Assembly (NCBI GenBank): GCA_964522405.1
Contig: CAZFTR010000006.1
Span: forward strand, 2,430-66,429
Reading direction: 5' to 3'
DNA length: 64,000 bases
Source of the DNA: an uncultured Gammaproteobacteria bacterium
Lineage (GTDB): Bacteria > Patescibacteriota > Patescibacteriia > Magasanikbacterales > UBA922
Shown here: positions 1 through 64,000 of the stretch, in pieces
Position numbering within the stretch: the stretch's first letter is position 1
Layout: each line of letters begins with the position of its first letter
Made by a program: the position numbers and the translations under genes
The notes under the pieces: generated by a model
What the model was told of the DNA's origin: nothing
Database searches by the model: none
The model's input: the letters and a program-made list of their open reading frames with translations, nothing else

Positions 1-182
1 AGGAAAATATGAACACCAAGAAGATTAGAAAATTTGCAGAAGAAATTAAGAAAAAGGTTGGTATTAAAATAGAATTTATAGGTGAGGAATATACCACCAA
101 AGAAGCAGAAAGTATGGGGGGAGAAGTGAGTCTTGATGAGAAATCAGCCATGCTTATTCTTCAAAGTTATTTAAGTGGATAG
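1..182 (+). CDS. 3' partial CDS, possibly C-terminal end of a YqgF/RuvX-like Holliday junction resolvase
   Basis: Open frame from window start to TAG at 180-182; tail ...LDEKSAMLILQSYLSG resembles RuvX C-terminus; below ORF-track length cutoff. Confidence 0.3.
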   Translation, partial: ENMNTKKIRKFAEEIKKKVGIKIEFIGEEYTTKEAESMGGEVSLDEKSAMLILQSYLSG

Positions 183-191
183 TGCGGTATT

Positions 192-974
192 ATGCAAGCA
201 ATTACACTCAGTCGCAAAAATTTCCGAGAATACGATCAGGTAATTTCAGTATATACCAAAGAAAAAGGAAGATTGGATTTAATTGCACGCGGAGTAAAAA
301 AAACTACAAGCAGAAATTCGGCTCATCTTGAGCCTTTTTCTTTTGTTGATATTGAAACAGCAAATGGCAAAGAATTTAATATACTAACCAAAGTTAGATC
401 GGTTTATTATTTTCCCAAAATCAGATCAGATTTGGAAAAAAGTCTAAGTGCTCAATTTGCAGTTTTGTTTTTGACCAAATTAGTTCAAGTTGAATATTCA
501 GATAAAAGAGTTTTTGAATATTTAAAAGATTTTTTAAAATTTTTGGAATTAACGCCAAGTCCAAAATCAATTCTACTAGATGCCTATATTCTTGGAATCT
601 TGAGAATTTTCGGTCTAAGTCCAATGCTTGATAGTTGTGTTTTATGTTCCAAAACATTTAGAGAGATAGTAAAAAAACAATTAAATACAGACAAAGAAAA
701 AAGAAAACCCGCAGGATTTTATTTTGCAGGCGGTGGAATAGTTTGCCCGGATTGTAGAGTAGAGAAAATTCAGGTGGGGGAGCAGGTATCAATATGTGGA
801 TTAAAAGAAATAAGTAATATGATTTTTTTGCTCAAGGCAAATTTAAAAGCCGTAAGTACTCTTGAAATTTCTCGTGCTGAGCAGAAAAGATTACATGGTT
901 TGATTTATCAATATACACTTTATCATTCAGAGAAGAAGATTGTTGATTGGGGGAGATTAATAGTTAGTAGTTAA
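192..974 (+). CDS. recO: DNA repair protein RecO
   Basis: 260 aa; N-terminal OB-fold-like region and C-terminal CxxC...CxxC zinc motif (CSKTF...CPDC) typical of RecO. Confidence 0.65.
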   Translation: MQAITLSRKNFREYDQVISVYTKEKGRLDLIARGVKKTTSRNSAHLEPFSFVDIETANGKEFNILTKVRSVYYFPKIRSDLEKSLSAQFAVLFLTKLVQVEYSDKRVFEYLKDFLKFLELTPSPKSILLDAYILGILRIFGLSPMLDSCVLCSKTFREIVKKQLNTDKEKRKPAGFYFAGGGIVCPDCRVEKIQVGEQVSICGLKEISNMIFLLKANLKAVSTLEISRAEQKRLHGLIYQYTLYHSEKKIVDWGRLIVSS

Positions 975-1124
975 CAGAAAACAGTTAACAGTAGTGATTG
1001 GTGAGTGATGAATAGTGGCGGATGATAGGTAATTTCCCCTCCTTTCCAGGGAGTGGGTTAGGGGGTGGTTTCGCGCAAACAAAAAATCCAGCGCCTAGCT
1101 GGTTTTAAAATTTTCCTTTGGGCG

Positions 1125-1153
1125 GCGACAGAGATGTTCGATCTCTGTCGCCG
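1125..1153. terminator. Perfect 12-bp stem hairpin (ggcgacagagat/atctctgtcgcc) downstream of the island-1 ORF
   Basis: Seen directly; T/A-rich flanks on both strands. Confidence 0.4.
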
Positions 1154-1192
1154 CGCCAGTGTGAGTTTTGAGTGCGTTGTGTTGATGACCTT

Positions 1193-1486
1193 TCAGCCCG
1201 CCAATCCGATCAAGATCAGCAGGACCACGACGCCGACCCCGACACCGACGTAGGCCAGCAGCCGGCGACGGCGCTGACGCTCGAGTTGGATCCAGTCCAG
1301 CTCGGTCGGTGTGGGCAAGGCGCGGAAAGCGGCCTCGGCCTCGCGCGTGTCCCAGTGGACTTCGTGGGCGTTGTCGAAACGGCTGATCGCCCAACGCACG
1401 ATGCGGTAGCCAACGTAGATGGCCAACGCCAGTCCACCTGTCATTATGGTCAACACAACCAAGAAAATACAGCCACCTCTGCTCAC
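1193..1486 (-). CDS. Small membrane protein (2 predicted TM helices), GC-rich foreign ORF, GTG start
   Basis: 97 aa with hydrophobic N- and C-terminal segments; AAGGGGG Shine-Dalgarno 7 nt upstream of GTG; alternative overlapping frame 1095-1538 is less protein-like. Confidence 0.45.
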   Translation of the reverse strand: MSRGGCIFLVVLTIMTGGLALAIYVGYRIVRWAISRFDNAHEVHWDTREAEAAFRALPTPTELDWIQLERQRRRRLLAYVGVGVGVVVLLILIGLAG

Positions 1487-1786
1487 GTTTAGTCCCCCTT
1501 AACGTGTTCTTGTGGACAAAATCTAGATATTCATCCAAACTTAATCCACAAGAAAACAGTGTAGTATATCATAAAAAAAGCCTTTTGTCAAGGCAAAAAA
1601 GCCAAAATATTGCCAATTTTAGCCAAAAATGATACTATTTTAACAGTTTACTCTTTGGATTTTTTAAGAGTTACTAAATTAATTTTACAAGGTATTCGGA
1701 TTTACGGATAAATTCTGATAATTCGGATACACTTTATTTATTCGAATATCCGGATACAGCCACTAAATTACATAAAGGTTATTATT

Positions 1787-3079
1787 ATGAACATCCATAT
1801 AAAATCCGCATCCCAACATATCGACCAAGAAGTAACAATTCAAGGCTGGCTAAACAACAAACGTTCATCCGGTTCAATTGCTTTTCTTGAGCTTCGAGAT
1901 GGCTCTGGGTTTATCCAAGCCGTAGTTGCCAAAAATGCAATTGATGAAAAAGTTTGGCAGAGTGTTGAAAAAGCAACCCAAGAAACATCACTCTCAGTAA
2001 CCGGTAAAATCTCTAAACATCCCAAAAAAGAAAATGTTTTTGAACTTCAAGTTTCAGGAATTGAAATAGTTCATATTTCAAATGAGTATCCAATTACCAA
2101 AAAAGAACATGGTCCAGAATTTCTTCTTGATAATCGTCATCTCTGGCTTAGAAGTAAAAAACAATGGGCTGTTCTTCGTCTTCGCCATTTAGTAAAAACT
2201 GGATTTCAAGATTATTTTAATTCCAATGGCTATATTGAATTAGACACTCCAACTTTCACACCAAATGCTTGCGAAGGAACTACTGACTTATTTGAAGTAG
2301 ATTATTTTGGGACTACAGCTTACTTAACTCAGAACGGACAATTATATTTGGAAGCAATGGCCATGTCTTTTGGAAAAGTCTATGATCTTTGTCCAAATTT
2401 TCGTGCGGAAAAATCTAAAACCAGAAAACATCTTACAGAATTTTGGTCGCTCAATCCGGAAATTGCTTTTATAGATCATGAAGAAAGTTTGAAAATTCAA
2501 GAAGAGTGCACAAAGCATATGGTTAAATATGTTCTTGAGCATGGTAAACAGGAATTAGAACTGCTTGAAAGAGATATCTCAGAATTGCAAGCAATAGTAG
2601 ATGGTCAATTTATGCATTATGAATATGCAGACGCAATAGAAGAATTACAAAAACGCGGTTCCAAGATTCAGTATGGAGATGATCTCGGAGCAGAAGATGA
2701 AGTGCTTTTGACAGAAGATTCTCTAGTTCCTGTGATAGTGAAAAATTGGCCAAAGAAGATCAAACCTTTTTATATGAAAGATCATCCAGAAAAAGAAGGA
2801 GTGGTGTTAAATGCCGATGTCTTAGCTTCAAAAGGTTTTGGAGAAATAATCGGCGGATCTCAGCGTGAAGATGACTATGATCTACTAAGATCAAGAATAG
2901 AAAAAGAAGGTTTGGATTTAGAAGTATTTGAATGGTATCTAGATCTTCGAAAATATGGTTCAGTTCCTCATTGTGGCTTTGGAATTGGTATTGAGCGCAT
3001 GACTCGTTGGATGGCTGGTATACATCATATTCGGGAAACAATTCCATTTCCAAGAATGCTTAATCGCATCAAACCCTAA
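1787..3079 (+). CDS. asnS: Asparaginyl-tRNA synthetase (class IIb)
   Basis: 430 aa; motifs TQNGQLYLEA, FRAEKSKTRKHLTEFWSLNPEIAF and GGSQRE...HCGFGIGIER match AsnRS signatures. Confidence 0.8.
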   Translation: MNIHIKSASQHIDQEVTIQGWLNNKRSSGSIAFLELRDGSGFIQAVVAKNAIDEKVWQSVEKATQETSLSVTGKISKHPKKENVFELQVSGIEIVHISNEYPITKKEHGPEFLLDNRHLWLRSKKQWAVLRLRHLVKTGFQDYFNSNGYIELDTPTFTPNACEGTTDLFEVDYFGTTAYLTQNGQLYLEAMAMSFGKVYDLCPNFRAEKSKTRKHLTEFWSLNPEIAFIDHEESLKIQEECTKHMVKYVLEHGKQELELLERDISELQAIVDGQFMHYEYADAIEELQKRGSKIQYGDDLGAEDEVLLTEDSLVPVIVKNWPKKIKPFYMKDHPEKEGVVLNADVLASKGFGEIIGGSQREDDYDLLRSRIEKEGLDLEVFEWYLDLRKYGSVPHCGFGIGIERMTRWMAGIHHIRETIPFPRMLNRIKP

Positions 3080-3207
3080 GAAGCAGAATATACTACACGG
3101 ATTTTATAAAATGTGCTATAATATTTTCATAAGATAATTGGCAAAAAATACAATTTTTGCAGATCTTATGACTATGCAATTTTTGGCATAGATAATTTCT
3201 ATTAAGC

Positions 3208-6200
3208 ATGCGTGGGTCCACAAGACACACAATTATGCAGATAAAAACGGCAGTCAAAAAACTACTGCCTAGTAAGCTTAAACGTTATCAAAAAATAGCG
3301 CTTTTTGCGTTCGTTTTGCTTGGATCATTATTTTTTATTTCGAGTGTTGCTCAGGCAGGACAAGGTCCGGTTACTGATCTTATCAATGGTTTAATCAGTG
3401 CTGTATCTTGGATGCTAATTGTTACTGCTCGTATTTGTATTGGTTTTACTATATTTTTCCTAAGATTTTTTATAACTTTGGCCAGCTACAATGATTATAT
3501 AAATGCCGATATTGTTAAGCTGGGTTGGATCATGGTTCGTGATGTGGCCAATATGGGATTTGTAGTGGCTATGTTGGTTATTGCTTTTGCTACAATTCTT
3601 GGAATTGAGCAATATGAATTCAAAAAAGGTCTGGTAAAAGTCATACTGGCAGCAGTATTTATCAATTTCAGTAATTTGATTGCTCAGGTTTTTATTGACG
3701 CAGCACATGTTTTTACAATTACATTTTTAAACGCAATTTCAGTTACAGCAGGTGGTAATCTGATCACCATGTTCCAGCTCGATAAGATGCTGGATTTTGC
3801 TTCGAACAAGCCTCCTGGTGAGCTTAAGTTTGAAGTTCTGGGTGGTTCTATAGTTGCCTTTGTTTTTTCATTTATGGCTATGGCAGCTATGGGAGCCTAT
3901 GTTCTCGTTATGATGCTTCGTGTAGTTTTGCTTTGGGCTCTTATAATTTTGTCACCACTTGCTTATATTTTTGCAGTTTTACCGAAGACTGAGAAATATT
4001 CTCAAGAATGGTGGAAAGAATTTGGAGAGCAGGTCATGGTGGCGCCAATCATGGTATTTTTCCTATGGTTGTCTTTTGCAGCGCTCGGAAGCGGACAAGC
4101 GCTTGAACAAATCAATTCTTCCCCAGGTGCAGTACCACTGAAGATAAAAACCACAACTGACTATTCTGTATCTTTGACCAAAATTTCAACTTGGGAAAAC
4201 ATGGCCAATTTCTTGTTGGCTATAACTTTCATGTATATTGGTATTCAAAAAGTTGGTGAATCAGGCGCTTATGGAGGAAAAATTCTGCAAAATACCATGA
4301 GTACAGCCAAGAAGATCGGAGTTATTGCAAGTGGATATGCCACAGGAAGATGGTTGGTTGGCGGCGCAGCAGATGTCGGTAAAAAAGGTGTAAAAGAAGG
4401 TCTTTATCGACTTCCTCTTGTTGGTGGAGAAAAATGGGAAAGATATGCTAAGACTTTTGGTCATGGAATAAAAGGTATGTACATGGGTAAGGGTTTTGAA
4501 ATTACAGAAAAGGGTGAGCAGATACAGGGGGATTTGCGCGAAGAACAGACATTGGCAAAAGCATTAAAGGCTGGTGGTTCAGAAGCACTGGCTGGAGATA
4601 TAGAAAGATTAGAAGCACAGCAATCGGCAGCTAATATCAATTTAGAGGGTCAAAGAACAAACTTAGAAGCACAAGAGGCCGCTGGAGATATGGTGAATGC
4701 AGAGAAGACTAGAGCAGGTATAGCAGAAACAGAACGTGAGCTCGAAACCATAGAAGGTCATCTTGCAACAAATAAGAGGGTTAAGGAAAGAATTGACCGT
4801 GAAGGTTATACAGCGGATGATGTGGATGAAATTGAGCAAAATATCCAAGATCTGCAAAAACAATTAAAAGGTCAAGTTGGTGGTCGAGGCGGAGGAAGAG
4901 TGAGTGGCCTAATAGGTGCTATGGCTCGCGCCAATATCAAATCTCAAAAACGTCTCGCTAAAACTGAAAGACAGGCAGATGAAAGAAAACAATTACTCTG
5001 GAAAAGAACCGGTTCCCAGGCTGGTGGTTATTTGGTTGGAATGGGTCGTGTCGGTGATGTATACAGAGGAAGAGAAGCACAAGATCGTGTGGAGCGTGGC
5101 TGGCTAGCAGCTGAGTCTATGCGCTCCAAGGCCAAAGATGAAGAGTATGAAACCATGGGAAAAATGGAAGTTCTGGCCAAGCCACGTCTTAAATACAATG
5201 TAAATACTGGAGAGATTACTTATGAAGATACCAAAGGAACTGTAGCAGAGAGAATAGCAGAGCATGAAGTTGGACGTGATCAGTATCAAGATGCAATTAA
5301 GAAGCTGCAAGGTGAGGCAAGATTGAAAATTGTTGCTGATTTTGATGCTAATATGTCAAAATCTAATAATATTTCAGCAGAAATAGATAAATTGAAAAAA
5401 GAATTAGAAAATGTTGATAGTCCGGAATTTGCCAATAAAATTAAAAAGAGAATTGAACAGTTGGAGCAAGAGTTATCAGGTGTGGAGAGGGGAAGTGAGG
5501 AAGGACAGAAGTTGACTGATGAAATTAAAGTTTTTAAGGGTGTTAGAGATTCATTAGCTTTTGCTCAAGCTCAAAAAAATATACAGGATTTAGAAGCTCA
5601 AACCACTGCAGACGGTTTTGACCCAAGTTCTGAGAAGGGTCAGGAAATGTTGCGTGAATTGGAGCGTCTAAGAGAAGAATTTAGTGCAGAAGGTGGAGAA
5701 CAGAAAATACAAAAATGGGAAAGTTGGAAAACAGATCTAGACGATGGAATTCTTCATGAAGAGAGAAGAAGAGAGCAGAATAGAGAGATTACTGAACAAA
5801 AAAGAGAAGAATTGAAAACAGTTACCGATGAAGATGAACGAGCTAGGATTATAAAAATGATCGAAAGAGGAGAGGAGCATGACTCCAAATCTGCTTCAAT
5901 AATTACAGATTTAAAATCTCGACGATCATTACTTGATGATCCTGATAATTTAGATTTGGTTGAAAAAGAAATTGATGCTGCTCAAAGAAGATTCACAGAT
6001 TGGGTTCCAGCTGATGCTGAAGAGGCTGAGGCGTATAGAGCAGAGAGAACTGAGAAAGAGGCAGAGTTGGCGAGGTTGAGAGAAGAATACGCTCCTTTTG
6101 CGGAGGATGATGTTAGGGCTAAAGAATTACAAGAACAAATTTCTCAAAAAGAGGCTCAGTTAAATGGTATTGATATTAATAGCGATGAAGGAAGAGCTCG

Positions 6201-9200
6201 TTTGCAAGCGCAACAAGAATTACCTGAGGATTTAAGGTTGTTGGAGTCCATGGACGGATATATGTATGGTTTGCAATATTATAGAGATTGGTCACAAGCT
6301 AGACATGACTCTCAAGATGAAGATTTAACTCAAGATGAGAGAGATCAAGCTGCTCAGAGATTTGCAGATATGGATGCTGTGTTTACTGATCACAATTCAA
6401 ATGAAAGAAAAGCTTTTAATAGAGTGGTTGGCATTCAAAATGGTTTAAGTGATGAAATCAGAGGTTATGAAGATAGAAAAAGAGAGATTGATACTGAGAT
6501 GCAAGGATTGCAAGCTATAATAGATGATCCAAATGAATCAGATGAAAACAAGGCTACTGCTGCCCAAAGCATAGGTACTTTAAATGCTGAAAAAGCAGAT
6601 ATTGATACCAATCATGCAAGAGCAGAACGTAGACATGGTATGATAGCTGATGTGTTTTCTAATGATGATTTAGATACAGCACTAAATCAAACAATCACTG
6701 AAAAGATAGGGCAACTAGATGAAGCCATTGCAAAACAATTAGTTGATTTTGGTCCTGCCGGTAGAGCTGGAACCGAAAGAGAAATAGAAGATTTGCGTGC
6801 TGAACATACTGAACGGACGGCAGCAAAAAGAACTCAAGTCCAAGCTGCTCGCCAAAGCGCCAAAGCAGCAATCAGTGCTCAGATAGATGATCAACAAGCA
6901 GCACTCAAAAAAGTACAACAAGGCGTTGTCAAGACAATGACCGGTGTAACCTATGGTTCATTCTTACAAACCAAGGCAGAAGCGCAAATAGTAAGCGAAA
7001 TTCTTGATGCAGATGAAAAGAGATTGGTAGAAGGTCAACTTCAGAAGGAATATAATCTTGGTGCTTTGGTTGATGCCGCTGCTTCTCAAGACAATCGAGG
7101 AGATTGGAGTAAGAGTGTGCAAGCGGCTCGTGAAGAAGGAAAAGTAATCGCAGCTGAGATCGATAAAAAAAGAAAAATTGAAATTGGAAATTTTGATAGG
7201 CAGCTTAGCGGTTTACAAGATAAAAGAGGAGAACTGCAGAAGCAGGCTGATACTTATGGAGCTGCTTCTAGAATTGAAAAAGCAATGACCGGGCTTGATG
7301 CCAAAGCACAAGAATTGAGAGATCAGAAAGATGCGGTTGATGCTAGCGCTGACTCTGATCAAAATAAAAAGAAAAAGAAAGATGCTCTTGATAAGCAACT
7401 GGCTGCTCTGGCACAAAACAGACAAAAAATGGCTGATGATTTGAAGAAAGCCACAAAAGATCGAGATAAGCTTGCTGGTGTGGAAAAAGGAATGTCAGAC
7501 GATGAAAAGAAGACGAAGAGAGAAGAAGGTGAGGCTGCCATTAAGACACAATTAAATACTACTGATTCAGACATATTTACTCTTTCTTCAACTATAAAAG
7601 ATAAAGAAAAAGCTTTGGAAGAAACTGATACTTACTGGGCAGAATTGATGCGCAGAAAAAAACAAAATGCAAGAAAGGTAAAAGATGAACAAACCAGCCT
7701 CGATAAAAGGGCTAATCGATTGCGTTCTGGAGACACTGGTGCTGCCAATGAGATCATTGAATCTATTGAAACAGCTCTTAGTGAAGAACAAGCTAAACCT
7801 GTCGCAGCCAGAGATGAAGCAAAAATTGACAAACTAAAAGGTGATCTTACTTCCATGCGCAAGATTAAGTCCAAGATTGGAAGGGCAGGTCTGGCTTGGC
7901 GCTATGGTGTGGCCAAAGGTAAGCAGGCTGATGCTACTCGTGGTTATAAATATGCTCATAATCTCTTGCTTTCAGAAGCAGAACAGAGGGCAATTCATGA
8001 TGAAAGAGGACTTGATACACCGAAATCAACTCTTACTGAACTGATTGAGGAATATGGAAAGAGTTTTGGTGAGATGTCAGTTGATAGTTTTGTAGCCAAT
8101 GCCGGACCTATGCTAACTAAAATGCTCAAGAAAAATAAAGCAGGTACTATGACTGAGCAAGATCGAGCAGCTCTCATGGGACTTTTTAAGCGTGGGTTTG
8201 ATCGAGCTTGGATTGATGACGCTATTTATGCCATTATGGACAATGAAGAAGCCAAAGAATTAATTGGTGATGAGTTGGGATGGACAAATTCAAAGTATTC
8301 TGATGAAAAAGTAAGAGATATTCAAATGCTTTTTGCCACTGGAGCAAATGTTGATTTTGTAAAAGACAATGCTGTGGTAACTTCAATTTCAGATGTTCTT
8401 GAAAATGATCATGGAATTAGAAATACAGAAGAAGTGATGAAGATGATGAGCACAGGTGTTTATTTGGATAAATCAGGTGTGGATGTTAGTCAACAAGTAC
8501 ATGATAAAGTTCGTGAATCAATGGCGTCTACCAATACAAAATTCAGTAGTGAACAAGAACAGAATTTTGTAAATTTCTTTAAGCATCTAGTTAAGGGAGA
8601 TGAGCAGGCATTGCTGGACGTGCAATCTCAGAGAAATAAAATTGTTGGTGGTTGGATGAAAGAAATCAGAGCCAGACAATCAGAAATGCAATATTTAGGT
8701 AATCTGCGTCCGGAAGCCATTGCCAACGGCCACTATGAAAACGCCGGTTGGGCTCTGACCCGTGAAGTTGGTGGTGGTGAATCACTCTATGTAGCTCAGG
8801 GTTTGAGAAGCGCTAGAGCTCATGTGATGGGAGATGTGAGAAAATCAGATGTGCGAACTCGTGCTAAATCTCAGACTCATTCTTGGGCTGATCTGGATGA
8901 GAGAAATGGACAAGTAGTAACCCAGATCAGAGAAGGTCAATTTACAGATACTTTCAATGGTATTGATCCTAGAACTTTTAACAGTATTAACCCGCGTGCT
9001 CGTGTGCATATGATGGGTCTTTCCGGTAGTGATAAATACTCTGATTTTCGAGATGGATCTGATGGTTCATTTACAGCAGCTCGAATGACTGATAGTACCG
9101 GCGCGCTTACCAATGCCGGAAAAACTTGGTCTCAAGAACTTTCTCAGGATAGTGTGTATGGTAGTCATTTCAAAAAAGCCAAAACTAGAGATCGCCAACA

Positions 9201-9534
9201 GGAATTGATGTCAGCCGGTATTATGAATAGGCTCTATGCTCGTGAGATTCGTGGAAATACTCATGGATTCCTCATGCTTGCTGCAGAAGCTGCCGGTATG
9301 GATCCAACCCAGGCAGCGCGTGATGGTAAAATTAATTTTAAAATGTATAATCCCGCAGAAGGAAAAGAAATAAGATATCGAGATGTAAACAGATTGATCG
9401 ATGATTTCAATAGAGGAGATTGGGAAATGGATGCCAATGGAAGATTTAGTAGAAGTTCTAAACCTTCATCTCAATTGCAACATTTCACTCCGTCAAGTGG
9501 AAAGGCAGATGAGGATTATTATCTCGATGAATAA
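3208..9534 (+). CDS. Giant membrane protein: N-terminal TrbL/VirB6-like polytopic domain fused to ~1700-aa charged coiled-coil region
   Basis: 2108 aa; signal peptide plus about 6-7 TM helices in the first ~330 aa, then long E/K/R/Q/A-rich heptad-like sequence; genomic context with PrgI-like and VirB4. Confidence 0.55.
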   Translation: MRGSTRHTIMQIKTAVKKLLPSKLKRYQKIALFAFVLLGSLFFISSVAQAGQGPVTDLINGLISAVSWMLIVTARICIGFTIFFLRFFITLASYNDYINADIVKLGWIMVRDVANMGFVVAMLVIAFATILGIEQYEFKKGLVKVILAAVFINFSNLIAQVFIDAAHVFTITFLNAISVTAGGNLITMFQLDKMLDFASNKPPGELKFEVLGGSIVAFVFSFMAMAAMGAYVLVMMLRVVLLWALIILSPLAYIFAVLPKTEKYSQEWWKEFGEQVMVAPIMVFFLWLSFAALGSGQALEQINSSPGAVPLKIKTTTDYSVSLTKISTWENMANFLLAITFMYIGIQKVGESGAYGGKILQNTMSTAKKIGVIASGYATGRWLVGGAADVGKKGVKEGLYRLPLVGGEKWERYAKTFGHGIKGMYMGKGFEITEKGEQIQGDLREEQTLAKALKAGGSEALAGDIERLEAQQSAANINLEGQRTNLEAQEAAGDMVNAEKTRAGIAETERELETIEGHLATNKRVKERIDREGYTADDVDEIEQNIQDLQKQLKGQVGGRGGGRVSGLIGAMARANIKSQKRLAKTERQADERKQLLWKRTGSQAGGYLVGMGRVGDVYRGREAQDRVERGWLAAESMRSKAKDEEYETMGKMEVLAKPRLKYNVNTGEITYEDTKGTVAERIAEHEVGRDQYQDAIKKLQGEARLKIVADFDANMSKSNNISAEIDKLKKELENVDSPEFANKIKKRIEQLEQELSGVERGSEEGQKLTDEIKVFKGVRDSLAFAQAQKNIQDLEAQTTADGFDPSSEKGQEMLRELERLREEFSAEGGEQKIQKWESWKTDLDDGILHEERRREQNREITEQKREELKTVTDEDERARIIKMIERGEEHDSKSASIITDLKSRRSLLDDPDNLDLVEKEIDAAQRRFTDWVPADAEEAEAYRAERTEKEAELARLREEYAPFAEDDVRAKELQEQISQKEAQLNGIDINSDEGRARLQAQQELPEDLRLLESMDGYMYGLQYYRDWSQARHDSQDEDLTQDERDQAAQRFADMDAVFTDHNSNERKAFNRVVGIQNGLSDEIRGYEDRKREIDTEMQGLQAIIDDPNESDENKATAAQSIGTLNAEKADIDTNHARAERRHGMIADVFSNDDLDTALNQTITEKIGQLDEAIAKQLVDFGPAGRAGTEREIEDLRAEHTERTAAKRTQVQAARQSAKAAISAQIDDQQAALKKVQQGVVKTMTGVTYGSFLQTKAEAQIVSEILDADEKRLVEGQLQKEYNLGALVDAAASQDNRGDWSKSVQAAREEGKVIAAEIDKKRKIEIGNFDRQLSGLQDKRGELQKQADTYGAASRIEKAMTGLDAKAQELRDQKDAVDASADSDQNKKKKKDALDKQLAALAQNRQKMADDLKKATKDRDKLAGVEKGMSDDEKKTKREEGEAAIKTQLNTTDSDIFTLSSTIKDKEKALEETDTYWAELMRRKKQNARKVKDEQTSLDKRANRLRSGDTGAANEIIESIETALSEEQAKPVAARDEAKIDKLKGDLTSMRKIKSKIGRAGLAWRYGVAKGKQADATRGYKYAHNLLLSEAEQRAIHDERGLDTPKSTLTELIEEYGKSFGEMSVDSFVANAGPMLTKMLKKNKAGTMTEQDRAALMGLFKRGFDRAWIDDAIYAIMDNEEAKELIGDELGWTNSKYSDEKVRDIQMLFATGANVDFVKDNAVVTSISDVLENDHGIRNTEEVMKMMSTGVYLDKSGVDVSQQVHDKVRESMASTNTKFSSEQEQNFVNFFKHLVKGDEQALLDVQSQRNKIVGGWMKEIRARQSEMQYLGNLRPEAIANGHYENAGWALTREVGGGESLYVAQGLRSARAHVMGDVRKSDVRTRAKSQTHSWADLDERNGQVVTQIREGQFTDTFNGIDPRTFNSINPRARVHMMGLSGSDKYSDFRDGSDGSFTAARMTDSTGALTNAGKTWSQELSQDSVYGSHFKKAKTRDRQQELMSAGIMNRLYAREIRGNTHGFLMLAAEAAGMDPTQAARDGKINFKMYNPAEGKEIRYRDVNRLIDDFNRGDWEMDANGRFSRSSKPSSQLQHFTPSSGKADEDYYLDE

Positions 9535-9543
9535 AAAATAATT

Positions 9544-10737
9544 TTGGCGCTAATTAAAAATATGTTTTCATTGCCAACTATAATAATGCAACTTTATCCG
9601 GGTAAGACTGAAGAAGAGATTCAGGCTATTTCTGATGCTTGTCTTAGGGGTGGAGCAAATTATTATCACCGAACTTGGAAAGAAGTAAAAAAAGAAGATC
9701 TGGGCAAAGAAGAGGTTATTCTTAATTTGATTCGCACTATTCACACTTCTCAGCATTCATATTGGGGCGGGGTTGACGAAATTATGAGATCATTGGAAGA
9801 ATGGTCAGACGGAATAATTATTTTTGAAGGCCTAAACAAAGAACAAAATGAATTTTATCAGAGATTTTATTGTTTTATTGGATTTTTGAATTTTGCTTAT
9901 ATTGAATTTAAGAGAAAATTATTTTTGCTTGAATCTAGATTTCTTGTTTTGGCCTGTATCTGGGAAATTCCGGTCTATGTCAATGTACAACTTTATTTTT
10001 CCAGATATGCCTTTGTGGAAGGTATGAGAAATGATGCTATTCTCATGGCTGATTCTATTGAGAGAAATTGGGCGCCGGTAGGAGAAGAGGGTAGAGCGGA
10101 ATTAACTGTTGAAGAGTGGGTTAGGAAATTCAATGAAAAACCATTTACTAATTTTGGTGGTAGAATTGATGATTATTTTGTAGATAATTTGGAAGTAAAT
10201 AGATTTGATCAAGGAGTTCAAAATGTTTTGAGAAAAATCTTTACTCTTTATTGGGGGCTTAGATCCGGATCTGTCTGGAGAGAAATTTCAGAAGATTTGC
10301 ATATTGCCGGATATGAAAACAAAAAAGTGAGAGAAAATAAGACTGCAGATCAATATTACTTGCAAATGCTCCAAGAAGCTGATAAAGAAGGATTTCTTAT
10401 CTGGCTCACGAGTTATGATCATTTTGTAGATTGGGTACTTGCTGTTGGAAAAAGTGATGAGTTTATGAATCAATTATTTTATATTCTTACTCAGAAAGTT
10501 GATTTGGATGATGTTGAAGAATTAGGTTATTTTGTAGATTTGATGGAGGCTTTGCAAAAAAATGAATGGTCACTTGGTTCTGATTTGGTTTACTATGATG
10601 AGGAAACTTCAGGTTTTAGATGGAATCAAGACATAATTGAAGCTCTAAAAGAAGAGGTTGAGTATGTAAAATTATATGGAGAAAAACCAAGACCCCAAGT
10701 GTTAACTATGCCTGAGAAATTAGATATAAAAGAATAG
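9544..10737 (+). CDS. Hypothetical protein (T4SS-cluster associated)
   Basis: 397 aa ORF, coding-like composition, no recognised motif. Confidence 0.5.
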   Translation: MALIKNMFSLPTIIMQLYPGKTEEEIQAISDACLRGGANYYHRTWKEVKKEDLGKEEVILNLIRTIHTSQHSYWGGVDEIMRSLEEWSDGIIIFEGLNKEQNEFYQRFYCFIGFLNFAYIEFKRKLFLLESRFLVLACIWEIPVYVNVQLYFSRYAFVEGMRNDAILMADSIERNWAPVGEEGRAELTVEEWVRKFNEKPFTNFGGRIDDYFVDNLEVNRFDQGVQNVLRKIFTLYWGLRSGSVWREISEDLHIAGYENKKVRENKTADQYYLQMLQEADKEGFLIWLTSYDHFVDWVLAVGKSDEFMNQLFYILTQKVDLDDVEELGYFVDLMEALQKNEWSLGSDLVYYDEETSGFRWNQDIIEALKEEVEYVKLYGEKPRPQVLTMPEKLDIKE

Positions 10738-10743
10738 AAAATT

Positions 10744-12246
10744 ATGCCTCCAGCTGTTAAAAAACAGACTCAATCAGCCCAAGGTCCTGTTAATCAGGGC
10801 ATTTTGGTTAAAAAGGCAGACGGTAGTACAGTTCGAGTTTCTTTTGATGAATTTAAAAGACTCAGAGAAAACATTTCTAGGAAACAGCCGGCAGAACAGG
10901 TTGTAGAGCCACCGGCTATACCGAAAAAAAGATCTGAAAAAGTAGCAAAAAAAGTAAAAGATTTTGCAGAAAAAGAACAGATATCTTCTATAAAAGGTCA
11001 ACGCATTGCCAGGAAGAGACCTGGTCTTTTGCAAAAAAAGAGAGCAGTAGCTCCGCCGCAACCTGTTCAGAAAAAGATCGAAGATCAGGTTAAAACCAAG
11101 ATGCCTTTGTCTGATCCAAGAATAATTCGTGCTAGAAAGACCAAAACTGTAGTCAGCAAACCAAAAATTTCAGCTCCAAAATTGACAAAAAAAGATTCTC
11201 TACCTCTTTTGCATGAAAAACTTGAAGAGCAGGATCTGATTGAGAGGGATTTATCTGATATTACAACTCATGATCATATTGTTGACGAAGTTGTGCAAGA
11301 GTTTCCCATGTCAATTGCTCCTGAGCTTCAGATGCGCATGAGATCTCTTATTGTTTCTTTTTTAAGAGGAGTTCGAGATAAGCATCAGTTTCATGAATAT
11401 GCTATACAGGCTGCGGGGAGCGGTGGTATTGGTTTGACTGATGAACAAGCTTCTAGGTTGGTACTTGTTATAGAAAAAAATAGAAAAGAGTATGAAAGTG
11501 GAAAAATAGAAAAAACCAAGAGTCAAGCAAAAAAAGCAGTTTTGAGTAGTAGGCTCAAAGCTCGAGGAGTACCAGTTAAACCTGTTAGCGCTTATAAGCC
11601 AGAAACTAAAAAGATTCAAAAACAAAACCCATCAAAAATTCAAAAAGCTCTTGTCAAAGAACCAATAGATGATCTGGCAACCACAACTCCGCTAGTGGAT
11701 AGTTTTATTGATCAGGCAATTGCCAAGAAGCAGGCAGAAAAAGTTAATGTGGTTAAAAAGGAACCAACAATAGAAGAACAAAAGCCTGAAGCTAGAAATA
11801 TCGATTTAGTAGAAGCTGTAAAAAATATACAATCAAGACCGACTACACCGACCATAAAAACCAGTGTTGTCAATCAAAAGAAAACAAATAAGCTGGTACA
11901 TGATGTTAGTCATATAAGAACAGAGCATAAGACTGTCGGTCCTCAGGAAGAAATGTTGAGATATGCCAAAATTGATTTTAATAGATTAGCCAGTGACCCC
12001 GAGCATGCTGCCAGACGTTTGATTGCTAAGTTTAATGGTTGGAAAGAAGAGTCTTTTATGATGTATCTGCAAGCTAGAGCTGCATGGTTTAAAAGTCCTT
12101 TATACAAACAATTTCAAGACTCTGCGTTGAAGGCTATTAATAAACGTTTAACTATAAAAAAAACAGTTGAAGGTTCAAAAGATCTAGGATTGTCTTTGCC
12201 GGAATTTCTAGCTATTCTTGAGGTAAATAAAGCGCTGGCTTTATAA
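10744..12246 (+). CDS. Hypothetical lysine-rich basic protein (T4SS-cluster associated)
   Basis: 500 aa; long K/P/Q-rich basic low-complexity N-terminal two thirds, structured C-terminus. Confidence 0.5.
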   Translation: MPPAVKKQTQSAQGPVNQGILVKKADGSTVRVSFDEFKRLRENISRKQPAEQVVEPPAIPKKRSEKVAKKVKDFAEKEQISSIKGQRIARKRPGLLQKKRAVAPPQPVQKKIEDQVKTKMPLSDPRIIRARKTKTVVSKPKISAPKLTKKDSLPLLHEKLEEQDLIERDLSDITTHDHIVDEVVQEFPMSIAPELQMRMRSLIVSFLRGVRDKHQFHEYAIQAAGSGGIGLTDEQASRLVLVIEKNRKEYESGKIEKTKSQAKKAVLSSRLKARGVPVKPVSAYKPETKKIQKQNPSKIQKALVKEPIDDLATTTPLVDSFIDQAIAKKQAEKVNVVKKEPTIEEQKPEARNIDLVEAVKNIQSRPTTPTIKTSVVNQKKTNKLVHDVSHIRTEHKTVGPQEEMLRYAKIDFNRLASDPEHAARRLIAKFNGWKEESFMMYLQARAAWFKSPLYKQFQDSALKAINKRLTIKKTVEGSKDLGLSLPEFLAILEVNKALAL

Positions 12247-12314
12247 ATGAGAATAAGTTTATATTTTTTTAAGGAAATGTGTTTTTGGTATATTAAGTGT
12301 GATATAATGTAGGT

Positions 12315-12749
12315 ATGCAACAATTTGTTGTTCCACAATTTATCGATGTAGAAGATAAGATTTTTGGTCCTATTACCATACGACAGTTTATTATTTTATT
12401 GTTTGGTGGACTTTTGATTTTTTTGGCCTTTAGATATGGTGATTTATCTTTGTTTATAACTACAGCAGTTATTGTAGGTGGTCTGTCTCTTACATTTGCA
12501 TTTATAAAAGTGAATGGCCAAACTTTTCATTATTTTTTGCTCAATATTACTCAAACAGCCAAAAAACCATCTCTTAGAATTTGGAATAAAAATTATACCA
12601 AAAAAGAATTAGAGTTTTATAGAAAAGAAGCATCTGATTTTGAACCTATTGAACATATTGAAACCAAAGAAGTAAAAAGAGATAGAATTAGAGATTTGGC
12701 TTTACTTGTAAATACAGGAGGTTTTTACCGTCCAGACGAATATAGCTAG
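12315..12749 (+). CDS. PrgI/VirB3-like small membrane protein
   Basis: 144 aa with two adjacent TM helices, located immediately upstream of VirB4, as in Gram-positive-type T4SS; extended -10 (TGTGATATAAT) upstream. Confidence 0.45.
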   Translation: MQQFVVPQFIDVEDKIFGPITIRQFIILLFGGLLIFLAFRYGDLSLFITTAVIVGGLSLTFAFIKVNGQTFHYFLLNITQTAKKPSLRIWNKNYTKKELEFYRKEASDFEPIEHIETKEVKRDRIRDLALLVNTGGFYRPDEYS

Positions 12750-12753
12750 ATAT

Positions 12754-13446
12754 ATGAAGAACAAAAAAAACAAAAAACAAAAAACAAAAAAACCTTCAAC
12801 TCAGGTTCATTTGCCGATTGCAGAGGTAAAAGACGGTACTGTAGTCCTAAAAGACGGAACTTTGCGAGCTGTTTTGCTTGTTTCCAGTATAAATTTTGCT
12901 CTTAAGTCTGAAGATGAACAGAATGCAGTTATATCAGCTTATGTTGGTTTTTTGAATTCTATTGATTTTCCTTTACAGATTGTTGTTCAATCCAGAAAAT
13001 TACAAATACGACCTTATCTTGAACAATTAGATGAGTTGCAGAAAAAACAAAAAGACAATCAGCTTCTAAGAATGCAGATTGCAGATTATCGTTCATTTAT
13101 CAAGGAGTTGGTTGAAATGGGTCAGATCATGACTAAGAGATATTTTGTGGTGGTTCCTTATGATCCACTTTCAAATAGAAAAAAAAGTTTTTGGAATAGA
13201 TTCAAAGAAGTTGTGAAACCGATTATAAGTATTCGTTTAAAAGAGGAGAGATTTCAAGAGAGAAGAGAGGAGCTAGATTTGAGATTAAGACATGTTAAAA
13301 ATGGTTTATCAAGTATTGGTCTCCGAGTAGAGCAGTTGGATACTCAAACATTGATTGAATTATTTTATGCAACTTACAATCCCGATGTAGGGTTTTCAGA
13401 AACATTGGGAGATGTTGAAGATATAAATATTGAGCGCATGCTCTAA
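12754..13446 (+). CDS. virB4: VirB4/TrbE N-terminal domain (separated from ATPase domain by a single in-frame TAA)
   Basis: 230 aa; motif AEVKDGTVVLKDGTLRAVLLVSSINFALKSEDEQ typical of the VirB4 N-terminal domain; same reading frame as the downstream ORF. Confidence 0.55.
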   Translation: MKNKKNKKQKTKKPSTQVHLPIAEVKDGTVVLKDGTLRAVLLVSSINFALKSEDEQNAVISAYVGFLNSIDFPLQIVVQSRKLQIRPYLEQLDELQKKQKDNQLLRMQIADYRSFIKELVEMGQIMTKRYFVVVPYDPLSNRKKSFWNRFKEVVKPIISIRLKEERFQERREELDLRLRHVKNGLSSIGLRVEQLDTQTLIELFYATYNPDVGFSETLGDVEDINIERML

Positions 13447-13455
13447 AGAATAATT

Positions 13456-15336
13456 ATGGCATTTAAACCTGTAAGTTTTGGACAAGAAGCACCTGAAAAA
13501 AGGCCGTCATTTTTGCGTAAGAAAAAAAGCGAAAAAGAGGTTGAAGAAACTCTGGTAAGTTTGGAAGAAGAGCGATTGTACAGAGAGGGGACAGTGGCTA
13601 TTCGTGATTTGATTGCTCCTTCTGCTTTCAAGGTTGAATCTACTTTTATCCAGCTTGGAAATACATTTTTGCGCACTATTTTTGTAGTAACCTATCCGAG
13701 ATATATTGCAGTTGGTTGGAATACTCCTATTTTGAATTTGAATATTACCATGGATATCAGCATGTTTTTTTATCCTGTGAAATCTACTATTATCCTCAAA
13801 CAACTCAAGAAAAAAGTTGGAGCTATAGAAGCACAGATTTCTGCAGATGCAGAAAAAGGTGCTCCTCGAGATCCGATTCGTGAAACAGCTCTGAGAGATA
13901 TTGAACAGCTTAGAGATGATCTTACTCAGGGAGTTGAACATTTTTTCCAGTACGCTTTTTATGTGACCATTTATTCACAGGACAAAGATGAACTAGACAA
14001 GACTACCGAGGACATTGAAAATATTTTTGGTTCAAAATTAATTTATACCAAAAATGTGCTTTTTCAAGCTGAACAAGGTTTTACTTCTACACTTCCACTC
14101 GGCATAGATGAGTTAAGCATTGCTTTTAACATGAATTCTTCTCCGATAGCAGCTTCATTTCCTTTTGTTTCGTCTGAGTTGACTAGTGATAATGGAATTT
14201 TATATGGTATCAATCGACATAATAATAGTTTAATTTTGTTTGACAGATTTAGTTTGCAAAATGGAAATATGGTAGTTTTTGCTACTGCCGGTGCTGGTAA
14301 ATCTTATGCGATTAAGCTCGAAGTGCTTAGAAGTTTGATGTTTGGAACAGATATCATTGTCATAGACCCGGAGATGGAATACTTGCATCTTGCAGAAGCT
14401 GTTGGTGGTACTTATATAAATATTTCTCTAGGTTCAGATAGCAAGGTGAATCCTTTTGATTTGCCGACCAAGCCGATCGGTGGTGAATCTGCCGAAGATG
14501 TTATCCGAAAAGCTATTAGTACAGTCAAGGGTTTGCTCAAAATTATGTTTTCCGGTTTTACTCCTCAGGAAGATTCTATTTTGGATACAGCACTGAAGGA
14601 AACTTATGCCAAAAAAGACATTACACCATCATCAGATTTTTCAAATGCAGAACCTCCAATTATGCAGGATTTATTGGATATTTTGGAGGGTATGGAAGGT
14701 GCTGAAACCATGGTCCTCAAATTACAAAAATACACAGAAGGTACCTTTTCAGGATTATTTAATTCTCCCACCAATGTTGATATGAACAATCAGCTGGTAG
14801 TTTTCAGTGTGCGTGACTTAGAAGATGAGCTTAGGCCATTGGCAATCTATACTTTGATAAATTATATTTGGGCTTTGGTTCGGTCAGAACTAAAGAAAAG
14901 AATACTGGTAATCGATGAGGCTTGGTGGTTGATGAGACATGAAGATAGTGCCAAATTTATTCATGCCTTGGTCAAACGTTGTCGAAAATACTACCTGGGT
15001 GTTACTACTATTACCCAGGACGTTAATGATTTCTTATTATCACCTTATGGACAAGCAATTATTACCAATTCAGCTGCTCAGCTTTTGATGCGTCAATCTC
15101 CAGCATCAGTTGATTTGGTCAAAAAAGTATTTATGTTGACAGAAGGAGAGAAATATCTTTTACTTGAAGGGGTAGAAGGTGAAGGAATCTTTTTTGCTGG
15201 GAACAAACATGCAGCCATAAAAGTAGTTGCTTCTTATACAGAACATCAACTAATCACATCTGACCCTAAACAGCTTTTAGAGATAGAGCGTTCAAAAGCA
15301 GAATTTAATAAGCAATTCAAAGATCAACAAATTTAA
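13456..15336 (+). CDS. virB4: VirB4/TrbE/CagE-family type IV secretion ATPase (C-terminal ATPase portion)
   Basis: 626 aa; Walker A VVFATAGAGKSYAIK, Walker B LVIDEAWW, conserved VirB4 C-terminal motifs. Confidence 0.8.
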   Translation: MAFKPVSFGQEAPEKRPSFLRKKKSEKEVEETLVSLEEERLYREGTVAIRDLIAPSAFKVESTFIQLGNTFLRTIFVVTYPRYIAVGWNTPILNLNITMDISMFFYPVKSTIILKQLKKKVGAIEAQISADAEKGAPRDPIRETALRDIEQLRDDLTQGVEHFFQYAFYVTIYSQDKDELDKTTEDIENIFGSKLIYTKNVLFQAEQGFTSTLPLGIDELSIAFNMNSSPIAASFPFVSSELTSDNGILYGINRHNNSLILFDRFSLQNGNMVVFATAGAGKSYAIKLEVLRSLMFGTDIIVIDPEMEYLHLAEAVGGTYINISLGSDSKVNPFDLPTKPIGGESAEDVIRKAISTVKGLLKIMFSGFTPQEDSILDTALKETYAKKDITPSSDFSNAEPPIMQDLLDILEGMEGAETMVLKLQKYTEGTFSGLFNSPTNVDMNNQLVVFSVRDLEDELRPLAIYTLINYIWALVRSELKKRILVIDEAWWLMRHEDSAKFIHALVKRCRKYYLGVTTITQDVNDFLLSPYGQAIITNSAAQLLMRQSPASVDLVKKVFMLTEGEKYLLLEGVEGEGIFFAGNKHAAIKVVASYTEHQLITSDPKQLLEIERSKAEFNKQFKDQQI

Positions 15337-15346
15337 TTAGAAAAAT

Positions 15347-15940
15347 ATGTTAACCCTCAGACAAAGAGTTTTTGTGGCAATCAGTATTATTATGGCAGTT
15401 GTTCTTGCTATTGTTTTATTATTTCTTTATAGGAAATCACAAGTACCGACTGAAATAGAATATGATGGTGGAGATCAGCCACTTCAGGCAAGTGAAGAAG
15501 TTGTTAGTGAGACTGAGTTTGAAGTGAGCGGGGGTATATCTGTAATATCTCCAAAACAAGCTATTGAACCGGGCGCGCTTTATGCTCAAAATTTAGCGCG
15601 GGTATTTGTTGAGAGATTTGCAACTTATTCCAATCAAAATAAAAATCAACATATAGAAGATGTAAAGCCCTTAGCAACTGACAGAATGATTAGCTGGATT
15701 GATACACAGAAAATTGAGCAGAATACTAAATATAGCGGTGTTACTACTGATGTTATGAGTATTGAAATACAAGAGCAATCAGAAGAGAAAACAATTGTAA
15801 AAATAAATGCTCAGCAGGTTGTCCGTTCTCAAGTTGATGGACAAGTTGGTCTGTCAGAAGAAATTATTCAGAAAAAAGCCAGAGTTGAACTTATAAAACA
15901 AGCTGGAGAGTGGAAAGTAGATGGATTTTTTTGGGAATAG
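15347..15940 (+). CDS. Membrane-anchored hypothetical protein (single N-terminal TM; possible VirB8-like role)
   Basis: 197 aa, N-terminal TM then soluble domain; position after VirB4. Confidence 0.35.
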   Translation: MLTLRQRVFVAISIIMAVVLAIVLLFLYRKSQVPTEIEYDGGDQPLQASEEVVSETEFEVSGGISVISPKQAIEPGALYAQNLARVFVERFATYSNQNKNQHIEDVKPLATDRMISWIDTQKIEQNTKYSGVTTDVMSIEIQEQSEEKTIVKINAQQVVRSQVDGQVGLSEEIIQKKARVELIKQAGEWKVDGFFWE

Positions 15941-15974
15941 ATTTTTTGGTCATAGTATATTTTAGGAGGGACTT

Positions 15975-16700
15975 ATGAATTTAAAAAAATATTTTAAAAC
16001 ATTTTTGTATTTATCAAAAGAGGCTTTGTTTCCTCTTTTTTGTATCTCTTGTTCAGCTGAGGGTGATATTTTATGCCAGACTTGCTACATAGCCCTTGAG
16101 ACATATGCTGTTTTTGCCTGTCCTGTTTGTGGTCTCAATAATAATACAGGAGAGGTTTGTAAAAAGTGCTTGTCAGATTCATTTCTACAAAAACATCTTG
16201 CTCTTGGTAGATTTTCAGAAGATTCAATAATACAAAAATTATTGTATGAATATAAGTATAATTATGTCTTGGATATTTTGAAAATTTTTGAGAAATTAAT
16301 TGATAATTTTATTGATAGATATAAGAGTTTTTTTCTTGAAATTGATTTTATTGTTTCAGTTCCACTTCATAGGAGGCGTTTTGCAGAAAGGGGATTTAAT
16401 CAAGCAGATGACCTTGCTTTGGTTTTAGCTTCTAAGATTGATCGGCCTGTCTTGGATTCAGTCTTAAAGAGGATTGTAAATACTTCTCAACAAGCCAAAT
16501 TAACCAAGACCGAAAGACAGAAAAATATAGATAGCGCTTTTGTTATAAACCAAAAAAATTCTCTAAATTTAGCCAATAAATCATTATTGTTAGTTGATGA
16601 TGTTTTAACCACTGGCTCAACTATGCAAGCTTGTGCCAGGCAGTTCAAGGATAATTTCAAGGCAGTTAAGATACGGGCATTTACCTTGGCTAGAGGTTGA
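15975..16700 (+). CDS. comFC: ComF family protein (ComFC-like phosphoribosyltransferase)
   Basis: 241 aa; N-terminal CxxC...CxxC zinc finger and C-terminal PRTase motif LLLVDDVLTTGSTM. Confidence 0.7.
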   Translation: MNLKKYFKTFLYLSKEALFPLFCISCSAEGDILCQTCYIALETYAVFACPVCGLNNNTGEVCKKCLSDSFLQKHLALGRFSEDSIIQKLLYEYKYNYVLDILKIFEKLIDNFIDRYKSFFLEIDFIVSVPLHRRRFAERGFNQADDLALVLASKIDRPVLDSVLKRIVNTSQQAKLTKTERQKNIDSAFVINQKNSLNLANKSLLLVDDVLTTGSTMQACARQFKDNFKAVKIRAFTLARG

Positions 16701-16753
16701 CTTTTTTGCCATTTTCATTTACAATGTATTAACCAATATCCAGATACCACTAT

Positions 16754-16840
16754 GGAGAGATGCCTGAGTGGTTGAAAGGGGCACCCTGCTAAGGTGTTGT
16801 ATCCTAACGGGTACCGAGGGTTCGAATCCCTCTCTCTCCG
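16754..16840 (+). tRNA. tRNA-Ser (anticodon GCU)
   Basis: Acceptor GGAGAGA/TCTCTCC, anticodon loop CTGCTAA, long variable arm, T-loop TTCGAAT. Confidence 0.8.
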
Positions 16841-16896
16841 CCGGGCTTTGCCCAGATGTTTTGCACATTGAATAGTTGAATTTTTGTTAAAATGGT

Positions 16897-16986
16897 GGAG
16901 GGATGGCAGAGCGGTTGAATGCGACGGTCTTGAAAACCGTTGTCCGTGAAAGCGGACCAAGAGTTCGAATCTCTTTCCCTCCGCCA
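16897..16986 (+). tRNA. tRNA-Ser (anticodon UGA), CCA encoded
   Basis: Acceptor GGAGGGA/TCCCTCC, anticodon loop CTTGAAA, long variable arm, T-loop TTCGAAT, 3' GCCA. Confidence 0.8.
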
Positions 16987-17066
16987 TTTTAATAAATATA
17001 AAAAGCCACACAGTTTGCGGCTTTTTTTATTTATGCTATATTATTATATATTTATATAATTAAAAT

Positions 17067-17756
17067 ATGCATCAAGCAAATCCTGGTAAAAAACTAGAAA
17101 TTGAAGTCAGTGGCAGGAAATATCAGAGAATTCCTGTAAAAACTCATGTTATTGTAGACTCAGATAATATTGAAGATTTAGTACAAAAATATCTTAAAAA
17201 TTATTTAAAAGAGAATGACCTGGTTTTTATGAGTGAAAGAGTTGTAGCTATTACCCAAGGTCGGGCTATACCTATAAAAGATATCAGGCCCAGCTTTTTT
17301 GCAAAATTTTTAACAAAGTTTGTTCATAAATCTCCATATGGAATTGGTTTGGGAATTCCAGAGACTATGCAGCTAGCAATTGAAGAGGTGGGATTGATTA
17401 GAATATTATTTGCTGCTTTTGTAGCCGCAGCTACTAAGCCTTTTGGTCTAAAGGGTATGTTTTATAGAATAGCAGGAAGACAAGCTGCTGCAATTGATGG
17501 TCCGTGTTCATATACTTTGCCTCCTTATAACCAATACGCAACTCTTGCTCCGGCAAATCCTAACCAAGTTGCAAAAGAATTAAAATCAAAATTTAATCAT
17601 GACTTTGTGGTAATAGATGCCAATGATCTGGGTGTAGATGTTCTTGGAATCTCAGATAAAAATATTGGGATGGAGTTTGCTGAAAAAGTTTTTCAGGATA
17701 ATCCTCTTGGTCAGTCAAACGAACAAACTCCATTTTGTATTGTTCGTGAAATTTAA
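17067..17756 (+). CDS. F420-0:gamma-glutamyl ligase-like (CofE family) protein
   Basis: 229 aa; segment LVFMSERVVAITQGRAIPIKDI resembles the CofE/FbiB ligase motif; assignment tentative. Confidence 0.4.
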   Translation: MHQANPGKKLEIEVSGRKYQRIPVKTHVIVDSDNIEDLVQKYLKNYLKENDLVFMSERVVAITQGRAIPIKDIRPSFFAKFLTKFVHKSPYGIGLGIPETMQLAIEEVGLIRILFAAFVAAATKPFGLKGMFYRIAGRQAAAIDGPCSYTLPPYNQYATLAPANPNQVAKELKSKFNHDFVVIDANDLGVDVLGISDKNIGMEFAEKVFQDNPLGQSNEQTPFCIVREI

Positions 17757-17822
17757 GATTATCTATTATTATCTTAATCCACACATTTACGAATTTGGCT
17801 AAATTTGCTATAATTTTATCAT

Positions 17823-18287
17823 ATGAAACCTAATATACAGCCTGATAATAGTGATGCTTTTGCAATGTTTTTTAAGACTATTGCTCCTGGTGGCAAAGCG
17901 TCAATGTCAGCTTTTCCCACAAAAGCGCCTGAATCTTGGGATATATCCCAAGAAGAGGGGAAATTGGCAGTAGATATTGCCCAAACAGATGACAAAATTA
18001 TGGTAGTGTCCACTATGGCCGGTTCACTTGTAGACAGCATAGAAGTTTATGTCCAAAACGATGTTCTTACTATCAGAGGTGAGCGAGTTTCTCCAGTAGA
18101 GCTTAGTGAAGAAATAAATTATATCCACGAAGAGTGCTTTTGGGGGAAATTTTCTCGTACTATTGTTTTGCCTTCAGAAGTAAAAGGTGAATTGGCAAGT
18201 GCAGAATTCAAAAGCGGAATATTAAAGATAGAAATACCGAAAAGAAAAACTGATAATAAGATTCCAGTTATTGTAGTAGAAGAGTAA
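17823..18287 (+). CDS. Hsp20/alpha-crystallin family small heat shock protein
   Basis: 154 aa; alpha-crystallin domain with C-terminal ...GILKIEIPKR motif. Confidence 0.75.
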   Translation: MKPNIQPDNSDAFAMFFKTIAPGGKASMSAFPTKAPESWDISQEEGKLAVDIAQTDDKIMVVSTMAGSLVDSIEVYVQNDVLTIRGERVSPVELSEEINYIHEECFWGKFSRTIVLPSEVKGELASAEFKSGILKIEIPKRKTDNKIPVIVVEE

Positions 18288-18296
18288 AAATGATTT

Positions 18297-20294
18297 ATGA
18301 AGTTTGACCTAAAGTCTTTTTTAGATAAAAAAAAGAATATCAAGATTTCATGGAGAAGGATAGGAATAGCCCTTGCTTTTTTTGTTGTCTTGATTTCGGT
18401 TTTACTTTTTGGATTAATTTCTTATGCTCAGGGTTATAAAGATCGCGTTTCCCCTGGTGTGCATGTCGGATCTATTTCCATAGGTGGAATGGATCGTGCA
18501 GAACTGAATAGATTTTTGGAAACCATGAAAGACAAACTCTTCAAAGATGGAATACATATTTCTTATTCAGTTCTTGATCAGGAAAAATCATTTGTTATTG
18601 ATCCTTTAGATCAGGAGAATCTTTTGAATGCAGAGTTGGACACAGAGCTAGCTGCTGATCAGATTATCAATTATGGGAAACATGGAAGTACCTTGGTCAG
18701 GTCAATTTCAACAGTTTTTTCGAGAGTTAGACAGCCAGAGATCAATTTAAGTTCTGTTTCTTTGAACAGGAGTAGGCTATTGGAATTAATTGATCAAGGT
18801 ATAAATGGTCATGAAGTCAAAGCCAAAAATGCTGAGTTGATTATTGATTCTGTCGAACCTCTCAAATATACAATTACTGATTCTCATCCTGGAATAGCAT
18901 TTGAATACAGTGATGCAGCTGGACAGGTTTTATCTTCTTGGTCAAAATTGTCTGTGCCTGATATTAAAGTTGCTACCAATATTGATCAGCCTCTAATTGC
19001 CACCAAAGATCTTGACAGTATTGAAGAAAAATTAGAAATGATATTTGAGGTAGGTCCGCATTTTATACATTACCAATATCCCGATAGTAAAAAAGAGCAA
19101 GTTTGGAAAATTTCTAAGCAGAAAATCGCAGAATTCCTTGTGCCTCAAATAAGTGTTAATAATTTGGTAATACTTGGACTTGCTCCTTCTTCAACTATAG
19201 AATTTATAGAGTATGAAATAGCTGATTTAGTTGAAACTGAGTCTCGCGATGCAATTTTTGAGTTGAATTCTGAAGGTAAAAAAGTTGTTGATTTCCAAAG
19301 TTCTTTATATGGTGTTGGCATTGACAGAGAACAGACTTATGCTGATATAAATTCAGCAATTTGGTCCAGATTTTTAACTGAAATGGAGATTTCTACCAGC
19401 ACAGATCTTACTGTTCAGGTTGTTGATCCGGATTTGAAACTTGAAGATGCTAATGATCTCGGAATAAAAGAAAAGTTGGGGAGTGGCTTTTCAAATTTTT
19501 CAGGAAGTCCTAGAAATCGTATTTTAAATATTAAAAATGCTGTTTATAATAAACTTCATGGAACTCTTGTTCCTCCTGAAGAAGAATTTTCATTAGTAAA
19601 TTCTCTCAGACCTTTTACTCTAGAGGCAGGGTATTTGCCAGAGTTGGTTATAGTCGGAGATAGAATCAAGCCGGAAGTTGCCGGAGGTTTATGTCAAGTT
19701 GGTACAACAATTTTTAGAGCAACTATGAATTCTGGAATGCCAATTACTCAGAGAGTTAACCATGGTCTAGTTGTTGGCTATTATAACGATCCTTCAAATG
19801 GAAATCCGGGTACAGATGCCACTATTTATGATGGCTGGCCGGATTTTAGATTTAAAAATGATACAGGTTCTCATATTCTCATAACTGTTTCTATGAATGT
19901 AAGCACTGGACATCTCGAATTTGCTATGTGGGGCACAAGTGATGGTAGAAAAGGGAGTTATACCCCACCAAAAGTATCCAAATGGATCCCAGTAGGTGAG
20001 TACAAAGAAATTATAACAGATGACCTTGAGCCTGGAGAAAAAGAATGTCAGAGCGCGCATCCGGGAGCAGTTGCTTCATTTACCTATATTCGGGAATTGG
20101 CAAATGGAGAAAAAGAAGAAAGAGTATTTAATAGTAGATATAGAGCAGTTCCAAAAACTTGTTATATTGGCCGAGAAGAAGAAAAAGAATGTCAAGAAGA
20201 TGATGAAGAATGTGTAGTTGATGAAATTGCCGAAGAAGAGGATGAAAATAACGAAAATTCAGATTCTCCTCTAAACCCAGAACAAATAGGTTAA
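18297..20294 (+). CDS. VanW-domain protein with N-terminal TM and acidic C-terminal tail
   Basis: 665 aa; VanW signature GGLCQVGTTIFRATMNSGMPITQRVNHG; terminal ECQEDDEECVVDEIAEEEDENNENSD. Confidence 0.7.
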   Translation: MKFDLKSFLDKKKNIKISWRRIGIALAFFVVLISVLLFGLISYAQGYKDRVSPGVHVGSISIGGMDRAELNRFLETMKDKLFKDGIHISYSVLDQEKSFVIDPLDQENLLNAELDTELAADQIINYGKHGSTLVRSISTVFSRVRQPEINLSSVSLNRSRLLELIDQGINGHEVKAKNAELIIDSVEPLKYTITDSHPGIAFEYSDAAGQVLSSWSKLSVPDIKVATNIDQPLIATKDLDSIEEKLEMIFEVGPHFIHYQYPDSKKEQVWKISKQKIAEFLVPQISVNNLVILGLAPSSTIEFIEYEIADLVETESRDAIFELNSEGKKVVDFQSSLYGVGIDREQTYADINSAIWSRFLTEMEISTSTDLTVQVVDPDLKLEDANDLGIKEKLGSGFSNFSGSPRNRILNIKNAVYNKLHGTLVPPEEEFSLVNSLRPFTLEAGYLPELVIVGDRIKPEVAGGLCQVGTTIFRATMNSGMPITQRVNHGLVVGYYNDPSNGNPGTDATIYDGWPDFRFKNDTGSHILITVSMNVSTGHLEFAMWGTSDGRKGSYTPPKVSKWIPVGEYKEIITDDLEPGEKECQSAHPGAVASFTYIRELANGEKEERVFNSRYRAVPKTCYIGREEEKECQEDDEECVVDEIAEEEDENNENSDSPLNPEQIG

Positions 20295-20321
20295 TAATCT
20301 TCTATAATTAAAATAGCCTAG

Positions 20322-20348
20322 CAACTTTATGATGCTAGGCTATTTTTG
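20322..20348 (+). terminator. Intrinsic terminator after vanW-like gene
   Basis: Hairpin agcctagca...tgctaggct followed by ATTTTT. Confidence 0.5.
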
Positions 20349-20590
20349 ACTAAAATAAAACCCCTCCGATATTCATCGGAGGGGTAGCTAGATTTTTAGG
20401 ATTATCTTCCTAACCCGTATCCAAGAAGGTGTATTCGAGGCAAAGACGAGCCTTGGCCTGTACTTCCCTGAAACACACCCCCATGCTTGTCGTGGATACA
20501 GGATTGCACTTACTTAACCTTTTAACTTGATTAACCTGTTAAATAAGCCCTGTCCTGTATACATAATCCTTGGTTTCTAGCGAACTGACA
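20348..20590 (-). ncRNA. Candidate structured ncRNA (~240 nt; identity unassigned, possibly SRP RNA-like)
   Basis: Minus-strand consensus promoter TTGACA(20614-20619)-17 nt-TATTAT(20591-20596); 5' and 3' ends pair (ctag..aggattat / ataatcct..ctag); ends in strong GC hairpin (ggggtagc side, 20352-20376) plus U-run; internal segment GUGUGUUUCAGGGAAGUACAGGCCAAGGC loosely resembles SRP RNA domain IV. Confidence 0.4.
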
Positions 20591-20752
20591 ATAATAACAT
20601 AAAATTGACTCTTTGTCAATACCTAGGATGTGGATTTGTTAAAAATTGGCTTATTTTAGCTAAACTTATGCAGGTTTTTATTATAGCAGATTTGGGATTA
20701 AAAAAACATAAAATTCCGCCTCTAGGCGGAATTTTATGTTTTTTCGAATCTT

Positions 20753-21379
20753 TTATTTAATCACCTTATCAACTAATCCATATTTAACTGATTCAGTTGC
20801 ATTCATAAAATAGTCCCGATCACTGTCTTTTTCTATTTTTGCCAGATCTTGTCCGCTATGTTCGGCGAGGATGTGGTTGAGTTTATCTTTTATTCTAAGT
20901 ATTCTCTCTGCATGGATTTTAATATCGCTGGCCTGTCCCTGTGTCCCACCCAGAACTTGATGGATCATTACTTCACTATTTGGCAGACAGAATCTCTTGC
21001 CTTTTGCTCCGGCTGTAAGTAGAACTGAGCCCATGCTTGCTGCCATACCAATACATATAGTGGACACATCAGATTTAATATATTGCATGGTGTCATAAAT
21101 TGCCATTCCTGCTGTAACTGAACCTCCAGGAGAGTTGATATATAATTTGATATCTTTGTCTGGGTCTTGGTTCTCTAGAAAGAGCATCTGGGCAATTACT
21201 AGATTTGCTACATTGTCGTCAATGGCACTTCCCAGGAAAATTATTCTGTCTTTTAAAAGGCGAGAATAAATATCATAGGCGCGCTCTCCGTGAGAACTTT
21301 TTTCTATTACTGTAGGTATAAGATATTGTGATCTGATTTCAGGAGTTATATCAATTTTTTCTTGTCTAAGTGTGTGCAT
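20753..21379 (-). CDS. clpP: ATP-dependent Clp protease proteolytic subunit
   Basis: 208 aa; ClpP motifs incl. catalytic Ser context [11 protein letters not shown] and His/Asp regions. Confidence 0.9.
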
Positions 21380-21418
21380 ATTTTTCTATTTAATTCTGAA
21401 TAAATTATAACACGCAAA

Positions 21419-22417
21419 TTATTGTTTAACAAATGTTATTTTATTTTTTTCCAATGTTTCAAAAAAGTATTTTACAGCTTGGTCAAGTGGTTTATTTATG
21501 CTAAATCCAGAAGCTTTTTTATGGCCACCACCACCGAACATCTTTGCGATTTTTGACACATCAACATCGTTCTTTGTAGTCCTCATGCTTATTTTTACAG
21601 TTTTGTCTTGGTTTTCCTTGAATACCATTGAAGCTACCCCTTCTTTTAGATGGTTTAACATGTTAGCAATACCTTCAAGCTCTTCCTCTTTTACCTGGTT
21701 TTTGCCAAAGTCTTCTTGTTTTAAGATTGTATAAGCAATATTTGTTGTTGGGTCGATAACAAGTCTAGATAGTACAATCCCAGTGGTTTTTAAAGCAGCT
21801 ACTGATTTGTTTTGAATCATGCATTTTCTAATAATTCCGGTGTTGGCATGCTGTCTTGAGAGTTCACTGGCTATAGAAAGTGCTTTTTTTGAAGTACCTG
21901 AATTAGAAAAATTGCTGGTATCATATAAAAGTCCTGTCATTAGACTGGTGGCAATTTCTTCATCTATATCAATATCATTTACTTTAAAAAAATTATACAG
22001 AATTTCTGTTGTTGATGAAGAGTCTGGAATCACTAAATTTATATTTCCGTAGAGTTCATTTGAACTGTGATGATCAATATTTATAAGAGTGGGCTGATAA
22101 TCCAGTTTATTTATAAATTCTTCAATTCCTGCATAATCAAGACTACTACAATCAACAGTTAAAATATGCGAAAATTTTTCTTTTTTCCAAATTGACGGAC
22201 TTGTTTTGAGTTCATTGGCATGTTCCAGGAAAGAAAGAGTTGAGGGAGATTCAGTTGCGCAAAAAATAACATGTTTGATGTTCATGCGATCAAGTATTTG
22301 AGCCATAGCAGTTGCAGCACCCATTGCATCTCCATCAGGGTTCTGATGGGGGACTATCATTATGCTGTCAGCTTTTTTTAGCTCATTATAAATTTGTTTT
22401 GCTATTCTTTGTGGCAT
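21419..22417 (-). CDS. nrnA: DHH-family phosphoesterase (NrnA-like oligoribonuclease/pAp phosphatase)
   Basis: 332 aa; DHH motifs (HQNPDGDAMGA, NIDHH) and DHHA1 GGGGHKKASG. Confidence 0.75.
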   Translation of the reverse strand: MPQRIAKQIYNELKKADSIMIVPHQNPDGDAMGAATAMAQILDRMNIKHVIFCATESPSTLSFLEHANELKTSPSIWKKEKFSHILTVDCSSLDYAGIEEFINKLDYQPTLINIDHHSSNELYGNINLVIPDSSSTTEILYNFFKVNDIDIDEEIATSLMTGLLYDTSNFSNSGTSKKALSIASELSRQHANTGIIRKCMIQNKSVAALKTTGIVLSRLVIDPTTNIAYTILKQEDFGKNQVKEEELEGIANMLNHLKEGVASMVFKENQDKTVKISMRTTKNDVDVSKIAKMFGGGGHKKASGFSINKPLDQAVKYFFETLEKNKITFVKQ

Positions 22418-22458
22418 ATATCTATTTTCACATTTATAATTTAGTATAAATTACAAAT

Positions 22459-22862
22459 GTGGACCTCCTTTCTCCTTGTTTTGTCCACGCTTGTTCACGC
22501 CATCATCTGACCGTCTTCGAAGTTGAGGTCGGTCGCGAAGAGCGCGAAGAAGCAGGTGGCGAACATCATGCCTGTGGCCCAGCTGTCCGGAGTCAGCACC
22601 GAGGCGCAGAAACCGAAGGACAGCATCAAGTGCATCCAGCTCCTGTTCCTAACCAGGATCCAGGCCAGCATAATGCCGAGGAAGATGACCACGACGCTAA
22701 TCAGGATCTGTCCGATGGGCGGATTGCCGGTTGCTGCCACGATGAGCTCGGGCAGGATCAGGCCGATGAGGGCCATGACGAACGCTCCAGCCTGAGCGTT
22801 GGCATTATCAGAGTCCATTTTCCCTCCCAGGATCTCTCATTGACCCTTAAAGAACCCTAGCA
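22459..22862. other. High-GC island 2 (compositionally foreign segment)
   Basis: ~60% GC block between nrnA and smc; one ORF with strong RBS. Confidence 0.6.
22495..22818 (-). CDS. Small polytopic membrane protein (3-4 TM), GC-rich foreign ORF
   Basis: 107 aa hydrophobic; GGGAGGG Shine-Dalgarno 4-5 nt upstream of ATG on minus strand. Confidence 0.45.
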   Translation of the reverse strand: MDSDNANAQAGAFVMALIGLILPELIVAATGNPPIGQILISVVVIFLGIMLAWILVRNRSWMHLMLSFGFCASVLTPDSWATGMMFATCFFALFATDLNFEDGQMMA

Positions 22863-22952
22863 AAGCATTATATATGGATTGCCAGAGTTTGTCAATAATG
22901 ATATAATTTTAGCAAAATCAATTGTTTTTAATTGAGATTTTCGTGATTATTT

Positions 22953-25900
22953 ATGTATTTGAAGAAAATCGAACTTAATGGCTTTAAGTCATTTGCAAAT
23001 TCAACTATTCTAGAATTCCCTAAACCAAAAAAGGGATTATTTAGTATTACAGCAATAGTGGGTCCAAATGGTAGTGGTAAAAGCAATGTTGCTGATGCTA
23101 TTCGTTGGGTAATGGGTGAACAGAGTCTCAAGCAAATTCGAGGCAAGAAAAGTGAAGATGTAATATTTGGTGGCTCAGAAGGAAAAGGGAAAATGAGTGT
23201 AGCAAGTGTTACTATTACTCTTGATAATAGTGATAAAAGGGCACCTGTTGATTATGAGGAATTAGTTATAACCAGAAGAGTTTATAGAAGTGGAGAGAGT
23301 GAATATATTATAAATGGAAATTCTGTAAGATTGCTTGATTTGCATATACTTTTGGCACAGGCTCAGTTTGGTCAGGGATCCTATTCAATAGTTGGACAGG
23401 GGATGATTGATCAACTGCTTTTACAAAGTTCTGCAGAGCGTAAAAATTTTTTTGATGAGGCTGTTGGTATCAAGGAGTTTCAGATCAAAAGACATCAGGC
23501 AGTTTTGAAATTAAATAGAACCAATGAGAATATCAAACAGGCTGATATGATCCTTTCTGAAGTTGAACCAAGAATGAAATCACTTAGAAGACAAGTAAAA
23601 AAACTTGAACAAAGACAAGATCTTGAAACAAATCTTGATGATTTACAAGAGAGATATTATGCAACGGTTTATAATAGTCTTTCAGAAACTATAGAAAAAT
23701 TAGAAAGTGAACAAAAACATCATGAAGAAGAATATAAAAAAGTCCATACATCACTTGGGGGAGTTCAAGAAGAATTAAGTTCACTTGCAAAAGAAGAATC
23801 AAGACATGATCAGTTTCAAGCATTACAAAATCAATATCAGGATTTGGTTCACAAAAAAAATCAAATGGAGAGAGACAGAGCAGTTTTGGTAGGTAGGCTT
23901 CATACAGAATATTCAAAAGCAGGAAAGCAAAATATTGCTTGGTTAGAAAAAAAGATAGAAGATCTGGATTTAGAATATCAGAAAATTAGCAAAGATGTAG
24001 AGGTATATGAGTCTAAATTCAAAAAAGCTAAGGAAAATTTAGTAGAATTAAATCATCAATTGTCTGAACTTGAACAAAATAAATTCAAAACACAAAAACA
24101 AATTGTGGAATTAGAAAAAGGAATTTTTGAAACAAATAATACAGAGAGAATAATGCCTAGATCAGGATTTAGAGCGGTTGAAGCTATCTTAAATCAGAAA
24201 AATCAATTTAGCGGATTAATTTATGGAATGGTTGCAGAGCTTGGAAGGGTGGATGACAGACTTAAGTTATCTCTTGAGGTTGCTGCAGGATTTAATCTCA
24301 CCTCAATTGTGGTTGAAAATGATCAGGTTGCGAGTGAGTGTATAAATTTTTTAAAAAAGCATCAGCTTGGTCTTGCTACTTTTTTGCCTTTAAATAAAAT
24401 TAAAGCCCGTCCGGTTCCACATAATATTGATCAATTGTTAAATAATCCAGGTGTGGAAGGTCTTGCAGTGGATTTAATAGAGCATGATCAGAAATTTAAA
24501 AATATTTTTTCCTATGTTTTTGGCGCCACACTCGTAGTAAAAGATGTAAAATCAGCCAGAGATGTAGGAATTGGAAGGGCTAGAATGGTCACTCTCGAGG
24601 GAGATATGTTGAGCACAGGAGGTTCTATGAAGGGTGGTTACAGGAGAAAAACAAACTATTCAATTGGTTTTTCATCTGACGTAAGCTCTCTTTTGACAAA
24701 TACTCAGAATACTGAAGAAAAATTACAAGAGTTAAAAGAATCACTTGGCGAGGTCGAGGATCAGTTTTCTCAAAAACAAAAGCAAATAATGGAATTTAAA
24801 TCAGAGAATGGAGTTTTGGAAAATAAGCTTGAATTAACTGTTAAAAAACAAAATGACCTGGCTGGTGAAAAATCATCTTTTGAGCAGGAGTTGTCACTCA
24901 ATAAATTGGATCCTGCTGAGTATGACGATATGATGAAAGAAATAGAAAAAAGCAAAGAAGATGTTTCAGGTTCAATAGAATCAATTGTCAAAGAAATAAA
25001 TCAGGTTCAAAAACAAATTGAGCAGTTCAATGAAAAAGAAGAAGAGAAAAGAAAAAGAATTTTTGAATTGCAGGATCAGATGCAGGTTGTTCAGTCTGAG
25101 TTAAATACTATTTCTGATAAGAAAAATCATATCCAAGTCGAACTTGCCAAAGTCTATACTAGGCGTGAGGATCTGGAAGAAGATGCTTATCAGGAATTAA
25201 AAGAACATATAGAGTTGATAGTTAGAAAAGCAGGAAAGTTGTTTGATCAAAAAGAATTGGACAGTGCAAAGGTTCAAATTGAAAAAATAAAATATAAATT
25301 GAGCTTGATAGGTGGAATTGATGAAGAAGTTATGCAAGAGTATGAAGAGACCAAAGAAAAATATCAACATTTGATTGCTGATTTGAATGATTTGAAAAAA
25401 GCTTCAATAGACCTGGAAGAGCTTATAAAAGAATTGGATAAGGTGATGAAAAAGAGGCATGCGCAAGCATTTAAGAAAATCAAAAAAGAATTTGCCAGAT
25501 ACTTTAAGATTTTATTTGAAGGTGGCAAGGCAGAATTGTTAGAAGTTTATGGAAAAGAAGGTGAAGAAGAGAGAGAAGATGATGAAGAAGAAATAGAGGA
25601 TGAGGAGCTTGATCAAAAAAAGAAAAAAAGAAAAAGAAAAATTTTACAGGGAATAGATATTTCAGCTACTCCTCCAGGAAAGAAAATTAAAAATATTACA
25701 GCGCTTTCCGGAGGTGAAAGAACTTTAACATCAATTGCTCTGGTTTGCGCTATTTTACATACAAATCCACCGCCATTTGTATTGTTAGATGAAGTCGAAG
25801 CAGCGCTTGATGAAGCAAATACTGTTCGTTTTACAAAGATTTTGCAGGAATTGGCTGAGCAGTCTCAATTTATATTGATTACACATAATAGAGCTACTAT

Positions 25901-25982
25901 GCACTCAGCAGATGTGCTCTATGGTGTGACTATGGGAAATGACGGAGTGAGTAAGTTGGTTAGTATTGGCTTGGGTGGTTAG
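22953..25982 (+). CDS. smc: Chromosome segregation protein SMC (compact form)
   Basis: 1009 aa; N-terminal Walker A GPNGSGKSN, long coiled coils with hinge, C-terminal signature LSGGERTLTSIAL and Walker B VLLDEVEAALD. Confidence 0.85.
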   Translation: MYLKKIELNGFKSFANSTILEFPKPKKGLFSITAIVGPNGSGKSNVADAIRWVMGEQSLKQIRGKKSEDVIFGGSEGKGKMSVASVTITLDNSDKRAPVDYEELVITRRVYRSGESEYIINGNSVRLLDLHILLAQAQFGQGSYSIVGQGMIDQLLLQSSAERKNFFDEAVGIKEFQIKRHQAVLKLNRTNENIKQADMILSEVEPRMKSLRRQVKKLEQRQDLETNLDDLQERYYATVYNSLSETIEKLESEQKHHEEEYKKVHTSLGGVQEELSSLAKEESRHDQFQALQNQYQDLVHKKNQMERDRAVLVGRLHTEYSKAGKQNIAWLEKKIEDLDLEYQKISKDVEVYESKFKKAKENLVELNHQLSELEQNKFKTQKQIVELEKGIFETNNTERIMPRSGFRAVEAILNQKNQFSGLIYGMVAELGRVDDRLKLSLEVAAGFNLTSIVVENDQVASECINFLKKHQLGLATFLPLNKIKARPVPHNIDQLLNNPGVEGLAVDLIEHDQKFKNIFSYVFGATLVVKDVKSARDVGIGRARMVTLEGDMLSTGGSMKGGYRRKTNYSIGFSSDVSSLLTNTQNTEEKLQELKESLGEVEDQFSQKQKQIMEFKSENGVLENKLELTVKKQNDLAGEKSSFEQELSLNKLDPAEYDDMMKEIEKSKEDVSGSIESIVKEINQVQKQIEQFNEKEEEKRKRIFELQDQMQVVQSELNTISDKKNHIQVELAKVYTRREDLEEDAYQELKEHIELIVRKAGKLFDQKELDSAKVQIEKIKYKLSLIGGIDEEVMQEYEETKEKYQHLIADLNDLKKASIDLEELIKELDKVMKKRHAQAFKKIKKEFARYFKILFEGGKAELLEVYGKEGEEEREDDEEEIEDEELDQKKKKRKRKILQGIDISATPPGKKIKNITALSGGERTLTSIALVCAILHTNPPPFVLLDEVEAALDEANTVRFTKILQELAEQSQFILITHNRATMHSADVLYGVTMGNDGVSKLVSIGLGG

Positions 25983-26166
25983 TTTAGTTTTTCTTAATGT
26001 TTTTCGTTGACAATAATTAGTAATGTTATATACTTTAAATATTGGTAAGTTTGAAGCTCAGTAATCGAACTTTGTATATAAAAATCCCCAAAAGGGGATT
26101 TTTATATACTTTGAAACAATTAAGATTTTTTTAATGGTGTTTATTATAAAATATTATCGGTGGAAA

Positions 26167-26240
26167 GGGCGGAGGCTGGCTGGGCCAAATTCAAACTTAC
26201 CATTTTGAATATTGGAGTTCGATTCTCCCTCCGTCCACCA
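26167..26240 (+). tRNA. tRNA-like element with aberrant arms (anticodon region TAC in an 8-nt loop; possibly tRNA-Val(UAC)-derived or pseudo-tRNA), CCA encoded
   Basis: Acceptor GGGCGGA/TCCGTCC, canonical T-loop GGAGTTCGATTCTCC, 3' ACCA; but 3-nt D-loop and 8-nt anticodon loop cttaccat; followed by terminator. Confidence 0.4.
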
Positions 26241-26370
26241 CTGAATTTGACAAAAAAAATTATAAATGATAATTTAATACTTATATGAATCACCAATGTA
26301 TTATTAAAACTGCTAAGAAGACAAAGAAGATCTCGCTCGCGGGTTAGTGTTTTGTTGTATACATTTACAT

Positions 26371-26396
26371 GTCCCGCAGAAAGCGGGATTTTTTAT
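26371..26396 (+). terminator. Intrinsic terminator (tcccgc-agaaa-gcggga + T7)
   Basis: Seen directly downstream of tRNA-like element. Confidence 0.5.
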
Positions 26397-26431
26397 TGTA
26401 GAAGTGAATTTAATAAAGGATGTGAGCACGA

Positions 26432-28069
26432 GTGGCGTGCTTGTATCCCCTTAGAGTTCATTTCACCGTAAAGAGTAGGGAGAGTTCCTTGAGAAGACAT
26501 CCAGGAAGGCGGAAAAGGGTAGTCGCCAAGTTCGGCGGCAGCTCGGTGGCTTCGGCAGTCATGCTGCTCACCATCTCCGAGATCGTAAAAGACCGGCGAC
26601 GGCGGCAGCGCGATTGGATCGTGGTCTCGGCTGCGGGCAAGCGCAGGCAGGTCAAAGGTGATGTAAAAGTCACTGATCTGCTGATCATCTTGCAGAACTT
26701 GATGGAGGACAGCACGCCCAATGACCACCAGGTCAAAGCGTCAGACTTCCAGACGGTCTGCAAGTGGGCGGGCGGCGAGAACAACCTGAGCGTGGACACA
26801 CTCTGGGAATTCATTGCCGAGCATCATCGCCAGATCGCCAGTCATGACGAGATCAACTTCGACATCGAGCCCATCCTCGGCAAGATCAAGAACGAGATCG
26901 TTACCAAGAAGGGTCGAGCATTCACTGTCAGCCGCGGCGAGTACCTTATGGCGTGCATCGTGGCTCAAGTGCTCGGTTACGAGTTCGTTGACGCGGCTCA
27001 GTTGGTCAAGTTCGACGTCGACCAGGCTGGCAACGTTCGGCTCAACGAGCACGAGACCAAGAAGCAGATCCAGGCTCACTGTCTGGGACACAAGTGCGTC
27101 ATCCCCGGCTTCTACGGCTCGAGCATCGAGAACCAGGATCAGATTCTGGTCTTCTCTCGTGGTGGTTCGGACATCTCGGGGGCGCTGATCGCTGCAGCAC
27201 TTTCGACCGACGTCTACGAGAACTGGACCGATGTGCCTGGCGTGGCCATGGCTGATCCTCGGTTCTTCGGAAAGAACGGCCGACGCTGGGTCAAGTGGAT
27301 CTCGGAGATCAGCTACCGAGAGCTTCGTGAAGCAGTTTACGCCCAGGTCCTCCACGAGGACGCCGTTCAGCCGGTTCGCAAGCACGGGATCCCCATCAAC
27401 ATCCGTTGCACTCTGCGTCCTGATCACCCCGGAACCATGGTGGTGCGAGATCGTCGACCTAACGAACGCCTGGTGCAGATCATCGCGGGCCGTAGTGGCT
27501 TCGTGAGTCTGTGCATTGGTCGGGACGAGAGCAACGACGAGATCGGCTACGCAGCTACCATCCTCGAGGTGCTCAAGGCTGAGGGGATTTGGTTCCACCA
27601 CGTGGCGACCAGTATCGATTCGATCAGTGTCATCATCCCTGCCGAGGCACTGAGCAATGGCAAGCTTCGGGACGCGATTCAGGCCATTCGAGATCAGGTC
27701 GAGCCTGACCGTCTGGTTCCGCTCGACGATTTGGCGCTGATCTGCCTGGTGGGCGACCAGGTGGGTGTCAACTCCAACAAGGTCCTGGCCTATGCTCACG
27801 CCGGGCTCTGGAACGCTGGCATCGAGGGGGTGCGTTTGGTCGAGATGGGGTCGTCTCAGCAGAACGTTATCGTCGGAGTCAACAAGTCTGAGCTCGAGGA
27901 CGCCATACGTGCTCTGCACGACGTGTTCGCCAGCTCTACGTTCTCGGGCAAGCTGCTGGCGCTTGGACGTGCCCGGCTTCGGCTGATGCGTCCGGGAACT
28001 GTCCTCACTCGAGCGGGCAACAAGCTCGGACGGTTGGTGCGAATGGCCAAGTTGCGCCGACAGGCCTGA
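26432..28069 (+). CDS. lysC: Aspartate kinase (amino-acid kinase domain + two ACT domains) with arginine-rich N- and C-terminal extensions
   Basis: 545 aa; KFGGSSV, WIVVSAAG, SRGGSDISGALIAAALSTDVYENWTDVPGVAMADPRF, C-terminal ACT repeats; true start may be TTG at 26489 preceded by AGGGAG. Confidence 0.7.
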   Translation: MACLYPLRVHFTVKSRESSLRRHPGRRKRVVAKFGGSSVASAVMLLTISEIVKDRRRRQRDWIVVSAAGKRRQVKGDVKVTDLLIILQNLMEDSTPNDHQVKASDFQTVCKWAGGENNLSVDTLWEFIAEHHRQIASHDEINFDIEPILGKIKNEIVTKKGRAFTVSRGEYLMACIVAQVLGYEFVDAAQLVKFDVDQAGNVRLNEHETKKQIQAHCLGHKCVIPGFYGSSIENQDQILVFSRGGSDISGALIAAALSTDVYENWTDVPGVAMADPRFFGKNGRRWVKWISEISYRELREAVYAQVLHEDAVQPVRKHGIPINIRCTLRPDHPGTMVVRDRRPNERLVQIIAGRSGFVSLCIGRDESNDEIGYAATILEVLKAEGIWFHHVATSIDSISVIIPAEALSNGKLRDAIQAIRDQVEPDRLVPLDDLALICLVGDQVGVNSNKVLAYAHAGLWNAGIEGVRLVEMGSSQQNVIVGVNKSELEDAIRALHDVFASSTFSGKLLALGRARLRLMRPGTVLTRAGNKLGRLVRMAKLRRQA

Positions 28070-28258
28070 TCTACAATTCTACTCGTTACGCTGCGGACTA
28101 GACGCTGACCAGTAGGATTCGCTGCGCAAGCAGTATCGGCCCCAAGCTTACGGGGGAGCTGGGGAAGGCGGGCGCGAATGTTACTCCGCAGACATTCGCA
28201 AGCCCTTTCTAGAAATTTTTCATAAGTTTTTATAAAGGGCTTAATCGGAGGATGCCAA

Positions 28259-28537
28259 ATGGCAGAAGAAGAAAAGAAGAAAGAGTTCGCAGTCGTCTCA
28301 GTGATGATCTGCACTGATCAGGTGGTCTTGTCGCTTCGTGATGGCGACTCATGCGGCGGGTTCCCGCCCTGCGACGCCAAGATTGCGAAGGGCGACTGGA
28401 TCGAGTCGGACGGCGTTGTCTCGTTCGAGGGTCAGGAGGTTCAGATCCAGGACGGACTCGAGGGGATCGCTGAGATCTACATCATCGGTGGAAGGGTGCG
28501 CCAGAACCGAGGTCGGATCACGACCATGGTTCCTTAG
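28259..28537 (+). CDS. Small hypothetical protein (92 aa), GC-rich foreign ORF
   Basis: GGAGG 7 nt upstream of ATG; no recognised family (contains SCGGFPPCD). Confidence 0.4.
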   Translation: MAEEEKKKEFAVVSVMICTDQVVLSLRDGDSCGGFPPCDAKIAKGDWIESDGVVSFEGQEVQIQDGLEGIAEIYIIGGRVRQNRGRITTMVP

Positions 28538-28627
28538 TCTGCATTGGCTACACCAACATCCACTCCGGGGCGACATTGCGCTCTCCTCGGGGTGGAAAGG
28601 AAAAATTTTATGCTATAATAAAAATAT

Positions 28628-29854
28628 ATGAATCAAGAATTTAAAATAGGTAATCATAAAGCAACAGATATAGTAGAAAAATTTGGAACGCCTACCTATG
28701 TTTATGATTTGCAGGTTGTCCGAGATAGGGTAGAGGACTTGCAAAAAAGAATTGGTGCTTATCCTAAAACTGAGTTTCTTTATGCTGTAAAAGCAAATTA
28801 TAATCCTTTTTTGGTGGGTGAGATTATAAATTTGGGTTGTGGAATTGATGCAGTTTCAGCAGAAGAGGTCTTGCTTGCTATTAAATGCGGAGCTGATAAA
28901 TCCAAAATCATGTTCACTGGAAACAATATGACAGATGAGGAGATGAGAAGTGTTCATGAGCTTGGAGTTTTACTAAATATTGGGTCACTTTCGCGTTTAG
29001 AGAAATACGGAAAGGAGTTTCCAGGAAGCAAGGTAAGCATTAGATTTAATCCAAATATTGGAATTGCCTCTCATGAAAGCAATATTACCGGTGGGCCTGA
29101 TTCGAAATTCGGTATCTCATTTAAAAAAGTAGAAGAAGTAAAAGAAATCGCAAACAAGTATAACTTGAACATAATTGGTGTTCATCAACATATTGGTTCT
29201 GGATGGTTACGTTTGCGCGAACCAATTCTTGCTCTTGATGTTATTCTGGAGATTGCTGAGCAATTTTCAAATCTTGAATTTGTCGATGTTGGTGGTGGTT
29301 TTGGTATTCCCTATAAGCCAGAGCAAAATCGTCTAGACATTGGGCTTTTGGGAGAACAAATCAATAAACGCTTTTCAGCGTTTTGTCAGAAATATGGTCG
29401 CGAAATCACACTTAGGTTTGAGCCTGGTAGATATGTAGTGGCTGAATCAGGTCATTTACTAACTAGAGTAAATACAATAAAAGAATCAATTAGCAGAAAA
29501 ATCATTGTTGGAACAGATACCGGAATGCATCATCTGGTGCGAGTAGCCATGTACGATTCATATCATCCCATAGTTAATGCCAGTAATCTGGATGGTATGA
29601 TGCAAGAGTATGATGTCACTGGAAATATTTGTGAATGTGCTGATTTTTTTGCAAGAAACCGAATGCTTCCTGAAATCCGAGAGGGGGATCTTCTTAGTAT
29701 AGATATTGCCGGAGCTTATGGAATGGCCATGGCATATAATTATCAGTTTAGAGGGTTGCCAGCAGAAATAATGATAGATGGAGATCAATTGGTTGAGATC
29801 AGAAAAAGAGAAACTTTTGATGACCTATTTTCTAGATACAATTATGAAACTTGA
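28628..29854 (+). CDS. lysA: Diaminopimelate decarboxylase (PLP-dependent, fold-type III)
   Basis: 408 aa; YAVKANYNP PLP-lysine motif, GGGFGIPY, Orn/DAP decarboxylase architecture. Confidence 0.85.
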   Translation: MNQEFKIGNHKATDIVEKFGTPTYVYDLQVVRDRVEDLQKRIGAYPKTEFLYAVKANYNPFLVGEIINLGCGIDAVSAEEVLLAIKCGADKSKIMFTGNNMTDEEMRSVHELGVLLNIGSLSRLEKYGKEFPGSKVSIRFNPNIGIASHESNITGGPDSKFGISFKKVEEVKEIANKYNLNIIGVHQHIGSGWLRLREPILALDVILEIAEQFSNLEFVDVGGGFGIPYKPEQNRLDIGLLGEQINKRFSAFCQKYGREITLRFEPGRYVVAESGHLLTRVNTIKESISRKIIVGTDTGMHHLVRVAMYDSYHPIVNASNLDGMMQEYDVTGNICECADFFARNRMLPEIREGDLLSIDIAGAYGMAMAYNYQFRGLPAEIMIDGDQLVEIRKRETFDDLFSRYNYET

Positions 29855-30638
29855 ATTCACAAAATTTCATGGTACTGGAAATGACATGATAATGATCGAT
29901 AATCTTCTTGGTGCAATTTCTCTTTCTAAGGAGCAAATAAAAAATATATGTGATAGACATTTTGGTGTTGGGGCTGATGGTTTAATTTTGGTTGAAAGTA
30001 GTAAAAAAGGCGCAGATTGTTTTATGAATTACTATAATGGCGATGGTACACCTGTTGAAATGTGTGGAAATGGCGCCAGATGTACAGCTGGTTTTTTTAG
30101 AAAAATTTCAGGTAATTTAAAAGAAGTATTGAAAATTGAGACCAGATCCGGGATAAAAGATATTTTAGTTAATAATGAAAATACTTTTACAGTAAATCTG
30201 GGTAAACCACTTTTTCAAAGTGAGAATTTTCCTTCAAGACCAACCAAGCTTTTTAGTTTTAATTTCCATTTTGCTTCAATGGGAAATCCCCATGCTGTGG
30301 CTTTTGTACCAAAAGTAGACAATATTCCACTTGCCTCAGTAGGTCCAAATGTTGAAACTCATGAATATTTTCCAAAGGGTATAAATGTTGAATTTGTAGA
30401 GGTTGTAGATAAAGATCAGATAAAAATGATAGTTTGGGAAAGAGGATCAGGTGTAACTCTTGCTTGTGGAACCGGAGCCTGCGCAGCATTCGCAGTTAGT
30501 AGAAAAATTCATAATATTGAGTCTACGGCAGAGGTTTTACTTCCTGGAGGGTCTATAAACATTTCGGAAAATGAAAATGGTGAGGTTAGTATGAGAGGAG
30601 AGGTTGAGGAGGTGTATTCTGGATTTATTGAGGTCTAA
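29844..30638 (+). CDS. dapF: Diaminopimelate epimerase
   Basis: Start moved to ATG 29844 (MKLEFTKFHGTGNDMIMID); catalytic Cys motifs MCGNGARC and ACGTGACAA; ORF-track start 29778 overlaps lysA by 77 nt. Confidence 0.85.
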   Translation: MKLEFTKFHGTGNDMIMIDNLLGAISLSKEQIKNICDRHFGVGADGLILVESSKKGADCFMNYYNGDGTPVEMCGNGARCTAGFFRKISGNLKEVLKIETRSGIKDILVNNENTFTVNLGKPLFQSENFPSRPTKLFSFNFHFASMGNPHAVAFVPKVDNIPLASVGPNVETHEYFPKGINVEFVEVVDKDQIKMIVWERGSGVTLACGTGACAAFAVSRKIHNIESTAEVLLPGGSINISENENGEVSMRGEVEEVYSGFIEV

Positions 30639-30659
30639 TCTTGGTTTTTTGCTTAAATA

Positions 30660-30688
30660 TTGACAAAAAAAAGCATTTTTGCTATAAT
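30660..30688 (+). promoter_or_regulatory. Consensus sigma70-type promoter for rpsP (TTGACA-17-TATAAT)
   Basis: Exact consensus hexamers with 17-nt spacer ~85 nt upstream of rpsP start. Confidence 0.5.
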
Positions 30689-30771
30689 ATCGCCAGCTTA
30701 AAAACCGTCAAACCCGGCTTAGTCGGATCGCTCTTAGGTAATTAAGCTGTTTATTTTTATAAAATACAATT

Positions 30772-31392
30772 ATGTTGGTAATTCGCCTTCAAAGAATTGG
30801 AAAGAAGAAGCGACCAAGCTATCGTTTTGTGATTTCAGAAAAAACTCGTGATCCACAAGCCAAAAGCCTTGAAATTTTAGGTCATTATGATCCTATTCAA
30901 GATCCAAAAGTACTTGAGATCAAGAAAGATAGAATCGAGTTTTGGCTATCACAAGGTGCTACACTTTCTGATACTGTCCATAATATCCTTGTTAAAGAGG
31001 GTGTGATTGAAGGACAAAAACGCAGATCAGTAAATATTTCAAAAAAAAGACAGGTCAAGCTAGATGAAAAGAAATCAGCTGAAGAAGAAAAAGCAAAAGA
31101 AGCTAAAGCTGCAGCTGAGCAAGCAAAAGAAGAAGAAAAAGCCAAAGCTGCAGAAGAGGCAGCAAAAGCAAAAGAAGAAGCTGAAAAACCTGCAGAGCCA
31201 GAAGTAAAAGAAGAAACCCCTGCAGAAGAACTAAAAGCTGAAGAAAAAGTAGAAGAAAAAGTAGAAGAAACTCCAGAGCCGACAGTTGAAGAAAAACCTG
31301 CAGAAGAAGAAAAGAAAGAAGAGGCTCTTGTAGAGGAGTCTAAGGCTGAGGAAGTAAAAGAAGAGCCAAAAGTAGAAGAATCAAAAGAGTAA
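30772..31392 (+). CDS. rpsP: 30S ribosomal protein S16 with long E/K/A-rich low-complexity C-terminal extension
   Basis: N-terminus MLVIRLQRIGKKKRPSYRFVISEKTRDP...GHYDP matches bS16; ~120-aa repetitive tail. Confidence 0.85.
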   Translation: MLVIRLQRIGKKKRPSYRFVISEKTRDPQAKSLEILGHYDPIQDPKVLEIKKDRIEFWLSQGATLSDTVHNILVKEGVIEGQKRRSVNISKKRQVKLDEKKSAEEEKAKEAKAAAEQAKEEEKAKAAEEAAKAKEEAEKPAEPEVKEETPAEELKAEEKVEEKVEETPEPTVEEKPAEEEKKEEALVEESKAEEVKEEPKVEESKE

Positions 31393-31407
31393 TCTAGAAA
31401 CAAAGTA

Positions 31408-31433
31408 AAAACCCCGACTGATTCGGGGTTTTT
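31408..31433 (+). terminator. Intrinsic terminator after rpsP
   Basis: ccccgactgattcgggg hairpin + TTTTT. Confidence 0.55.
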
Positions 31434-31443
31434 AAATTGGTAA

Positions 31444-31659
31444 TTATTTTTTTGCTTTCAAGCCGGATATTGATAAAGCAAAAATAAAAAGGTACATGAC
31501 AAAACCATACACACATACCGGTAGTCCAATCATGTATGAGCATCCGCCATCTATTGGGCAAGTTTGTCTGAACAGTTCTCCATAGGATAAATATCCTGAA
31601 AAGAGAAGTCCTGCAATTGAAATTGCCAGGATAGTTTTAAGAGCTGTTTGTTTTTTCAT
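31444..31659 (-). CDS. Small 2-TM membrane protein with four cysteines (CPIDGGC...PVC)
   Basis: 71 aa ORF, hydrophobic segments; function unknown. Confidence 0.35.
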   Translation of the reverse strand: MKKQTALKTILAISIAGLLFSGYLSYGELFRQTCPIDGGCSYMIGLPVCVYGFVMYLFIFALSISGLKAKK

Positions 31660-31718
31660 ATATTATAGTTGTTTGAATTACGCATCTATTATAACTCTTT
31701 TTGAGAATTTTTTGTATA

Positions 31719-31747
31719 TTGACAATAGTCAAAATATCTGTTATAGT
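31719..31747 (+). promoter_or_regulatory. Consensus sigma70-type promoter for khpA (TTGACA-17-TATAGT)
   Basis: Seen directly ~80 nt upstream of start. Confidence 0.45.
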
Positions 31748-31826
31748 ATAGCCCTATGAAGTTGTCCCGGTTTTTCGGGATGTCGACAGCTTTATGTGTA
31801 ATTAATAATTTATATAGACAGAAGAT

Positions 31827-32171
31827 ATGGAAGAACATCAAGACCAACAGTTTCTGGAGTTCATTGCCAAAGCAATTGTGAACCACCCAGAGGACGTTAA
31901 GTCAACAAGAACTGTTGATGAACGTGGTGTGTTGCTTACTTTGGATGTAAACCAAAGTGACATCGGTTATGTTATCGGAAGACGTGGTCAAACTGTGCGT
32001 GCTTTACGTACATTACTACGTGTGGTTGGTGCTAAAAACAGTGCCAGTGTTAATCTTAAGATTAATGAACCAGAAGGTAGTGAACACCGTCGTCGTGATA
32101 CACGCGAAGAATCAAGTGAAACTTCAACTGAAGATATTGATACAAGCGCTATCGACAATCTAGAGATTTAA
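31827..32171 (+). CDS. khpA: KH-domain RNA-binding protein KhpA (YlqC/UPF0109) with acidic C-terminal tail
   Basis: 114 aa; FLEFIAKAIV...VIGRRGQTVRALRTLLRVVGAK GxxG KH motif; usual position between rpsP and rimM. Confidence 0.7.
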   Translation: MEEHQDQQFLEFIAKAIVNHPEDVKSTRTVDERGVLLTLDVNQSDIGYVIGRRGQTVRALRTLLRVVGAKNSASVNLKINEPEGSEHRRRDTREESSETSTEDIDTSAIDNLEI

Positions 32172-32195
32172 TTAGATTTTATCTCAATCAATCCA

Positions 32196-32232
32196 GCTCC
32201 TCGACAGGGCTGGATTTTATTTATAGATCTTG
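32196..32232 (+). terminator. Intrinsic terminator after khpA
   Basis: atccagc...gctggat hairpin followed by TTTATTTAT. Confidence 0.5.
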
Positions 32233-32340
32233 ATAGGTCTTTTTTTGTTAGAACTATCACTAAAATGAGCAGTAGTGCCTTTTAAGAATTATTTAATGGA
32301 TATTATGTTACCATCTAAATACGTTTTGTTGGTTGTTCCC

Positions 32341-32402
32341 GGTCACGAAATGGGTTGACTGTCTAGCCCCTCGGTCAATCGGAGGATTCGTGGCCCGGAA
32401 TA
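32341..32402 (+). promoter_or_regulatory. Candidate structured 5' leader element (nested helices) upstream of beta-helix protein gene
   Basis: Outer pairing ccggtcacgaa/ttcgtggcccgg enclosing inner hairpin ttgac-14nt-gtcaa; locally GC-enriched; family not recognised. Confidence 0.25.
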
Positions 32403-32422
32403 ATTAATTAAATAAGTTTTTT

Positions 32423-33901
32423 ATGTATAAGGAGAAAATTTTTATTTGGGGTGCAAGTTTAAGTTTGGTATTAGTCAGTTTTTTTGTAGTCAGTCCGGTT
32501 CAGGCAAAAGTTTTTTATGTCAATAGTTCTGGAGATAAATCTGATCAGAGCGATTTGGATCAGAAGTGTAGTACTGGGGATATGATAGTTGTTAGTGGTG
32601 TGGAGCAAGAGGAGTGCAGTTTGCGCGCTGCCATAGAAGAGTCAAATGTAAATGGTGAGAGTGATATTATTTATTTTTTGCATCAAATAAAAAATATATT
32701 GGTAAATGAAAGATTAAAGATAGAGCCTGATAATTTCCCAGGTCAAAATAGTACCATAATTCGTGGAAATATTGCCATTGATGCTAAATATCAGGATAAA
32801 GTATTTCAAATTGCAGAGGGCGCCAATGTGGTTATGAGTCATATTGGTATAACCGGCGGTATGGTGAAAACAGGATCAAATCTAGAAGGGGCTGGAATTA
32901 CCAATCATGGTAATTTAGATTTATTTGATGTTAGTATTTTTGGAAATATTGTAAAGCATGATGATCAGATTGATGGTTCATATATTCGTGGAGCAGGAAT
33001 ATTTAATTCAAGTAAGGGAAAATTAAGTATTTTTCGTTCAAATATTGGTCCTAGAAATATTTTAAAAGGGTCGGGATTTGATGCAGAAGCGCATGGAGCT
33101 GGAATTTTTAATGCAGGAGAATTAGAAATTAAAAAGACTAATATATTTAATAATTATGTTTTTGCTAAATCTACCGGAGAAGTGGGATTTGCAAAAAGTA
33201 GGGGAGGAGGGATTTACAATGTCACATTTGAACGAGTGGATATTGATAATTCAGCAATTTATAATAATAGAGTTTATGCAACCATCTCTGAAATAGGTTT
33301 GAATGCCAGAGCACAGGGTGCGGGAATTTATGGAAAAGCTTGGACAGAAATGCACATTACCAACACTACTATAAGTGGTAATCAGACATTTGTAAAAGCC
33401 GGAGGACCGAATAGTTTTGGATTTGCTCATGGTGGTGCTGTGTATCTTGCAGCTCATACAAAAACATATTTTGCCAACTCGACTATTGCCAACAATAAAT
33501 TAAATATGTCTAGTTACAATTCTGGAAATGTTTCAGGGGTGGGCTCTGCAGTATTTGCAGTTTATACCGGACTTTCTGATGTCAGATTGAAAAATACAAT
33601 TTTAGATAATCCAGGAGAAAATTGCAATTACAAATTGGCCACAGATGGATATAATATCTCGTCAGATTATACTTGTAAGCTGAGTGGTCTTGGAGATAAA
33701 CAAGGCTTGAGTTCAAAACTTGCAGATTTAAAAAATAATGGGGGATTTACCAAGACTCAAGCTTTGAAACAAGACAGTCCTGCAATAAATGCAGGGAATC
33801 CAAATGGCTGCTATGATTTTGAGGGAAGTCAGATAAAAAGAGATCAGAGAGGAAAAATCCGACCTTTAAATTCTTGTGATGTGGGTGCTTATGAAAAATA
33901 A
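32423..33901 (+). CDS. Secreted right-handed beta-helix repeat protein (Pmp-like GAGI repeats)
   Basis: 492 aa; signal peptide; repeated GAGIFN/GAGIYG/GGGIYN motifs typical of parallel beta-helix adhesin-like proteins. Confidence 0.5.
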   Translation: MYKEKIFIWGASLSLVLVSFFVVSPVQAKVFYVNSSGDKSDQSDLDQKCSTGDMIVVSGVEQEECSLRAAIEESNVNGESDIIYFLHQIKNILVNERLKIEPDNFPGQNSTIIRGNIAIDAKYQDKVFQIAEGANVVMSHIGITGGMVKTGSNLEGAGITNHGNLDLFDVSIFGNIVKHDDQIDGSYIRGAGIFNSSKGKLSIFRSNIGPRNILKGSGFDAEAHGAGIFNAGELEIKKTNIFNNYVFAKSTGEVGFAKSRGGGIYNVTFERVDIDNSAIYNNRVYATISEIGLNARAQGAGIYGKAWTEMHITNTTISGNQTFVKAGGPNSFGFAHGGAVYLAAHTKTYFANSTIANNKLNMSSYNSGNVSGVGSAVFAVYTGLSDVRLKNTILDNPGENCNYKLATDGYNISSDYTCKLSGLGDKQGLSSKLADLKNNGGFTKTQALKQDSPAINAGNPNGCYDFEGSQIKRDQRGKIRPLNSCDVGAYEK

Positions 33902-34774
33902 TTATTTAAGGAGGTAGATGGCAATAAGAGCTAGTATAAAAGGTAAAATCATTTTCTTGGTAAATTTTTCTTTGAATACAAAAATTCCAATCGATGAAAT
34001 TACTACCAGAGTTCCAATTGAAACCAGAGAAAAAACTTGGGTTGCGGTTGAGAGTGAAAGTGCTGTATAGAGTGCTGCCAAAGAGGTTGAGATCAAAATA
34101 CCAATTCCCAGCGAACCAATAGAATTTTTCCAACCAATAGTCAGATTCTTTTTTGAAAAAAGTGCCAGTAGGGTGATAGTAATAAAGGATCCGATGTATT
34201 GAAGTTGTAAAACCTGTAATGGTTCGTTGTGGTCAACTGCGAATTTTACAATGAATTTGGCAAATCCTTGAACAACTATTGCTATTGTTATCCATTTGAT
34301 CCATTTAAGGTAGTTAAAGCTTTTTTCACTGCCCCGGTGTGTATTTTTTTGGTAAAACAAAAGTGTTGCTGTGATTGCCAGAATTAGTCCAATGATCTTT
34401 TTGATGCCACCTGGAGTGGAGGTAGAAAGAATCTGATGTTCTCCGAGAAAGAGAATTGCCAAGAATATGGGAATCAAATCTGACATTTTTTTGGTTACTG
34501 TGGTTTTGGAGAGTGATTGTTTTTTGGAGTGATAGGTTGCTGAAATGCCAAAGGCGTACATAAAACCAATTCCCAGAAACCAAAATGTTGCATCACCAAA
34601 TTTTGCGTCAGGTTTGAGAACAGCAAGATAAATTGAGATGGTGGCTATTGAAGCAATGTATTGATAAAACAATATTTGATAGGGGTGAATTTTGTGAACA
34701 AAAATTTTACCAAAATATTGCCCTATGCTCATTGCTGCAACATGACCAAGAATTAATAAATGCCAGATTTGCAT
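33902..34774 (-). CDS. Polytopic membrane protein (EamA/DMT-like transporter, ~10 TM)
   Basis: 290 aa hydrophobic with two-fold repeat organisation. Confidence 0.4.
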   Translation of the reverse strand: MQIWHLLILGHVAAMSIGQYFGKIFVHKIHPYQILFYQYIASIATISIYLAVLKPDAKFGDATFWFLGIGFMYAFGISATYHSKKQSLSKTTVTKKMSDLIPIFLAILFLGEHQILSTSTPGGIKKIIGLILAITATLLFYQKNTHRGSEKSFNYLKWIKWITIAIVVQGFAKFIVKFAVDHNEPLQVLQLQYIGSFITITLLALFSKKNLTIGWKNSIGSLGIGILISTSLAALYTALSLSTATQVFSLVSIGTLVVISSIGIFVFKEKFTKKMILPFILALIAIYLLK

Positions 34775-34775
34775 A

Positions 34776-35555
34776 CTAGATTTTATTAAGTTTTCTAACT
34801 ATTTTTGCTGAGATTCTTCTACTCACAAATCTGTTTAAAAAAATCAAAACCTTGTTTTTTAAACCGGGAATAAAAATAGTTTTTTTATTGATAATCTGCC
34901 TATATCCCGCGAGAGCCACTTTTTCCGGAGTCATGATTTTTCCTTCAAAAAACCTAGCTCCTTTTATGTTGGCAGTTTTTTCAAATTCTGTTCTGGTAGC
35001 ACCTGGTGCAAGTGTTCCAATATAAACTCCGGTTCCATTTAATTCATTAGCAAGCGCTTCTGAAAAACTTAAGACATAGGCCTTGGTGGCAAAATATACT
35101 GCCATTATCGGTCCCGGTTGAAAAGCAGCAGTTGAAGCAATATTGAGAATACTTCCGGATTTTCTTTCAATCATATCTTTGACAAAAAGATGGGTTAGAG
35201 ATGTTAGAGCTGAAATATTTAAGTTAATCATCTTGGTTTGCTGATCTAAATTCAGTTCATGAAAAAAACCATAAGCACCGATCCCGGCATTGTTTATCAA
35301 AATATCTACCTCGATTCCTTTTTCTTTCAGTTCATTATAAATTTTTTGAGGAGAATCTGTATTTACCAAATCAGCTTGAATAGTATAAATTTTTACCTGA
35401 TTTTTTTCAGATAATTCTTTAGAGATATTATCCAATTTTTCTTTTGTTCGTGCAACTAAAACAAGATCATAGTTTCTGGATGCAAAAAGTTTTGCAAATT
35501 CCAGACCTATGCCACTTGTCGCTCCTGTGATCAGTACTGTGTGTTTTTTGTCCAT
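34776..35555 (-). CDS. Short-chain dehydrogenase/reductase (SDR) family oxidoreductase
   Basis: 259 aa; TGATSGIG NAD(P)-binding motif, NNAG, catalytic YxxxK region. Confidence 0.8.
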   Translation of the reverse strand: MDKKHTVLITGATSGIGLEFAKLFASRNYDLVLVARTKEKLDNISKELSEKNQVKIYTIQADLVNTDSPQKIYNELKEKGIEVDILINNAGIGAYGFFHELNLDQQTKMINLNISALTSLTHLFVKDMIERKSGSILNIASTAAFQPGPIMAVYFATKAYVLSFSEALANELNGTGVYIGTLAPGATRTEFEKTANIKGARFFEGKIMTPEKVALAGYRQIINKKTIFIPGLKNKVLIFLNRFVSRRISAKIVRKLNKI

Positions 35556-35560
35556 AATAA

Positions 35561-36049
35561 TTATCCAAAAAGCATATCCATAATAGCCAGAATCAATATG
35601 GCCCCGCCAATTCCAATCACTAATTTTTCAAGTGTTGTAAAAGTTAATTCAAGTTTCTCAGACGGATCTTTTTTGTTAATTTCATTGATGATATTTTGCG
35701 CTTCCATAATTGGCCAAAAACTGGCAAAACCAAGAAGTAGGTATGGTTCCGGTAGAAAACCGAGCAGAGAAATGACAATATAAAATACGGCCAGCTGAAT
35801 TGAAGAAAAGACAATTTTTTTCTTTTTGTATAAATTTGTAATTCGGTCGAAAAGCGGGAAACAATAAATAACAGAAAAAAGCGCTCTAAAAATTGGCATG
35901 ATTTTTGATTTTTCATGTTGTTTAACAATCATCCAATTCATCCAAAACCAGTACAGTTCATAAATTCCAAAAGTGCAAATTGAAAGCAGGGCAATTTTTA
36001 AAGGATGAATTGTTGGAAATTTTAATTGTTTTGTTTCTTTTTCTTCCAT
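35561..36049 (-). CDS. Hypothetical membrane protein
   Basis: 162 aa, several TM segments. Confidence 0.4.
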   Translation of the reverse strand: MEEKETKQLKFPTIHPLKIALLSICTFGIYELYWFWMNWMIVKQHEKSKIMPIFRALFSVIYCFPLFDRITNLYKKKKIVFSSIQLAVFYIVISLLGFLPEPYLLLGFASFWPIMEAQNIINEINKKDPSEKLELTFTTLEKLVIGIGGAILILAIMDMLFG

Positions 36050-36112
36050 ATTTTAGTAATTAAAGATCTTTCTTATTTGTTGGTAAGTATTGTTGCAAAT
36101 ATGTCAGAAGGA

Positions 36113-36760
36113 TTAAATCTTTCCGGTGAATACCACTTCTCCGTCTTTTTCTATTAACCATTTTGATAAGAATATCTTTTCAAAATTGCCTTTTTCAAAT
36201 TCTATTGGTTTAATAATTCTCAAAATATCTCCCGGACTTACTTTTATTCCAGTATCAAAATCTGCATTTTTAAAACTGTCATATACTAGATGAGTACAGT
36301 AAAATTTATCCGGGCCATTTTCAAAAAGAAAATCAAATGGTTTGCCGATTTGGCTTTTTGCGTATTTGACTGCTGAAGATGTAATTTTCTTTCTTCCCTC
36401 CTCATTAATTTTTGGTCGTAGAAGAATCAGGCTATCATATTCTTTAAAAATTTTTTTGAGTGAAATATATTCAACCCCATCAGCTGCTGCATGAACACCT
36501 CTTCTGTGGCCAACATACAATATTGAGTGAGTAACCGGCTCAAATGTTGTTAGTCTGACTGCTCTTCTCAAAGATCCTACTAATAGAATATCTCCAGCTC
36601 GGATAATTTTTTTGATCTGGTGGTATTCTTTTTTGGTTAGCATTTTTTCACGAAAACTTATTTTTGTAACAGAAAACATGAACATTAGATTTGCAGCTAT
36701 TTTTTCCCAAATACTGGCGTCTTTGGTGAAGTTTTTTATTATGTGATGTTTATATTTCAT
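36113..36760 (-). CDS. YiiX/DUF830-like permuted papain-fold protein
   Basis: 215 aa; GDILLVGS..., SHSILYVG, GKPFDF...FYCTHLVYDSF pattern consistent with the permuted NlpC/P60-like family. Confidence 0.4.
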   Translation of the reverse strand: MKYKHHIIKNFTKDASIWEKIAANLMFMFSVTKISFREKMLTKKEYHQIKKIIRAGDILLVGSLRRAVRLTTFEPVTHSILYVGHRRGVHAAADGVEYISLKKIFKEYDSLILLRPKINEEGRKKITSSAVKYAKSQIGKPFDFLFENGPDKFYCTHLVYDSFKNADFDTGIKVSPGDILRIIKPIEFEKGNFEKIFLSKWLIEKDGEVVFTGKI

Positions 36761-37629
36761 GTCATGGTTCTTAATCTTTTTATTCTCTCATGTGCTGGTG
36801 GATGAGTAGAGAACATATTTACAAAGGTTTTTTTCTTGATGGGATTTGATATAAATAAGTGTGCAGTTGCAGTGCTGGCAGTTTCAAGACCTATTTTTGA
36901 ATTGGATATTTTTTCTAATGCGCTGGCCAGCCCTTCCGGATATCTGGTAAGTAGTGAACCGGAAGCGTCAGCAAGAAATTCTCTTTTTCTAGATATTGCT
37001 AGTTTTATTAGTTCTGAAATAATAGGAGATAGTATTAGAAGTGCTAGGCCGACCAGTGCTATAATCCCACTAGTATTTCCTTTTCTGCTTCTTCCTCCGT
37101 ATATTCGCATACGAAAAGTATAATCAGCAAGTAGGGCAATTGTTCCAACTAGAACCACGACAATAGTCATTAGTCGGATATCAAAGTTTCTGATATGTGA
37201 AAGTTCATGTGCTATTACTCCTTCAAGCTCTTGTTTTTCAAGCGAGTTTAACAATCCTTGGGTCACTGCAATTGAAGCATGCTCTGGATCTCGTCCGGTT
37301 GCAAATGCATTCAGGGCATTTGAATTGATAATATGAATTTTTGGCATGGGAATTCCAGCAGTAATTGAGAGGTTTTCTACTAAGCGCCAAAGTTTGGGAT
37401 GGTCTTTTTTCTCTATTTGTTTTGCTTTGGTTGATTTGAGTGCTATTTTGTCTCCTTTGTAATATCCAGTGAGTGACATTGTAATTGCGATTATCATAGC
37501 AAAGACCACTGCGCCGTATCCATAACCCATAAATTCATTGAAAGCCCAGCCAATTGCAATTACAAAAACCACAAAAATCAAAATTAGAAGATTGGTTTTT
37601 CTTTTATTAGAGTCTATTTCTGAGTACAT
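36757..37629 (-). CDS. htpX: Zinc metalloprotease HtpX homologue (M48)
   Basis: 290 aa; HELSHI zinc motif, 4 TM topology, typical HtpX length. Confidence 0.8.
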   Translation of the reverse strand: MYSEIDSNKRKTNLLILIFVVFVIAIGWAFNEFMGYGYGAVVFAMIIAITMSLTGYYKGDKIALKSTKAKQIEKKDHPKLWRLVENLSITAGIPMPKIHIINSNALNAFATGRDPEHASIAVTQGLLNSLEKQELEGVIAHELSHIRNFDIRLMTIVVVLVGTIALLADYTFRMRIYGGRSRKGNTSGIIALVGLALLILSPIISELIKLAISRKREFLADASGSLLTRYPEGLASALEKISNSKIGLETASTATAHLFISNPIKKKTFVNMFSTHPPAHERIKRLRTMT

Positions 37630-37679
37630 ATCTAGTTAGTAGCTGACAGTTTGTAGTTTACAGTTAACAATTTGCAGAT

Positions 37680-38243
37680 TTATAATTTTACCTCTACATT
37701 TTCTCTTTCTTTTTCATCTTCTACTTCAAAAAATTCAAATTTAGTGAATTTGAGCATTCCAGCAATCATATTATTGGGAAAAGTTTCAATCTTGGTATTA
37801 AAATCCCGAACCATTCCGTTGTAAAATCTGCGAGAGGCTTGGATTTTGTTCTCTGTATCAGACAGCTCATCCATTAGTTGGGCAACATTTTGGTTTGCTT
37901 TTAGGTCTGGGTACGCTTCAACAGCAATTTGTAGTTGTCCCAACATATTTCCCAACATTCCTTCTGTTTTTGCTAGTTCTTTGGTTTTCCCACCTTTTTG
38001 TTCTTCTACAGCCTTTGATCGGTATTTAGTTATTTTTTCCAGTAACTCTCTTTCATGCTTCATAAAGCCTTTTACGCTGGAGACCAGATTGGGGATCAGG
38101 TCATGACGTCTTTTTAGTTGCACATCAATATCACTCCAACCTTCCTTGGCACGATTTTTTAGCCTAATTAGGCTGTTGAAAACTCCAATTATCCATAGTG
38201 CTAGTAGCACTACAATCCCTATTATAAAATAGCTTAATTTCAT
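37680..38243 (-). CDS. lemA: LemA family protein
   Basis: 187 aa; N-terminal TM followed by LemA domain; conserved LemA-HtpX gene pair. Confidence 0.75.
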   Translation of the reverse strand: MKLSYFIIGIVVLLALWIIGVFNSLIRLKNRAKEGWSDIDVQLKRRHDLIPNLVSSVKGFMKHERELLEKITKYRSKAVEEQKGGKTKELAKTEGMLGNMLGQLQIAVEAYPDLKANQNVAQLMDELSDTENKIQASRRFYNGMVRDFNTKIETFPNNMIAGMLKFTKFEFFEVEDEKERENVEVKL

Positions 38244-38327
38244 ATTAATTATTAACTTGAATAAACTGTATTATTATGACATAATACTTCCATTATTTTA
38301 CCTTTTTTAGTACATTTCAGTCAATCT

Positions 38328-39503
38328 ATGATTACAGCAATAATTTTTATCGTAATTTTAAGTATTTTAGTATTGGCCCATGAGTGGGGTCATTTTATTA
38401 CTGCCCGAAAATCCGGCATGAAGGTTTATGAGTTTGGAATTGGTTTTCCACCCCGCGCTTTTGGCTTTTACAAGGATCCAAAAACCGGAAAATTTGTTTT
38501 TGTTGGTGGAAAGGGTAAAAGTAAGCTCAGTGAAACAGTTGGTGGAGAAGAAAAAGAAGTTACTGATGAATTCCCATCCACTCTTTATTCTATAAATTGG
38601 CTTCCTTTGGGTGGTTTTGTAAAGATTAAGGGAGAAAATGGAGAAAATGCTCAAGATCCGGATAGTTTTGGATATCATCCTGCTTGGAAAAAATTAGTTG
38701 TTTTGGTAGCAGGTGTATTTATGAATTTTGTCTTGGCAGCAGTTTTACTTGGATTTGGGTTTATGATTGGGTTGCCAGCCGATGCTCAGATGCTTTCAGA
38801 TAAGCATGCAGTAGTGGTAGAAGAGCCGTCAGTCATAATTCAGCAAGTTGATCCAGAAACTCCGGCAGAAGAGGCAGGTTTACAGTTTGGGGATAAAATT
38901 TTGCAAATAAATGGTACAGAAGTGGTGGATGCTGCTCAGCTAGTTGAGGCAGTCGGAGAAAATGGCGAAAAAACCATTGAAATTGAAATTCTTAGGGGAG
39001 ATGAAAGTCTAAATTTGGCTATTACACCAAAAAAATTAAAAGAAGATGGGCCAGCAAAGATCGGAGTTATGCTTGCAGATGCCGGAATTGTGCGATATCC
39101 TTGGTATATAGCCATATTCAAGGGGTTTAGTGCTGCTTGGTTTGCTACAATCAATATAATTATTGCTTTTTACGCACTTATTAAGGGGTTGATATTAGGG
39201 CAAGGAGTGCCATTTAGTGTGGCCGGTCCTGTGGGAATAGCTGTGGTGGTTGGTAAGAGTGCCAGACTTGGGTTGAATTACTTGATAAATGTGACAGCAA
39301 TGATTTCTCTTAGTTTGGCAGTTATAAATATTTTGCCTATTCCAGCACTTGATGGTGGTCGAGCATTGTTTGTGATTATTGAAAAGATTACTGGTAGGCC
39401 GGTTCCGCTTAAGTATGAGCAGGTGGCACATACAATTGGATTTTTATTACTTATGGCTTTGATTATATTTATTACTGTCAAAGATGTGATTGGGTTATTT
39501 TAA
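38328..39503 (+). CDS. rseP: RIP metalloprotease RseP (site-2 protease, M50, with PDZ domain)
   Basis: 391 aa; HEWGHF HExxH motif in TM1, PDZ region, C-terminal LDGG motif. Confidence 0.8.
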   Translation: MITAIIFIVILSILVLAHEWGHFITARKSGMKVYEFGIGFPPRAFGFYKDPKTGKFVFVGGKGKSKLSETVGGEEKEVTDEFPSTLYSINWLPLGGFVKIKGENGENAQDPDSFGYHPAWKKLVVLVAGVFMNFVLAAVLLGFGFMIGLPADAQMLSDKHAVVVEEPSVIIQQVDPETPAEEAGLQFGDKILQINGTEVVDAAQLVEAVGENGEKTIEIEILRGDESLNLAITPKKLKEDGPAKIGVMLADAGIVRYPWYIAIFKGFSAAWFATINIIIAFYALIKGLILGQGVPFSVAGPVGIAVVVGKSARLGLNYLINVTAMISLSLAVINILPIPALDGGRALFVIIEKITGRPVPLKYEQVAHTIGFLLLMALIIFITVKDVIGLF

Positions 39504-39864
39504 AATTATGAGCAGTGATGATAATAACAATTTAACTAATATTGAGAGTGTAAGATATAGAAAATGGTTGGAAGAAATCTTTCCTGAAGATGGAGATTAT
39601 GGTATAGAAAGAGAAGAGTTAGTAGATGGTTTTGTAGAGCAGTTTTCAGATTTGAAAGAAGGTAGTTATGAGGAAAAAGTTCATGAAACTTGGAGACAGA
39701 TGCGACCTTTTTTTCAAATGGTCCGAGAGGCAAATCATGGAATTATTGAAATGTATATTTTGTTAGCTTTAGATAAAGTAGTTGATGCCAAAAAAGAAGT
39801 AAAAACACCCAGAGCAGATGCAGAAATACACCGACCTGATTTCACAAAACCAAGAAAAAAATAA
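39490..39864 (+). CDS. Hypothetical protein
   Basis: 124 aa ORF overlapping rseP end by 14 nt. Confidence 0.4.
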   Translation: MGYFKIMSSDDNNNLTNIESVRYRKWLEEIFPEDGDYGIEREELVDGFVEQFSDLKEGSYEEKVHETWRQMRPFFQMVREANHGIIEMYILLALDKVVDAKKEVKTPRADAEIHRPDFTKPRKK

Positions 39865-39870
39865 TTTCTT

Positions 39871-40902
39871 ATGAAAAAACAATTAGAAACAATTCAAAAA
39901 GATTTTGAAAAAGGAATGAGTGGAATCAAATCTATTTCTGAACTTGAGTCTTTTGAGCAGGAATATTTTTCTAGAAAATCCGGAAAAATGTCTGTTATTA
40001 TGAAAGATATGAAAGATCTTTCAGTTGAAGACAAAAAAGAAATAGGAAAATTAAGTAATCAAATAAAGATCCAATTTATTGCAGACATAGAAACCAAAAG
40101 AAGCGAACTTGAGAGTGTGAAATGGGATTCAATAGAGTCAGAAGATGCGCTTGACGTAACAACTCCAAATTTAACAGACAAGAATAAGGGAAGCATCCAT
40201 CCGGTAACTCGAGCCAGATGGGCCATGGAAGATGTTGCTCGTTCTATGGGCTTTATTATAGAGGATGGTCCTGAACTTGAAAGTGATTTTTATGTTTTTG
40301 AGGGATTAAATTTTCCTCCAGATCATCCAGCGAGAGAAAGCATGGATACTTTTTATATAAAAAATAACAAAGATCAGTGCATGAGAGCTCATGTATCAAA
40401 TCTGCAAGTTAGAATGCCGGAGAAACACGGAGTGCCTCTGCGGGCTGCCTATCCGGGAAGAGTTTTTCGAAATGAAGCCACTGATGCCAGTCATGAGCAC
40501 ACTTTTGATCAGTTTGAAGCAATTGTAATTGATCGAGATATAAATATTGGGCACCTGATTGGGGTTATCAAGGAGTTACTCAGAGGACTCTTTAAAAAAG
40601 ATGTAAAAATTCGTTTGCGACCCGGGCATTTTCCTTTTGTAGAGCCTGGATTTGAAATGGATATTGCCTGCATGCTTTGCTCAGGTGATGGTTGCCCAGT
40701 TTGTAAACATACTGGCTGGGTAGAGATGCTTGGTTGTGGTCTAACTCATCCGGAAGTTATTCGAGCTGGAGGTTATGATCCAAATGAATGGCGAGCATTT
40801 GCTTTTGGTATGGGATTGACTCGGCTGGCCATGATGAAATATGGAATAAAAGATATACGACTTTTCCAGTCAGGTGATCTTAGATTTTTAAATCAGTTTT
40901 AA
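39871..40902 (+). CDS. pheS: Phenylalanine--tRNA ligase alpha subunit
   Basis: 343 aa; class II motifs incl. FPPDHPARESMDTFY and GFAFGMGLTRLAM. Confidence 0.9.
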   Translation: MKKQLETIQKDFEKGMSGIKSISELESFEQEYFSRKSGKMSVIMKDMKDLSVEDKKEIGKLSNQIKIQFIADIETKRSELESVKWDSIESEDALDVTTPNLTDKNKGSIHPVTRARWAMEDVARSMGFIIEDGPELESDFYVFEGLNFPPDHPARESMDTFYIKNNKDQCMRAHVSNLQVRMPEKHGVPLRAAYPGRVFRNEATDASHEHTFDQFEAIVIDRDINIGHLIGVIKELLRGLFKKDVKIRLRPGHFPFVEPGFEMDIACMLCSGDGCPVCKHTGWVEMLGCGLTHPEVIRAGGYDPNEWRAFAFGMGLTRLAMMKYGIKDIRLFQSGDLRFLNQF

Positions 40903-40903
40903 T

Positions 40904-43336
40904 ATGCTTATAAGTACTAATTGGCTAAAAGACTTTGTTTCTCTGGAGGAGAAAATTGATTCAGAGGAGCTTTCATTGCAACTTACAATGCATTCTTTTG
41001 AAGTTGAAGAAATAAGAGATCTTTCAGAGAACCTGGAAAATGTCGTAGTTGGTGAAATTAAAACTTTGTCAAAACATCCTGATGCAGATAAGTTAACAGT
41101 CTGTGAAGTTGGCATCGGTGATGAAACAGTTGAGATTGTTTGTGGTGGTTCAAATCTTCGAGAAGGAATGAAAATCGCGCTTGGGAAAGTCGGGGCAAAA
41201 GTTAAATGGCATGGAGAAGGAGATCTTGTTGAATTAAAACCAACCAAAATTCGTGGAGTAAAATCGCTTGGGATGATTTGCGCTGCAGAAGAGATTGGTC
41301 TTGGTGAGATTTTCCCGAAGAGTGATGAAAAAGAAATTCTGGATCTTGGAGATATTGAGGATAATCCAGGTACACCACTTGCTAGTGCTCTTGGTTTTGA
41401 TGACTTGGTAATAGATGTGGATAATAAATCTATTACTCATCGGCCGGATCTTTGGGGGCATTATGGTGTTGCTCGTGAGATTGCCGCATTAAGAGGAGAA
41501 AAACTAAAGAAATTAGATCCTGCACGCATAAAAGAAGGAAAAAATAAAATAGAAGTAGATGTAGAAGATCCAGTACTTTGTCCTAGATATATGGCAGTGG
41601 GGATGGAAGGAATTAAGATAGGAGACTCTCCAGAATGGATGCAGAAAAAGCTTCTTTCAGTAGGTCTTCGGCCAATAAACAATATTGTGGACATTACAAA
41701 TTATATTATGCAAGAAATTGGTCAACCAATGCATGCCTTTGATGCGCAAAAGCTAGGAAGTGAAATTAAAATTAGACATGCAGAAAGGGGTGAGAAGTTT
41801 ACTGCCTTAGATAAAACAAAACATAAATTAACAGAAGAAATGCTGGTTATTGCTGATTCATCAAAACCAGTTGCAGTTGCTGGTGTTATTGGAGGAGAAG
41901 ATAGTGGGGTTACAGAGAACACAACAAGTGTAGTTTTTGAATCAGCAAATTTCCATTCTACAAATGTGCGCAGAACTGCGTTAGCGCTTGGGATTCGGAC
42001 TGATTCATCAACAAGATTTGAAAAATCACTTGATCCAAATAATTGTGAATTAGCACTAAGAAGAGCTGTTGAGTTAGTTTTAGAAATTATACCAGGTTCA
42101 CGAGTTAGCAGCCGTGTTGCTGATGACTCAAATTTTAATTTAAATCAAGGTCCAATTCGACTTGAATTAGATTTTTTAAATGAAAAAATTGGAGTAGAAA
42201 TCGAAAAGAAAAAAGTGATTAGTATTCTTGAGAATTTGGGTTTTGGGGTGAAAGATAAAAAAGACATTTTAGTGGTTAGTGTCCCAAGTTGGCGCGCTAC
42301 CAAGGATATTTCAATTCCAGAAGATCTTGTCGAAGAGGTGGCTCGTATATATGGATATGAAAATATTCCGGTTAGTTTGCCAAAGTTTTCAATTACACCT
42401 CCGCCGGAAAATGCACTTCGAGATATAATTCGTTCTGTTCAGACTACACTTGCTCGAGAATGTGGCTTCAATGAGACGAGTAATTATTCATTTATTTCTC
42501 CAGAGTTGTTAGAAAAATTAGAATTAGACACAAGAAAATATATCGAATTAGATAATCCAGTTTCAAAGGACCGTCCATTTTTGCGCAGAACACTAATTGC
42601 AAATATGCTGGAAAATGTTGAGTCAAATTTGCATAGGTTCGACCGAGTTGCTTTATTTGAAGTTGGTAGAACTTATATTGCAGAAGAAAAGGGCATGGAA
42701 ATGAAACCTGGAACAGGGGAGTTTTTGCCAAAACAGGATACTATTCTAGGGGTTGTATTTGCTCAGAAAGATTTAGACGCTCCATTTTATGAAGTTTCAG
42801 GATGTATTGATAGGGTTTCTAGAGCTCTTAGTACTGATTTGAAAGTTATTAAATCAGATTCAAAAAAATATTTACTTGCTCATCCAGGAAGATTGGGTGA
42901 AATTATGCTAGGAAAACAAAATGTTGGGTATATTTCAGAATTACATCCAAAATTACAACAAAAAATGGGAATTGTGGAGAGAGTTGCAATTCTTGAACTA
43001 AATTTAAGTATCTTATCAGAGAATTTAGAAGAAATTATTAGGTATGAGTCTCCAGCTGAATATCCAGAGGTTGGCAGAGATATTGCTTTTGTTTGTGATG
43101 CGCAAGTTGCACATGTAGGTTTAGTAGAATCAATGAAAAATCTGGATAAGCTAATTTCAAAAATAGAATTATTTGATGTTTATACTGGAAAAGGAATTGA
43201 GAAAGGAAAAAAGAGCATGGCTTATCATGTGGAGTATAGGTCAGATCAGAAAACTCTTGAGGCTGGTGAGGTTGATCAGATTCATGAGAAATTGATTGAA
43301 GAGCTTAAGAGTAAATTTGGTGTTGAGGTTAGGTAA
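40904..43336 (+). CDS. pheT: Phenylalanine--tRNA ligase beta subunit
   Basis: 810 aa; N-terminal tRNA-binding (Myf) domain, B3/4, B5, FDX-ACB domains; follows pheS. Confidence 0.9.
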   Translation: MLISTNWLKDFVSLEEKIDSEELSLQLTMHSFEVEEIRDLSENLENVVVGEIKTLSKHPDADKLTVCEVGIGDETVEIVCGGSNLREGMKIALGKVGAKVKWHGEGDLVELKPTKIRGVKSLGMICAAEEIGLGEIFPKSDEKEILDLGDIEDNPGTPLASALGFDDLVIDVDNKSITHRPDLWGHYGVAREIAALRGEKLKKLDPARIKEGKNKIEVDVEDPVLCPRYMAVGMEGIKIGDSPEWMQKKLLSVGLRPINNIVDITNYIMQEIGQPMHAFDAQKLGSEIKIRHAERGEKFTALDKTKHKLTEEMLVIADSSKPVAVAGVIGGEDSGVTENTTSVVFESANFHSTNVRRTALALGIRTDSSTRFEKSLDPNNCELALRRAVELVLEIIPGSRVSSRVADDSNFNLNQGPIRLELDFLNEKIGVEIEKKKVISILENLGFGVKDKKDILVVSVPSWRATKDISIPEDLVEEVARIYGYENIPVSLPKFSITPPPENALRDIIRSVQTTLARECGFNETSNYSFISPELLEKLELDTRKYIELDNPVSKDRPFLRRTLIANMLENVESNLHRFDRVALFEVGRTYIAEEKGMEMKPGTGEFLPKQDTILGVVFAQKDLDAPFYEVSGCIDRVSRALSTDLKVIKSDSKKYLLAHPGRLGEIMLGKQNVGYISELHPKLQQKMGIVERVAILELNLSILSENLEEIIRYESPAEYPEVGRDIAFVCDAQVAHVGLVESMKNLDKLISKIELFDVYTGKGIEKGKKSMAYHVEYRSDQKTLEAGEVDQIHEKLIEELKSKFGVEVR

Positions 43337-43339
43337 ATG

Positions 43340-43452
43340 ACAATGAACAATAATCAAAGAGCAATAAACAATAAGAGGCCAACAATATAATACAGAAAAC
43401 AAATAATAAGTTATATGTGACATTGATCATTGTTTACTGATTATTGTTCATT
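43340..43452. repeat. Perfect 15-bp inverted repeat pair (caatgaacaataatc / gattattgttcattg) separated by 83 bp
   Basis: Seen directly in the pheT-downstream intergenic region. Confidence 0.6.
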
Positions 43453-43540
43453 GTGCGGATTTTGTGTTATAATATTCATACTTATAAATTTAACCATCAC
43501 TGGTGAAAAATGCCTGTCACCCGGATGGAGGGGAAAAACT

Positions 43541-43897
43541 ATGGACTTCAATACTAGTCAGGATTTACTCTATATAGTATTATCTTTTTCAATAATTTGG
43601 TTTACAGTATTTCTTTGCTGGCTGCTTTATCAAGCAGCAAGAGTTCTCAGAAATGCCAACAAGATTATTGAAAATCTTACCGAGAAATTAGAGCTTATTG
43701 CTGACGCAATTGAGTTCATCAGAAAAAAAGTAGACACCATGAGTGGGAAAATGGGAATGTTTGGTTCGATGATGTCAACTGTAGTAGATAAATTTGTAAT
43801 TGGGAAAATTTCAGGCAAGCTTCAAGAAAAAGTAGATAAGTTGGAAAAGAAGAAAAAGCCCAAGAAAAAGACCACAGCCAAAAAGAAGAAGAAATAA
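43541..43897 (+). CDS. Small membrane protein with lysine-rich C-terminal tail (start moved to ATG 43541)
   Basis: GGAGGGG Shine-Dalgarno 7 nt upstream of ATG 43541; ORF-track start 43430 lies inside the upstream inverted repeat. Confidence 0.45.
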   Translation: MDFNTSQDLLYIVLSFSIIWFTVFLCWLLYQAARVLRNANKIIENLTEKLELIADAIEFIRKKVDTMSGKMGMFGSMMSTVVDKFVIGKISGKLQEKVDKLEKKKKPKKKTTAKKKKK

Positions 43898-43925
43898 AAA
43901 AAGCCCCGTAAATCGGGGCTTTTAA
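43898..43925 (+). terminator. Intrinsic terminator (agccccg-taaat-cggggct + TTTT)
   Basis: Seen directly. Confidence 0.55.
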
Positions 43926-43935
43926 ATTGTCTATT

Positions 43936-44544
43936 TTATTTTACAATTAAACTACCTTTCATCTCCCCATGCCCAGATCCACAATAAACTGAACAGAAGA
44001 ATGAAAAAGTTCCTATTTTGTCTGCGGTAAATTCAATGATTTTAGTTTCACCGGGTTCAAGTTCTTGATTGATACCAAATTCTGAAATTATAAGACCGTG
44101 ACTGACATCAATACTTTTTACCACTAGCCGCACTTTATCACCTTTATTAACAGTAATTACAGATGGTTCAAATTGCCATTTTTTAGCAGTGATATTAAAT
44201 TCTTTTGTCTCTGTTTTTATTTCTTCTGGAATCACTTCCGTAGTTTCAGATTTTTTCTCAATTTTTTCTTTTACCATCTCAACTTCTATCTTCTGCTCTT
44301 TTTTTACCATCTCTTCTTTTACTATCTCATCTTTTATTTTCTCTTCTTCTTTTACCATCTCAACCTCTATCTTTTCCTCTTCAGCGATAATTTTTGTTTC
44401 TGAATCAGAATCTAGTTCTAGTTTTACCTCAACTTCTTTCATAGCTGCTTTTTCTTGAGTTGGAGTTTCTGATGGAGTGCATCCAGCCCCAACTGTAATT
44501 AGCAATACAAATAGGATTGCTGATAATTTATATATTTTTTGCAT
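43936..44544 (-). CDS. Cupredoxin-domain lipoprotein with CuA-like copper-binding motif and repetitive E/K/V-rich linker
   Basis: 202 aa; lipobox LITVGAGC; C-terminal HGL...CSVYCGSGHGEM resembles the COX2/CuA ligand set (H, C, C, H, M). Confidence 0.5.
   Translation of the reverse strand: MQKIYKLSAILFVLLITVGAGCTPSETPTQEKAAMKEVEVKLELDSDSETKIIAEEEKIEVEMVKEEEKIKDEIVKEEMVKKEQKIEVEMVKEKIEKKSETTEVIPEEIKTETKEFNITAKKWQFEPSVITVNKGDKVRLVVKSIDVSHGLIISEFGINQELEPGETKIIEFTADKIGTFSFFCSVYCGSGHGEMKGSLIVK
44190..44460. repeat. Imperfect tandem repeats (~60-70 bp unit) inside the cupredoxin gene linker
   Basis: Repeated tttaccatctcaac(t/c)tctatctt units encoding KIEVEMVKE-type repeats. Confidence 0.5.
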
Positions 44545-44612
44545 ATATTTTGATTAAAATTTATGCAATCTAGTATATCAGAATTGAATTTTCTTCTCAA
44601 GTAGCCGGTGCT

Positions 44613-47600
44613 ATGATTAAAATTGATAAAAACCAACTATTAGTATATTATACATCTACTATGTCCAAGTTCACACATCTTCATGTGCACTCTCATTACT
44701 CGCTTTTAAATGGTCTTACCAAGATAAAACCGCTGGTTAAAGCTGCCAAAAAGCGGGGATTTGATGCTCTTGCGCTTACTGATTATGGATCAATGTATGG
44801 GGCTATTGAGTTTTACCGAGCTTGCCAGGCAGAGGAGATTAAGCCGATTATTGGATTTGAAGCTTTTGTGGCTCCTCGCAGTAGACATGACAAAGATCCT
44901 GAACATGACAAAGAAGTATATAATCTAACACTTCTGGCAGAAAACTATGATGGATATAGAAATCTGATGAAATTATCTTCTCTTGGTCATCTTGAAGGTT
45001 TTTTCAATGAAAAACCGAGAATTGATTTAGAGCTTCTTGAAAAATATCATGATGGGGTTATTGTGCTTTCCGGATCAATAAAAGGTCAAATTCCACAATT
45101 TCTCAAAAATAACAAAATAGAGGAAGCAACTGAACTTGCCAAAAAATACCATGATATTTTGGGACAAGATAATTTCTTTCTTGAGCTCCAGGATCATCCG
45201 GCAATTTCCGGGCAAGTTGATGTGAACACAAAACTTATTCAATTATCAAAGGATTTAAATATTCCGTTGGTGGTTACTCGAGATGTTCACTATCTGGAGC
45301 CAACCGATGCTGATGCTCAAGATATTCTTACTTGTATTGGAAATGGTTGGAAAGTTGGTCAGCCTAACAGAGAAGATTATCGTCAAGTTGATCGATCTCT
45401 AAATACTGCTCAAGATATTTCTTCTCGTTTTCGCCATGTTTCAGAGGCTATAGAAAACACAGGAAAAATTGCTGATCGAGTCAACATAGAAATTGAACTG
45501 GATAATTGGCATTTTGCTCCGGTTGACCTGCCGCCTGGAAAAACAGCAGATCAGCATTTGCGAGATGAGGCTTTTCGTTGTGTTACAGATTTTTATCCGG
45601 AGTTGACCGATGAATTAACCAAGCGTATTGATTATGAATTAGATATTATCAAGACAAAAGGTTATTCTCCATATTTTATCTGTGTTGCAGACTATGTTCG
45701 TTATGCAAAACAAAATGGAATTGTAGAATCAACTCGTGGGTCTGCTGCCGGTTCTTTGGTTTCTTATGTTTTGGGAATTACTACAGTTGATCCGATGAGA
45801 TTTAAACTTCCATTTGAAAGATTTTTAAATCCTTTTAGGCCCAGTCCACCTGATGTTGATACAGATTTTGCTGATGATCGTCGCGATGAAATGATTCAGT
45901 ATGTTACCAAGAAATATGGTTCAGATAAAGTTGCCCAAATCATTACTTTCGGAACCATGGCAGCGCGTGCCAGTGTTCGAGATGTGGGAAGAGCAATGGG
46001 CTTTGCTTATGGTTTTTGTGACCAGGTTGCAAAATTAATTCCTCCGGGAGCGCAAGGTTTTCCTATGACTATAGAAAGGGCTCTAAAAGAAGAGCCTGAT
46101 TTAAAAAAACTCTACGATACCAATGAAGATGTAAAAAAATTGCTTGATCTTGCGCAACAAGTAGAAGGATGTGCTCGCCATACTTCGATTCATGCAGCTG
46201 GAGTGGTTATCTCACCAACTCCACTTATAGATTTTTCTCCGGTTCAAAGAGAAACCGGAGGAGATAGGATTACCACCCAATATGAAATGCATTCAGTAGA
46301 GGCTGCTGGAGTTTTAAAAAACGATTTTCTGGGAATTAGAAATCTGGCAATTCTTGGAAACGCAGTTGAGATCGTAGAAAAAACTACCGGAGATAAGATA
46401 GATATTTATAATCTTCCACTTGATGATCAGGATACATTTGAGAAATTAGCACGAGGAGAAACAATGGGAGTTTTTCAGCTCTCAGGTTCTGGAATGACCA
46501 GATGGCTCAAAGAACTAAAGCCCAATCGAATTGAAGATATTATGGCCATGGTGGCGCTCTATCGTCCAGGCCCAATGGATGTGATTCCAGATTATATTTA
46601 CCGAAAATATCATCCGGAGGCAGTCAGCTATCCTGACCCAAGATTGGAGAATATTCTTGAGGCGTCTTATGGTCTTTTGGTTTATCAGGATGACGTCATG
46701 CTTACTGCTATTGAACTGGCAGGTTATGATTGGATGGAAGCAGATAAATTTCGAAAAGCCATGGGAAAGAAAATTCCCGAAGAAATGGCCAAACAGAAAA
46801 TTAAGTTTTATCAGGGATGCCGTGATCATGGAAATTTAAAGAAAGACTTAATTGATGATCTTTGGAAAGCAATTGAACCCTTTGCTGCTTATGGATTTAA
46901 CAAGGCTCATGCAGCCAGTTATGGAATTGTTGCTTATCAAACTGCATATATGAAAGCACATTATCCGGTGCAGTACATGACATCAGTTCTTCAAGCAGAA
47001 GCAAAAGATACTGAGAAAGTTGCAGCAATTGTTCATGAGTGTGATCGCATGGGAATTGATGTGCTTCCTCCGGATGTAAATGAAAGTTTTAGAAATTTTG
47101 CCATGGTTTCCAAGCAAGGTGAGAAAGGAAGAATCCGTTTTGGAATGACAACGATAAAGGGTCTTGGTGAACATATTTCCGGAGTTATTTATCAGGAAAG
47201 AAAAAAACATGGTCAATATACCAGTTTGGAAAATATGTTAGAGAGAATTGATGATAAAGATCTCAACAAAAGATCACTCGATGCTCTGATTAAATCAGGA
47301 TCACTGGATTGTTTTGGACATGACAGGGGAGTGCTTCTGGCAAATATTGAAAATATATTATTTTTTGTAAAACAGTTTCGAGAAAAATCAACCAATAATC
47401 AGGATTCGCTTTTTTCCGGAACAGCAATAGCATTTGATGAGAAAGTGGTTTTAAAACCGGCAGAAGAAGCAACCATGGATGAAAAATTAGTTTGGGAAAA
47501 AACACTTTTGGGTTTGTATGTTTCTTCACATCCATTTGCGCCATTTGAAGAAAAATTAAAAGATAAGGTGATACCACTTAACCAAATAGAAGACGGTGAA

Positions 47601-48134
47601 AGAGATGCTTGGGTTACAGTTGGTGGGGTAATAGATAAAGTTACCAGAAAAATTACTAAAAAAGGTTCAGTAATGCTTTTTGTAACCCTGGCTGACAGGT
47701 CCGGTTCAATGGAGATGTTAGTTTTTCCAAAGAAGTTTGAAGAAACCAAAGATCTTTGGGAAGAGGGAAAAGTAGTTTGTATAGTTGGAAAAACCCCCAA
47801 AGAAGAAGGGGATAATAAAATATTTGTAGAAAATGTACATGTATTAAACCTAGAAAATGCTGAGCAGGTTAGCCGACATGTCTCGCTTGGAAGTTCAGTT
47901 GAAGCCAAAAAAGAAAAAATCAAAACCGCTCAAATTTCTATTTCAAAAGAAGAATTAAAATCTCTTACAGATGAATTAAAAGAATTATTTGAAAAATTTC
48001 CAGGGCAGTATTTATTATACCTGGATATTCTCGGACAAAAAGTAAAAACTCAGACTAAGATTGAAGCGAGTGAGGAGTTTGAAAAAGAACTTGAAGAGAT
48101 AATTGGAGAAGGCAAGTTTAGGAAGTTTGAATAG
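44613..48134 (+). CDS. dnaE: DNA polymerase III alpha subunit
   Basis: 1173 aa; N-terminal PHP domain HLHVHSHYSLL, polymerase core, OB-fold C-terminus. Confidence 0.9.
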   Translation: MIKIDKNQLLVYYTSTMSKFTHLHVHSHYSLLNGLTKIKPLVKAAKKRGFDALALTDYGSMYGAIEFYRACQAEEIKPIIGFEAFVAPRSRHDKDPEHDKEVYNLTLLAENYDGYRNLMKLSSLGHLEGFFNEKPRIDLELLEKYHDGVIVLSGSIKGQIPQFLKNNKIEEATELAKKYHDILGQDNFFLELQDHPAISGQVDVNTKLIQLSKDLNIPLVVTRDVHYLEPTDADAQDILTCIGNGWKVGQPNREDYRQVDRSLNTAQDISSRFRHVSEAIENTGKIADRVNIEIELDNWHFAPVDLPPGKTADQHLRDEAFRCVTDFYPELTDELTKRIDYELDIIKTKGYSPYFICVADYVRYAKQNGIVESTRGSAAGSLVSYVLGITTVDPMRFKLPFERFLNPFRPSPPDVDTDFADDRRDEMIQYVTKKYGSDKVAQIITFGTMAARASVRDVGRAMGFAYGFCDQVAKLIPPGAQGFPMTIERALKEEPDLKKLYDTNEDVKKLLDLAQQVEGCARHTSIHAAGVVISPTPLIDFSPVQRETGGDRITTQYEMHSVEAAGVLKNDFLGIRNLAILGNAVEIVEKTTGDKIDIYNLPLDDQDTFEKLARGETMGVFQLSGSGMTRWLKELKPNRIEDIMAMVALYRPGPMDVIPDYIYRKYHPEAVSYPDPRLENILEASYGLLVYQDDVMLTAIELAGYDWMEADKFRKAMGKKIPEEMAKQKIKFYQGCRDHGNLKKDLIDDLWKAIEPFAAYGFNKAHAASYGIVAYQTAYMKAHYPVQYMTSVLQAEAKDTEKVAAIVHECDRMGIDVLPPDVNESFRNFAMVSKQGEKGRIRFGMTTIKGLGEHISGVIYQERKKHGQYTSLENMLERIDDKDLNKRSLDALIKSGSLDCFGHDRGVLLANIENILFFVKQFREKSTNNQDSLFSGTAIAFDEKVVLKPAEEATMDEKLVWEKTLLGLYVSSHPFAPFEEKLKDKVIPLNQIEDGERDAWVTVGGVIDKVTRKITKKGSVMLFVTLADRSGSMEMLVFPKKFEETKDLWEEGKVVCIVGKTPKEEGDNKIFVENVHVLNLENAEQVSRHVSLGSSVEAKKEKIKTAQISISKEELKSLTDELKELFEKFPGQYLLYLDILGQKVKTQTKIEASEEFEKELEEIIGEGKFRKFE

Positions 48135-48136
48135 AA

Positions 48137-48308
48137 CTGTCATCTCGAGCGGAATAAGGCCGAGCAAAGCCCTGTTGCTCGCGAGCGACAGGGCGAGGCG
48201 AGAGCGAATGAAGTGGGGGAATCCCTTGGTAAATAAGTGAAGTGGGAAGTAAATCAAGGGATCTCTCGACTTCGTTTTTCTTTCAGAAAACTCCGCTCGA
48301 GATGACAA
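48137..48308. repeat. 172-bp element bounded by 17-bp terminal inverted repeats (ctgtcatctcgagcgga / tccgctcgagatgacaa) with nested internal inverted repeats
   Basis: 16/17 IR match; internal near-perfect 13-bp hairpin gccctgttgctcg/cgagcgacagggc; nested cgagag/ctctcg and atcccttg/caagggat; duplicated tgaagtggg. Confidence 0.5.
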
Positions 48309-48312
48309 TATA

Positions 48313-48350
48313 AAAAGCACCCCCTGAATTACTTCAGAGGGTGTTTGATT
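48313..48350. terminator. Bidirectional intrinsic terminator-like hairpin (accccctgaa-ttac-ttcagagggt + TTTGATTTTG)
   Basis: Seen directly. Confidence 0.4.
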
Positions 48351-48424
48351 TTGAGTGCCCGCCGTCCGTGTCGCTCGGGGCAGGCGCGGGGGCGGGGTGG
48401 GGAGGAGGGAATGGTGGTGGGGGC

Positions 48425-48877
48425 TCAGCGGTTGAGTTTGGGTTTCTCGGGGCGGATCTCGATTGTCCAGCGTGGTCCCAGCCAGGACCAGCGCTTGACC
48501 GCCAGGTAGTCGTGGCTGTCGATCCTGCGATCCTTGGACGAGTCCCTGACGTGGATGATCTTGATCACTGTGCGTCCGAATCGGTCGACCCGGACGTAGA
48601 GACGCCAGAAGGGTTCCAGTTCGGCGCTGTCTGAGGCGTTCTTGATCATCTCCGCGGCAGCTTCGATGCTGACGCTGACATTGCTGTCGGGCGCGATGAT
48701 CAGTACGCGCTCTGAGGGGTCGGTGCCGGCGGCGTAGCCGACGATCTTGGAGTCGCTGAACTCCGTGAACGTCGCCACCCCAACCTTGCGGTTGAGAAAC
48801 GCCACGATTCTTCTCAGTCTCGCCTCCAGTCTCTCTGTTGTTTCGCTTCTCTTGGGGTTATCGAACATTGACCTCAT
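48425..48877 (-). CDS. Hypothetical protein (150 aa), GC-rich foreign ORF
   Basis: Coding-like GC3-rich codon usage; GGAGGA immediately upstream of ATG; no recognised family. Confidence 0.45.
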   Translation of the reverse strand: MRSMFDNPKRSETTERLEARLRRIVAFLNRKVGVATFTEFSDSKIVGYAAGTDPSERVLIIAPDSNVSVSIEAAAEMIKNASDSAELEPFWRLYVRVDRFGRTVIKIIHVRDSSKDRRIDSHDYLAVKRWSWLGPRWTIEIRPEKPKLNR

Positions 48878-48948
48878 TCCTCCGGAATCACTAGCCGGCT
48901 CATGCCGGGCAAACTGATATTGCGGCTATATTACCGCTTGCTTGGATT

Positions 48949-49215
48949 TTAGTCAAATGCTACATCCCCATTTTCTTTTGCTTTTTTGTCTTCATATGGA
49001 GCAATCTGGCGACGGTAGAATTCCAGCTTGGCTGATTCAAGTGCACCGATAAGTTCATTGTAGTCTGCGTATCTTCCTTCTCCGCGTAGTTTTAGAAGAA
49101 GTTTGGTAATTGTATAATTTATTTCTCCTGCTCTTTGGTCTGTATTTATGATTTCCGCGAGGGCATTAATTTTTGGATCTAGGCGATCTCGGTCTTCTTG
49201 TAGAATGTAGGGCAT
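48949..49215 (-). CDS. Hypothetical protein (88 aa)
   Basis: AT-rich native-like ORF. Confidence 0.4.
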   Translation of the reverse strand: MPYILQEDRDRLDPKINALAEIINTDQRAGEINYTITKLLLKLRGEGRYADYNELIGALESAKLEFYRRQIAPYEDKKAKENGDVAFD

Positions 49216-49310
49216 AGAATTTTAGTTAATAGTTAACAGTTTACAGCTGATAGTTAATAGTTGTTTTTTTGTTTACTACTAACTGTAAACTGTCAGCTGT
49301 AAACTAAAAA
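49216..49310. repeat. Intergenic imperfect palindrome built from GTTAACAG/GTTTACAG/CAGCTG words
   Basis: ttaacagtttacagctgatagtt ... ctgtcagctgtaaactaa inverted arrangement; related word sets recur at 961-1030 and 37630-37680. Confidence 0.45.
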
Positions 49311-50507
49311 TTACAATTTAGTTAAATCTGTTTTTATTCTATTAAGCAATAGTGGTGCAATAAAAGTTGAAAGCGCCATTAATACTAATAATAAATATAA
49401 ACCTGACGAATCAAAAGTTGTTATAAAAAGCAAAGGAACAAAACTAAGTGATCGACCGGTCAGGTTTACTGTTTCTCGTATAACCAGATATTCAACTCGG
49501 TGGGTGATATGATCTTTGAGTCCATGGAGTAGATTTTGATAATAAACTCTTCCGACTAGAGTTATGGTTGGTTCCAGCATTTCTTTTATTGAACCATAAA
49601 TAATATAAATCACAAAGCCTGGCCAAGCAATAAGTGAAAGAGTTGCAGCTGATAATAATCCTCCTGAAAACAAAGCTAATTTTTTATAATATTTATAGTG
49701 AAAATATTTTCCAATAATTAAGGTAGTAATAATAGACCAAAATGTGAAAAAAGAAATCCAGCTTCCAACTTTGAATTCGCTGGCTAAAATTGTTAACAGA
49801 AAAATAGGAATTATTTTTCGTATTGCTCCTATCTGTCCAAAATTAATAAAGAAATAGTTTACTGTTGCCAATTTGAGGTCTGTTTTCTTTTTTACGATTT
49901 TGAGAGTTTCAAAAAGATGAAATTTATTTTTTGTGTGAACATGAGTTTGTATATTACCCAGCAAAAGACAGGCAAAAATACCCGCAAGTCCAAGCAAGAA
50001 AATGTTTCCATAACCAAAACCAAAAGCATTGATACTGATTAGAAAACCACCCAGAGCCGGGGCAAGTAGATTTGCTACAGTAGTTAGTGATCTGTCTAGT
50101 CCTGCATAATTACCACGATTTTTGGTGTGAGTTAGATCAAAACTTAAGACATGATAGCTAAGCCAGTACATGGCATTGAAAATTCCATATCCAACAGCAA
50201 CAGGTATAATATGATTGGCAACATTGTCGCCAACAATAAACATTAGAAACAAGTAAAGCCCCATTCCCAGTGTTCCTATATTTTTGATCGATCTCACATA
50301 GCCTTTTTTGGCTAAGGGAGCGAAAAGCCAGAAGAATATAGTATGGGAAATATAAAAAGCAATTTCAAAGATGGCAATCTGGGAAAGATCATTGGTAAGA
50401 TTCCAAATATAAAGACTTATAAAAAGCCTAAAAAGAGTTCTGGTGAATACCCAGAAAGTGTGCGAAACCAGGAGTTGCTTGAGAACAGGAAGAGAAATAT
50501 TATTCAT
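49311..50507 (-). CDS. MFS-type transporter
   Basis: 398 aa, 12 predicted TM helices in two 6-TM halves. Confidence 0.65.
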   Translation of the reverse strand: MNNISLPVLKQLLVSHTFWVFTRTLFRLFISLYIWNLTNDLSQIAIFEIAFYISHTIFFWLFAPLAKKGYVRSIKNIGTLGMGLYLFLMFIVGDNVANHIIPVAVGYGIFNAMYWLSYHVLSFDLTHTKNRGNYAGLDRSLTTVANLLAPALGGFLISINAFGFGYGNIFLLGLAGIFACLLLGNIQTHVHTKNKFHLFETLKIVKKKTDLKLATVNYFFINFGQIGAIRKIIPIFLLTILASEFKVGSWISFFTFWSIITTLIIGKYFHYKYYKKLALFSGGLLSAATLSLIAWPGFVIYIIYGSIKEMLEPTITLVGRVYYQNLLHGLKDHITHRVEYLVIRETVNLTGRSLSFVPLLFITTFDSSGLYLLLVLMALSTFIAPLLLNRIKTDLTKL

Positions 50508-51552
50508 AAACCTTCCAGTTTGGATTTGCTTTTACCGCTTTCCAGTCATTAAATTCTTTTTTTGAGGCTTTGAAATATGCAGCGGCTCCGATCATGGCAG
50601 CATTGTCCATGCAATATTTAGGCTCAGGGTAGAGAACTGGAATATCTAGAGCTGACTTTAGAGTTTTTCTAAGTTTTTTGTTTGCAGAAACTCCACCAGC
50701 GACAATTATAGTTTTTGGTTGATATTTTTTTGCGGCTCTAAAGGTTTTTTTTACCAAGACATCAACTATCGCTTGTTCAAAACTGGCACAGAAATCATCT
50801 ATAGTGATTTGGTTCTGATTAGATTGTCCAAACCAAGTTGAAATTTTTCCAAGAGGGTTAGTTCTAAGAGTTGCCAATTTATTATCTCGCAACCAATAGA
50901 GCGCAGAGGTTTTAAGACCGGAAAAACTAAAATCAAAATTCTTTTTATCCAGCATGGGGCGCGGAAATGGAATTGCGTTAGCATTTCCATTTTCAGCATG
51001 TTTAGAAATTTTTGGTCCACCCGGATAATCCAATCCCAGAAGTTTGGCAACCTTATCAAAAGCTTCACCAGCAGCATCGTCTGTAGTTTTTCCAATTAGT
51101 TCGTATTGGCCATGATTTTTCATCAAGATTAGTTCTGTGTGCCCACCACTAACTATAAGTGCAATAGCTGGAAATTCAATTTTTTGATTATCGAGAAGAA
51201 CCGAGTGGATATGTCCTTCGATATGATTTATAGAGATAAAAGGAATATCCCAGAGATAGCTCAGAGCTTTTGCAGCTTCTGTTCCAACCAATAGTCCAGT
51301 GATAAGCCCTGGGCCAGTTGTGGCTGCGATAATATCGGGTTTTTCCTGGTTTTTCATTACTTCTTCAATCACCGGCATGATGTTTTCTGCGTGGGCTCTT
51401 CCAGCTACTTCCGGAACTACACCGCCATATTTTTGGTGAATGTCAATTTGACTAGCGGTTTTTTCTGAGATAATTTCAAAAATGCCTTGGTCAATTTTGA
51501 GCAGAGCAACAGATGTGTCGTCACATGAGCTTTCAATGGCTAAGATTTTCAT
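50500..51552 (-). CDS. tsaD: tRNA N6-adenosine threonylcarbamoyltransferase
   Basis: 350 aa; MKILAIESSCDDTSVAL N-terminus, metal-binding HxxGH (HIEGH), Kae1/TsaD family. Confidence 0.9.
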   Translation of the reverse strand: MKILAIESSCDDTSVALLKIDQGIFEIISEKTASQIDIHQKYGGVVPEVAGRAHAENIMPVIEEVMKNQEKPDIIAATTGPGLITGLLVGTEAAKALSYLWDIPFISINHIEGHIHSVLLDNQKIEFPAIALIVSGGHTELILMKNHGQYELIGKTTDDAAGEAFDKVAKLLGLDYPGGPKISKHAENGNANAIPFPRPMLDKKNFDFSFSGLKTSALYWLRDNKLATLRTNPLGKISTWFGQSNQNQITIDDFCASFEQAIVDVLVKKTFRAAKKYQPKTIIVAGGVSANKKLRKTLKSALDIPVLYPEPKYCMDNAAMIGAAAYFKASKKEFNDWKAVKANPNWKVYE

Positions 51553-51640
51553 ATTTTTATTCTACAAAACAATTCTAACAGAAAGAGGGGTTTTTTTCTA
51601 GAGTAAATAAAAAACTACCTTAAATAAGATAGTCTTCTGG

Positions 51641-52200
51641 GCGTCCTCCTTTTGACGCCTCCTTGGTTTTGGGTAAAAGAGCCTGGGATTGGATGTTCAC
51701 CAGAACGGCGAGCAATTGCGGCAGGGCACCGCGGTGGTGGGTTAGTCGTTGTCGAACTCTCCGTCGATGGGTTCGTGCGGGTAGGCGCCTCCCTCCAAGA
51801 GCTCTTTCTTCAGGGTGAGGAGGGTCTGCTCGCCGAGCTCGCCGTCGGCGATGAGGTCGGTGTCCTCCAGTCCCTCGGAGAGGATGAGCATGATCAGGTA
51901 GGCCTGGATCTGCTTGAGCGTCGGCATCCCGTCGGGCAGACTGACCTCGTCGTCGTACATGCGCTGCACGGTGGCGCGGTCGATCTGGCCGGTGACCTCG
52001 AGGCCGTCCGTGGCCTCCTGGTACTGGCGCAGCGCCAGCTCGGTCTGCTCACCGAGCTCGCCGTCGGCGATGAGGTTCTCGGTGTTGTGTCCCGCGACGA
52101 TCAGGAAGGCCTGAACGCCTTTGATTCTTTTGTTGCTGAGCTCGATAGTCATGGTCCGTGCAATCTCCGTAGTTGTTCCGTCCGATTCTGAATCGAACTT
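51641..52200. other. High-GC island 5 (compositionally foreign segment)
   Basis: ~62% GC block between tsaD and the tRNA region. Confidence 0.6.
51742..52152 (-). CDS. Protein with two tandem peptidoglycan-binding (PG_binding_1-like) repeats, GC-rich foreign ORF
   Basis: 136 aa; repeated IADGELGEQTELALRQYQ / IADGELGEQTLLTLKKEL motifs matching the DG-FG--T--AV--FQ PG-binding consensus. Confidence 0.5.
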   Translation of the reverse strand: MTIELSNKRIKGVQAFLIVAGHNTENLIADGELGEQTELALRQYQEATDGLEVTGQIDRATVQRMYDDEVSLPDGMPTLKQIQAYLIMLILSEGLEDTDLIADGELGEQTLLTLKKELLEGGAYPHEPIDGEFDND

Positions 52201-52280
52201 TAAGACTGCTTTATTATATATAGAATTTATTATTTGTCAAGGTTTTTAGTTTGGTTTTATAAAATATATTTATAAAAAAA

Positions 52281-52306
52281 CAACAGAACCAAAAATGGTT
52301 CTGTTG
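52281..52306 (-). terminator. Intrinsic terminator (caacagaacc-aaaaat-ggttctgttg, U-run on minus strand)
   Basis: 10-bp perfect stem; minus-strand T7 follows; terminates element X. Confidence 0.5.
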
Positions 52307-52340
52307 CAAGGAATAAACGGTAAACGTATGTCATACCGTT

Positions 52341-52470
52341 TGGTAGCCCCAAGGGGAATCTCAGTCGCTACTTCGTGCTCCTGGGAAAACCTTCTGGTTT
52401 TCCCAACCTTTCCTCAGCATGTAAGGGGGCTCTGCCCCCTTACCATCCCCCAGTTCGATTCCCTCACCAA
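52341..52470 (-). ncRNA. tRNA-like structured element X ending in a copy of the tRNA-Glu 3' end plus CCA
   Basis: 3' end ...attccccttggggctacca duplicates 18 nt of the tRNA-Glu T-arm/acceptor; two internal hairpins (gtaaggggg-cagag-cccccttac and gggaaaacc-agaa-ggttttccc); own downstream terminator; no intact cloverleaf. Confidence 0.3.
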
Positions 52471-52475
52471 TCTAC

Positions 52476-52513
52476 AATAAAAGACAACCAACTTTCAGTC
52501 GGTTGTCTTTTAT
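52476..52513. terminator. Bidirectional intrinsic terminator after tRNA-Glu (aaagacaacc ... ggttgtcttt with A/T runs)
   Basis: Seen directly. Confidence 0.55.
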
Positions 52514-52515
52514 TG

Positions 52516-52587
52516 TAGCCCCAAGGGGAATCGAACCCCTGTTTTCTGGATGAAAACCAGATGTCCTAACCACTAGACGATGGGGCC
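52516..52587 (-). tRNA. tRNA-Glu (anticodon UUC)
   Basis: Minus-strand cloverleaf GGCCCCATCGTCTAGTGGTTAGGACATCTGGTTTTCATCCAGAAAACAGGGGTTCGATTCCCCTTGGGGCTA; anticodon loop TTTTCAT. Confidence 0.85.
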
Positions 52588-52760
52588 GTCTTAGTTTCTA
52601 TTTAAAATAGATGAGAAGATTATATCTGTTTTTTGAAATTTAGTCAAGATTTTGATTATATTTCCTCCACAAGACACTAAAGCCATTACTTTGCGAAGGA
52701 AGACAGACAGTTCAGAATATTCCTTATTTTAGGCAAAAATCGCTTTTCCACACTTATCTA

Positions 52761-52789
52761 TTGACTAAAAACACAAAAACAAGTAATAT
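52761..52789 (+). promoter_or_regulatory. Near-consensus promoter (TTGACT-17-TAATAT) and ~170-nt structured leader upstream of rplJ (possible L10 autoregulatory leader)
   Basis: Hexamers seen directly; leader contains hairpin ctccgat-gtatat-atcggag; leader function inferred from conserved rplJL regulation. Confidence 0.35.
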
Positions 52790-52971
52790 ATAGCTCACAT
52801 ACCGCAGACAGTAGCTCTCCGATGTATATCGGAGTTAAATACGCTACCGAGGTGACAAATACTTTCTTGACTGAGAGTATACAAAGGTCGCGCCTAAACG
52901 TTTCTGTGGTTGAATAAACCACTTTTTTGTTTCTATTTTTTTAGAAACACAATATAACTTAATAATAAGTT

Positions 52972-53493
52972 ATGGCAAAAACTAAACAATTAAAAGAACA
53001 AGCTATACAAGATTTGGTAGATAATATTAAATCTGCTAAATCAGTGGTATTTGCTAATTTTCAAGGCTTAAAAGTTAGTGAGTCAGAAGAACTTCGTGGC
53101 AAATGTCGTGAACAGAAAATTGACTATCTTGCTAGTAAAAAAACTTTGCTTAAAAAAGCATTGTCTGAAGCTGGCTTTGATGTTGACACTAAGAGCTTTG
53201 AAGGTGGTGTTGCTGCTGTATTTGGTACAGAGGATGAAGTAGCTCCTGCTCAAGTTATTGCTGGCTATGCCAAAGACCACGAAGTTGTAAAAATCTTCGG
53301 TGGAATTTTGGAAGGCAATTTTATTGATGCAGCAAAAGTTACTGAACTTTCTAAATTACCAAGCAAGCAAGAACTTTATGCAAAATTGGTTGGATCAATC
53401 AATGCTCCAGTTTCTGGTTTTGTAAATGTACTTGCTGGCAATTTGCGTGGCTTAGTTGGTGTTCTTAATTCTATTAAAGAATCAAAAGCTTAA
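52972..53493 (+). CDS. rplJ: 50S ribosomal protein L10
   Basis: 173 aa; uL10 family N-terminal domain and L7/L12-binding C-terminal helix. Confidence 0.85.
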
Positions 53494-53516
53494 TAAAAAT
53501 ATTAATATATAAATTT

Positions 53517-53936
53517 ATGACTGAAGAAACACAAGAAAAAACTCCAGTGGAAGTTCCAGCAAAATTCAAATCTCTTGTAGAAGAGATTGAAAAAATGTCT
53601 GTTCTTGATCTTTCTGAATTGGTTTCAATTCTAGAAGACAAGTTTGGTGTTAGTGCTGCTGCTCCAGCTATGATGATGGCTGGTCCTGCAGCTGGCGCTG
53701 GTGATGCTGGTGCTGCTGAAGAAAAGACTGAATTCAATGTTGAGTTAACTGACATTGGTGGAAACAAGATTGCAGTTATCAAAGCTGTTAAAGCTGCAAC
53801 TGGTCTTGGTCTTGCTGACGCTAAAGCTCTTGTTGATGGCGCTCCTGCTACTATTAGGGAAGCTGTTAAAAAAGAAGAGGCTGAAGCTCTTAAAGCTTCT
53901 ATTGAAGAAGCTGGTGGTAAAGCTGAACTTAAATAA
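53517..53936 (+). CDS. rplL: 50S ribosomal protein L7/L12
   Basis: 139 aa; Ala-rich hinge and conserved C-terminal domain ...[22 protein letters not shown]...EAGGKAELK. Confidence 0.9.
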
Positions 53937-53940
53937 TAGT

Positions 53941-53972
53941 TTTACAATCAAAAAATCCCTGATAATTTCAGG
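53941..53972 (+). terminator. Intrinsic terminator after rplL
   Basis: atccctga-taattt-cagggat hairpin + TTTTTTG. Confidence 0.6.
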
Positions 53973-53991
53973 GATTTTTTGTTTTTATAGA

Positions 53992-56271
53992 TTACAATGC
54001 AAATTTGTATATTCTGTTACTATCCAAAACATAAACTGATCCATCCTCCTCATCTATTGCCATTGATTTTGGATCCTGCCACTCTTGGGCAGTAAATTGC
54101 TGTCTGAATTTTCCATCTTTATTCAATACTATGATGCGCTGATTGGTTGATTCAAGGATGTAAAGATTGTTTGAGTCTGAATTTGTCCAAATCAATTTTG
54201 GATTTTCAAGTTTTGGATCAAGTCCACTGATTTCAAATGATTGAGGATTTCCTCTGAAAAATTTAACAATTTCTCCATTTTGTTTGAGTACAAATATATT
54301 TCCATCTACTATTATCGATACTCCATCGCTAAGGTCTGTTGAGGTGTCTTGTATCCAGGGAGAGCCTTGATCATAGCCGGTTTGTGTGGGATTGTGTTTG
54401 TAGATTTGATTATTTTGAGTATCTAAACTGTAGATTTTTCTATTGTAGATGTTTAGAGATTTTATGCTGATATTTTCATTTTGGTATGAGATGTCTTTGG
54501 CTGTTATTGCTCCTGATTCTATGTTATAACCAGCTATCCTGTTATCTTTAGTTAGCAATACGGCATAGTTTTTTTCATGATCTGCTGCAGAAGCGATAAA
54601 GTTTTTAATAGTATCAAGTGTTTGAACTGAGTTTTCAGCATTACTGGTATTTATCTCGTAGAGCATGCCGTCTTCTGATCCAAAAACAATCAATTTACCA
54701 TCTATGAGTTCCATAGTTTCAGCTTGAGCATTTTCGTTTAATGATTCAATTGCAAAAAATAATTCTGGTTGAACAACTTTCATATTTCTTAATTTTTGTA
54801 GAAATACATCAAGCTGTGAATTTAATTCAGTTATTTTTTCTTTTTCTTTTTTCTTTTTATCAGGGAGTGTTTTTACCAGTTCTTCAGCTTCTTTGAGTAG
54901 TTCAAATGCTTTTTTCTTTTCATCATATACTAGTGCTGCTTCTGCTGCATCTTTTTTGTCTATTACTGCTTGAACTGTGTTATTGTATTGTTCAGCTTGT
55001 GCGTCCCTGTTTTCTTTTACCTTCAAGTAGGTTAGGCTGCTGACAAAAAATATACCAAGGACAATAGTTATGCTTAGGATTAATTTGCTTATAATCGGCA
55101 TTCTCTGAACAAATTCTTTTTTATCCCCAACTGTTTTTTTCAGTGAGCGAACTGTGTGAGACCGAACGTCTTTTTTGTTGGTGATAATAAAAAACAAAGT
55201 ACGCAACATTTCCAGTACTTTGGATACTGCCTTTAAAATAATTAAACCAATACCTTTTCCAATAGTGAAAATTGCCTGTCCTAGTGATATAAGTAGTTTG
55301 CCCCAAAAAGTATTTTCTGGTTTTTCAGCTTTTTTTCTATAATTTGTTTCAACTCGATATTGTCTATGCTCTCTTTTTGGCTTGTTTTCTTTTGTGTCTT
55401 CTTTATGTTTTGAAGATTTTGATACTGATTTTTTTTCTGAACCCTTTCCCTTTTTTTGCTTGCCAATATCTTTTACTCTTCCTTTTAAATATCCCAAGAT
55501 AGGAGGGGATAGGGTTTCTTCGGTTGTCTTTGCTGATTCCAGTAGTTTGTTTAGAGATTCTTTTGAACCTTGTTGATGGTCTTTTGGAGCTTGTCCGGTT
55601 CTGGGCGTATCATGTTTGTCTGTTATGTGTAGAACTATTCCACCAAAAGAAGTATCTTCACTCATGTCTTGTAAAACTTTTTGAATATGTTCTGCGCTGA
55701 TTCTGGTGGATTTATTGGTAAATATTTTTCTTATTCTATCATAGCTAAAATAATCAAGAATATGAGGTGTGCATATTAATACATAATCTCCAGGGTTTAT
55801 ATTTCCTTCTATCATTTCAGAAAATAATTGTTCAGTTTGCTCTGTCTCCTGATCAATAATTCTGGTGTATGAGAGTTTGTCTTTGTTTTTGAAAAAAAGA
55901 GCAACCTTAGGATCACCATGATAAGTAAGAGATAATTTTTTGTCTTGCATAACACCAACTATGCAGTGTATCTCAGTATTTTCGTATTGCAATATATGAT
56001 GAGCTCTTCTATTTATTTCCTGTAAAATCTGCTCAAGCAAATTTTCAGATTGTTCTTCTTCGTCATAGTATCTGCTCTCTATGTCATCGATTATTTTTTG
56101 TAGATATTCAATTTGTTCTTCATATCCATTTTTTATTTCTGCTACAACAAAAAAATAGCCTCTTTTTTTCTCATATTCAGAGACTGGTTCGGCAATATGC
56201 AAGAGCACATGTGATTTTTTGTGGTTTTTCCCCTCTACAAAAAATTCATGCAATTCTAATATATTATTCAT
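53992..56271 (-). CDS. Multidomain membrane protein: N-terminal PP2C/SpoIIE-like phosphatase-like domain, basic linker, TM segment, C-terminal beta-propeller-like repeats
   Basis: 759 aa; N-terminal pattern ...CIVGVMQD...GDYVLICTPHILDYFS resembles PP2C-fold; C-terminal repeated YxLD/IYSLD motifs; assignment tentative. Confidence 0.35.
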   Translation of the reverse strand: MNNILELHEFFVEGKNHKKSHVLLHIAEPVSEYEKKRGYFFVVAEIKNGYEEQIEYLQKIIDDIESRYYDEEEQSENLLEQILQEINRRAHHILQYENTEIHCIVGVMQDKKLSLTYHGDPKVALFFKNKDKLSYTRIIDQETEQTEQLFSEMIEGNINPGDYVLICTPHILDYFSYDRIRKIFTNKSTRISAEHIQKVLQDMSEDTSFGGIVLHITDKHDTPRTGQAPKDHQQGSKESLNKLLESAKTTEETLSPPILGYLKGRVKDIGKQKKGKGSEKKSVSKSSKHKEDTKENKPKREHRQYRVETNYRKKAEKPENTFWGKLLISLGQAIFTIGKGIGLIILKAVSKVLEMLRTLFFIITNKKDVRSHTVRSLKKTVGDKKEFVQRMPIISKLILSITIVLGIFFVSSLTYLKVKENRDAQAEQYNNTVQAVIDKKDAAEAALVYDEKKKAFELLKEAEELVKTLPDKKKKEKEKITELNSQLDVFLQKLRNMKVVQPELFFAIESLNENAQAETMELIDGKLIVFGSEDGMLYEINTSNAENSVQTLDTIKNFIASAADHEKNYAVLLTKDNRIAGYNIESGAITAKDISYQNENISIKSLNIYNRKIYSLDTQNNQIYKHNPTQTGYDQGSPWIQDTSTDLSDGVSIIVDGNIFVLKQNGEIVKFFRGNPQSFEISGLDPKLENPKLIWTNSDSNNLYILESTNQRIIVLNKDGKFRQQFTAQEWQDPKSMAIDEEDGSVYVLDSNRIYKFAL

Positions 56272-56399
56272 ATTTTGCTAAATTTTGCCTATAAATCAAT
56301 AATTGCCAGTTTTGACATAATACCTAGGAATTATTATACTATATTCTACTATTTTATAACAATTAGATATCTACAAGATATTGCTGATATTTTATTTTT

Positions 56400-57014
56400 T
56401 TGCTAAGAATCATAGTTAATTATATGCTTGAACAATTATTTGGTTCAAAGACCAGACTAAAACTACTAAGGACTTTTTTTAGAGAAACAGAGCGGGCTTT
56501 TTTTGTGCGCGAGCTGGCTCGGGCTATTGATATGCAGATAAATGCAGTAAGAAGAGAGCTTAAATTACTGGTAGAGATTGGTTTAGTTGTGGAAATTGAT
56601 CATCAACCTGAAGATGAAGAAAAGAGTGGGGCAAGTCTGAGAAAATATTATCGACTTGATGATAGCTCAATTATTTATTCTGAATTGCAAGCGCTTTTGC
56701 TGAAAGAACAACTTATGGGAGAGCAGAGGTTTATAGAAGATTTGAAGAAAAAAGCAGGTGATATTAAACTTTTGGTTTTATCTGGAAAATTTACCGGAGA
56801 TCTGATTTCTGCCACTGATTTGCTTATTGTTGGAAAGATAAAGGAAAGGGTGTTGGCAAAAATGGTTGGTCAGTATGAAAAAGAATTTGGTTTTGACATA
56901 CGATATACTGTGATGAGTGCTGAAGAATTTGAAGAGAGGCGATATGTAATGGATAAATTTATTTTTTCTTTGTTTGAGTGCAAACATCTCAAGGCTGTAA
57001 ATGAATTAGTATAA
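56400..57014 (+). CDS. Hypothetical winged-helix-like protein (alternative start ATG 56424)
   Basis: 204 aa; N-terminal KTRLKLLRTFF...VRELARAI resembles wHTH; C-terminal domain unknown. Confidence 0.4.
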   Translation: MLRIIVNYMLEQLFGSKTRLKLLRTFFRETERAFFVRELARAIDMQINAVRRELKLLVEIGLVVEIDHQPEDEEKSGASLRKYYRLDDSSIIYSELQALLLKEQLMGEQRFIEDLKKKAGDIKLLVLSGKFTGDLISATDLLIVGKIKERVLAKMVGQYEKEFGFDIRYTVMSAEEFEERRYVMDKFIFSLFECKHLKAVNELV

Positions 57015-57016
57015 AT

Positions 57017-57418
57017 ATGTATTTATTGATCAATCTTTCTCAAAAAAACCAAATCAACCTATCTTTGTTCGATAGTAAAACCAAGAAAGATTGGCAGAGT
57101 GAGGGGCCAAATCGAGATCTACTAGTTTCTATTGATCAGTTTTTAAAAAAAGCACTCGTGGAGCATTCACTTTCAGGAAAAAAATTGAACAAAAAAGATG
57201 TTCAAGGAATTATGGTTGTGGTTGGAGCAGGAGGGTTTACCAGTACCAGAATCTCAACTGTGATTGCCAATGCTTTTTCTTATGCACAAGCTATTCCAGT
57301 TCTCTGTATTACTGAAAATCAGGTAGATAGTATCCAAGATCTAATACCAAAATTGCTTGATCAGCCAAAAGATCAATTTATCTCAGCCACTTATAGTGGC
57401 GAGCCAAATATTGGATAG
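57017..57418 (+). CDS. tsaB: TsaB/YeaZ-like protein, N-terminal domain only (short form)
   Basis: 133 aa; VVVGAGGFTSTRISTVIANAFSYAQAIPV matches the TsaB G-x-G-S-F-T-G-x-R motif; lacks the C-terminal half. Confidence 0.45.
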   Translation: MYLLINLSQKNQINLSLFDSKTKKDWQSEGPNRDLLVSIDQFLKKALVEHSLSGKKLNKKDVQGIMVVVGAGGFTSTRISTVIANAFSYAQAIPVLCITENQVDSIQDLIPKLLDQPKDQFISATYSGEPNIG

Positions 57419-57697
57419 ATGTATAATTTAAAATTAAAAATTTACGGATCAGTTCAGGGAGTTTTTTTCCGAGTTTTTGTCCAAGAAAATGCCAGGAAGT
57501 TGGGTCTGGTTGGGACTGTATTGAACGCGACTGATGGAACTTTGGAAATCATGGCAGAAGGTCAAAAAACAGAATTAGAAAAATTAAAAGCTCTCTGTCA
57601 GAATGGTCCTGAATTTGCCAAGATAGAAAAAATTGAAGAAGATTGGCAAGAGATAGAACATGGAAAATTTAGTGATTTTAACATAATTTATAAATAA
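57419..57697 (+). CDS. acyP: Acylphosphatase
   Basis: 92 aa; VQGVFFR and GLVGTVLNATDGTLEI match acylphosphatase signatures. Confidence 0.75.
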   Translation: MYNLKLKIYGSVQGVFFRVFVQENARKLGLVGTVLNATDGTLEIMAEGQKTELEKLKALCQNGPEFAKIEKIEEDWQEIEHGKFSDFNIIYK

Positions 57698-59227
57698 TTG
57701 ATTAAAATGCTTACTGATTATCAACGTTATAGATTTTATGAAATTCTTCCAGGCTTGTCTGTCTGGTCTACTTTGATATTAGCTTTATCATTGTCATTCA
57801 TCAAACCTCTATGGATGATTTATTTTATAATTATTTTTGATGTTTATTGGGTTTTGAAAGTAATTAATTTTTGTTTTTATCTGTCACTAGCTTGGTATAG
57901 GTTTAGGCGGGTGCGTTCATCTGATTGGAAAGATCGTCTCAAGCATGAAGTTGATAATTGGCAAGATAAAATGCATGTGGTTTTTCTTACTCTTTATAAT
58001 GAGGAGTGGGAAGTGGTTGAAAGTTCTCTGAAAAGTCTTGAAAATTCAATTTATGACAGGGAGAAATTTGTGGTGGTAATTGCTGGAGAAGAAAGAAAAA
58101 AGGAACATTTTGAAAAGATTTGCAAGAAGGTCCGTCAGAAATTTACAGATTCTTTTGGAGATATTGTTTATATTGCACATCCAAAAGATCTTAAAGGTGA
58201 GATCCCGGGAAAAGGTTCAAACCTGCATTTTGCTGAAAGAAGGATAAAAAGGTATATTGATGAAAAAGGTTGGGATTACAAAAAAGTAATTGCCACTATT
58301 TTTGATATAGATACTGTAGTTCATCATGAGTATTTTGCTTATCTGACTTATGTTTATTGTAAACATCCAAATCCTACCAGAAGTTCATATCAACCAATAG
58401 CAGTCTACAATAATAATATGTGGGATTCGCCTTCTGTGCTTCGAATTATGGCTTTTGGTACTACCTTTTGGATGCTGACTTCCTTGGCGCGTCAAGATGC
58501 TTTGGTAACTTTTTCTTCACATTCTATGAGTTTTCAGGCCATTGTTGACGCCGGTTTCCATGAAAAGAGAATTGTCAGCGAGGATTCCAGGATTTTTTAT
58601 CAGTGCTTGCTCAGATACAATGGAAATTATTCTGTAACCCCAATTTATCTGCCTGTATCCATGGATACAGTGCGTGATGACAAATGGTGGACTAGTGTGA
58701 AAAATCTTTATAAGCAGCAGAGGCGTTGGGCTTGGGGAGTTGAGCATGTTCCTTATTTGATGTGGGAATTTAGAAAAAAAAGAAAACAAATTCCTTGGTA
58801 TAAAAGATTTAAATGGATTTTTGTGGAGTGGGAAGGAAAATGGTCCTGGTCACTGGTGGCCTTATTGATTACTTTTTTGGGACAGCTACCTTTGCTTTTT
58901 GCTTCTGAGTCTGTTCGGCAAAGCGCATTATTTTTCAATGCTCCGCATATGCTGCAAATACTTATGACTTTGGCCATGCTTGGTCTTCTTTTGTCAGCTT
59001 TGCTTAGTTTTCCATTGTTGCCTAAGCGTCCGGATTCTCATCCAAAACATAAGTATATTACTATGCTTTTACAATGGACGCTTTTACCGATCTCTATGAT
59101 TTTTGTTAGTGCTATTCCGGCAATTGATGCTGTTACTCATCTGATGTTTGGCAAGTATCTTGGTTTCAATGTTTCCCAAAAACAAAGAAAGAAAAACCGG
59201 GAAGTCGCATTAAAAGCTATTAAATAA
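57698..59227 (+). CDS. Membrane-embedded family 2 glycosyltransferase (cellulose/chitin-synthase-like, QxxRW motif)
   Basis: 509 aa; N- and C-terminal TM helices, cytoplasmic GT-A domain with D,D,D residues and QQRRWAWG. Confidence 0.6.
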   Translation: MIKMLTDYQRYRFYEILPGLSVWSTLILALSLSFIKPLWMIYFIIIFDVYWVLKVINFCFYLSLAWYRFRRVRSSDWKDRLKHEVDNWQDKMHVVFLTLYNEEWEVVESSLKSLENSIYDREKFVVVIAGEERKKEHFEKICKKVRQKFTDSFGDIVYIAHPKDLKGEIPGKGSNLHFAERRIKRYIDEKGWDYKKVIATIFDIDTVVHHEYFAYLTYVYCKHPNPTRSSYQPIAVYNNNMWDSPSVLRIMAFGTTFWMLTSLARQDALVTFSSHSMSFQAIVDAGFHEKRIVSEDSRIFYQCLLRYNGNYSVTPIYLPVSMDTVRDDKWWTSVKNLYKQQRRWAWGVEHVPYLMWEFRKKRKQIPWYKRFKWIFVEWEGKWSWSLVALLITFLGQLPLLFASESVRQSALFFNAPHMLQILMTLAMLGLLLSALLSFPLLPKRPDSHPKHKYITMLLQWTLLPISMIFVSAIPAIDAVTHLMFGKYLGFNVSQKQRKKNREVALKAIK

Positions 59228-59230
59228 AAT

Positions 59231-60697
59231 ATGTTTGAGATTAGAAAAAAAAGAAGATTTTGGCCATATGTATTGTTGGTCTTTTTTATTTTTTTATTTT
59301 TTTCTGGAATTTACTTATATAATTTTGTTGTTAATTTTGATCCGGTTTCCTTTGCAAGTCATCCCTCAGTTCAAAAAGAGATTAAAAAACGAATTGGATC
59401 TGAAAATGTCGGGGCTTTTGAATTGGCTCCTTATCTGCTTGGTTTTGAAAAACCAAAAACTATTTTAGTTTTGTTTTTAAATAATACTGAATTAAGGCCT
59501 GGGGGAGGATTTATAGGAACTTATGCTGTTATTGAGATGAATAAGGGGAAAACCAGAGTTCTTAAACTTGAAGGAACTGAAAGTATTGATAATGCAGCTG
59601 ATAAATCTTTACTTCCTGAGCCGCTACCAATCATGAAAGAACAATTATTGGTTGACAGATGGTTTTTTAGGGATAGTAATTGGTCTCCGGATTTTAGTGA
59701 GAGTTCAAAAAAAGCCCTTGAATTATACAGGCTTGAAAATGGTCTTGCTGCAAATAAGATTGATGCTGTGGTGGGAATAACAACAGATGTATTGGAAGAG
59801 TTACTCTTGCTCACCGGTCCTGTCAGTGTTCAGGAAATTGAGTTTAATTCTGAAAATGTAACTGAAAAGCTGGAATATGAGGTTGAATATGCTTACAAAG
59901 AAAGAGGAATTTCATTTGCTGATCGAAAAAGAATTATTGAGCCTTTTATGCATGAGGTTTTGAATAGGCTGGCAAAAAAAGGCATATATAATATGAAAAA
60001 GTATTTTTCAGTTTTAGAAAAATTGGCCAGTGAAAAGCAGATTTTATTTTATTCTCCTGACCAAGAGTTGCATGAAATTGCCAAGAAGATCGGCTGGACA
60101 AATGAAATAGAGGAGGTGGATGGCGATTATCTGATGTGGATTGATGCTAATCTGGCTGCACTTAAAACCGATCATGCTCTTGAGAGAGATTTGAGTTATA
60201 CAATAGAAAATAAAAATGAGGAGTACCTTGCTAAAGCAAAAATGCAATATACTCACTCAGGATCATTTGATTGGAGAACCTCCAGATACCGAAGTTATAC
60301 TCGTCTTTTTGTTCCAAATGGCGCAAAATTAAATTCTATTATTTTTGATAATGGAGATACGCTCAAGGAATTTGACATGGAAGATGTTGATCTGGGTCAA
60401 GAATTAGGTAAACAATGGTTTGGAGTTTTTATTTCAATTGAACCGGGAGAAAGAGTCAGTCTGGAGTTTAATTATTCTTTGCCGGAAACAGTCATATATA
60501 GCAATGGTAGTTTGTACAAACTTTTTGTTCAGAAGCAGGCCGGAACTAAAAATCCGGGATTGACTCTAGGTCTGAATTTTGATAAAAATATACTACAGAC
60601 TGAGCCGGTGGAATCAGATCATAAGTCTGATAATTCATATTCATACCAAACAGATTTAAGAATAGATAGGGAGTTTTCAATTAAATTTAAAGAGTAA
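59231..60697 (+). CDS. DUF4012-domain protein (N-terminal TM anchor)
   Basis: 488 aa; ...VLFLNNTELRPGGGFIGTYAVIEM... matches the DUF4012 core; commonly adjacent to GT2 genes. Confidence 0.5.
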   Translation: MFEIRKKRRFWPYVLLVFFIFLFFSGIYLYNFVVNFDPVSFASHPSVQKEIKKRIGSENVGAFELAPYLLGFEKPKTILVLFLNNTELRPGGGFIGTYAVIEMNKGKTRVLKLEGTESIDNAADKSLLPEPLPIMKEQLLVDRWFFRDSNWSPDFSESSKKALELYRLENGLAANKIDAVVGITTDVLEELLLLTGPVSVQEIEFNSENVTEKLEYEVEYAYKERGISFADRKRIIEPFMHEVLNRLAKKGIYNMKKYFSVLEKLASEKQILFYSPDQELHEIAKKIGWTNEIEEVDGDYLMWIDANLAALKTDHALERDLSYTIENKNEEYLAKAKMQYTHSGSFDWRTSRYRSYTRLFVPNGAKLNSIIFDNGDTLKEFDMEDVDLGQELGKQWFGVFISIEPGERVSLEFNYSLPETVIYSNGSLYKLFVQKQAGTKNPGLTLGLNFDKNILQTEPVESDHKSDNSYSYQTDLRIDREFSIKFKE

Positions 60698-60699
60698 GT

Positions 60700-61707
60700 A
60701 TGTTGATAAAAAAAGTAGCAATTGATCTTGGAACTACCAATGTATTGGTTCATGTTCCTAAACATGGAATAGTAATCAATGAACCATCTGTAGTGGCGGT
60801 TTCCAAAGAAGATGGAAAAATTTTGGCGGTTGGAGTAGAGGCCAAAGAAATGATTGGAAGGACTCCGGATACTATTGTGGCAGATAGACCGCTAAAAGAT
60901 GGAGTAATAGCCAGCTACAAGACAACAGAAGCTATGCTAAGATATTTTATAAATAAAGCTCTGGGTGGCTTTCGTTTGTTCCGCCCGGAAGTTATGATTG
61001 CAGTTCCTGCCGGGATTACTTCTACAGAACGTCGTGCTGTGATTGATGCTGCTATGACAGCAGGAGCAAGAGCAGCATATATTATCAAGGAACCAATTGT
61101 GGCAGCTATTGGAGCGGATATTCCAATTGGGAGCGCTTCTGGTCATATGATTATAGACATTGGTGGTGGAACTGCTGAGATTGCAGTTATTTCACTTGGT
61201 GGAATTGTATCTTGTGGATCAGTTAGAATTGGTGGAAATAAATTTGACGCTTCGATTAGTGAACATATTAGAAGAAAGCATGGTTTGGCAATAGGAGAGA
61301 GAAGTTCAGAAGATGTAAAAATAAAAGTGGGTTCAGCCATGTTTATGAATAAGCCCCTTGAAATGGAAGTAAAGGGAAGAGATATGGTCAGTGGTTTGCC
61401 GAGAACTCTTACAGTGACTTCAGATGATACTACTGAAGCACTTCAGCATGACCTAGAGGGTTTGGTTCAAGCTGTTAAAGAAGTCCTTCATAAAACTCCA
61501 CCGGAACTTTCAGCAGATGTGATGGATAAGGGTATTATTATGTCCGGAGGTTCTAGTCAGCTTCGCAATCTTGATGAACTTTTTGCCGAAGCCACCGGTG
61601 TTGCTTGCTATGTTGCTGATGATCCACTTCTTTGCGTGGCCAAAGGAACCGGTGTTGCGCTTGAAAATCTGGAAAATTATAAGAGAAGCGTTTTGTCTAC
61701 TAAGTAA
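60700..61707 (+). CDS. mreB: Rod shape-determining protein MreB
   Basis: 335 aa; actin-fold phosphate-1/2 motifs [28 protein letters not shown]. Confidence 0.9.
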
Positions 61708-61718
61708 ACTGCAATTTT

Positions 61719-62927
61719 ATGAATGATCTTAGTAAGATAGATCTGGCTATAGAAAAATTAAAAAAAGGTGAAATAGTGATCATTGTTGATGATGAGAATA
61801 GAGAAAATGAGGGGGATTTAGTGATTTCTGCAGAGCATATTACACCGGAAAAAATGAGTTTTATAATTCGCTATACAGGTGGAGTTGTTTGTTTAGCTCT
61901 TTCAAATCAGATTGTAGACAAACTGCAACTGCCTCATATGGTCCCAAATAATACTTCTAAAAGAGAAACACCATTTACTGTAAGTATTGAAGCCAAAGAG
62001 GGGGTTGATACTGGCATTTCAGCAAAAGATCGAGTAACTACTATTCAAGCGGCCATAAATGACAAAGCGCAAGCAGAAGACCTGGTTAAACCTGGTCATG
62101 TTTTTCCTTTACGCGCGCATGATGGTGGAGTTCTCTGGAGAGGTGGTCATACCGAGGCTTCAGTGGATTTATGCAAGATAGCAGGACTGAAATCAGCTGC
62201 TGTAATAAGTGAGCTTATGAATGATGATGGAACTATGATGAGGATGAGCGATATTGAAAATTTTGCCAAAGAAAATGATCTTTTGGTAATATCAGTTGCA
62301 GAGATTATCGAACATAGGCATAAGACAGAAACTTTTATTGAACTTTTGGCTGAAACTGATTTAAAGACAGAAAGTGGAAATTGGCATTTGAAAGTTTACC
62401 ATGATTTATTGCACAAGACTGAACAGATAGCTTTGATAAAAGGAAAATTGAACAAAGATCTACCCACGCTGGTTAGAGTACATTCAGAATGCATGACCGG
62501 AGATATTTTTTCTTCAAAACATTGTGATTGTGGTCAACAACTGGATAAATCAATGGAAATCATAAATCAAGAAGGTGAGGGCGTGTTACTTTATATGAGG
62601 CAAGAAGGAAGGGGTATTGGTTTGGTGAATAAAATAAGGGCTTATGAGCTCCAACACAGAGATAAGCTTGATACTTATGAAGCAAATAAAAAATTAGGTT
62701 TTGCAGAAGATTTAAGAGATTATGGTGTAGGAGCTCAAATTCTCAAAGATATTGGTTGTGGCAAAATTCGTTTGATGACTAATAATCCAAAAAAAATGGG
62801 AGGCATATCAGGTTATGGAATTGAAGTGACAGAGCAAGTTCCAATTGAAATTGAGCCAAATGGTGTAGATGATGATTATCTAAAAGCAAAAAAAAATAAA
62901 ATGGGGCATATTTTGAAAAAAGTATAA
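61719..62927 (+). CDS. ribBA: Bifunctional 3,4-dihydroxy-2-butanone-4-phosphate synthase / GTP cyclohydrolase II
   Basis: 402 aa; RibB N-terminal half ([11 protein letters not shown]) and RibA C-terminal half with CxC...C zinc site and RQEGRGIGL. Confidence 0.9.
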
Positions 62928-62935
62928 ATTATTAT

Positions 62936-64000
62936 GGATCAATTTCTAATTCAAGCAATCGATTTGGCAAAGGAAGCGGTTGGTTTGGTTTCTCCCAATC
63001 CTGCAGTTGGTGCTTTGATTGTTCGAAATGGAAAAGTTATTGGAAAAGGATATACCAAACAAGCCGGAAAAAATCATGCTGAGATAGAAGCATTAAATTC
63101 AGTTAAAAATAAAAAATTACTAAAGGATGCAACCATGTATGTCACTCTTGAACCTTGTGCTCATTCTGGAAAAACAGCACCTTGTGCAGATGCAGTTGTC
63201 TCAGCCGGAATAAAAAAAGTAGTTATTGGCATGAAAGATCCTTTCACAGAAGTTAATGGAAAAGGAATTGGAAAATTGAAAAAAGCTGGAATTGGAGTTG
63301 AACTCTTGAATAAAAAATTGGAATTATTTCAGGAAGTAAAAAACTTAAATCAGCCTTTTTTGAAATTTGTAAAAACAGGTTTGCCTTTTGTGACTTTAAA
63401 AGCAGCAGTTTCTCTTGACGGAAAAATTGCCACAAGAGTCGGAGATTCAAAATGGATTAGCTCTGAAAGTTCCAGAAAAGATTCTAGAATAGAAAGAGGT
63501 GCGGCTGATTCAGTTTTGGTTGGAGTTGGAACTGTTAATGCAGATAATCCGGAACTTGCAGCACATGGTAAATTCAAAAATAAAAAATTATTAAGAGTAG
63601 TAATTGATCCGGAATTAAAATCAAATATCAAATCAAAGATTTTTAGAGATCAGAATGTATTTATTGCTCACACAGATCGGGCAAGCAAGAAAAATATTTT
63701 AAAATTTAAAAAATCAAGAATAAACATCAAGTCTTTTGGAAAGAAAAAAGTTTCTATAAAAGCTTTGTTAAAATATCTGGGACAAAAATCAATTCAGCAT
63801 ATTTTTGTAGAAGGTGGTGGGGGAGTTCATGGATCATTCCATGATGCAGCTTTGTCTGATAAAATACTGGTAGATCGAGTATTGTGGTATCTATCTCCAA
63901 AAATAATTGGCGGAGAGAATTCAGTGGATTCTGTAGCTGGAAATGGTATTAGAAAAATAAACCAAGTTCTGAAATTAGAACAAAAGAAAATCAAACAAAT
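62936..64000 (+). CDS. ribD: Riboflavin biosynthesis protein RibD (deaminase + reductase), 3' partial at window end
   Basis: Open frame to window end; CMP/dCMP deaminase zinc motif HAEIEAL...EPCAHSGKTAPC then reductase domain. Confidence 0.85.

Follow-up and report, generated by a model that had tools for sequence, protein, structure and literature searches.

The window, that is, the whole stretch of 64,000 nt analysed here, derives from an ultra-small, Magasanikbacteria-like CPR bacterium. A sliding-window profile and a two-state GC HMM segmentation of it revealed five high-GC segments and no others (Table 1), with a combined span of 4156 bp or 6.5% of the window. GC content is 58-64% in the islands versus 35.6% in the remainder, where 400-bp windows have an SD of 3.4% and a maximum of 45.5%. 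A first-pass annotation had described five GC-rich blocks in an AT-rich background, and the segmentation edges fall within tens of bases of those it gave. It had also placed the blocks between intact native genes, and housekeeping neighbors do lie on either side of each: RecO and a class II aminoacyl-tRNA synthetase (island 1), a DHH-family gene and SMC (island 2), SMC and LysA (island 3), DnaE and DUF6899 (island 4), and TsaD and tRNA-Glu with L10 (island 5).

Table 1. Coordinates of the GC-rich islands and associated features in the 64,000-nt window.
Feature	Position	Strand	Remarks
Island 1 GC block	1036-1442		61% GC, HMM segmentation, rhoCG 1.14
Island 1 downstream hairpins	1088-1169	-	Inverted repeat 1107-1169; stem 1088-1102 then T-run
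Island 1 gene, 97 aa, GTG start	1193-1486	-	GC1/2/3 = 0.64/0.46/0.79
Island 1 promoter-like site TTGACA-17-TATACT, extended -10 TG	1563-1591	-	11/12 consensus, best of the region
Island 2 downstream hairpin GTGGAC...GTCCAC	22459-22488	-	Read from sequence
Island 2 GC block	22483-22803		60% GC, HMM segmentation, rhoCG 0.91
Island 2 gene, 107 aa	22495-22818	-	GC3 0.82, SD GGGAGGG
Island 2 promoter-like site TTGACA-17-TATAAT	22867-22895	-	Perfect, 12/12
Native AT-rich regulatory leader of AK operon	26247-26395	+	Terminator scan, alternative folds
Island 3 GC block, two genes	26418-28595		58% GC, HMM segmentation
Aspartate kinase (AK), 526 aa from TTG 26489	26489-28069	+	SD AGGGAG; alternative 545 aa from GTG 26432
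Island 3b gene, 92 aa, no assigned function	28259-28537	+	GC3 0.73, SD GGAGG
Native lysA	28628-29854	+	TIGR01048 361 bits, above cut-off; GC3 0.26
Native dapF	29778-30638	+	DAP_epimerase E=2.6e-56; GC3 0.22
Island 4a structured non-coding element, ~170 nt	48138-48307	+	Closed by perfect 16-bp stem
Island 4 GC block	48144-48910		58% GC, HMM segmentation
Bidirectional intrinsic terminator	48318-48343	-	11-bp stem then T-run; parts dnaE and 4a from island 4 gene
Island 4 gene, 147-aa ORFan	48425-48868	-	GC3 0.80, SD GGAGG
Island 4 promoter-like site TTGACT-17-TAATAT	48928-48956	-	9/12, weak
Island 5 GC block	51637-52119		64% GC, HMM segmentation
Island 5 downstream hairpin GGCGTC...GACGCC	51639-51660		Sequence
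Island 5 gene, 136 aa, tandem PG_binding_1-like repeats	51742-52152	-	PF01471 E=1.6e-10, GC3 0.90
Island 5 promoter-like site TTGACA-16-TATAAT	52213-52240	-	Perfect, 12/12
tRNA-Glu	52515-52587	-	18-nt exact copy of its 3' end at 52343-52360

As had been reported, the blocks contain GC3-rich ORFs, Shine-Dalgarno (SD) sites and hairpins, and the antisense and out-of-frame ORFs are spurious, as their codon-position GC pattern is wrong. The coding strand is minus in islands 1, 2, 4, and 5. The island 1 gene has the SD AAGGGGGA upstream of its start and encodes a small protein with two hydrophobic, apparently membrane-spanning segments, while the island 2 protein is hydrophobic with several likely membrane segments, both as judged by eye. 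Searches for Pfam, PHROG, or PADLOC families and for viral relatives returned none for either protein. The island 5 gene contains an internal 35-nt repeat (97% identical), and its product has weak PHROGs matches to the peptidoglycan-binding region of endolysins and no homologue beyond itself in the protein databases searched. Functions given for ORFan proteins are putative. Scans of viral contigs with the proteins of islands 1, 2, 3b, and 5 gave no relative. The earlier functional summary was broadly right with respect to membrane proteins, a peptidoglycan-binding protein, and an aspartokinase; the proteins of islands 3b and 4 have no assigned function.

Island 4 is a composite, which corrects the first-pass annotation: a structured non-coding element comes first and is separated from the ORF by a terminator that works in both directions. 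The fold at 48130-48345 has an MFE of -102.8 kcal/mol (z = -9.5) and includes a 16-nt perfect inverted repeat. The element (island 4a) matched no Rfam family, occurs as a single copy in the window, and was absent from the fetched loci. The ORFan retrieved self-matches only, both among 5.8e9 proteins and with HMMER against 1.84e9 representatives, and its AF2 model has a pLDDT of 43. Next to island 5, the 18-nt copy of the tRNA-Glu 3' end lies between the tRNA and the island and is possibly an integration scar. No integrase, transposase, target-site duplication, or terminal inverted repeat was found beside any of the five islands.

The islands were said to differ from the background in composition, and the GC, GC3, and dinucleotide checks all set them apart. 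GC3 is 0.73-0.90 in island reading frames versus a median of 0.26 in native genes (robust SD 0.04). CpG rho is 0.91-1.14 in every island segment versus 0.53 in native DNA; relatives have values of 0.77-1.07, and the strong CpG depletion is thus specific to the window lineage. That the islands stand outside this depletion suggests a recent arrival. The dinucleotide distance (delta*) between islands and native DNA is 193, beyond the null maximum of 157. For the AK island against the remaining four it is 60, compared with 72 ± 29 for same-genome and 128 ± 46 for different-genome controls, a test with ~2 kb on each side; the signature common to all five is suggestive of a single source.

An SD site precedes all six island genes but 3 of the 47 native ones (3.7e-6 by Fisher's test, 3e-4 under a GC-matched null), and the same contrast between GC-rich and native genes is seen in relatives. 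Sigma-70-type promoter-like sites close to consensus occur at islands 1, 2, and 5. Three perfect consensus promoters were counted in the window where 0.06 were expected, and two of the three sit upstream of island genes, which, together with the terminators after these genes, would point to functional integration, with the cassettes presumably expressed.

Island 3 contains an AK gene and a small ORF, island 3b, with lysA and dapF directly 3' and outside the GC block. The AK carries the Pfam domains AA_kinase (E=9e-27), ACT_9, and ACT_7 and scores 334 bits against the NCBIfam aspartate kinase PRK09034, under the equivalog cut-off of 434. Its GC1/2/3 values of 0.63/0.40/0.75 are mutually consistent with a genome of ~60% GC. 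The best non-self homologues among 5.8 billion proteins are 36-41% identical, and the named ones belong to Bacillota/Clostridia. The AF2 model of island 3b is unusable (pLDDT 40).

The native leader upstream of the AK includes a -35-like TTGACA (26247-26252) and, at 26285-26347, a leader ORF encoding MNHQCIIKTAKKTKKISLAG. The sequence GCGGG at 26339-26343 would serve as antiterminator strand, and the terminator at 26371-26389 has a T-run after it. The leader matched no Rfam family. The design, including the KKTKK motif, is conserved 5' of AK in a relative (L128), and we regard it as a predicted Lys/Thr leader-peptide attenuator, a prediction drawn from two sequences without covariation. Island 3 looks like an in situ displacement of the resident aspartokinase within a conserved operon (attenuator, AK, lysA). 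As the displacement would lie between a native attenuator and lysA-dapF, the foreign AK would be wired into native control of the lysine/DAP pathway.

Another relative (L118), whose lysA is 65% identical, holds in the same slot a GC-rich AK (GC3 0.75) and a GC-rich small ORF homologous to island 3b (34% identity, E=2e-7). This AK is the closest relative of the window AK in the comparison set, with 38% identity. In L128, the AK copy is truncated and has GC1/2/3 values of 0.61/0.45/0.46. GC3 has here decayed ahead of GC1 and GC2, the classical pattern of amelioration, in which GC3 reportedly shifts relative to GC1 and GC2 (Lawrence and Ochman, 1997). Simple HGT followed by amelioration does not explain the GC-rich AK in the L118 slot. 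A single ancient acquisition is disfavored because the copies should have ameliorated, and it is not parsimonious to assume that one site was hit by two independent displacements, the donors being related yet very divergent and both unsampled.

Elsewhere, tsaD and dnaE almost abut in one relative (L004), which lacks island 4, and island 5 is absent between tRNA-Glu and tsaD in another (L005). In the tsaD-dnaE gap, L005 has a different 63%-GC cassette, encoding PRPP synthetase with an SD, promoter, and terminator. From these arrangements, the convergent gap appears to be an insertion hot spot in the clade. GC-rich, SD-bearing genes of this class occur in at least four related genomes.

The first-pass annotation had also considered assembly chimerism and artificial insertion, and independent assemblies across the junctions contradict the former. 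All five islands recur at 100% identity in Logan unitig assemblies of SRR8146440, SRR8146441, and SRR31802803. Islands 1 and 2 are entire with both junctions in SRR8146440 (contigs L140 and L141), as is island 5 in SRR31802803 (L001), all 100% identical. Equally identical contigs span the right junction of island 3 to lysA (L002, SRR8146441; L003, SRR8146440) and that of island 4 (L080, SRR8146441; L081, SRR31802803). Independent coverage thus extends to 8 of 10 junctions, the remaining two being at 26396-26420 and 48134-48144. A mis-joining of GC-rich fragments from another organism to a CPR contig would fit the sharp composition breaks, the two left junctions (islands 3 and 4) not recovered in independent assemblies, and the fact that L003 begins right where island 3 does on its left side, at 26420, which is why that junction has no independent coverage. 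However, a different, conservative unitig assembler yields junction-spanning contigs for all five islands, those of islands 4 and 5 also in a separate accession series; relatives from other projects share the architecture, and the leader left of island 3 is conserved in L128, there too 5' of AK. Contamination is therefore hardly credible. Sequences spiked into the window could account for the cassette-like appearance (consensus promoter, SD, ORF, terminator), but the sequences occur unchanged in assemblies of public reads and on the NCBI contig of 67,119 bp, which makes artificial insertion next to inconceivable. The joining of islands to AT-rich flanks at 100% identity in Logan leads us to reject both.

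Our preferred reading, to which we give a probability of roughly 0.6, is that the five blocks are genuine HGT cassettes in the chromosome of a Magasanikbacteria-related CPR bacterium. Each island would be a small, self-contained foreign expression cassette in which a single ORF, or a pair of ORFs in island 3, is preceded by a promoter of the sigma-70 type and a GC-rich 5' UTR containing an SD and is closed by a hairpin terminator. Their common fingerprint of about 60-65% GC, no CpG depletion, and SD-led translation would stem from a donor or donor pool which is absent from public data and not recognizably actinobacterial. The cassettes may have settled in intergenic gaps tolerant of insertion, such as the convergent tsaD-dnaE gap and the site beside tRNA-Glu, while a GC-rich aspartokinase with its small companion ORF would have displaced the resident aspartokinase in situ. 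Entry was probably by illegitimate or homology-facilitated recombination after DNA uptake. HGT into Patescibacteria is described as common in PMC12455944. In 125 aquifer Patescibacteria, that study lists genomic islands and transferred genes in the hundreds, which add metabolic functions and amount to up to 13% of genome length. Most of the transfers described there are between Patescibacteria with recognizable partners, whereas the window islands have no recognizable donor, and a search of the paper by selected terms turned up neither single-gene cassettes that are conserved, GC-rich, and SD-bearing nor displacement inside an operon.

The search for a donor was negative, the AK being at most 41% identical to any of 5.8 billion proteins. 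The proteins of islands 4 and 5 have no homologue in it, although this database also covers assemblies of the very runs in which the genome occurs, where an abundant co-resident donor should have shown up. Horizontal transfer as first proposed is broadly supported by GC, GC3, dinucleotide signature, SD use, and absence at relatives' sites; the actinobacterial donor named with it is not. Saccharibacteria are known to live as episymbionts on Actinobacteria, a precedent for recent transfers from a high-GC actinobacterial host, and high GC3 with SD-led genes would fit such a source. This donor is nevertheless very unlikely given an AK of PRK09034 type with its best named matches in Bacillota/Clostridia, island 4 and 5 proteins without actinobacterial or other homologues, and a Magasanikbacteria-like host, on whose partners we found no literature beyond mentions of the group in passing. 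Five independent acquisitions are doubtful as well, with one signature throughout and island 3 in an ancestral operon slot where relatives have their own GC-rich AK. Alternatively, a GC-rich replicon or organism that co-diversifies with this CPR clade, be it host, plasmid, or virus, may act as a partner that supplies the same loci with GC-rich genes time and again, by renewed import or by allelic refreshing, each CPR lineage thereby keeping an unameliorated, lineage-specific GC-rich allele. The AK and small ORF that are GC-rich in two lineages despite the distance between their lysA genes, the ameliorating copy in a third, the spread of the gene class among related genomes, the single signature of the window islands, and the different cargo of two lineages in the tsaD-dnaE gap all favor such a pool. 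We consider it rather unlikely, as no partner copy of any island gene is present in databases that include same-run Logan assemblies, no viral relatives were found, and same-site replacement has no known mechanism. Moreover, the window and L118 AKs are as distant from each other as from Bacillota AKs (~40%), and the partner lineage would therefore have to be very deep and unsampled.

The islands could also be resident, fast-evolving genes in which GC was raised or kept gene by gene. The driving force would be gene conversion with a GC bias, acting at hot spots of recombination, or else selection for GC-rich coding sequence or transcripts, and the SD sites would be secondary because GC-rich leaders are structured. 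Such an origin would reconcile three facts otherwise at odds, namely the positional conservation of the AK despite its extreme protein divergence, the absence of a donor or homologue, and the lasting high GC3 across several lineages. It also fits the restriction of high GC to ORFs and immediate structured flanks, promoters, leader, and the AK-island 3b spacer being AT-rich. To our knowledge, no bacterial mechanism for in situ GC enrichment this strong exists. The coherent, non-native dinucleotide signature and the lack of CpG depletion in the islands would not result from GC drive alone, GC3 is not ahead of GC1 and GC2 in the AK, and islands 4 and 5 are missing from orthologous sites. Identical island sequences in SRR8146441 and SRR31802803 speak against ongoing hypermutation, and the S16 gene, with an equally strong promoter, is not GC-rich. 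We therefore judge an in situ origin unlikely.

If the islands are genuine foreign cassettes, an old operon of the lysine pathway has had its aspartokinase gene replaced, and a like pattern is seen in relatives. Compositionally atypical acquired genes ("genomic islets") are said to ameliorate, as Lawrence and Ochman reportedly described in 1997, and the islands resemble them in their GC, GC3, and dinucleotide contrast to the recipient, patchy occurrence among relatives, intergenic and tRNA-adjacent insertion, and the early GC3 decay in the L128 AK. Unlike islets, they are tiny single-gene units, five per 64 kb, without mobility genes, repeats, or an identifiable donor, and one unit keeps its position in two divergent lineages without having ameliorated in either. 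Phage morons, reportedly introduced by Juhala et al. (2000) and Hendrix et al. (2000), likewise are single ORFs with their own promoter and terminator between resident genes of different composition. Morons are however defined within prophage or phage genomes, whereas the islands adjoin housekeeping recO, smc, dnaE, tsaD, and rplJ, and neither phage genes nor phage homologues were found. Integron gene cassettes, too, are mobile units of one ORF, in many cases an ORFan, and have a structured 3' end; the islands differ in having no common attC-like site, integrase, or array and in being dispersed with their own promoters.

For island 3, the closest parallel in kind is the in situ xenologous gene displacement in mosaic operons that Omelchenko et al. 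are said to have described in 2003 (Genome Biol 4:R55), where operon order and regulation are kept and one member is swapped for a distant homologue of different composition. In contrast to those cases, close relatives of the displacing gene are not known, the same slot in a second lineage has a different, equally GC-rich version, and a small ORF accompanies the gene. Attenuators of the thrL, hisL, and trpL type combine a leader ORF, a terminator, and a competing antiterminator. The AK leader shares with them a short ORF rich in regulatory amino acids, an intrinsic terminator, and a competing antiterminator stem with its 5' strand at the end of the leader ORF. It differs in placing a Lys/Thr (KKTKK) leader ahead of an aspartokinase and in an apparently leaderless mRNA without SD, the ATG being ~10 nt past a weak -10.

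The same five high-GC blocks, and no more, were recovered from the whole window by a 400-bp sliding profile and by a two-state GC segmentation, which bears out the coordinates and percentages of the first-pass annotation. Together the islands make up 6.5% of the window (4156 bp), and with 58-64% GC and a GC3 of 0.73-0.90 they are atypical of the recipient, where non-island DNA has 35.6% GC (400-bp background windows: standard deviation 3.4%, none above 45.5%) and the median GC3 of native genes is 0.26 (robust standard deviation 0.04). Reading frames were assigned from codon-position GC and Shine-Dalgarno (SD) sites; the remaining long ORFs within the blocks are compositional artefacts, as had been proposed.

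Positions in the window of the high-GC islands, their reading frames and the matching Logan contigs, with the predicted promoters
Feature	Position	Strand	Value	Basis or extent
Island 1	1036-1442		61% GC	two-state segmentation
Island 2	22483-22803		60% GC	two-state segmentation
Island 3	26418-28595		58% GC	two-state segmentation
Island 4	48144-48910		58% GC	two-state segmentation
Island 5	51637-52119		64% GC	two-state segmentation
Island 1 reading frame	1193-1486	-		codon-position GC and SD site
Island 2 reading frame	22495-22818	-		codon-position GC and SD site
Island 3 AK reading frame	26489-28069	+		codon-position GC and SD site
Island 3 isl3b reading frame	28259-28537	+		codon-position GC and SD site
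Island 4 reading frame	48425-48868	-		codon-position GC and SD site
Island 5 reading frame	51742-52152	-		codon-position GC and SD site
Island 1 predicted promoter			11/12, extended -10	TTGACA-17-TATACT
Island 2 predicted promoter			12/12	TTGACA-17-TATAAT
Island 4 predicted promoter			9/12	weaker site
Island 5 predicted promoter			12/12	TTGACA-16-TATAAT
L140 (SRR8146440)	1-1655		100% identical	island 1, both junctions
L141 (SRR8146440)	20473-24599		100% identical	island 2, both junctions
L002 (SRR8146441)	26720-30046		100% identical	island 3, right junction into lysA
L003 (SRR8146440)	26420-28646		100% identical	island 3, right junction into lysA
L080 (SRR8146441)	48761-50612		100% identical	island 4, right junction
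L081 (SRR31802803)	48605-49526		100% identical	island 4, right junction
L001 (SRR31802803)	51530-52812		100% identical	island 5, both junctions

The island neighbours are core genes (recO, a class II aaRS gene, a DHH-family gene, smc, lysA, dapF, dnaE, tsaD, tRNA-Glu, and rplJ with its leader). By TsaD, the nearest species representatives are Candidatus Magasanikbacteria MAGs (64-65% identity; DnaE, 70-72%), and from these identities the host is a Magasanikbacteria-like member of the CPR/Patescibacteria. Junctions were checked through exact-protein look-ups leading to Logan assemblies of public runs, which were compared with the window. Such look-ups of the island 3 aspartate kinase (AK, 545 aa), the island 4 protein (150 and 147 aa), the island 1 and island 2 proteins and dnaE gave no record, and the junction contigs were reached via neighbouring genes and other island proteins. 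Eight of the ten junctions were recovered, in contigs of three runs; the left junctions of islands 3 and 4 are absent from these contigs, and to the left of island 3 lies a regulatory leader which likewise precedes the aspartokinase gene of a relative (L128). An NCBI contig 67,119 bp long encodes the island proteins as well. Assembly chimerism and artificial insertion, both raised in the first-pass annotation, are rejected because the contigs come from another assembler and from no fewer than two accession series. Identical junctions in independent Logan contigs make a chimera extremely improbable, and artificial insertion, with the window sequence present both in public-run assemblies and on the NCBI contig, is the least credible reading of all.

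Native DNA is strongly depleted in CpG, with an odds measure (rhoCG) of 0.53 (450-bp chunks: standard deviation 0.20, 99th percentile 1.04; the native gene smc, 0.33), and rhoCG is 0.91-1.14 in all seven island sub-segments. Relatives of similar GC lack this depletion (rhoCG 0.77-1.07), so it would be a recent trait of the window lineage which the islands have not undergone. The depletion outside the islands reflects a mutational or methylation-related property specific to the lineage. Islands and native DNA are separated by a dinucleotide-signature (Karlin) distance, delta*, of 193, the maximum for native 2-kb chunks being 157. The native genome shows no strong avoidance of palindromes or restriction sites, which makes this measure uninformative for the islands.

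An SD core of even 4 nt is found upstream of 3 of 47 native genes, which makes the native genome essentially SD-less, and upstream of all six island genes, with GGAGG in three (Fisher 3.7e-6; P = 3e-4 against a GC-matched null). Many native starts lie a few bases past a -10 box, for example lysA at 28628 with a TATAAT-like box, which suggests that native initiation is widely leaderless or SD-independent. Codon-position GC can be read as a state of amelioration, a reading said to be based on Lawrence and Ochman (1997). In AK, GC1/2/3 of 0.63/0.40/0.75 are mutually consistent with a genome of about 60% GC, so the gene appears free of amelioration. The dinucleotide signature, the translation signals and this codon-position pattern are taken as three signs, each independent of overall GC, that the islands are foreign and arrived recently. 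Between the AK island and the other four pooled, delta* is 60, compared with 72±29 for same-genome and 128±46 for different-genome controls; with about 2 kb per side, this is suggestive of one compositional source for the islands. Codon usage (RSCU) of AK and of the other islands correlated at r = 0.76, a measure whose controls failed to separate same-genome from different-genome pairs.

By motif matches, sigma-70-type promoters sit just outside the GC block upstream of island genes, and a hairpin lies downstream. Perfect consensus promoters number three in 64 kb where 0.06 are expected; of these, two lie before island genes and one before the gene for ribosomal protein S16. A repeat scan and the annotated neighbours revealed no integrase, transposase, target duplication or shared end motif at any island. 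The proteins of islands 1 (97 aa) and 2 (107 aa) are hydrophobic and, judged by eye, membrane-spanning in appearance, with no match in family libraries, and that of island 5 (136 aa) has tandem PG_binding_1-type repeats. Apart from this generic PG-binding domain, PHROG and PADLOC returned nothing for the islands and lend no support to a phage-structural or defence role. AlphaFold2 single-sequence models of isl3b, encoded by the small second ORF of island 3 (pLDDT 40), and of the island 4 protein (pLDDT 43) were unusable.

Island 4 is a composite of a structured non-coding element, a bidirectional terminator and a 147-aa ORFan. The element (48138-48307, about 170 nt) lies just past the dnaE stop codon and is closed by a perfect 16-bp stem; folded with the adjacent terminator hairpin (48130-48345), it has an MFE of about -103 kcal/mol (z = -9.5). 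With about 50% GC and a rhoCG of 1.06, it is present once in the window and in none of the fetched loci, and has no Rfam match. Possible identities are an sRNA, a 3' UTR element and a mobile-element relic.

Between island 5 and tRNA-Glu, which are about 300 bp apart, there is an exact 18-nt copy of the tRNA 3' end (52343-52360, matching 52515-52532 at a distance of 172 bp). In L005, a relative, the 5' half of tRNA-Glu is duplicated (9783-9805, 9877-9899) and followed by a short GC-rich insert. These partial copies look like scars of integration at tRNA-Glu.

The large gene of island 3 is a highly divergent predicted aspartate kinase, with PF00696 (E=9e-27) followed by ACT_9 (E=9e-10) and ACT_7 (E=8e-6), and with KFGGSS, SRGGSD and WTDVPGV motifs visible on alignment to a homologue. 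It scores below the equivalog cut-offs of NF006540 (PRK09034; 333.8 bits versus 434) and TIGR00657 (163.7 versus 208.7). Together with isl3b (92 aa), AK adjoins the native lysA-dapF genes on their upstream side. About 70-170 nt before the AK start, in AT-rich DNA, stand a TTGACA and a 20-codon ORF (26285-26347, MNHQCIIKTAKKTKKISLAG) with five Lys and two Thr codons. A hairpin with a T-run follows (26371-26395; terminator, -12 kcal/mol), and GCGGG at the end of the ORF can pair with CCCGC of the terminator 5' arm in an alternative stem of -14 kcal/mol. In L128 (lysA 69% identical), this layout recurs before the AK of that genome (8755-8925), namely TTGACA, the ORF MNMYQSFLLTTKKTKKTTLTERDCLMHR with internal GCGGG, a terminator and the same alternative fold. 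A KKTKK motif is common to the ORFs of these two sequences, which show no covariation. The AK leader (26247-26395) is best read as a candidate Lys/Thr leader-peptide attenuator, the short ORF being apparently leaderless. Against Rfam it matched no family, the single sub-threshold match being that of Trp_leader to the terminator part.

This shared design argues that the leader-AK-lysA unit was ancestral to both lineages, yet their AKs are only 33% identical. The window AK, with its companion ORF, therefore looks like a xenolog that took the place of a resident gene by displacement in situ, a concept reportedly due to Omelchenko et al. in 2003. The L128 AK (296 aa, kinase domain only; GC1/2/3 0.61/0.45/0.46) has the pattern of a formerly GC-rich gene that is now ameliorating. 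In L118, a relative with a 65% identical lysA, a GC-rich AK (GC3 0.75), an AT-rich spacer and a GC-rich small ORF precede an AT-rich lysA; the small ORF shares 34% identity with isl3b (E = 2e-7), and the AK is the nearest to that of the window in the comparison set (136 bits versus 99 or less), yet 38% identical. A single ancient acquisition of AK should have ameliorated long ago, contrary to the GC-rich copies in L118 and the window, and two independent displacements at one slot by related, very divergent unsampled donors are unparsimonious.

The relatives' loci compared cover the sites of islands 3, 4 and 5. The first is occupied, with AK at the same place in L118 and L128. In the Magasanikbacteria MAG locus L004, tsaD and dnaE are convergent and nearly abutting, an empty island 4 site, and in L005 (MAG, 47% GC) the tsaD-dnaE gap holds a different cassette of 63% GC, encoding a PRPP synthetase (NCBIfam, 352 bits; GC3 0.82) with the SD sequence GGAGGA, a TTGACA-17-TACTAT promoter motif and a terminator. 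Island 5 is missing from the interval between tRNA-Glu and tsaD in L005. From these sites, islands 4 and 5 appear to be lineage-specific gains, and the tsaD-dnaE gap a recurrent landing site. L128, whose organism is also that of L082 (99.99% identical), contains GC-rich, SD-bearing ORFans amid SD-less, AT-rich conserved genes, which makes the two-class genome a property of the clade. Two such ORFans (12645-13196 and 14586-15449; 183 and 287 aa) have 53-56% GC against a 40% background; they are unlike the window island proteins and had no Pfam, PHROG or PADLOC match.

Among 5.8 billion proteins, the best non-self matches of AK are 36-41% identical. The few named ones belong to Bacillota/Clostridia and one Burkholderiales, with none of them from Actinobacteria, so that the actinobacterial host put forward in the first-pass annotation is a very improbable donor. 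A protein match that seemed closer (P0002, 346 bits) was discarded, its score stemming from a duplicated stretch in its assembly; its true identity is 39%, in a 47% GC context. For the island 4 protein, a word search of the 5.8 billion proteins and an exhaustive HMMER search of 1.84 billion representatives returned the self-match only, as did a protein search for that of island 5. The proteins of islands 1, 2 and 3b were compared with viral contigs and family libraries, and they and that of island 5 had no relatives among the viral contigs. Because the database includes Logan assemblies of the same runs, a donor abundant in the same community and carrying near-identical genes would be expected among the matches.

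We consider it reasonably likely, with a probability of about 0.6, that the islands are genuine, horizontally acquired, self-contained cassettes from one GC-rich, SD-using, CpG-normal source outside public data, island 3 having arrived via in situ displacement. Foreign DNA would have been taken up and joined to the chromosome by illegitimate or homology-facilitated recombination, with cassettes inserted at permissive intergenic sites and island 3 entering the ancestral attenuator-controlled operon by displacement in situ. The copy of the tRNA-Glu 3' end beside island 5 is the sole hint on the insertion mechanism.

It is conceivable, if rather doubtful, that the clade maintains GC-rich, CpG-normal, SD-translated and very fast-diverging genes at conserved slots across speciation, as with AK and its small companion ORF, which precede lysA in two or more deeply diverged lineages. 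Such a class could arise by continual re-import from a co-diversifying unsampled partner (host, plasmid or virus) or by gene-confined GC-biased evolution, and passive amelioration would be inapplicable to these genes whichever the route. That the same slots are continually refreshed from a GC-rich partner which persists and diversifies along with the clade strikes us as unlikely. Gene-confined GC enrichment in situ with fast evolution would reconcile the paradox of island 3, but it conflicts with the CpG and signature data and with the empty sites, and is less plausible still; we know of no description of such a process in bacteria. A transcript-templated origin (retro-conversion or DGR-like) was dismissed, as the transcribed AT-rich AK leader is not GC-enriched, sense-strand A depletion is inconsistent and the islands are the same between runs.

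HGT and genomic islands are described as frequent in Patescibacteria (PMC12455944). In kind, the islands of the window are HGT islets, with which they share atypical composition and a GC-independent signature difference, although a closer homologue outside the recipient lineage was not found for AK or the proteins of islands 4 and 5. Phage morons likewise have their own promoter and terminator, predicted for the islands, and atypical composition, but the defining prophage context is absent here, the flanks being housekeeping genes and the sole PHROG match generic. Unlike integron cassettes, the islands are dispersed, and the annotated neighbours and repeat scan show neither an attC-like shared site nor an integrase or array. 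Their 3' hairpins have neither sequence nor architecture in common, no repeat family is shared by the islands, and the integron-cassette reading was set aside. What appears new is the occurrence of many minute single-gene cassettes, 25 GC points over background and bearing translation signals foreign to the SD-less genome around them, their recurrence at the same loci among relatives, and displacement within an attenuator-controlled operon, with a diverged lineage carrying an unameliorated counterpart.

CPR bacteria are considered dependent on partner organisms and on the uptake of DNA. To our knowledge, the partners of most CPR lineages, Magasanikbacteria included, are not known. Unameliorated foreign cassettes with one coherent signature would be a direct fingerprint of the organism's DNA supplier, and their GC, CpG, codon and SD profile could be used to look for the partner. 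The cargo, with AK wired into the native lysA-dapF operon behind the putative Lys/Thr attenuator and the PRPP synthetase in L005, points to single imported genes as a means by which reduced CPR genomes patch their central metabolism. A GC-rich AK recurring at the same slot in a deeply diverged relative challenges the acquire-then-ameliorate picture.

Further features were observed in the window. Upstream of the AK leader, a promoter matching the consensus at 11/12 positions (26007-26034) stands before a short hairpin with a T-run (about 26082-26112), and beyond that lies a tRNA-like sequence (26167-26236) ending GGAGTTCGATTCTCCCTCCGTCCACCA. The tRNA-like sequence matches tRNA-Sec weakly (21.6 bits, E = 0.08), is not called by ARAGORN and gave nothing credible in Rfam; the region 26007-26240 may be an unannotated small RNA or tRNA-like gene. 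A AGTTAACAGT-like motif clusters in three intergenic regions (969-992, 37655-37671 and 49224-49291), two of them adjoining islands 1 and 4, with 10 matches at up to one mismatch against 4.0±2.1 expected, and may be a regulator binding site or terminator-associated repeat. A very large ORF of 2108 aa (3208-9534) rises locally above the background GC, reaching up to 45%. Upstream of rplJ, an L10 leader-like element (52784-52937) scores 41.9 bits (E = 2.7e-5), slightly short of the Rfam gathering score of 44; it probably represents a real but divergent CPR form.

Follow-up and report, generated by a model that had tools for sequence, protein, structure and literature searches.

A compact type IV secretion-like operon with an extended VirB6-like protein and a terminal comFC gene in Magasanikbacteria

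Results and discussion

Organization of the locus

The stretch of DNA analyzed here (64 kb in full length, hereafter the window) comes from a genome of the Magasanikbacteria, class ABY1. Positions 3208-16700 hold a tightly packed operon of eight ORFs, all on the + strand and separated by gaps of 4-68 nt, and the ORF positions given in a first-pass annotation matched our ORF calls exactly. The features are as follows.

3208..9534, + strand: probable extended VirB6/TrbL-like protein, ORF of 2108 aa
3208..4263, + strand: its predicted membrane domain, aa 1-352 (hydropathy, AF2 helices and loop charges over 28 homologues)
4264..4497, + strand: its Gly/Lys-rich basic juxtamembrane segment, aa 353-430 (charge counts)
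4498..7887, + strand: its charged helical spacer, aa 431-1560, 1130 aa (composition and periodicity)
7888..9534, + strand: its C-terminal globular domain, B6_C, aa 1561-2108, 548 aa (AF2 model and homologue search)
9544..10737, + strand: soluble protein, 397 aa, TTG start as listed
10744..12246, + strand: three-module protein without TM segments, 500 aa
12315..12749, + strand: PrgI/VirB3-like 2-TM protein, 144 aa (PF12666)
12754..13446, + strand: TrsD-like protein, a detached VirB4 N-terminal domain, 230 aa
13456..15336, + strand: VirB4 ATPase of the CD1110/Gram-positive type without N-terminal domain, 626 aa (NF045971)
15347..15940, + strand: predicted PrgL/VirB8-like bitopic protein, 197 aa (hhalign against PrgL)
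15975..16700, + strand: ComFC, the last gene of the operon, 241 aa (DZR_2 and Pribosyltran)
16754..16986, + strand: two tRNA-Ser genes (GCT, TGA), which mark the downstream boundary

The GC content of the cluster (0.33-0.40) is near that of most of the window, and recO lies 2.2 kb upstream. Among the ORFs of at least 100 aa scanned over the whole 64 kb, no family match was found for VirD4/T4CP, a relaxase, an integrase or FtsK, which bears out the earlier observation that the window lacks a coupling protein and a relaxase. Nor did these protein-family scans reveal an oriT-like or MOB gene. Neither a VirB2-like pilin nor a VirB1-like hydrolase adjoins the cluster, and we found no effector, adhesin or pilin candidates in or beside the operon. 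The tRNA-Ser region has no att-like direct repeat of 12 nt or more upstream of the cluster; a single reverse-complement 12-mer is shared between the two.

The ATPase and its partners

The 144-aa product matched PF12666 (1.3e-8, 35.7 bits against a cut-off of 27) and has TM segments at residues 20-38 and 46-64, in agreement with its initial designation as a PrgI/VirB3-like 2-TM protein. The 626-aa ATPase matched P-loop_TraG (PF19044, 2.6e-27) as well as NF045971, "VirB4-like ATPase, CD1110 family" (349 bits against a cut-off of 325, positions 176-730 of 752), and both its P-loop (ATAGAGKS) and its Walker B motif (ILVIDE) are present. This protein also weakly matched the archaeal DNA importer CedB (NF041017, 2.4e-14). 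The archaeal Ced DNA-import system was rejected as an identity for the locus, since CedB scored 52.9 bits (cut-off 700) and no CedA-like genes were identified.

The 230-aa protein upstream of the ATPase matched VirB4 models over their N-terminal portions (NF045975, positions 90-234, 7.9e-13; NF045971, positions 11-117). Its match to TrsD (NF041427, 2.5e-8) was below the model cut-off, and its orthologues carry PF26593, "TraC-like", as a precomputed family. Together the 230-aa and 626-aa ORFs tile one VirB4, so the locus was correctly described as having a split VirB4. In the window the two ORFs are in the same frame, parted by a single TAA (13444-13446) and 9 nt. However, they are separate ORFs in all 78 related loci compared and share a frame in only 22 of these, about the level expected by chance, and the split is also present in a distant Patescibacterium. 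The TAA is therefore neither a recently acquired pseudogenising stop nor a site of read-through, and the split is real and ancient.

A family profile of the 197-aa protein aligned with pCF10 PrgL (hhalign probability 81.8%, E 1.1e-5, 103 columns). The protein has an N-terminal TM segment (residues 8-26), an acidic linker and an NTF2-like C-terminal domain, with weak matches to NTF2_YvbJ, TraE, DUF4878 and SnoaL_4; the F-plasmid TraE gave no alignment with the family profile. It follows virB4, as prgL does in pCF10, except that prgK intervenes there. From the profile alignment, this single-TM protein is predicted to be PrgL/VirB8-like. The first-pass annotation listed it and the VirB4 N-terminal fragment and missed their VirB8-like and TrsD identities. 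Every component that it did name is backed by HMM, profile-profile or fold evidence.

An extended VirB6-like protein

No direct Pfam or NCBIfam HMM match was obtained for the 2108-aa protein. Among 28 homologues of its aa 1-400, 10 matched Pfam TrbL (PF04610, best 1.6e-6), and the top five PDB matches to its AlphaFold (AF2) model (pLDDT 78) were the five TrwI/VirB6 chains of the R388 T4SS (E 2.7e-3 to 2e-2, probability 0.94-1.0), with TM-scores of only 0.28-0.44. A profile of the N-terminal domain did not align with pCF10 PrgH. The homologue and fold matches lend indirect support to the original TrbL/VirB6 call, and the protein is probably VirB6/TrbL. An identical protein is present in public data as P0034. 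At 2108 aa it is the longest of 58 proteins compared (487-1873 aa for the other 57); in this clade VirB6 proteins usually measure 830-2100 aa, a size range for which we found no description in the literature searched.

The predicted membrane domain has a basic N-terminus and a signal-peptide-like first helix ending in VAQA/GQG, after which come about 6-7 hydrophobic helices. Within aa 30-351 we count about 7-8 such helices, followed by 1757 hydrophilic residues, and the invariant residues of the domain include N115, F118, R238, P250, P259 and P280. The juxtamembrane segment is strongly basic, with 13 K+R against 4 D+E in the window protein and family means of 10.8 against 2.5 over the aligned part (aa 352-400, 28 homologues). 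By the positive-inside rule, this segment places the 1750-aa extension probably in the cytoplasm. Midway through the membrane domain the loop charges contradict one another, so the extension could instead be extracellular.

Beyond the juxtamembrane segment, the spacer is 38% charged and rich in E/A/D/K/R/L/Q, with 10 Pro, no Cys and a patchy heptad periodicity, and it contains no tandem DNA repeats beyond one 29-nt array. It diverges quickly between genomes, being recognisable in only 11 of 82 loci, and the C-termini of the 58 VirB6 proteins fall into 18 clusters. With at least five hydrophobic helices and a very large hydrophilic C-proximal region, the protein fits the definition of the extended-VirB6 class. 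Rickettsiales RvhB6 paralogues and the F-plasmid TraG are examples of this class. The window protein differs from other extended VirB6 proteins in its 1130-aa spacer and its 548-aa domain restricted to a CPR clade, neither of which has a detectable relation to theirs. In the account of this class given in PMC12857230 (after Alvarez-Martinez and Christie 2009), the role of the extension is "not yet known".

The C-terminal domain, B6_C, was modeled confidently (AF2 pLDDT 94.2, pTM 0.90). In 1.84 billion proteins it has 72 cluster representatives, about 40 of which form the C-terminal end of VirB6-type proteins 1000-1970 aa long. Its invariant residues (domain numbering) are D110, D111, W132, R274, H282, K319, H331 and R370. 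Sequence searches of Pfam, NCBIfam and PDB gave no match, nor did fold comparison with PDB (best E 0.05, TM<0.2) or BFVD, and the domain is absent from descriptions in the literature searched. The domain appears enzyme-like, and its fold is without a known match.

Two lineage-specific proteins and ComFC

Between virB6 and prgI lie two genes whose products appear from their sequences to be lineage-specific and cytoplasmic. The 397-aa protein has no Pfam or NCBIfam match, and its homologues occur in only 7 of the 82 loci compared, all 7 of which have B6_C. In a family alignment, the 500-aa protein consists of three conserved modules linked by Pro/Lys-rich stretches: an N-terminal module with the motif ILVKKADGTxxRVxLxEF, a central module with RLxSLIxSRLKDxR...GGLGL, and a C-terminal domain of about 100 aa with GPxEE..DFRRLS..ES..AW..SPLY. 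It matched nothing in Pfam, NCBIfam or PDB sequences, nor any pCF10 T4SS protein, and we found no description of such a three-module protein in the literature searched.

HMM matches confirmed that a comFC gene adjoins the cluster. Its product combines a double zinc ribbon (DZR_2, 28.2 bits, cut-off 27) with a phosphoribosyltransferase fold (Pribosyltran, 38.3 bits, cut-off 26.3); the match to TIGR00201 comF (2.3e-27, 96 bits) was below the trusted cut-off of 233.55, and GntX was also matched. ComFC normally works with ComEC and ComFA, neither of which was found within the window. Among the 67 loci with enough downstream sequence, ComFC follows the VirB8-like gene in 62 (93%); the median gap is about 3 nt, and the two genes often overlap. 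Such spacing, with ComFC starting 0-5 nt after the VirB8-like gene or overlapping it, fits co-translation. The linkage is not present at one distant locus (L002) and has been reported for ABY1 only (PMC12102498).

Conservation among relatives

About 80 other species-level genomes show this arrangement too, far beyond chance. We compared 82 loci from species-level genomes, most of which carry the label Magasanikbacteria. They keep the order VirB6, variable region, 500-aa protein, PrgI, TrsD, VirB4, VirB8-like protein, ComFC, with PrgI in 78 loci, the TrsD-like protein in 81, the VirB8-like protein in 70 and the 500-aa protein, between VirB6 and PrgI, in 74. Housekeeping genes flank some of these loci (asnS upstream in 8; hsp20 and vanW downstream in 16-17). 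The window VirB4 has at least 584 relatives in GTDB species genomes and is 70-84% identical across species, and all operon genes in the window are intact.

The first-pass annotation had likened the locus to those of Saccharibacteria. This does not hold for the genome, which belongs to the Magasanikbacteria, and the comF linkage is a feature of ABY1. Its further remark that the Saccharibacterial loci are functionally uncharacterised is no longer wholly true, since Tn-seq results recounted in PMC12857230 and PMC12102498 indicate that the system is essential for epibiotic growth.

Comparison with known systems

The locus type, including its comF linkage in ABY1, is already known (Quinonero-Coronel et al. 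2025, Microb Genom, PMC12102498). That survey describes a Patescibacteria T4SS clade related to MPF_FATA, in which TrsD is the commonest component and relaxases hardly occur (only 103 Patescibacteria genomes have any, and 15 of the 109 relaxase genes are near virB4), and ABY1 loci that commonly include comF, recG and radA. The majority of Patescibacteria genomes have VirD4-like T4CP homologues, as a rule at a distance from virB4 (PMC12102498). Like the window, the ABY1 systems have a chromosomal virB4 with trsD, prgI/virB3 and virB6 (probable in the window), a virB8-like gene nearby (mainly in ABY1) and comF in the neighbourhood, and they lack a relaxase and an adjacent T4CP. VirB2-like pilin genes, which are frequent near virB4 in other classes, were not seen adjoining the window cluster. 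Whereas comF is "commonly" nearby in that survey, our comparison places it at the end of the operon in 62 of 67 loci. The main text of PMC12102498 says nothing about how large VirB6 is, about its C-terminal domain or about the 500-aa protein, and the words "extended", "coiled" and "Magasanik" do not occur in it.

The T4SS of Southlakia epibionticum (Wang et al. 2023 Cell, as recounted in PMC12857230 and PMC12102498) shares with the window a monoderm CPR host, VirB3, VirB4, TrsD and, probably, VirB6; in these accounts it is non-conjugative and essential for epibiotic growth. Its locus is described with six VirB2-like pilins in an array that is essential, and with peptidase and lysozyme genes downstream of virB4. 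A VirB8-like component is listed in PMC12857230, whereas structure-based homology reported in PMC12102498 gave none. Both the pilin array and the hydrolase are lacking from the window, which instead carries a PrgL-like protein, ComFC and a giant VirB6.

With the Prg/Pcf system of pCF10 (MPF_FATA) the window shares a CD1110-type VirB4, PrgI and a PrgL-like protein, and its order of VirB6, VirB3, VirB4 and, further on, the VirB8-like gene parallels prgH-prgI-prgJ-prgK-prgL. The separate TrsD is as in the pGO1 Trs subclass (PMC12102498). In contrast to pCF10, the window is without a PrgK-type hydrolase, the adhesins PrgA/B/C, the T4CP PcfC and the relaxase PcfG; compared with PrgH (266 aa), its VirB6 has eight times the length, and the locus belongs to the core chromosome, whereas pCF10-type systems are plasmid-borne.

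The ComB system of Helicobacter pylori, together with ComEC and ComFC, is described as a DNA-uptake T4SS free of relaxase and T4CP, with ComFC acting downstream (PMC9005727, PMC12857230). ComB belongs to a diderm, includes VirB2, 7, 9 and 10 homologues and brings DNA only into the periplasm, and its comFC lies outside the T4SS operon. Of the ComB set (VirB2, 3, 4, 6, 7, 8, 9 and 10), the window has equivalents of VirB3, 4, 6 and 8 only; the absence of outer-membrane core genes is expected for a monoderm. The window system may work like ComB, though it is not a ComB member.

Identity, mechanism and alternatives

Our combined findings indicate that the locus is, very probably, a vertically inherited chromosomal "Patescibacteria-clade" T4SS of Magasanikbacteria (ABY1), a minimal MPF_FATA-derived cytoplasmic-membrane translocon that is not conjugative. 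The lack of a coupling protein and relaxase in the window and the conserved housekeeping context argue against an ICE or a plasmid. The earlier view that this is not classical conjugation thus stands, with no relaxase, T4CP or integrase in the 64 kb and housekeeping flanks; DNA uptake or cell-cell contact in place of conjugation has also been proposed in PMC12102498, PMC11665869 and PMC12857230.

As to mechanism, VirB4 would power a VirB6/VirB8 channel in a single membrane, with TrsD serving as its missing N-terminal domain and PrgI as anchor. Nucleic acid from an attached host or from the surroundings would enter via this channel, and ComFC, made from the same transcript, would receive and handle the incoming single strand in the cytoplasm, as it does behind H. 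pylori ComB. The VirB6 extension would put the conserved, enzyme-like 548-aa domain at the channel entrance. In this scheme we infer the substrate, the direction of transport, the topology of the VirB6 extension and the physical link to ComFC. Adjacency may persist without functional coupling, and ComEC and ComFA, the usual partners of ComFC, are absent from the window. Taken together, identity and mechanism form the best explanation at a probability of roughly 0.6; import of DNA is the part that we prefer only tentatively, at somewhat less than even odds.

The same machine could run in the opposite direction, as a contact-dependent exporter of effectors or as a conduit into a host bacterium for attachment or feeding, with ComFC a mere neighbour. 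For the Saccharibacterial system, the other speculation in print is that it delivers effectors (PMC11665869), and its essentiality is reported to be independent of ComEC (PMC12857230). The variation of VirB6 beyond its membrane domain (18 C-terminus clusters among 58 proteins, and a spacer that diverges quickly) could reflect host adaptation if this part is exposed, and the 397-aa protein is found only alongside B6_C. However, the operon and its flanks offer no candidate effector, adhesin or pilin gene, the basic segment after the last VirB6 helix favours a cytoplasmic extension, and ComFC adjoins the VirB8-like gene in 93% of loci, its frame abutting or overlapping that gene, a closer linkage than casual synteny would give. 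We regard export as rather unlikely, though it is the strongest of the alternatives. A functional apparatus for conjugation (DNA export), with its coupling protein and an unrecognised relaxase elsewhere in the genome, would be compatible with the descent of the machinery from conjugation systems and with the distant T4CP homologues of most Patescibacteria genomes. It is very unlikely given the rarity of relaxases in Patescibacteria and of their placement near virB4 (PMC12102498), a core-chromosomal locus with housekeeping flanks in about 80 species, and the lack of oriT-like or MOB genes in our protein-family scans of the 64 kb; in Southlakia, moreover, the distant T4CP is reported as non-essential, unlike the other T4SS genes (PMC12102498).

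Least probable of all, to the point of being effectively refuted, is a decaying remnant of a conjugative element integrated beside tRNA-Ser, with the stop in VirB4 a sign of pseudogenisation. The shared frame of the 230-aa and 626-aa ORFs around one TAA and 9 nt, and the two tRNA genes after the cluster, might suggest such decay, but synteny extends over 82 loci and VirB4 is split in 78 of 78, in frame in only 22, and in a distant Patescibacterium too. Moreover, the genes are intact, VirB4 keeps its P-loop, Walker B motif and 70-84% identity across species, no att repeat or integrase was found, and composition is close to that of most of the window.

Implications

Since the locus type has been catalogued before, our analysis is confirmation plus detail rather than discovery. 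The placing of ComFC, a handler of incoming ssDNA, as the last T4SS operon gene in over 90% of related loci favours import, and H. pylori ComFC is described as mediating ssDNA transport and handling (PMC9005727). The B6_C domain and the 500-aa protein are conserved components without annotation and thus targets for structural and interaction work. The T4SS has been proposed as a route of nucleotide or DNA uptake by analogy with H. pylori ComB (PMC11665869), and that perspective, from 2024, describes the part it plays in Saccharibacteria as "completely unknown". In Southlakia, the single Patescibacterium tested so far, deletion of comEC is reported to abolish competence and leave viability unaffected, while the T4SS is essential (PMC12857230), so its essential role there is not ComEC-dependent transformation. 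A bolder and, in our view, improbable version of the preferred import reading is that the ABY1 T4SS is a dedicated ComEC-independent nucleic-acid importer, with ComFC as receiver and the VirB6-tethered 548-aa domain acting on the substrate together with the 397-aa and 500-aa proteins. If true, physical coupling of a T4SS to competence proteins would have its first example in a monoderm, and ultra-small epibionts would have a route to nucleotides.

Organization and conservation of the operon

The eight ORFs that the first-pass annotation had placed at 3208-16700 were recovered at precisely the same coordinates, all on the + strand, and because only 4-68 nt separate them the region reads as a single operon, encoding VirB6, a 397-aa protein, a 500-aa protein, PrgI, TrsD, VirB4, a VirB8-like protein and ComFC. 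A promoter and terminator scan found promoter-like sites at background (45 versus 40.5 expected) and terminator-like sites at about twice the expectation, yet weak and scattered, and no operon boundary could be placed by it. The neighboring genes delimit the operon as follows:

1787-3079, asnS/aspS, upstream boundary of the operon
Two tRNA-Ser genes, downstream boundary of the operon

Elsewhere the 64-kb window carries ordinary chromosomal genes (recO, clpP, smc, lysA, dapF, rpsP, pheST, dnaE, tsaD, rplJL, mreB, ribBA), with a GC content of ~35% overall and a steady rise of cumulative GC skew.

We found at least 584 VirB4 relatives in GTDB species genomes. The best 80 of these are 69-84% identical to the window protein and overwhelmingly labelled Magasanikbacteria or unclassified Patescibacteria. 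Saccharibacteria had initially been taken as the point of comparison; since the closest VirB4 relatives are mainly Magasanikbacteria, the genome belongs to class ABY1 instead. Across 82 fetched loci the genes lie on one strand and in the same order (N-terminal part of VirB6 in 61, 500-aa protein in 74, PrgI in 78, TrsD in 81, VirB4 in 82, VirB8-like protein in 70, ComFC in 69), with contig ends accounting for most of the absent parts. The adjacency of comFC, noticed originally in this one sequence, recurs in relatives: of the 67 loci whose sequence extends 1.6 kb or more beyond virB4, 62 encode ComFC on the same strand no further than 2.5 kb away, and the distance from the VirB8-like stop to the ComFC start centers on 0-5 nt, with many overlaps.

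Where flanks are visible they consist of conserved housekeeping genes, asnS on one side and hsp20-vanW on the other. No integrase, relaxase or coupling protein was found among the ORFs of 100 aa or more scanned in the 64-kb window, in line with the earlier statement that VirD4 and a relaxase are lacking there, and a search of the tRNA-Ser region returned no att-like repeat. Given these absences and the conserved flanks, comparative analysis places the locus in the core chromosome rather than in a mobile element. An integrative and conjugative element (ICE) at tRNA-Ser is rejected on the strength of the synteny conserved over the loci and the missing att-like repeat.

A Magasanikbacteria-type operon, with a VirB4 70-82% identical, is present on many public metagenome-assembled contigs whose title reads "uncultured Gammaproteobacteria bacterium" (related loci L005-L008, L013, L015, L017 and others), and on one each titled Candidatus Nomurabacteria and Candidatus Methylomirabilis (L009 and L078). 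Such titles probably reflect placeholder names or mis-binning. At 17823-20294, past ComFC and the tRNAs, lie hsp20 and a gene for a 665-aa VanW/PG_binding_4 protein, a pair found in synteny with the T4SS operon in 16-17 relatives. The cell wall is the target of VanW-domain proteins.

Components related to Gram-positive secretion systems

The 144-aa protein matched the PrgI family (PF12666, 35.7 bits, cut-off 27) and has two transmembrane (TM) segments, upholding its original assignment. As for the 626-aa protein, it is a Gram-positive VirB4, of the CD1110 type (NF045971, 349 bits, cut-off 325, profile positions 176-730 of 752), whose P-loop (ATAGAGKS) and Walker B motif (ILVIDE) are both intact. 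Encoded upstream of it, the 230-aa protein corresponds to N-terminal VirB4 segments (NF045971 positions 11-117; NF045975 positions 90-234, 7.9e-13), and the TrsD/TraD model reached 2.5e-8, below its cut-off. Since the two proteins cover complementary parts of the same models, describing VirB4 as split was accurate. The detached piece is named TrsD in the literature and is the most abundant Patescibacteria T4SS component (PMC12102498). In the window the two ORFs share a frame, with TAA plus 9 nt between them. They are separate ORFs in all 78 related loci compared and in the same frame in just 22 of these, which rules out a pseudogene or read-through of the in-frame TAA. A distant Patescibacterium has the two ORFs separated as well, at a locus near dnaA, and on this comparison the split is ancient.

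The family profile of the 197-aa single-TM protein aligned with PrgL of the conjugative plasmid pCF10 (hhalign 81.8%, E 1.1e-5, 103 columns), the VirB8-like protein of that system; the 197-aa protein holds the equivalent place after virB4. This was the sole scoring pair when profiles of the VirB6 N-terminal part, the VirB8-like, 500-aa and 397-aa proteins and the VirB6 C-terminal domain were compared with 22 pCF10 transfer-region proteins, and neither the VirB8-like profile with F TraE nor the VirB6 N-terminal profile with PrgH gave an hhalign alignment. No match was found for the VirB8-like profile in PDB sequences, or for the protein in plasmids by tblastn. The last gene has ComFC architecture, with a double zinc ribbon and a PRTase domain.

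The 500-aa protein, kept in 74 of the 82 loci, is by this measure a conserved operon member. It has three conserved modules with Pro/Lys-rich linkers between them and no TM segment, and it had no match in Pfam, NCBIfam, PDB sequences or the pCF10 transfer proteins. Among the 82 loci the 397-aa protein was detectable solely in those that also encode the VirB6 C-terminal domain.

A probable extended VirB6 with an orphan domain

The giant protein had been called TrbL/VirB6-like, and no direct match to Pfam or NCBIfam, TrbL included, was found for it; the assignment therefore rests on its homologues and predicted fold. Its first 350 residues comprise a signal-peptide-like helix followed by about seven more hydrophobic helices. 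The N-terminal 400 residues have homologues in Patescibacteria (Magasanikbacteria, Komeilibacteria, Parcubacteria); 10 of 28 match Pfam TrbL, and NCBI names one "type IV secretion system protein". The top five PDB matches of an AlphaFold model (pLDDT 78, pTM 0.71) are TrwI/VirB6 chains of the R388 T4SS, at modest scores (E 2.7e-3 to 2e-2, TM-score 0.28-0.44). The N-terminal profile gave only coiled-coil noise against PDB sequences. Taken together, the protein is a probable rather than proven VirB6. Beyond the TM region it consists of:

aa 353-430, Gly/Lys-rich basic segment
aa 431-1560, spacer of 1130 aa, 38% charged, Pro-poor, Cys-free, heptad periodicity only patchy
aa 1561-2108, B6_C, the C-terminal 548-aa domain

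The DNA encoding the spacer has no repeats apart from one 29-nt array. Complete VirB6 ORFs in relatives (n=57) range from 487 to 1873 aa (median ~1080), so that the window protein, at 2108 aa, is the longest; judged from these ORFs, an extended VirB6 is the rule in the clade. By sequence, the C-terminal parts of 58 proteins form 18 or more clusters, with a major "long" type (1256-2108 aa) sharing B6_C and a major "short" type (910-1303 aa) lacking it.

The segment past the last helix is strongly basic (family mean 10.8 K+R versus 2.5 D+E in the aligned part), as is the N-terminus, so the positive-inside rule would place the 1750-aa extension probably in the cytoplasm. Confidence in this is limited because internal loop charges are not self-consistent: they disagree mid-domain and are clear only at the basic N-terminus and post-TM segment.

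The B6_C profile had no match in PDB sequences. An HUH relaxase was considered and is not supported: many homologues have H-x-H at the invariant His331, but the first His is unconserved (T-H-S in the window), and no relaxase appeared among fold matches of the B6_C model. In L010, L039 and L061 (~4.2-6.4 kb in each locus) a protein sharing part of B6_C (domain residues ~126-344) is encoded by a separate ORF directly downstream of a shorter VirB6, a fusion/fission pattern that supports a functional link between the two. The same subdomain also occurs in free-standing proteins of 480-760 aa (P0084, P0088-P0103) that have no Pfam family.

High-GC patches and other loci

Between recO and asnS, the region 1050-1500 has a GC content of 51% at 1001-1200 and 67.5% at 1201-1400 versus ~35% for the genome, and both strands carry long ORFs, one of which encodes a 97-aa two-TM protein (1193-1486, −). 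It looks like a small foreign insertion, because in the relative L008 asnS follows recO with space for a short gap at most; it matched nothing in Rfam or Pfam. An aspartokinase gene (26432-28069, block up to ~28600; AA_kinase and ACT domains, GTG start) sits in a 2-kb block with a GC content of 52.8%, directly before lysA and dapF, whose GC is normal; it is probably a horizontally acquired member of a lysine-pathway cluster. Long overlapping ORFs on both strands, as in the high-GC patches, also occur at 22459-22860, 48341-48877 and 51652-52191, and 2-kb blocks around 48-52 kb have 42-43% GC. The last stretch contains a PG_binding_1 domain protein (51742-52152, −, 1.6e-10), ORFs in the other two are without family, and a DUF6899 protein (48949-49215, −) adjoins the second. 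No Rfam match was found in the high-GC patches or in these three stretches. That several of these patches occur may be a hint, the T4SS of the genome being a possible DNA importer. Elsewhere, a 492-aa protein without a match (32423-33901) and a 759-aa protein with only a sub-threshold beta-propeller match (53992-56271, −) are possible surface or host-interaction proteins.

Possible function of the system

Our combined findings reveal the inner-membrane parts of a minimal monoderm T4SS (VirB3, a two-piece VirB4, VirB6 and a VirB8-like protein) in an operon with ComFC, vertically inherited and with no conjugation functions nearby. This kind of system is already published: Quinonero-Coronel et al. 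(2025) surveyed Patescibacteria genomes and defined precisely this one: its VirB4 proteins form a monophyletic clade akin to MPF_FATA; TrsD, PrgI/VirB3 and VirB6 are encoded near virB4; VirB8 homologues are almost confined to ABY1; relaxases are essentially absent; and coupling proteins lie mostly far from virB4 (PMC12102498). In Saccharibacteria the role of the T4SS has been called "completely unknown", one candidate, modeled on ComB of H. pylori, being the uptake of DNA or nucleotides (PMC11665869). The first-pass reading, DNA uptake or cell-cell contact and not conjugation, agrees with current opinion (PMC11665869, PMC12857230).

We favor nucleic-acid import, at a probability of roughly 0.35-0.4. 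VirB4 and TrsD, held by PrgI, would energize a VirB6/VirB8 channel through which nucleic acid would be imported and handed to ComFC. This preference stems from the tight coupling of ComFC to the operon and from H. pylori, which uses a T4SS for uptake (PMC12857230) and whose ComFC handles incoming ssDNA (PMC9005727). The main argument against import comes from Southlakia epibionticum, where epibiotic growth depends on the T4SS genes and comEC is dispensable (PMC12857230); furthermore, reports of comF linkage are confined to ABY1 (PMC12102498). Ranked second, at a somewhat lower probability, is a conduit for effector export or host contact. Conjugation by means of distant genes is unlikely. Comparison of the related loci excludes an ICE remnant.

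To the published picture, our analysis adds a quantified coupling of ComFC to the T4SS and two unannotated conserved components, foremost among them the orphan domain on VirB6, which is confidently folded in the predicted model.

What the first reader, a model, noticed from the sequence alone, without database searches (positions are those of the whole stretch)
3208..9534. 2108-aa protein: VirB6-like membrane domain fused to a ~1700-residue highly charged coiled coil
After the ~330-aa polytopic domain, the protein is almost entirely E/K/R/Q/D/A-rich sequence with coiled-coil character and few prolines or glycines until a mixed C-terminal domain of ~500 aa. If extended, 1700 residues of coiled coil would span more than 200 nm. 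That is a plausible molecular tether or spacer between an episymbiont and its host cell surface, or a ruler for a secretion conduit.
Basis: inference. Interest (0 to 1): 0.6.

Follow-up and report, generated by a model that had tools for sequence, protein, structure and literature searches.

The report
Giant extended VirB6 secretion-channel protein
This 2108-residue gene encodes the membrane-channel subunit (VirB6) of the chromosomal type IV secretion system of an ultra-small Patescibacteria (Magasanikbacteria-like) bacterium. It carries the longest known example of a family-specific tail: a fast-evolving helical spacer ending in a conserved globular domain of unknown fold. That tail most likely sits inside the cell rather than reaching out to a host.

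Summary
The ORF at 3208-9534 (+) is real and encodes 2108 aa. Its first ~350 aa form a VirB6/TrbL-type membrane domain: 15 of 40 relatives hit Pfam TrbL, and the top five PDB fold hits are R388 TrwI/VirB6. It opens a tightly packed operon: two orphan soluble proteins, PrgI/VirB3, TrsD, VirB4, a VirB8-like protein and ComF. This synteny is conserved in about 60 Magasanikbacteria-type genomes.

The "1700-residue coiled coil" is overstated. The charged region is about 1150-1200 aa (roughly 420-1600). It is about 82% helical in the 437-1199 stretch that AlphaFold2 modelled, but broken into more than 20 helices of at most 62 aa. Its heptad signal is real but weaker than in the SMC arms of the same window.

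The tail has four parts: a flexible basic juxtamembrane stretch, a conserved module (537-715), a spacer variable in length and sequence (127-886 aa across 59 relatives, ours the longest), and a confidently folded, conserved ~500-aa C-terminal domain with no match in Pfam, PDB or BFVD.

Three indirect lines place the tail in the cytoplasm: family-wide positive-inside charge pattern, natural gene-fission variants lacking export signals, and a co-varying signal-less neighbour. This argues against the tether idea but does not exclude it. It is a new variant of the known "extended VirB6" class.

The parts
3208..3357 (+). Residues 1-50: basic N-terminus (net +9 in the first 28 aa) followed by a signal-peptide-like hydrophobic helix (29-48) ending in AQA
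   Evidence: Hydropathy. An AxA-type motif is conserved in homologues (alignment A2). Across the family the N-terminus is net +5.8.
3358..4257 (+). Residues 51-350: VirB6/TrbL-like polytopic membrane domain
   Evidence: AlphaFold2 pLDDT exceeds 90 over roughly residues 70-300. The top five Foldseek PDB hits are TrwI/VirB6 of R388. 15 of 40 homologues match PF04610 TrbL. The protein itself scores only E = 3.6. Invariant residues include N115, F118, A149, N153, S155, R238 and P250.
4258..4815 (+). Residues 351-536: Lys/Gly-rich juxtamembrane segment, predicted flexible
   Evidence: pLDDT is mostly below 50. Family-level net charge is +6.8 for residues 350-420.
4816..5352 (+). Residues 537-715: conserved tail module 'MID1' (LLWKRTGS...GG motif, short beta hairpin at 661-672)
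   Evidence: It aligns in nearly all long family members at 30-53% identity to close homologues. It is also present in partial homologues P0004 and P0007.
5353..7857 (+). Residues 716-1550: charged, segmented alpha-helical spacer, hypervariable in length and sequence
   Evidence: AlphaFold2 gives confident helices of 18-62 aa over 710-1180. Heptad signal is above shuffles but below the SMC arms. No repeats were found. Residues 716-1150 give no BLAST hit to any homologue. Spacer length ranges from 127 to 886 aa in 59 relatives, and ours is the maximum.
7858..9531 (+). Residues 1551-2108: conserved C-terminal domain (CTD). It has an alpha-helical subdomain and an alpha/beta subdomain carrying the motif FLGNLR...GHxENAGWAL.
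   Evidence: AlphaFold2 pLDDT 84, pTM 0.80. 72 homologues were found, about 40 of them in 1250-1972-aa VirB6 proteins. Invariant polar residues are R1600, E1614, D1670, D1671, N1832, R1834, H1842, E1844, K1879, H1891 and R1930. No match was found in Pfam, PDB sequences, PDB folds, BFVD or PHROGs.
9544..10737 (+). Orphan soluble protein 'unk397', encoded 9 nt downstream; likely partner of the CTD
   Evidence: No Pfam, NCBIfam or PHROGs hit. A homologue lies directly after the VirB6 gene in essentially all loci. It is directly detectable only where the CTD is present, so the two co-vary. Of the 76 ORFs of 280-560 aa between the VirB6 and unk500 genes (mostly this family), one has a strongly hydrophobic N-terminus and the rest none (median N-terminal hydropathy 0.54).
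10744..12246 (+). Orphan, very basic Lys-rich soluble protein 'unk500', conserved in the locus
   Evidence: Homologues are present in about 60 loci. No signal peptide or TM segment. No family hit.
12315..12749 (+). PrgI / VirB3-like two-TM protein
   Evidence: PF12666 PrgI, E = 1.3e-8. Two TM segments.
12754..13446 (+). TrsD-like protein (resembles the N-terminal part of VirB4)
   Evidence: NF041427 TrsD, E = 2.5e-8, and VirB4 N-terminal matches. TrsD is described as typical of Patescibacteria T4SS in PMC12102498.
13456..15336 (+). VirB4 ATPase
   Evidence: NF045971 conju_CD1110, E = 5e-104, above the curated cut-off. PF19044 TraG P-loop.
15347..15940 (+). Candidate VirB8/PrgL-like protein (N-terminal TM helix plus NTF2-like domain)
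   Evidence: Strong TM segment at residues 8-26. Weak NTF2_YvbJ hit, E = 0.009. Conserved in synteny. The assignment is an inference.

Best explanation
The gene encodes an 'extended VirB6', the polytopic channel and platform subunit of the chromosomal, relaxase-less MPF-FATA-like type IV secretion system of a Magasanikbacteria-type (class ABY1) Patescibacterium.

Shown:
- Residues 51-350 are a VirB6-fold membrane domain.
- The gene heads an operon with two orphan soluble proteins, VirB3/PrgI, TrsD, VirB4 and a VirB8-like protein.
- The about 1750-aa tail is modular. It has a basic flexible juxtamembrane stretch, a conserved module (537-715), a charged segmented alpha-helical spacer that evolves very fast in length and sequence, and a conserved folded ~500-aa C-terminal domain with many invariant polar residues.

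Inferred:
- After signal-peptide cleavage the protein adopts the classical VirB6 topology: N-terminus outside, an odd number of crossings, C-terminus inside. The tail is therefore cytoplasmic.
- Each protomer of the presumed VirB6 pentamer hangs a helical arm below the channel. The arm presents the C-terminal domain, together with its co-varying soluble partner (the 397-aa neighbour) and perhaps the basic 500-aa protein, near the VirB4/TrsD ATPase.
- I propose this works as a built-in docking or substrate-recruitment (possibly enzymatic) module, in a system that has no coupling protein or relaxase in the locus.
- The spacer is a tolerant helical linker, not a precise ruler.
For: Identity as VirB6:
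- N-terminal homologues carry PF04610/PF19590.
- The best PDB fold hits are TrwI/VirB6 chains 8rt9_F, 8rtd_L and 7o3v_J/F/G, with probability 0.95-1.0.
- The operon contains PrgI, TrsD and VirB4.
- The same synteny occurs in about 60 GTDB genomes.
- The system type is described in PMC12102498.

Modular tail:
- Domain mapping on about 60 relatives.
- AlphaFold2 models.
- Per-region identities.

Cytoplasmic placement:
1. Across 68 relatives, the loops alternate K/R-rich (134-143, 258-275, post-350 net +6.8) and acidic or K/R-poor (49-57, 91-106, 186-209, 297-330). K+R on the proposed inside is about 21, against about 6 outside. The alternative topology gives about 10 against about 15.
2. Six species have a natural fission in which CTD subdomains 2-3 form a separate 615-757-aa ORF with its own ATG and extra flanking sequence. 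None of 21 stand-alone CTD proteins has an N-terminal hydrophobic segment.
3. The gene immediately downstream encodes a family without signal peptide or TM. It is detectable only where the CTD is detectable, while VirB4 stays 73-84% identical.
4. Reporter-fusion topologies of A. tumefaciens, Brucella and H. pylori VirB6 place the C-terminus in the cytoplasm (as cited in PMC7648143).
Against: - No topology predictor, experiment or multimer model was available, so the placement rests on indirect arguments.
- A plain count of continuous AlphaFold2 helices gives 7 crossings from a cytoplasmic N-terminus, which would put the tail outside. The C-in model requires that helix 58-90 does not cross the membrane.
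- In the assembled R388 machine only two VirB6 helices are in the membrane and the rest form a periplasmic dome (PMC11294453). Insertion topology may therefore not describe the working state.
- Other extended VirB6 proteins have extracytoplasmic C-terminal domains (F TraG; Anaplasma VirB6-3/-4, PMC7648143).
- The tail is replaced by unrelated tails in sister lineages whose VirB4 is 76-78% identical. That pattern is more typical of host-facing parts than of core cytoplasmic machinery.
- The docking or recruitment function is pure inference. The C-terminal domain has no recognisable fold or family.
Confidence: 0.5

Rival explanations
1. Extracellular stalk or tether. The tail is exported. Five copies form a helical stalk through the wall and S-layer, standing in for the VirB5/pilus stalk that monoderm systems lack. 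The C-terminal domain at the tip contacts the host cell, and spacer length is tuned to the envelope or gap distance.
For: - Extended VirB6 proteins with extracytoplasmic or surface-exposed C-terminal domains exist (F TraG, Anaplasma VirB6-3/-4; PMC7648143).
- In R388 most of VirB6 sits in a periplasmic dome under a VirB5 pentamer (PMC9259494, PMC11294453).
- Counting AlphaFold2 helices gives an odd number of crossings from a cytoplasmic N-terminus.
- Spacer length is highly variable, and whole tails are swapped between lineages with near-identical VirB4.
- No VirB2-like pilin, VirB5 or adhesin gene was seen in the locus.
Against: - A strongly basic segment (net +6.8 across 68 relatives) follows the last hydrophobic helix, and the loop charges fit C-in much better.
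- Fission versions of the C-terminal domain, and the co-varying neighbour, have no export signal.
- The helices are short (at most 62 aa) and the heptad signal is only moderate. A 170-200 nm rod is not supported.
- No cell-wall anchoring or binding domain was found.
Confidence: 0.28
2. The C-terminal domain is cargo, either an effector or an enzyme. It is made in the cytoplasm tethered to, or in fission lineages free beside, the channel. It is then delivered through the T4SS or proteolytically released, and the 397-aa neighbour acts as its chaperone, adaptor or immunity protein.
For: - Release of extended VirB6 C-termini has been proposed for Rickettsiales (PMC7648143).
- Stand-alone signal-less CTD proteins exist directly downstream of virB6.
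- Many invariant polar residues (H, E, D, K, R, N) suggest an active or binding site.
- The tail and the next gene co-vary as a cassette.
Against: - The domain is conserved (26-56% identity) rather than polymorphic within its class, and it matches no toxin or effector family.
- The C-terminus is acidic, which is not typical of T4SS substrate signals (established knowledge).
- Being covalently fused to a channel subunit by a spacer of about 1200 aa is an odd way to load cargo.
- No cleavage motif was identified.
Confidence: 0.12
3. The central region is functionless filler: disordered, compositionally biased expansion tolerated between two functional domains. Alternatively, the ORF is an assembly chimera.
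For: - Residues 716-1150 cannot be aligned even to the closest homologues.
- Residues 376-710 have low pLDDT.
- A related scaffold has an assembly gap exactly in this region.
Against: - Helices over 710-1180 have pLDDT of about 70-96 in nearly all 10-residue blocks.
- Heptad signal is about 7 sd above shuffles.
- A charged, proline-poor composition is conserved in 54 relatives.
- There are no repeats.
- The identical protein occurs on an independent contig, and collinear homologues of 1846-1972 aa exist.
Confidence: 0.08

Closest known systems
Patescibacteria chromosomal T4SS (MPF-FATA-related; VirB4, TrsD, PrgI/VirB3, VirB6), described by Quinonero-Coronel et al. 2025 (PMC12102498) and shown to be essential in Southlakia epibionticum (Wang et al. 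2023, PMC10633639)
   Same: - It has the same component set and order (VirB6, PrgI, TrsD, VirB4).
- It is chromosomal and has no relaxase or coupling protein in the locus.
- Association with comF is noted for class ABY1.
- VirB8-like genes are found mainly in ABY1.
   Different: - In the passages found by term searches of those two papers (no hits for 'coiled' or 'extension' in PMC12102498, none for 'VirB6' in PMC10633639), there is no description of a VirB6 of 1300-2100 aa, its helical spacer, the conserved C-terminal domain, its fission variants, or the two conserved orphan genes between virB6 and prgI.
- More distant Patescibacteria VirB6 homologues found here are mostly 530-735 aa.
'Extended VirB6' proteins of Rickettsiales (Anaplasma/Ehrlichia VirB6-3/-4, Rickettsia RvhB6)
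   Same: - A TrbL/VirB6 polytopic domain carries a very large hydrophilic C-terminal extension whose length varies between strains or species.
- The organisms are obligately host-associated with reduced genomes.
   Different: - Those extensions are built of tandem repeats and are reported to be surface exposed in diderm cells (PMC7648143).
- Here there are no repeats.
- Here the tail ends in a conserved globular domain.
- The cell is monoderm, and indirect evidence favours a cytoplasmic tail.
F-plasmid TraG (VirB6-like N-terminal domain plus C-terminal domain for mating-pair stabilisation and entry exclusion)
   Same: - A VirB6-type membrane domain is fused to a large functional C-terminal domain that works with a specific partner protein.
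   Different: - No sequence match to TraG families was found.
- The TraG C-terminal domain is periplasmic.
- TraG has no charged helical spacer of about 1200 aa.
R388 TrwI/VirB6 (solved structures 7O3V, 8RT9, 8RTD)
   Same: - It is the best structural match for residues of about 50-350.
- By analogy, a pentameric central platform of the T4SS is expected.
   Different: - TrwI is about 340 aa (my recollection; the cited papers report a model of residues 1-272) and has no tail.
- Sequence identity is 12-15%, and the Foldseek E-values are weak (9e-3 to 8e-2) because the query was 1200 aa long.
Long coiled-coil proteins (SMC arms, streptococcal M protein)
   Same: - The composition is charged and helix-rich, with a partial heptad pattern.
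   Different: - The helices are interrupted every 20-60 residues.
- Hydrophobic occupancy of the a/d positions is about 0.41, against roughly 0.55-0.6 in the SMC arms of the same window.

Membership tests
TrbL/VirB6 family (Pfam PF04610 / PF19590) | Significant match of the protein itself to the family HMM | tested here: not met
   The protein itself scores E = 3.6 and 7.7 bits, against a cut-off of 25.9. There is no hit at E <= 0.01.
TrbL/VirB6 family (Pfam PF04610 / PF19590) | Homology to proteins that do match the family HMM (transitive membership) | tested here: met
   39 homologues of residues 1-420 were found, with E down to 1e-127. Several carry precomputed PF19590 or PF04610. 15 of 40 aligned members hit PF04610, the best at 9.7e-7.
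TrbL/VirB6 family (Pfam PF04610 / PF19590) | Polytopic domain of at least 5 hydrophobic helices with the VirB6 fold | tested here: met
   Hydropathy. AlphaFold2 pLDDT above 90. Foldseek ranks five TrwI/VirB6 chains first, with probability 0.95-1.0 and target TM-score 0.32-0.48.
TrbL/VirB6 family (Pfam PF04610 / PF19590) | Encoded in a T4SS locus next to VirB3 and VirB4 | tested here: met
   PrgI, TrsD and VirB4 lie 2.8-3.9 kb downstream on the same strand. This arrangement is conserved in about 60 genomes.
TrbL/VirB6 family (Pfam PF04610 / PF19590) | Periplasmic N-terminus, odd number of TM segments and cytoplasmic C-terminus (A. tumefaciens reporter-fusion topology) | tested here: inconclusive
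   The family-wide positive-inside pattern fits this topology if helix 58-90 does not cross the membrane. A plain helix count gives the opposite result. No experiment or dedicated predictor was available.
Extended VirB6 subtype (Alvarez-Martinez & Christie; PMC12857230) | VirB6 hydrophobic domain plus one or more large central or C-proximal hydrophilic domains | tested here: met
   A hydrophilic tail of about 1750 aa follows residue 350.
Rickettsiales-type extended VirB6 (VirB6-3/-4) | Extension built of tandem repeats | tested here: not met
   Self-BLAST finds no internal repeats. TRF finds only trivial short arrays.
Rickettsiales-type extended VirB6 (VirB6-3/-4) | Surface exposure of the C-terminal extension | not testable with these tools
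   This needs protease shaving or antibody accessibility. Indirect sequence evidence points the other way.
F-type TraG (TraG_N plus C-terminal domain) | Match to TraG family models | tested here: not met
   Pfam and NCBIfam gave no TraG-type hit for the protein or its parts.
Canonical long two-stranded coiled coil | Uninterrupted heptad register over hundreds of residues | tested here: not met
   There are 21 helices of at most 62 aa in residues 437-1199. Hydrophobic a/d occupancy is about 0.41, against roughly 0.55-0.6 in the SMC arms. The signal exceeds shuffles (z about 7) but is patchy. No dedicated predictor (DeepCoil, MARCOIL) was available.
Polymorphic toxin with downstream immunity gene | Known toxin domain at the C-terminus, hypervariable among close relatives, with a cognate small immunity gene | tested here: not met
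   The CTD has no toxin or any other family match. It is conserved at 26-56% identity across species. The downstream gene belongs to one family present in essentially all loci. Tail type and neighbour do co-vary at deeper divergence.

The most novel reading that the evidence does not exclude
The tail is extracellular. Five VirB6 tails assemble into a helical stalk that replaces the VirB5/VirB2 stalk and pilus in this monoderm episymbiont. The orphan C-terminal domain acts as a host-contacting tip, and the hypervariable spacer sets the reach of the secretion conduit to the host envelope. This would be a one-polypeptide channel-plus-needle not described for any T4SS.
Probability: 0.2. Interest if true: 0.8.

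Novelty: new variant of a known kind. Interest (0 to 1): 0.45.

Why it matters
The Patescibacteria T4SS is the only T4SS known to be essential for its owner's growth (PMC10633639). What it transports, and how, is unknown. It usually lacks a relaxase and a locus-encoded coupling protein (PMC12102498).

A recent review states that the role of the extra domains of extended VirB6 proteins "is not yet known" (PMC12857230).

This family gives concrete handles for experiments:
- a conserved, confidently folded orphan domain with a defined set of invariant polar residues
- a co-varying soluble partner
- natural fission variants
- a sevenfold natural range of spacer length

Together these make the question [quoted passage not shown] directly testable.

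If the tail is cytoplasmic, it may be the missing substrate-recruitment module. If it is external, it would be a new kind of T4SS stalk.

Tried and rejected
- **Family searches on the protein:** Pfam, NCBIfam and PHROGs on the whole protein, the spacer and the CTD gave no significant hits.
- **PDB sequence searches:** N-terminal and CTD profiles against PDB sequences gave only compositional coiled-coil hits or nothing.
- **Fold search of the CTD:** the best hit against PDB had E = 0.23, and the best against BFVD had E = 0.12. Neither is credible.
- **Word-indexed homology search for the CTD:** it found a single relative, even when queried with a profile. The exhaustive HMMER search was needed to reveal the family.
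- **First locus scan:** The search for related loci failed with the broad alignment A1 and worked with the closer set A2.
- **'VirB4 is split into two ORFs':** rejected. The 230-aa ORF is a TrsD homologue, a normal separate gene in these systems (PMC12102498).
- **'The homologue P0040 is a shorter, split version':** rejected. Its scaffold has a 10-N gap inside the gene.
- **'The spacer is a repeat array':** rejected.
- **'Short-tailed VirB6 proteins of sister lineages carry a diverged CTD':** rejected by profile-profile comparison, probability 3%.
- **'The downstream gene is a polymorphic immunity gene':** not supported, because it is a single family across loci.

Full report
**Observation**

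The window carries an uninterrupted ORF at exactly 3208..9534 (+) encoding 2108 residues. It lies in a low-GC chromosome segment (about 0.35-0.40) full of housekeeping genes: RecO, AsnRS, SMC, ClpP, PheST, DnaE and TsaD.

The protein starts with a basic N-terminus and a signal-peptide-like helix (29-48...VAQA). A block of hydrophobic helices follows, up to about residue 350.

From about residue 420 to about 1600, E/K/R/D/Q make up 37-53% of residues. The last ~500 residues have a mixed composition.

The charged region is about 1150-1200 residues.

The ORF is not an artefact. The identical protein is called on an independent 12.1-kb Logan contig with the same neighbours. Collinear homologues of 1846 and 1972 aa also exist.

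**What the N-terminus is**

The protein itself misses Pfam TrbL/VirB6 (E = 3.6). Residues 1-420 nevertheless have 39 clear homologues in Patescibacteria (Magasanikbacteria, Komeilibacteria, Liptonbacteria, Parcubacteria). Several of these carry PF19590 or PF04610, and 15 of 40 aligned members hit PF04610.

An AlphaFold2 model of residues 1-1200 is confident (pLDDT above 90) over the membrane domain. Its five best PDB matches are all TrwI/VirB6 chains of the R388 T4SS stalk, with probability 0.95-1.0.

The gene is followed at spacings of 4-68 nt by:
- two orphan soluble proteins (397 and 500 aa);
- PrgI/VirB3;
- TrsD;
- VirB4, above the curated cut-off for the CD1110 family;
- a TM-plus-NTF2-like protein, a VirB8/PrgL candidate;
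- ComF.

This is the chromosomal, relaxase-less, MPF-FATA-related T4SS of Patescibacteria described in PMC12102498. That paper also notes comF linkage and VirB8 homologues in class ABY1. The homologous system is essential in Southlakia epibionticum (PMC10633639).

A scan of one genome per GTDB species found more than 550 relatives. In the 80 best loci, mostly Magasanikbacteria, the order AsnRS - virB6 - orphan - orphan - prgI - trsD - virB4 - virB8-like - comF recurs. VirB4 of the closest genome is 84% identical.

**Anatomy of the tail**

An exhaustive HMMER search with residues 1551-2108 found 72 proteins. About 40 of them are 1250-1972-aa proteins with a VirB6 N-terminus and this domain at the C-terminus. 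Ours is the longest.

Mapping conserved blocks on 59 relatives gives five parts:
1. The VirB6 domain.
2. A Lys/Gly-rich, low-confidence juxtamembrane stretch (351-536).
3. A conserved module (537-715).
4. A spacer.
5. The C-terminal domain (CTD).

The distance from the conserved module to the CTD core ranges from 127 to 886 residues, with a median of 371. Ours is the maximum. This distance explains total protein length (r = 0.92).

Against the closest homologues, the VirB6 domain and the CTD are 50-62% and 26-56% identical. Residues 716-1150 give no BLAST alignment at all. The composition of the spacer is nevertheless conserved in 54 relatives: median 43% E/K/R/D/Q, 0.8% Pro, net acidic.

**Coiled coil or not**

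AlphaFold2 predicts 82% helix over residues 437-1199, split into 21 helices of 11-62 residues; the longest is about 9 nm. Confidence is low for residues 376-710. Nearly all 10-residue blocks of 710-1180 have pLDDT of about 70-96.

A heptad-register score is about 7 sd above shuffled sequence, but it is patchy. It is also clearly weaker than in the SMC arms encoded in the same window, which score about 10 sd. Hydrophobic occupancy of the a/d positions is about 0.41, against roughly 0.55-0.6 in the SMC arms.

There are no internal repeats at the protein or DNA level.

The region is therefore neither disordered low complexity nor one long coiled coil. The most economical reading is a segmented helical rod or a string of helical bundles. 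High single-chain confidence usually means that helices pack on each other, but this step is inference because I could not inspect coordinates.

Fully stretched as one continuous alpha-helix, about 1150 residues would span about 170 nm. Folded back on itself, the reach would be several-fold less.

**The C-terminal domain**

With a 17-sequence alignment, AlphaFold2 gives pLDDT 84 and pTM 0.80. The model has an alpha-helical half and an alpha/beta half.

Invariant residues include R1600, E1614, D1670, D1671, N1832, R1834, H1842, E1844, K1879, H1891 and R1930. The signature FLGNLR...GHxENAGWAL is also conserved. This pattern suggests a catalytic or ligand-binding site.

Nothing matched in Pfam, PHROGs, PDB sequences, PDB folds or BFVD. 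The more sensitive fold libraries were unavailable.

**Which side of the membrane**

Three indirect lines favour a cytoplasmic tail.

1. *Loop charges.* In an alignment of 68 relatives the loops alternate in charge. K/R-rich regions are the N-terminus (+5.8), loops 134-143 and 258-275, and residues 350-420 (+6.8). K/R-poor or acidic loops are 49-57, 91-106, 186-209 and the length-variable 297-330. This fits N-out (after signal-peptide cleavage) / five crossings / C-in, the topology measured for A. tumefaciens VirB6. K+R is then about 21 inside and about 6 outside. The alternative gives about 10 and about 15.
2. *Natural gene fission.* In six species the CTD is split. The VirB6 protein keeps subdomain 1, and a separate 615-757-aa ORF carries the rest, with its own ATG and extra flanking sequence. 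This is not a frameshift artefact. None of 21 stand-alone CTD proteins has an N-terminal hydrophobic segment.
3. *A co-varying neighbour.* The next gene encodes a family that lacks a signal peptide or TM segment. Of the 76 ORFs of 280-560 aa between the VirB6 and unk500 genes, which are mostly this family, one has a strongly hydrophobic N-terminus. This gene is directly detectable only in loci where the CTD is detectable. VirB4 stays 73-84% identical throughout, so the tail and this neighbour form a co-diverging pair.

Four points argue the other way.
- A literal count of continuous model helices gives seven crossings, which would put the tail outside.
- In the assembled R388 machine only two VirB6 helices are membrane-embedded (PMC11294453).
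- Other extended VirB6 proteins expose their C-termini outside the cytoplasm (PMC7648143).
- Sister lineages with near-identical VirB4 carry unrelated tails, a pattern more typical of host-facing parts.

I put the cytoplasmic placement at roughly two in three.

**Mechanism proposed**

*Shown:*
- It is an extended VirB6 subunit at the head of a conserved T4SS operon.
- Its tail is modular and ends in a conserved orphan domain.
- The spacer varies in length and sequence.

*Inferred:*
- Each protomer of the presumed pentamer hangs a helical arm in the cytoplasm.
- The arm holds the C-terminal domain and its 397-aa partner, and perhaps the very basic 500-aa protein, beside the VirB4/TrsD ATPases.
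- It serves as a built-in docking or substrate-recruitment module, possibly enzymatic, in a system with no coupling protein or relaxase in the locus.

*Rivals:*
- an external stalk or tether (about 0.28);
- a tethered or released effector domain with a chaperone or immunity neighbour (about 0.12);
- functionless filler or an artefact (about 0.08 or less).

**Comparison with known systems, and novelty**

'Extended VirB6' proteins are a recognised class. A 2025 review states that the role of their extra domains is unknown (PMC12857230).

This family differs from the Rickettsiales examples: it has no repeats, it ends in a conserved globular domain, and the cell is monoderm. It also differs from F TraG, to which it has no homology.

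Term searches in the two Patescibacteria T4SS papers returned no passage describing this architecture. Full-text searches combining VirB6, coiled-coil and CPR or Magasanikbacteria terms found nothing either.

I class it as a new variant of a known kind, of moderate interest.

Noticed in passing
window 26432-28069 (+), within 26001-28000: A 545-aa aspartokinase-like ORF (AA_kinase plus ACT domains) lies in a stretch of GC 0.53, in a genome of about 0.35 GC. Long antisense ORFs overlap it. It looks like a recent horizontal acquisition. It is not an rRNA, since Rfam gave no hit there.
   Followed up: partly
window 12754-13446 and 13456-15336 (+): What looks like a VirB4 split into 230-aa and 626-aa ORFs is a TrsD homologue followed by VirB4. 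This is the normal arrangement in Patescibacteria T4SS, and it is conserved in about 60 related loci.
   Followed up: yes
window 15347-15940 (+): A 197-aa protein has one N-terminal TM helix and a weak NTF2-like hit. It is conserved directly after virB4 and is a likely VirB8/PrgL-like component. PMC12102498 reports that VirB8 homologues are almost confined to class ABY1.
   Followed up: partly
window 9544-10737 and 10744-12246 (+): Two orphan soluble proteins sit between virB6 and prgI and are conserved across Magasanikbacteria loci. The 397-aa gene is sometimes duplicated in tandem. The 500-aa protein is extremely Lys-rich and basic, with a conserved C-terminal part, and could be a nucleic-acid binder. 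Neither matches any family.
   Followed up: partly
L019 715-6529; L062 9923-15536; L070 9857-15288; also L052, L061, L068: In six species the VirB6 tail is naturally split after the first subdomain of the C-terminal domain. In L068 it is split into three ORFs. The rest is encoded as a separate signal-less protein.
   Followed up: yes
about 35 of the loci L009-L082 (e.g. L011, L056, L058, L076): A second class of Magasanikbacteria VirB6 proteins (926-1392 aa) has a 500-950-aa tail with no detectable similarity to the conserved module or the C-terminal domain found here. VirB4 in these genomes is still 76-78% identical. Whole tails appear to have been exchanged or to have diverged beyond recognition.
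   Followed up: partly
L002 1170-1179: The only relative found by the word-indexed search sits on a JGI scaffold with a 10-N gap exactly inside the spacer region. This suggests the region is hard to assemble and that long forms are under-represented in short-contig collections.
   Followed up: yes
window 16754-16842 and 16897-16986 (+): Two tRNA-Ser genes (anticodons GCT and TGA) lie directly after comF, at the end of the T4SS-comF gene string.
   Followed up: no
window 32423-33901 (+) and 53992-56271 (-): There are two further large ORFs without a clear family. One is 492 aa with no Pfam hit. The other is 759 aa with only a weak beta-propeller match.
   Followed up: no
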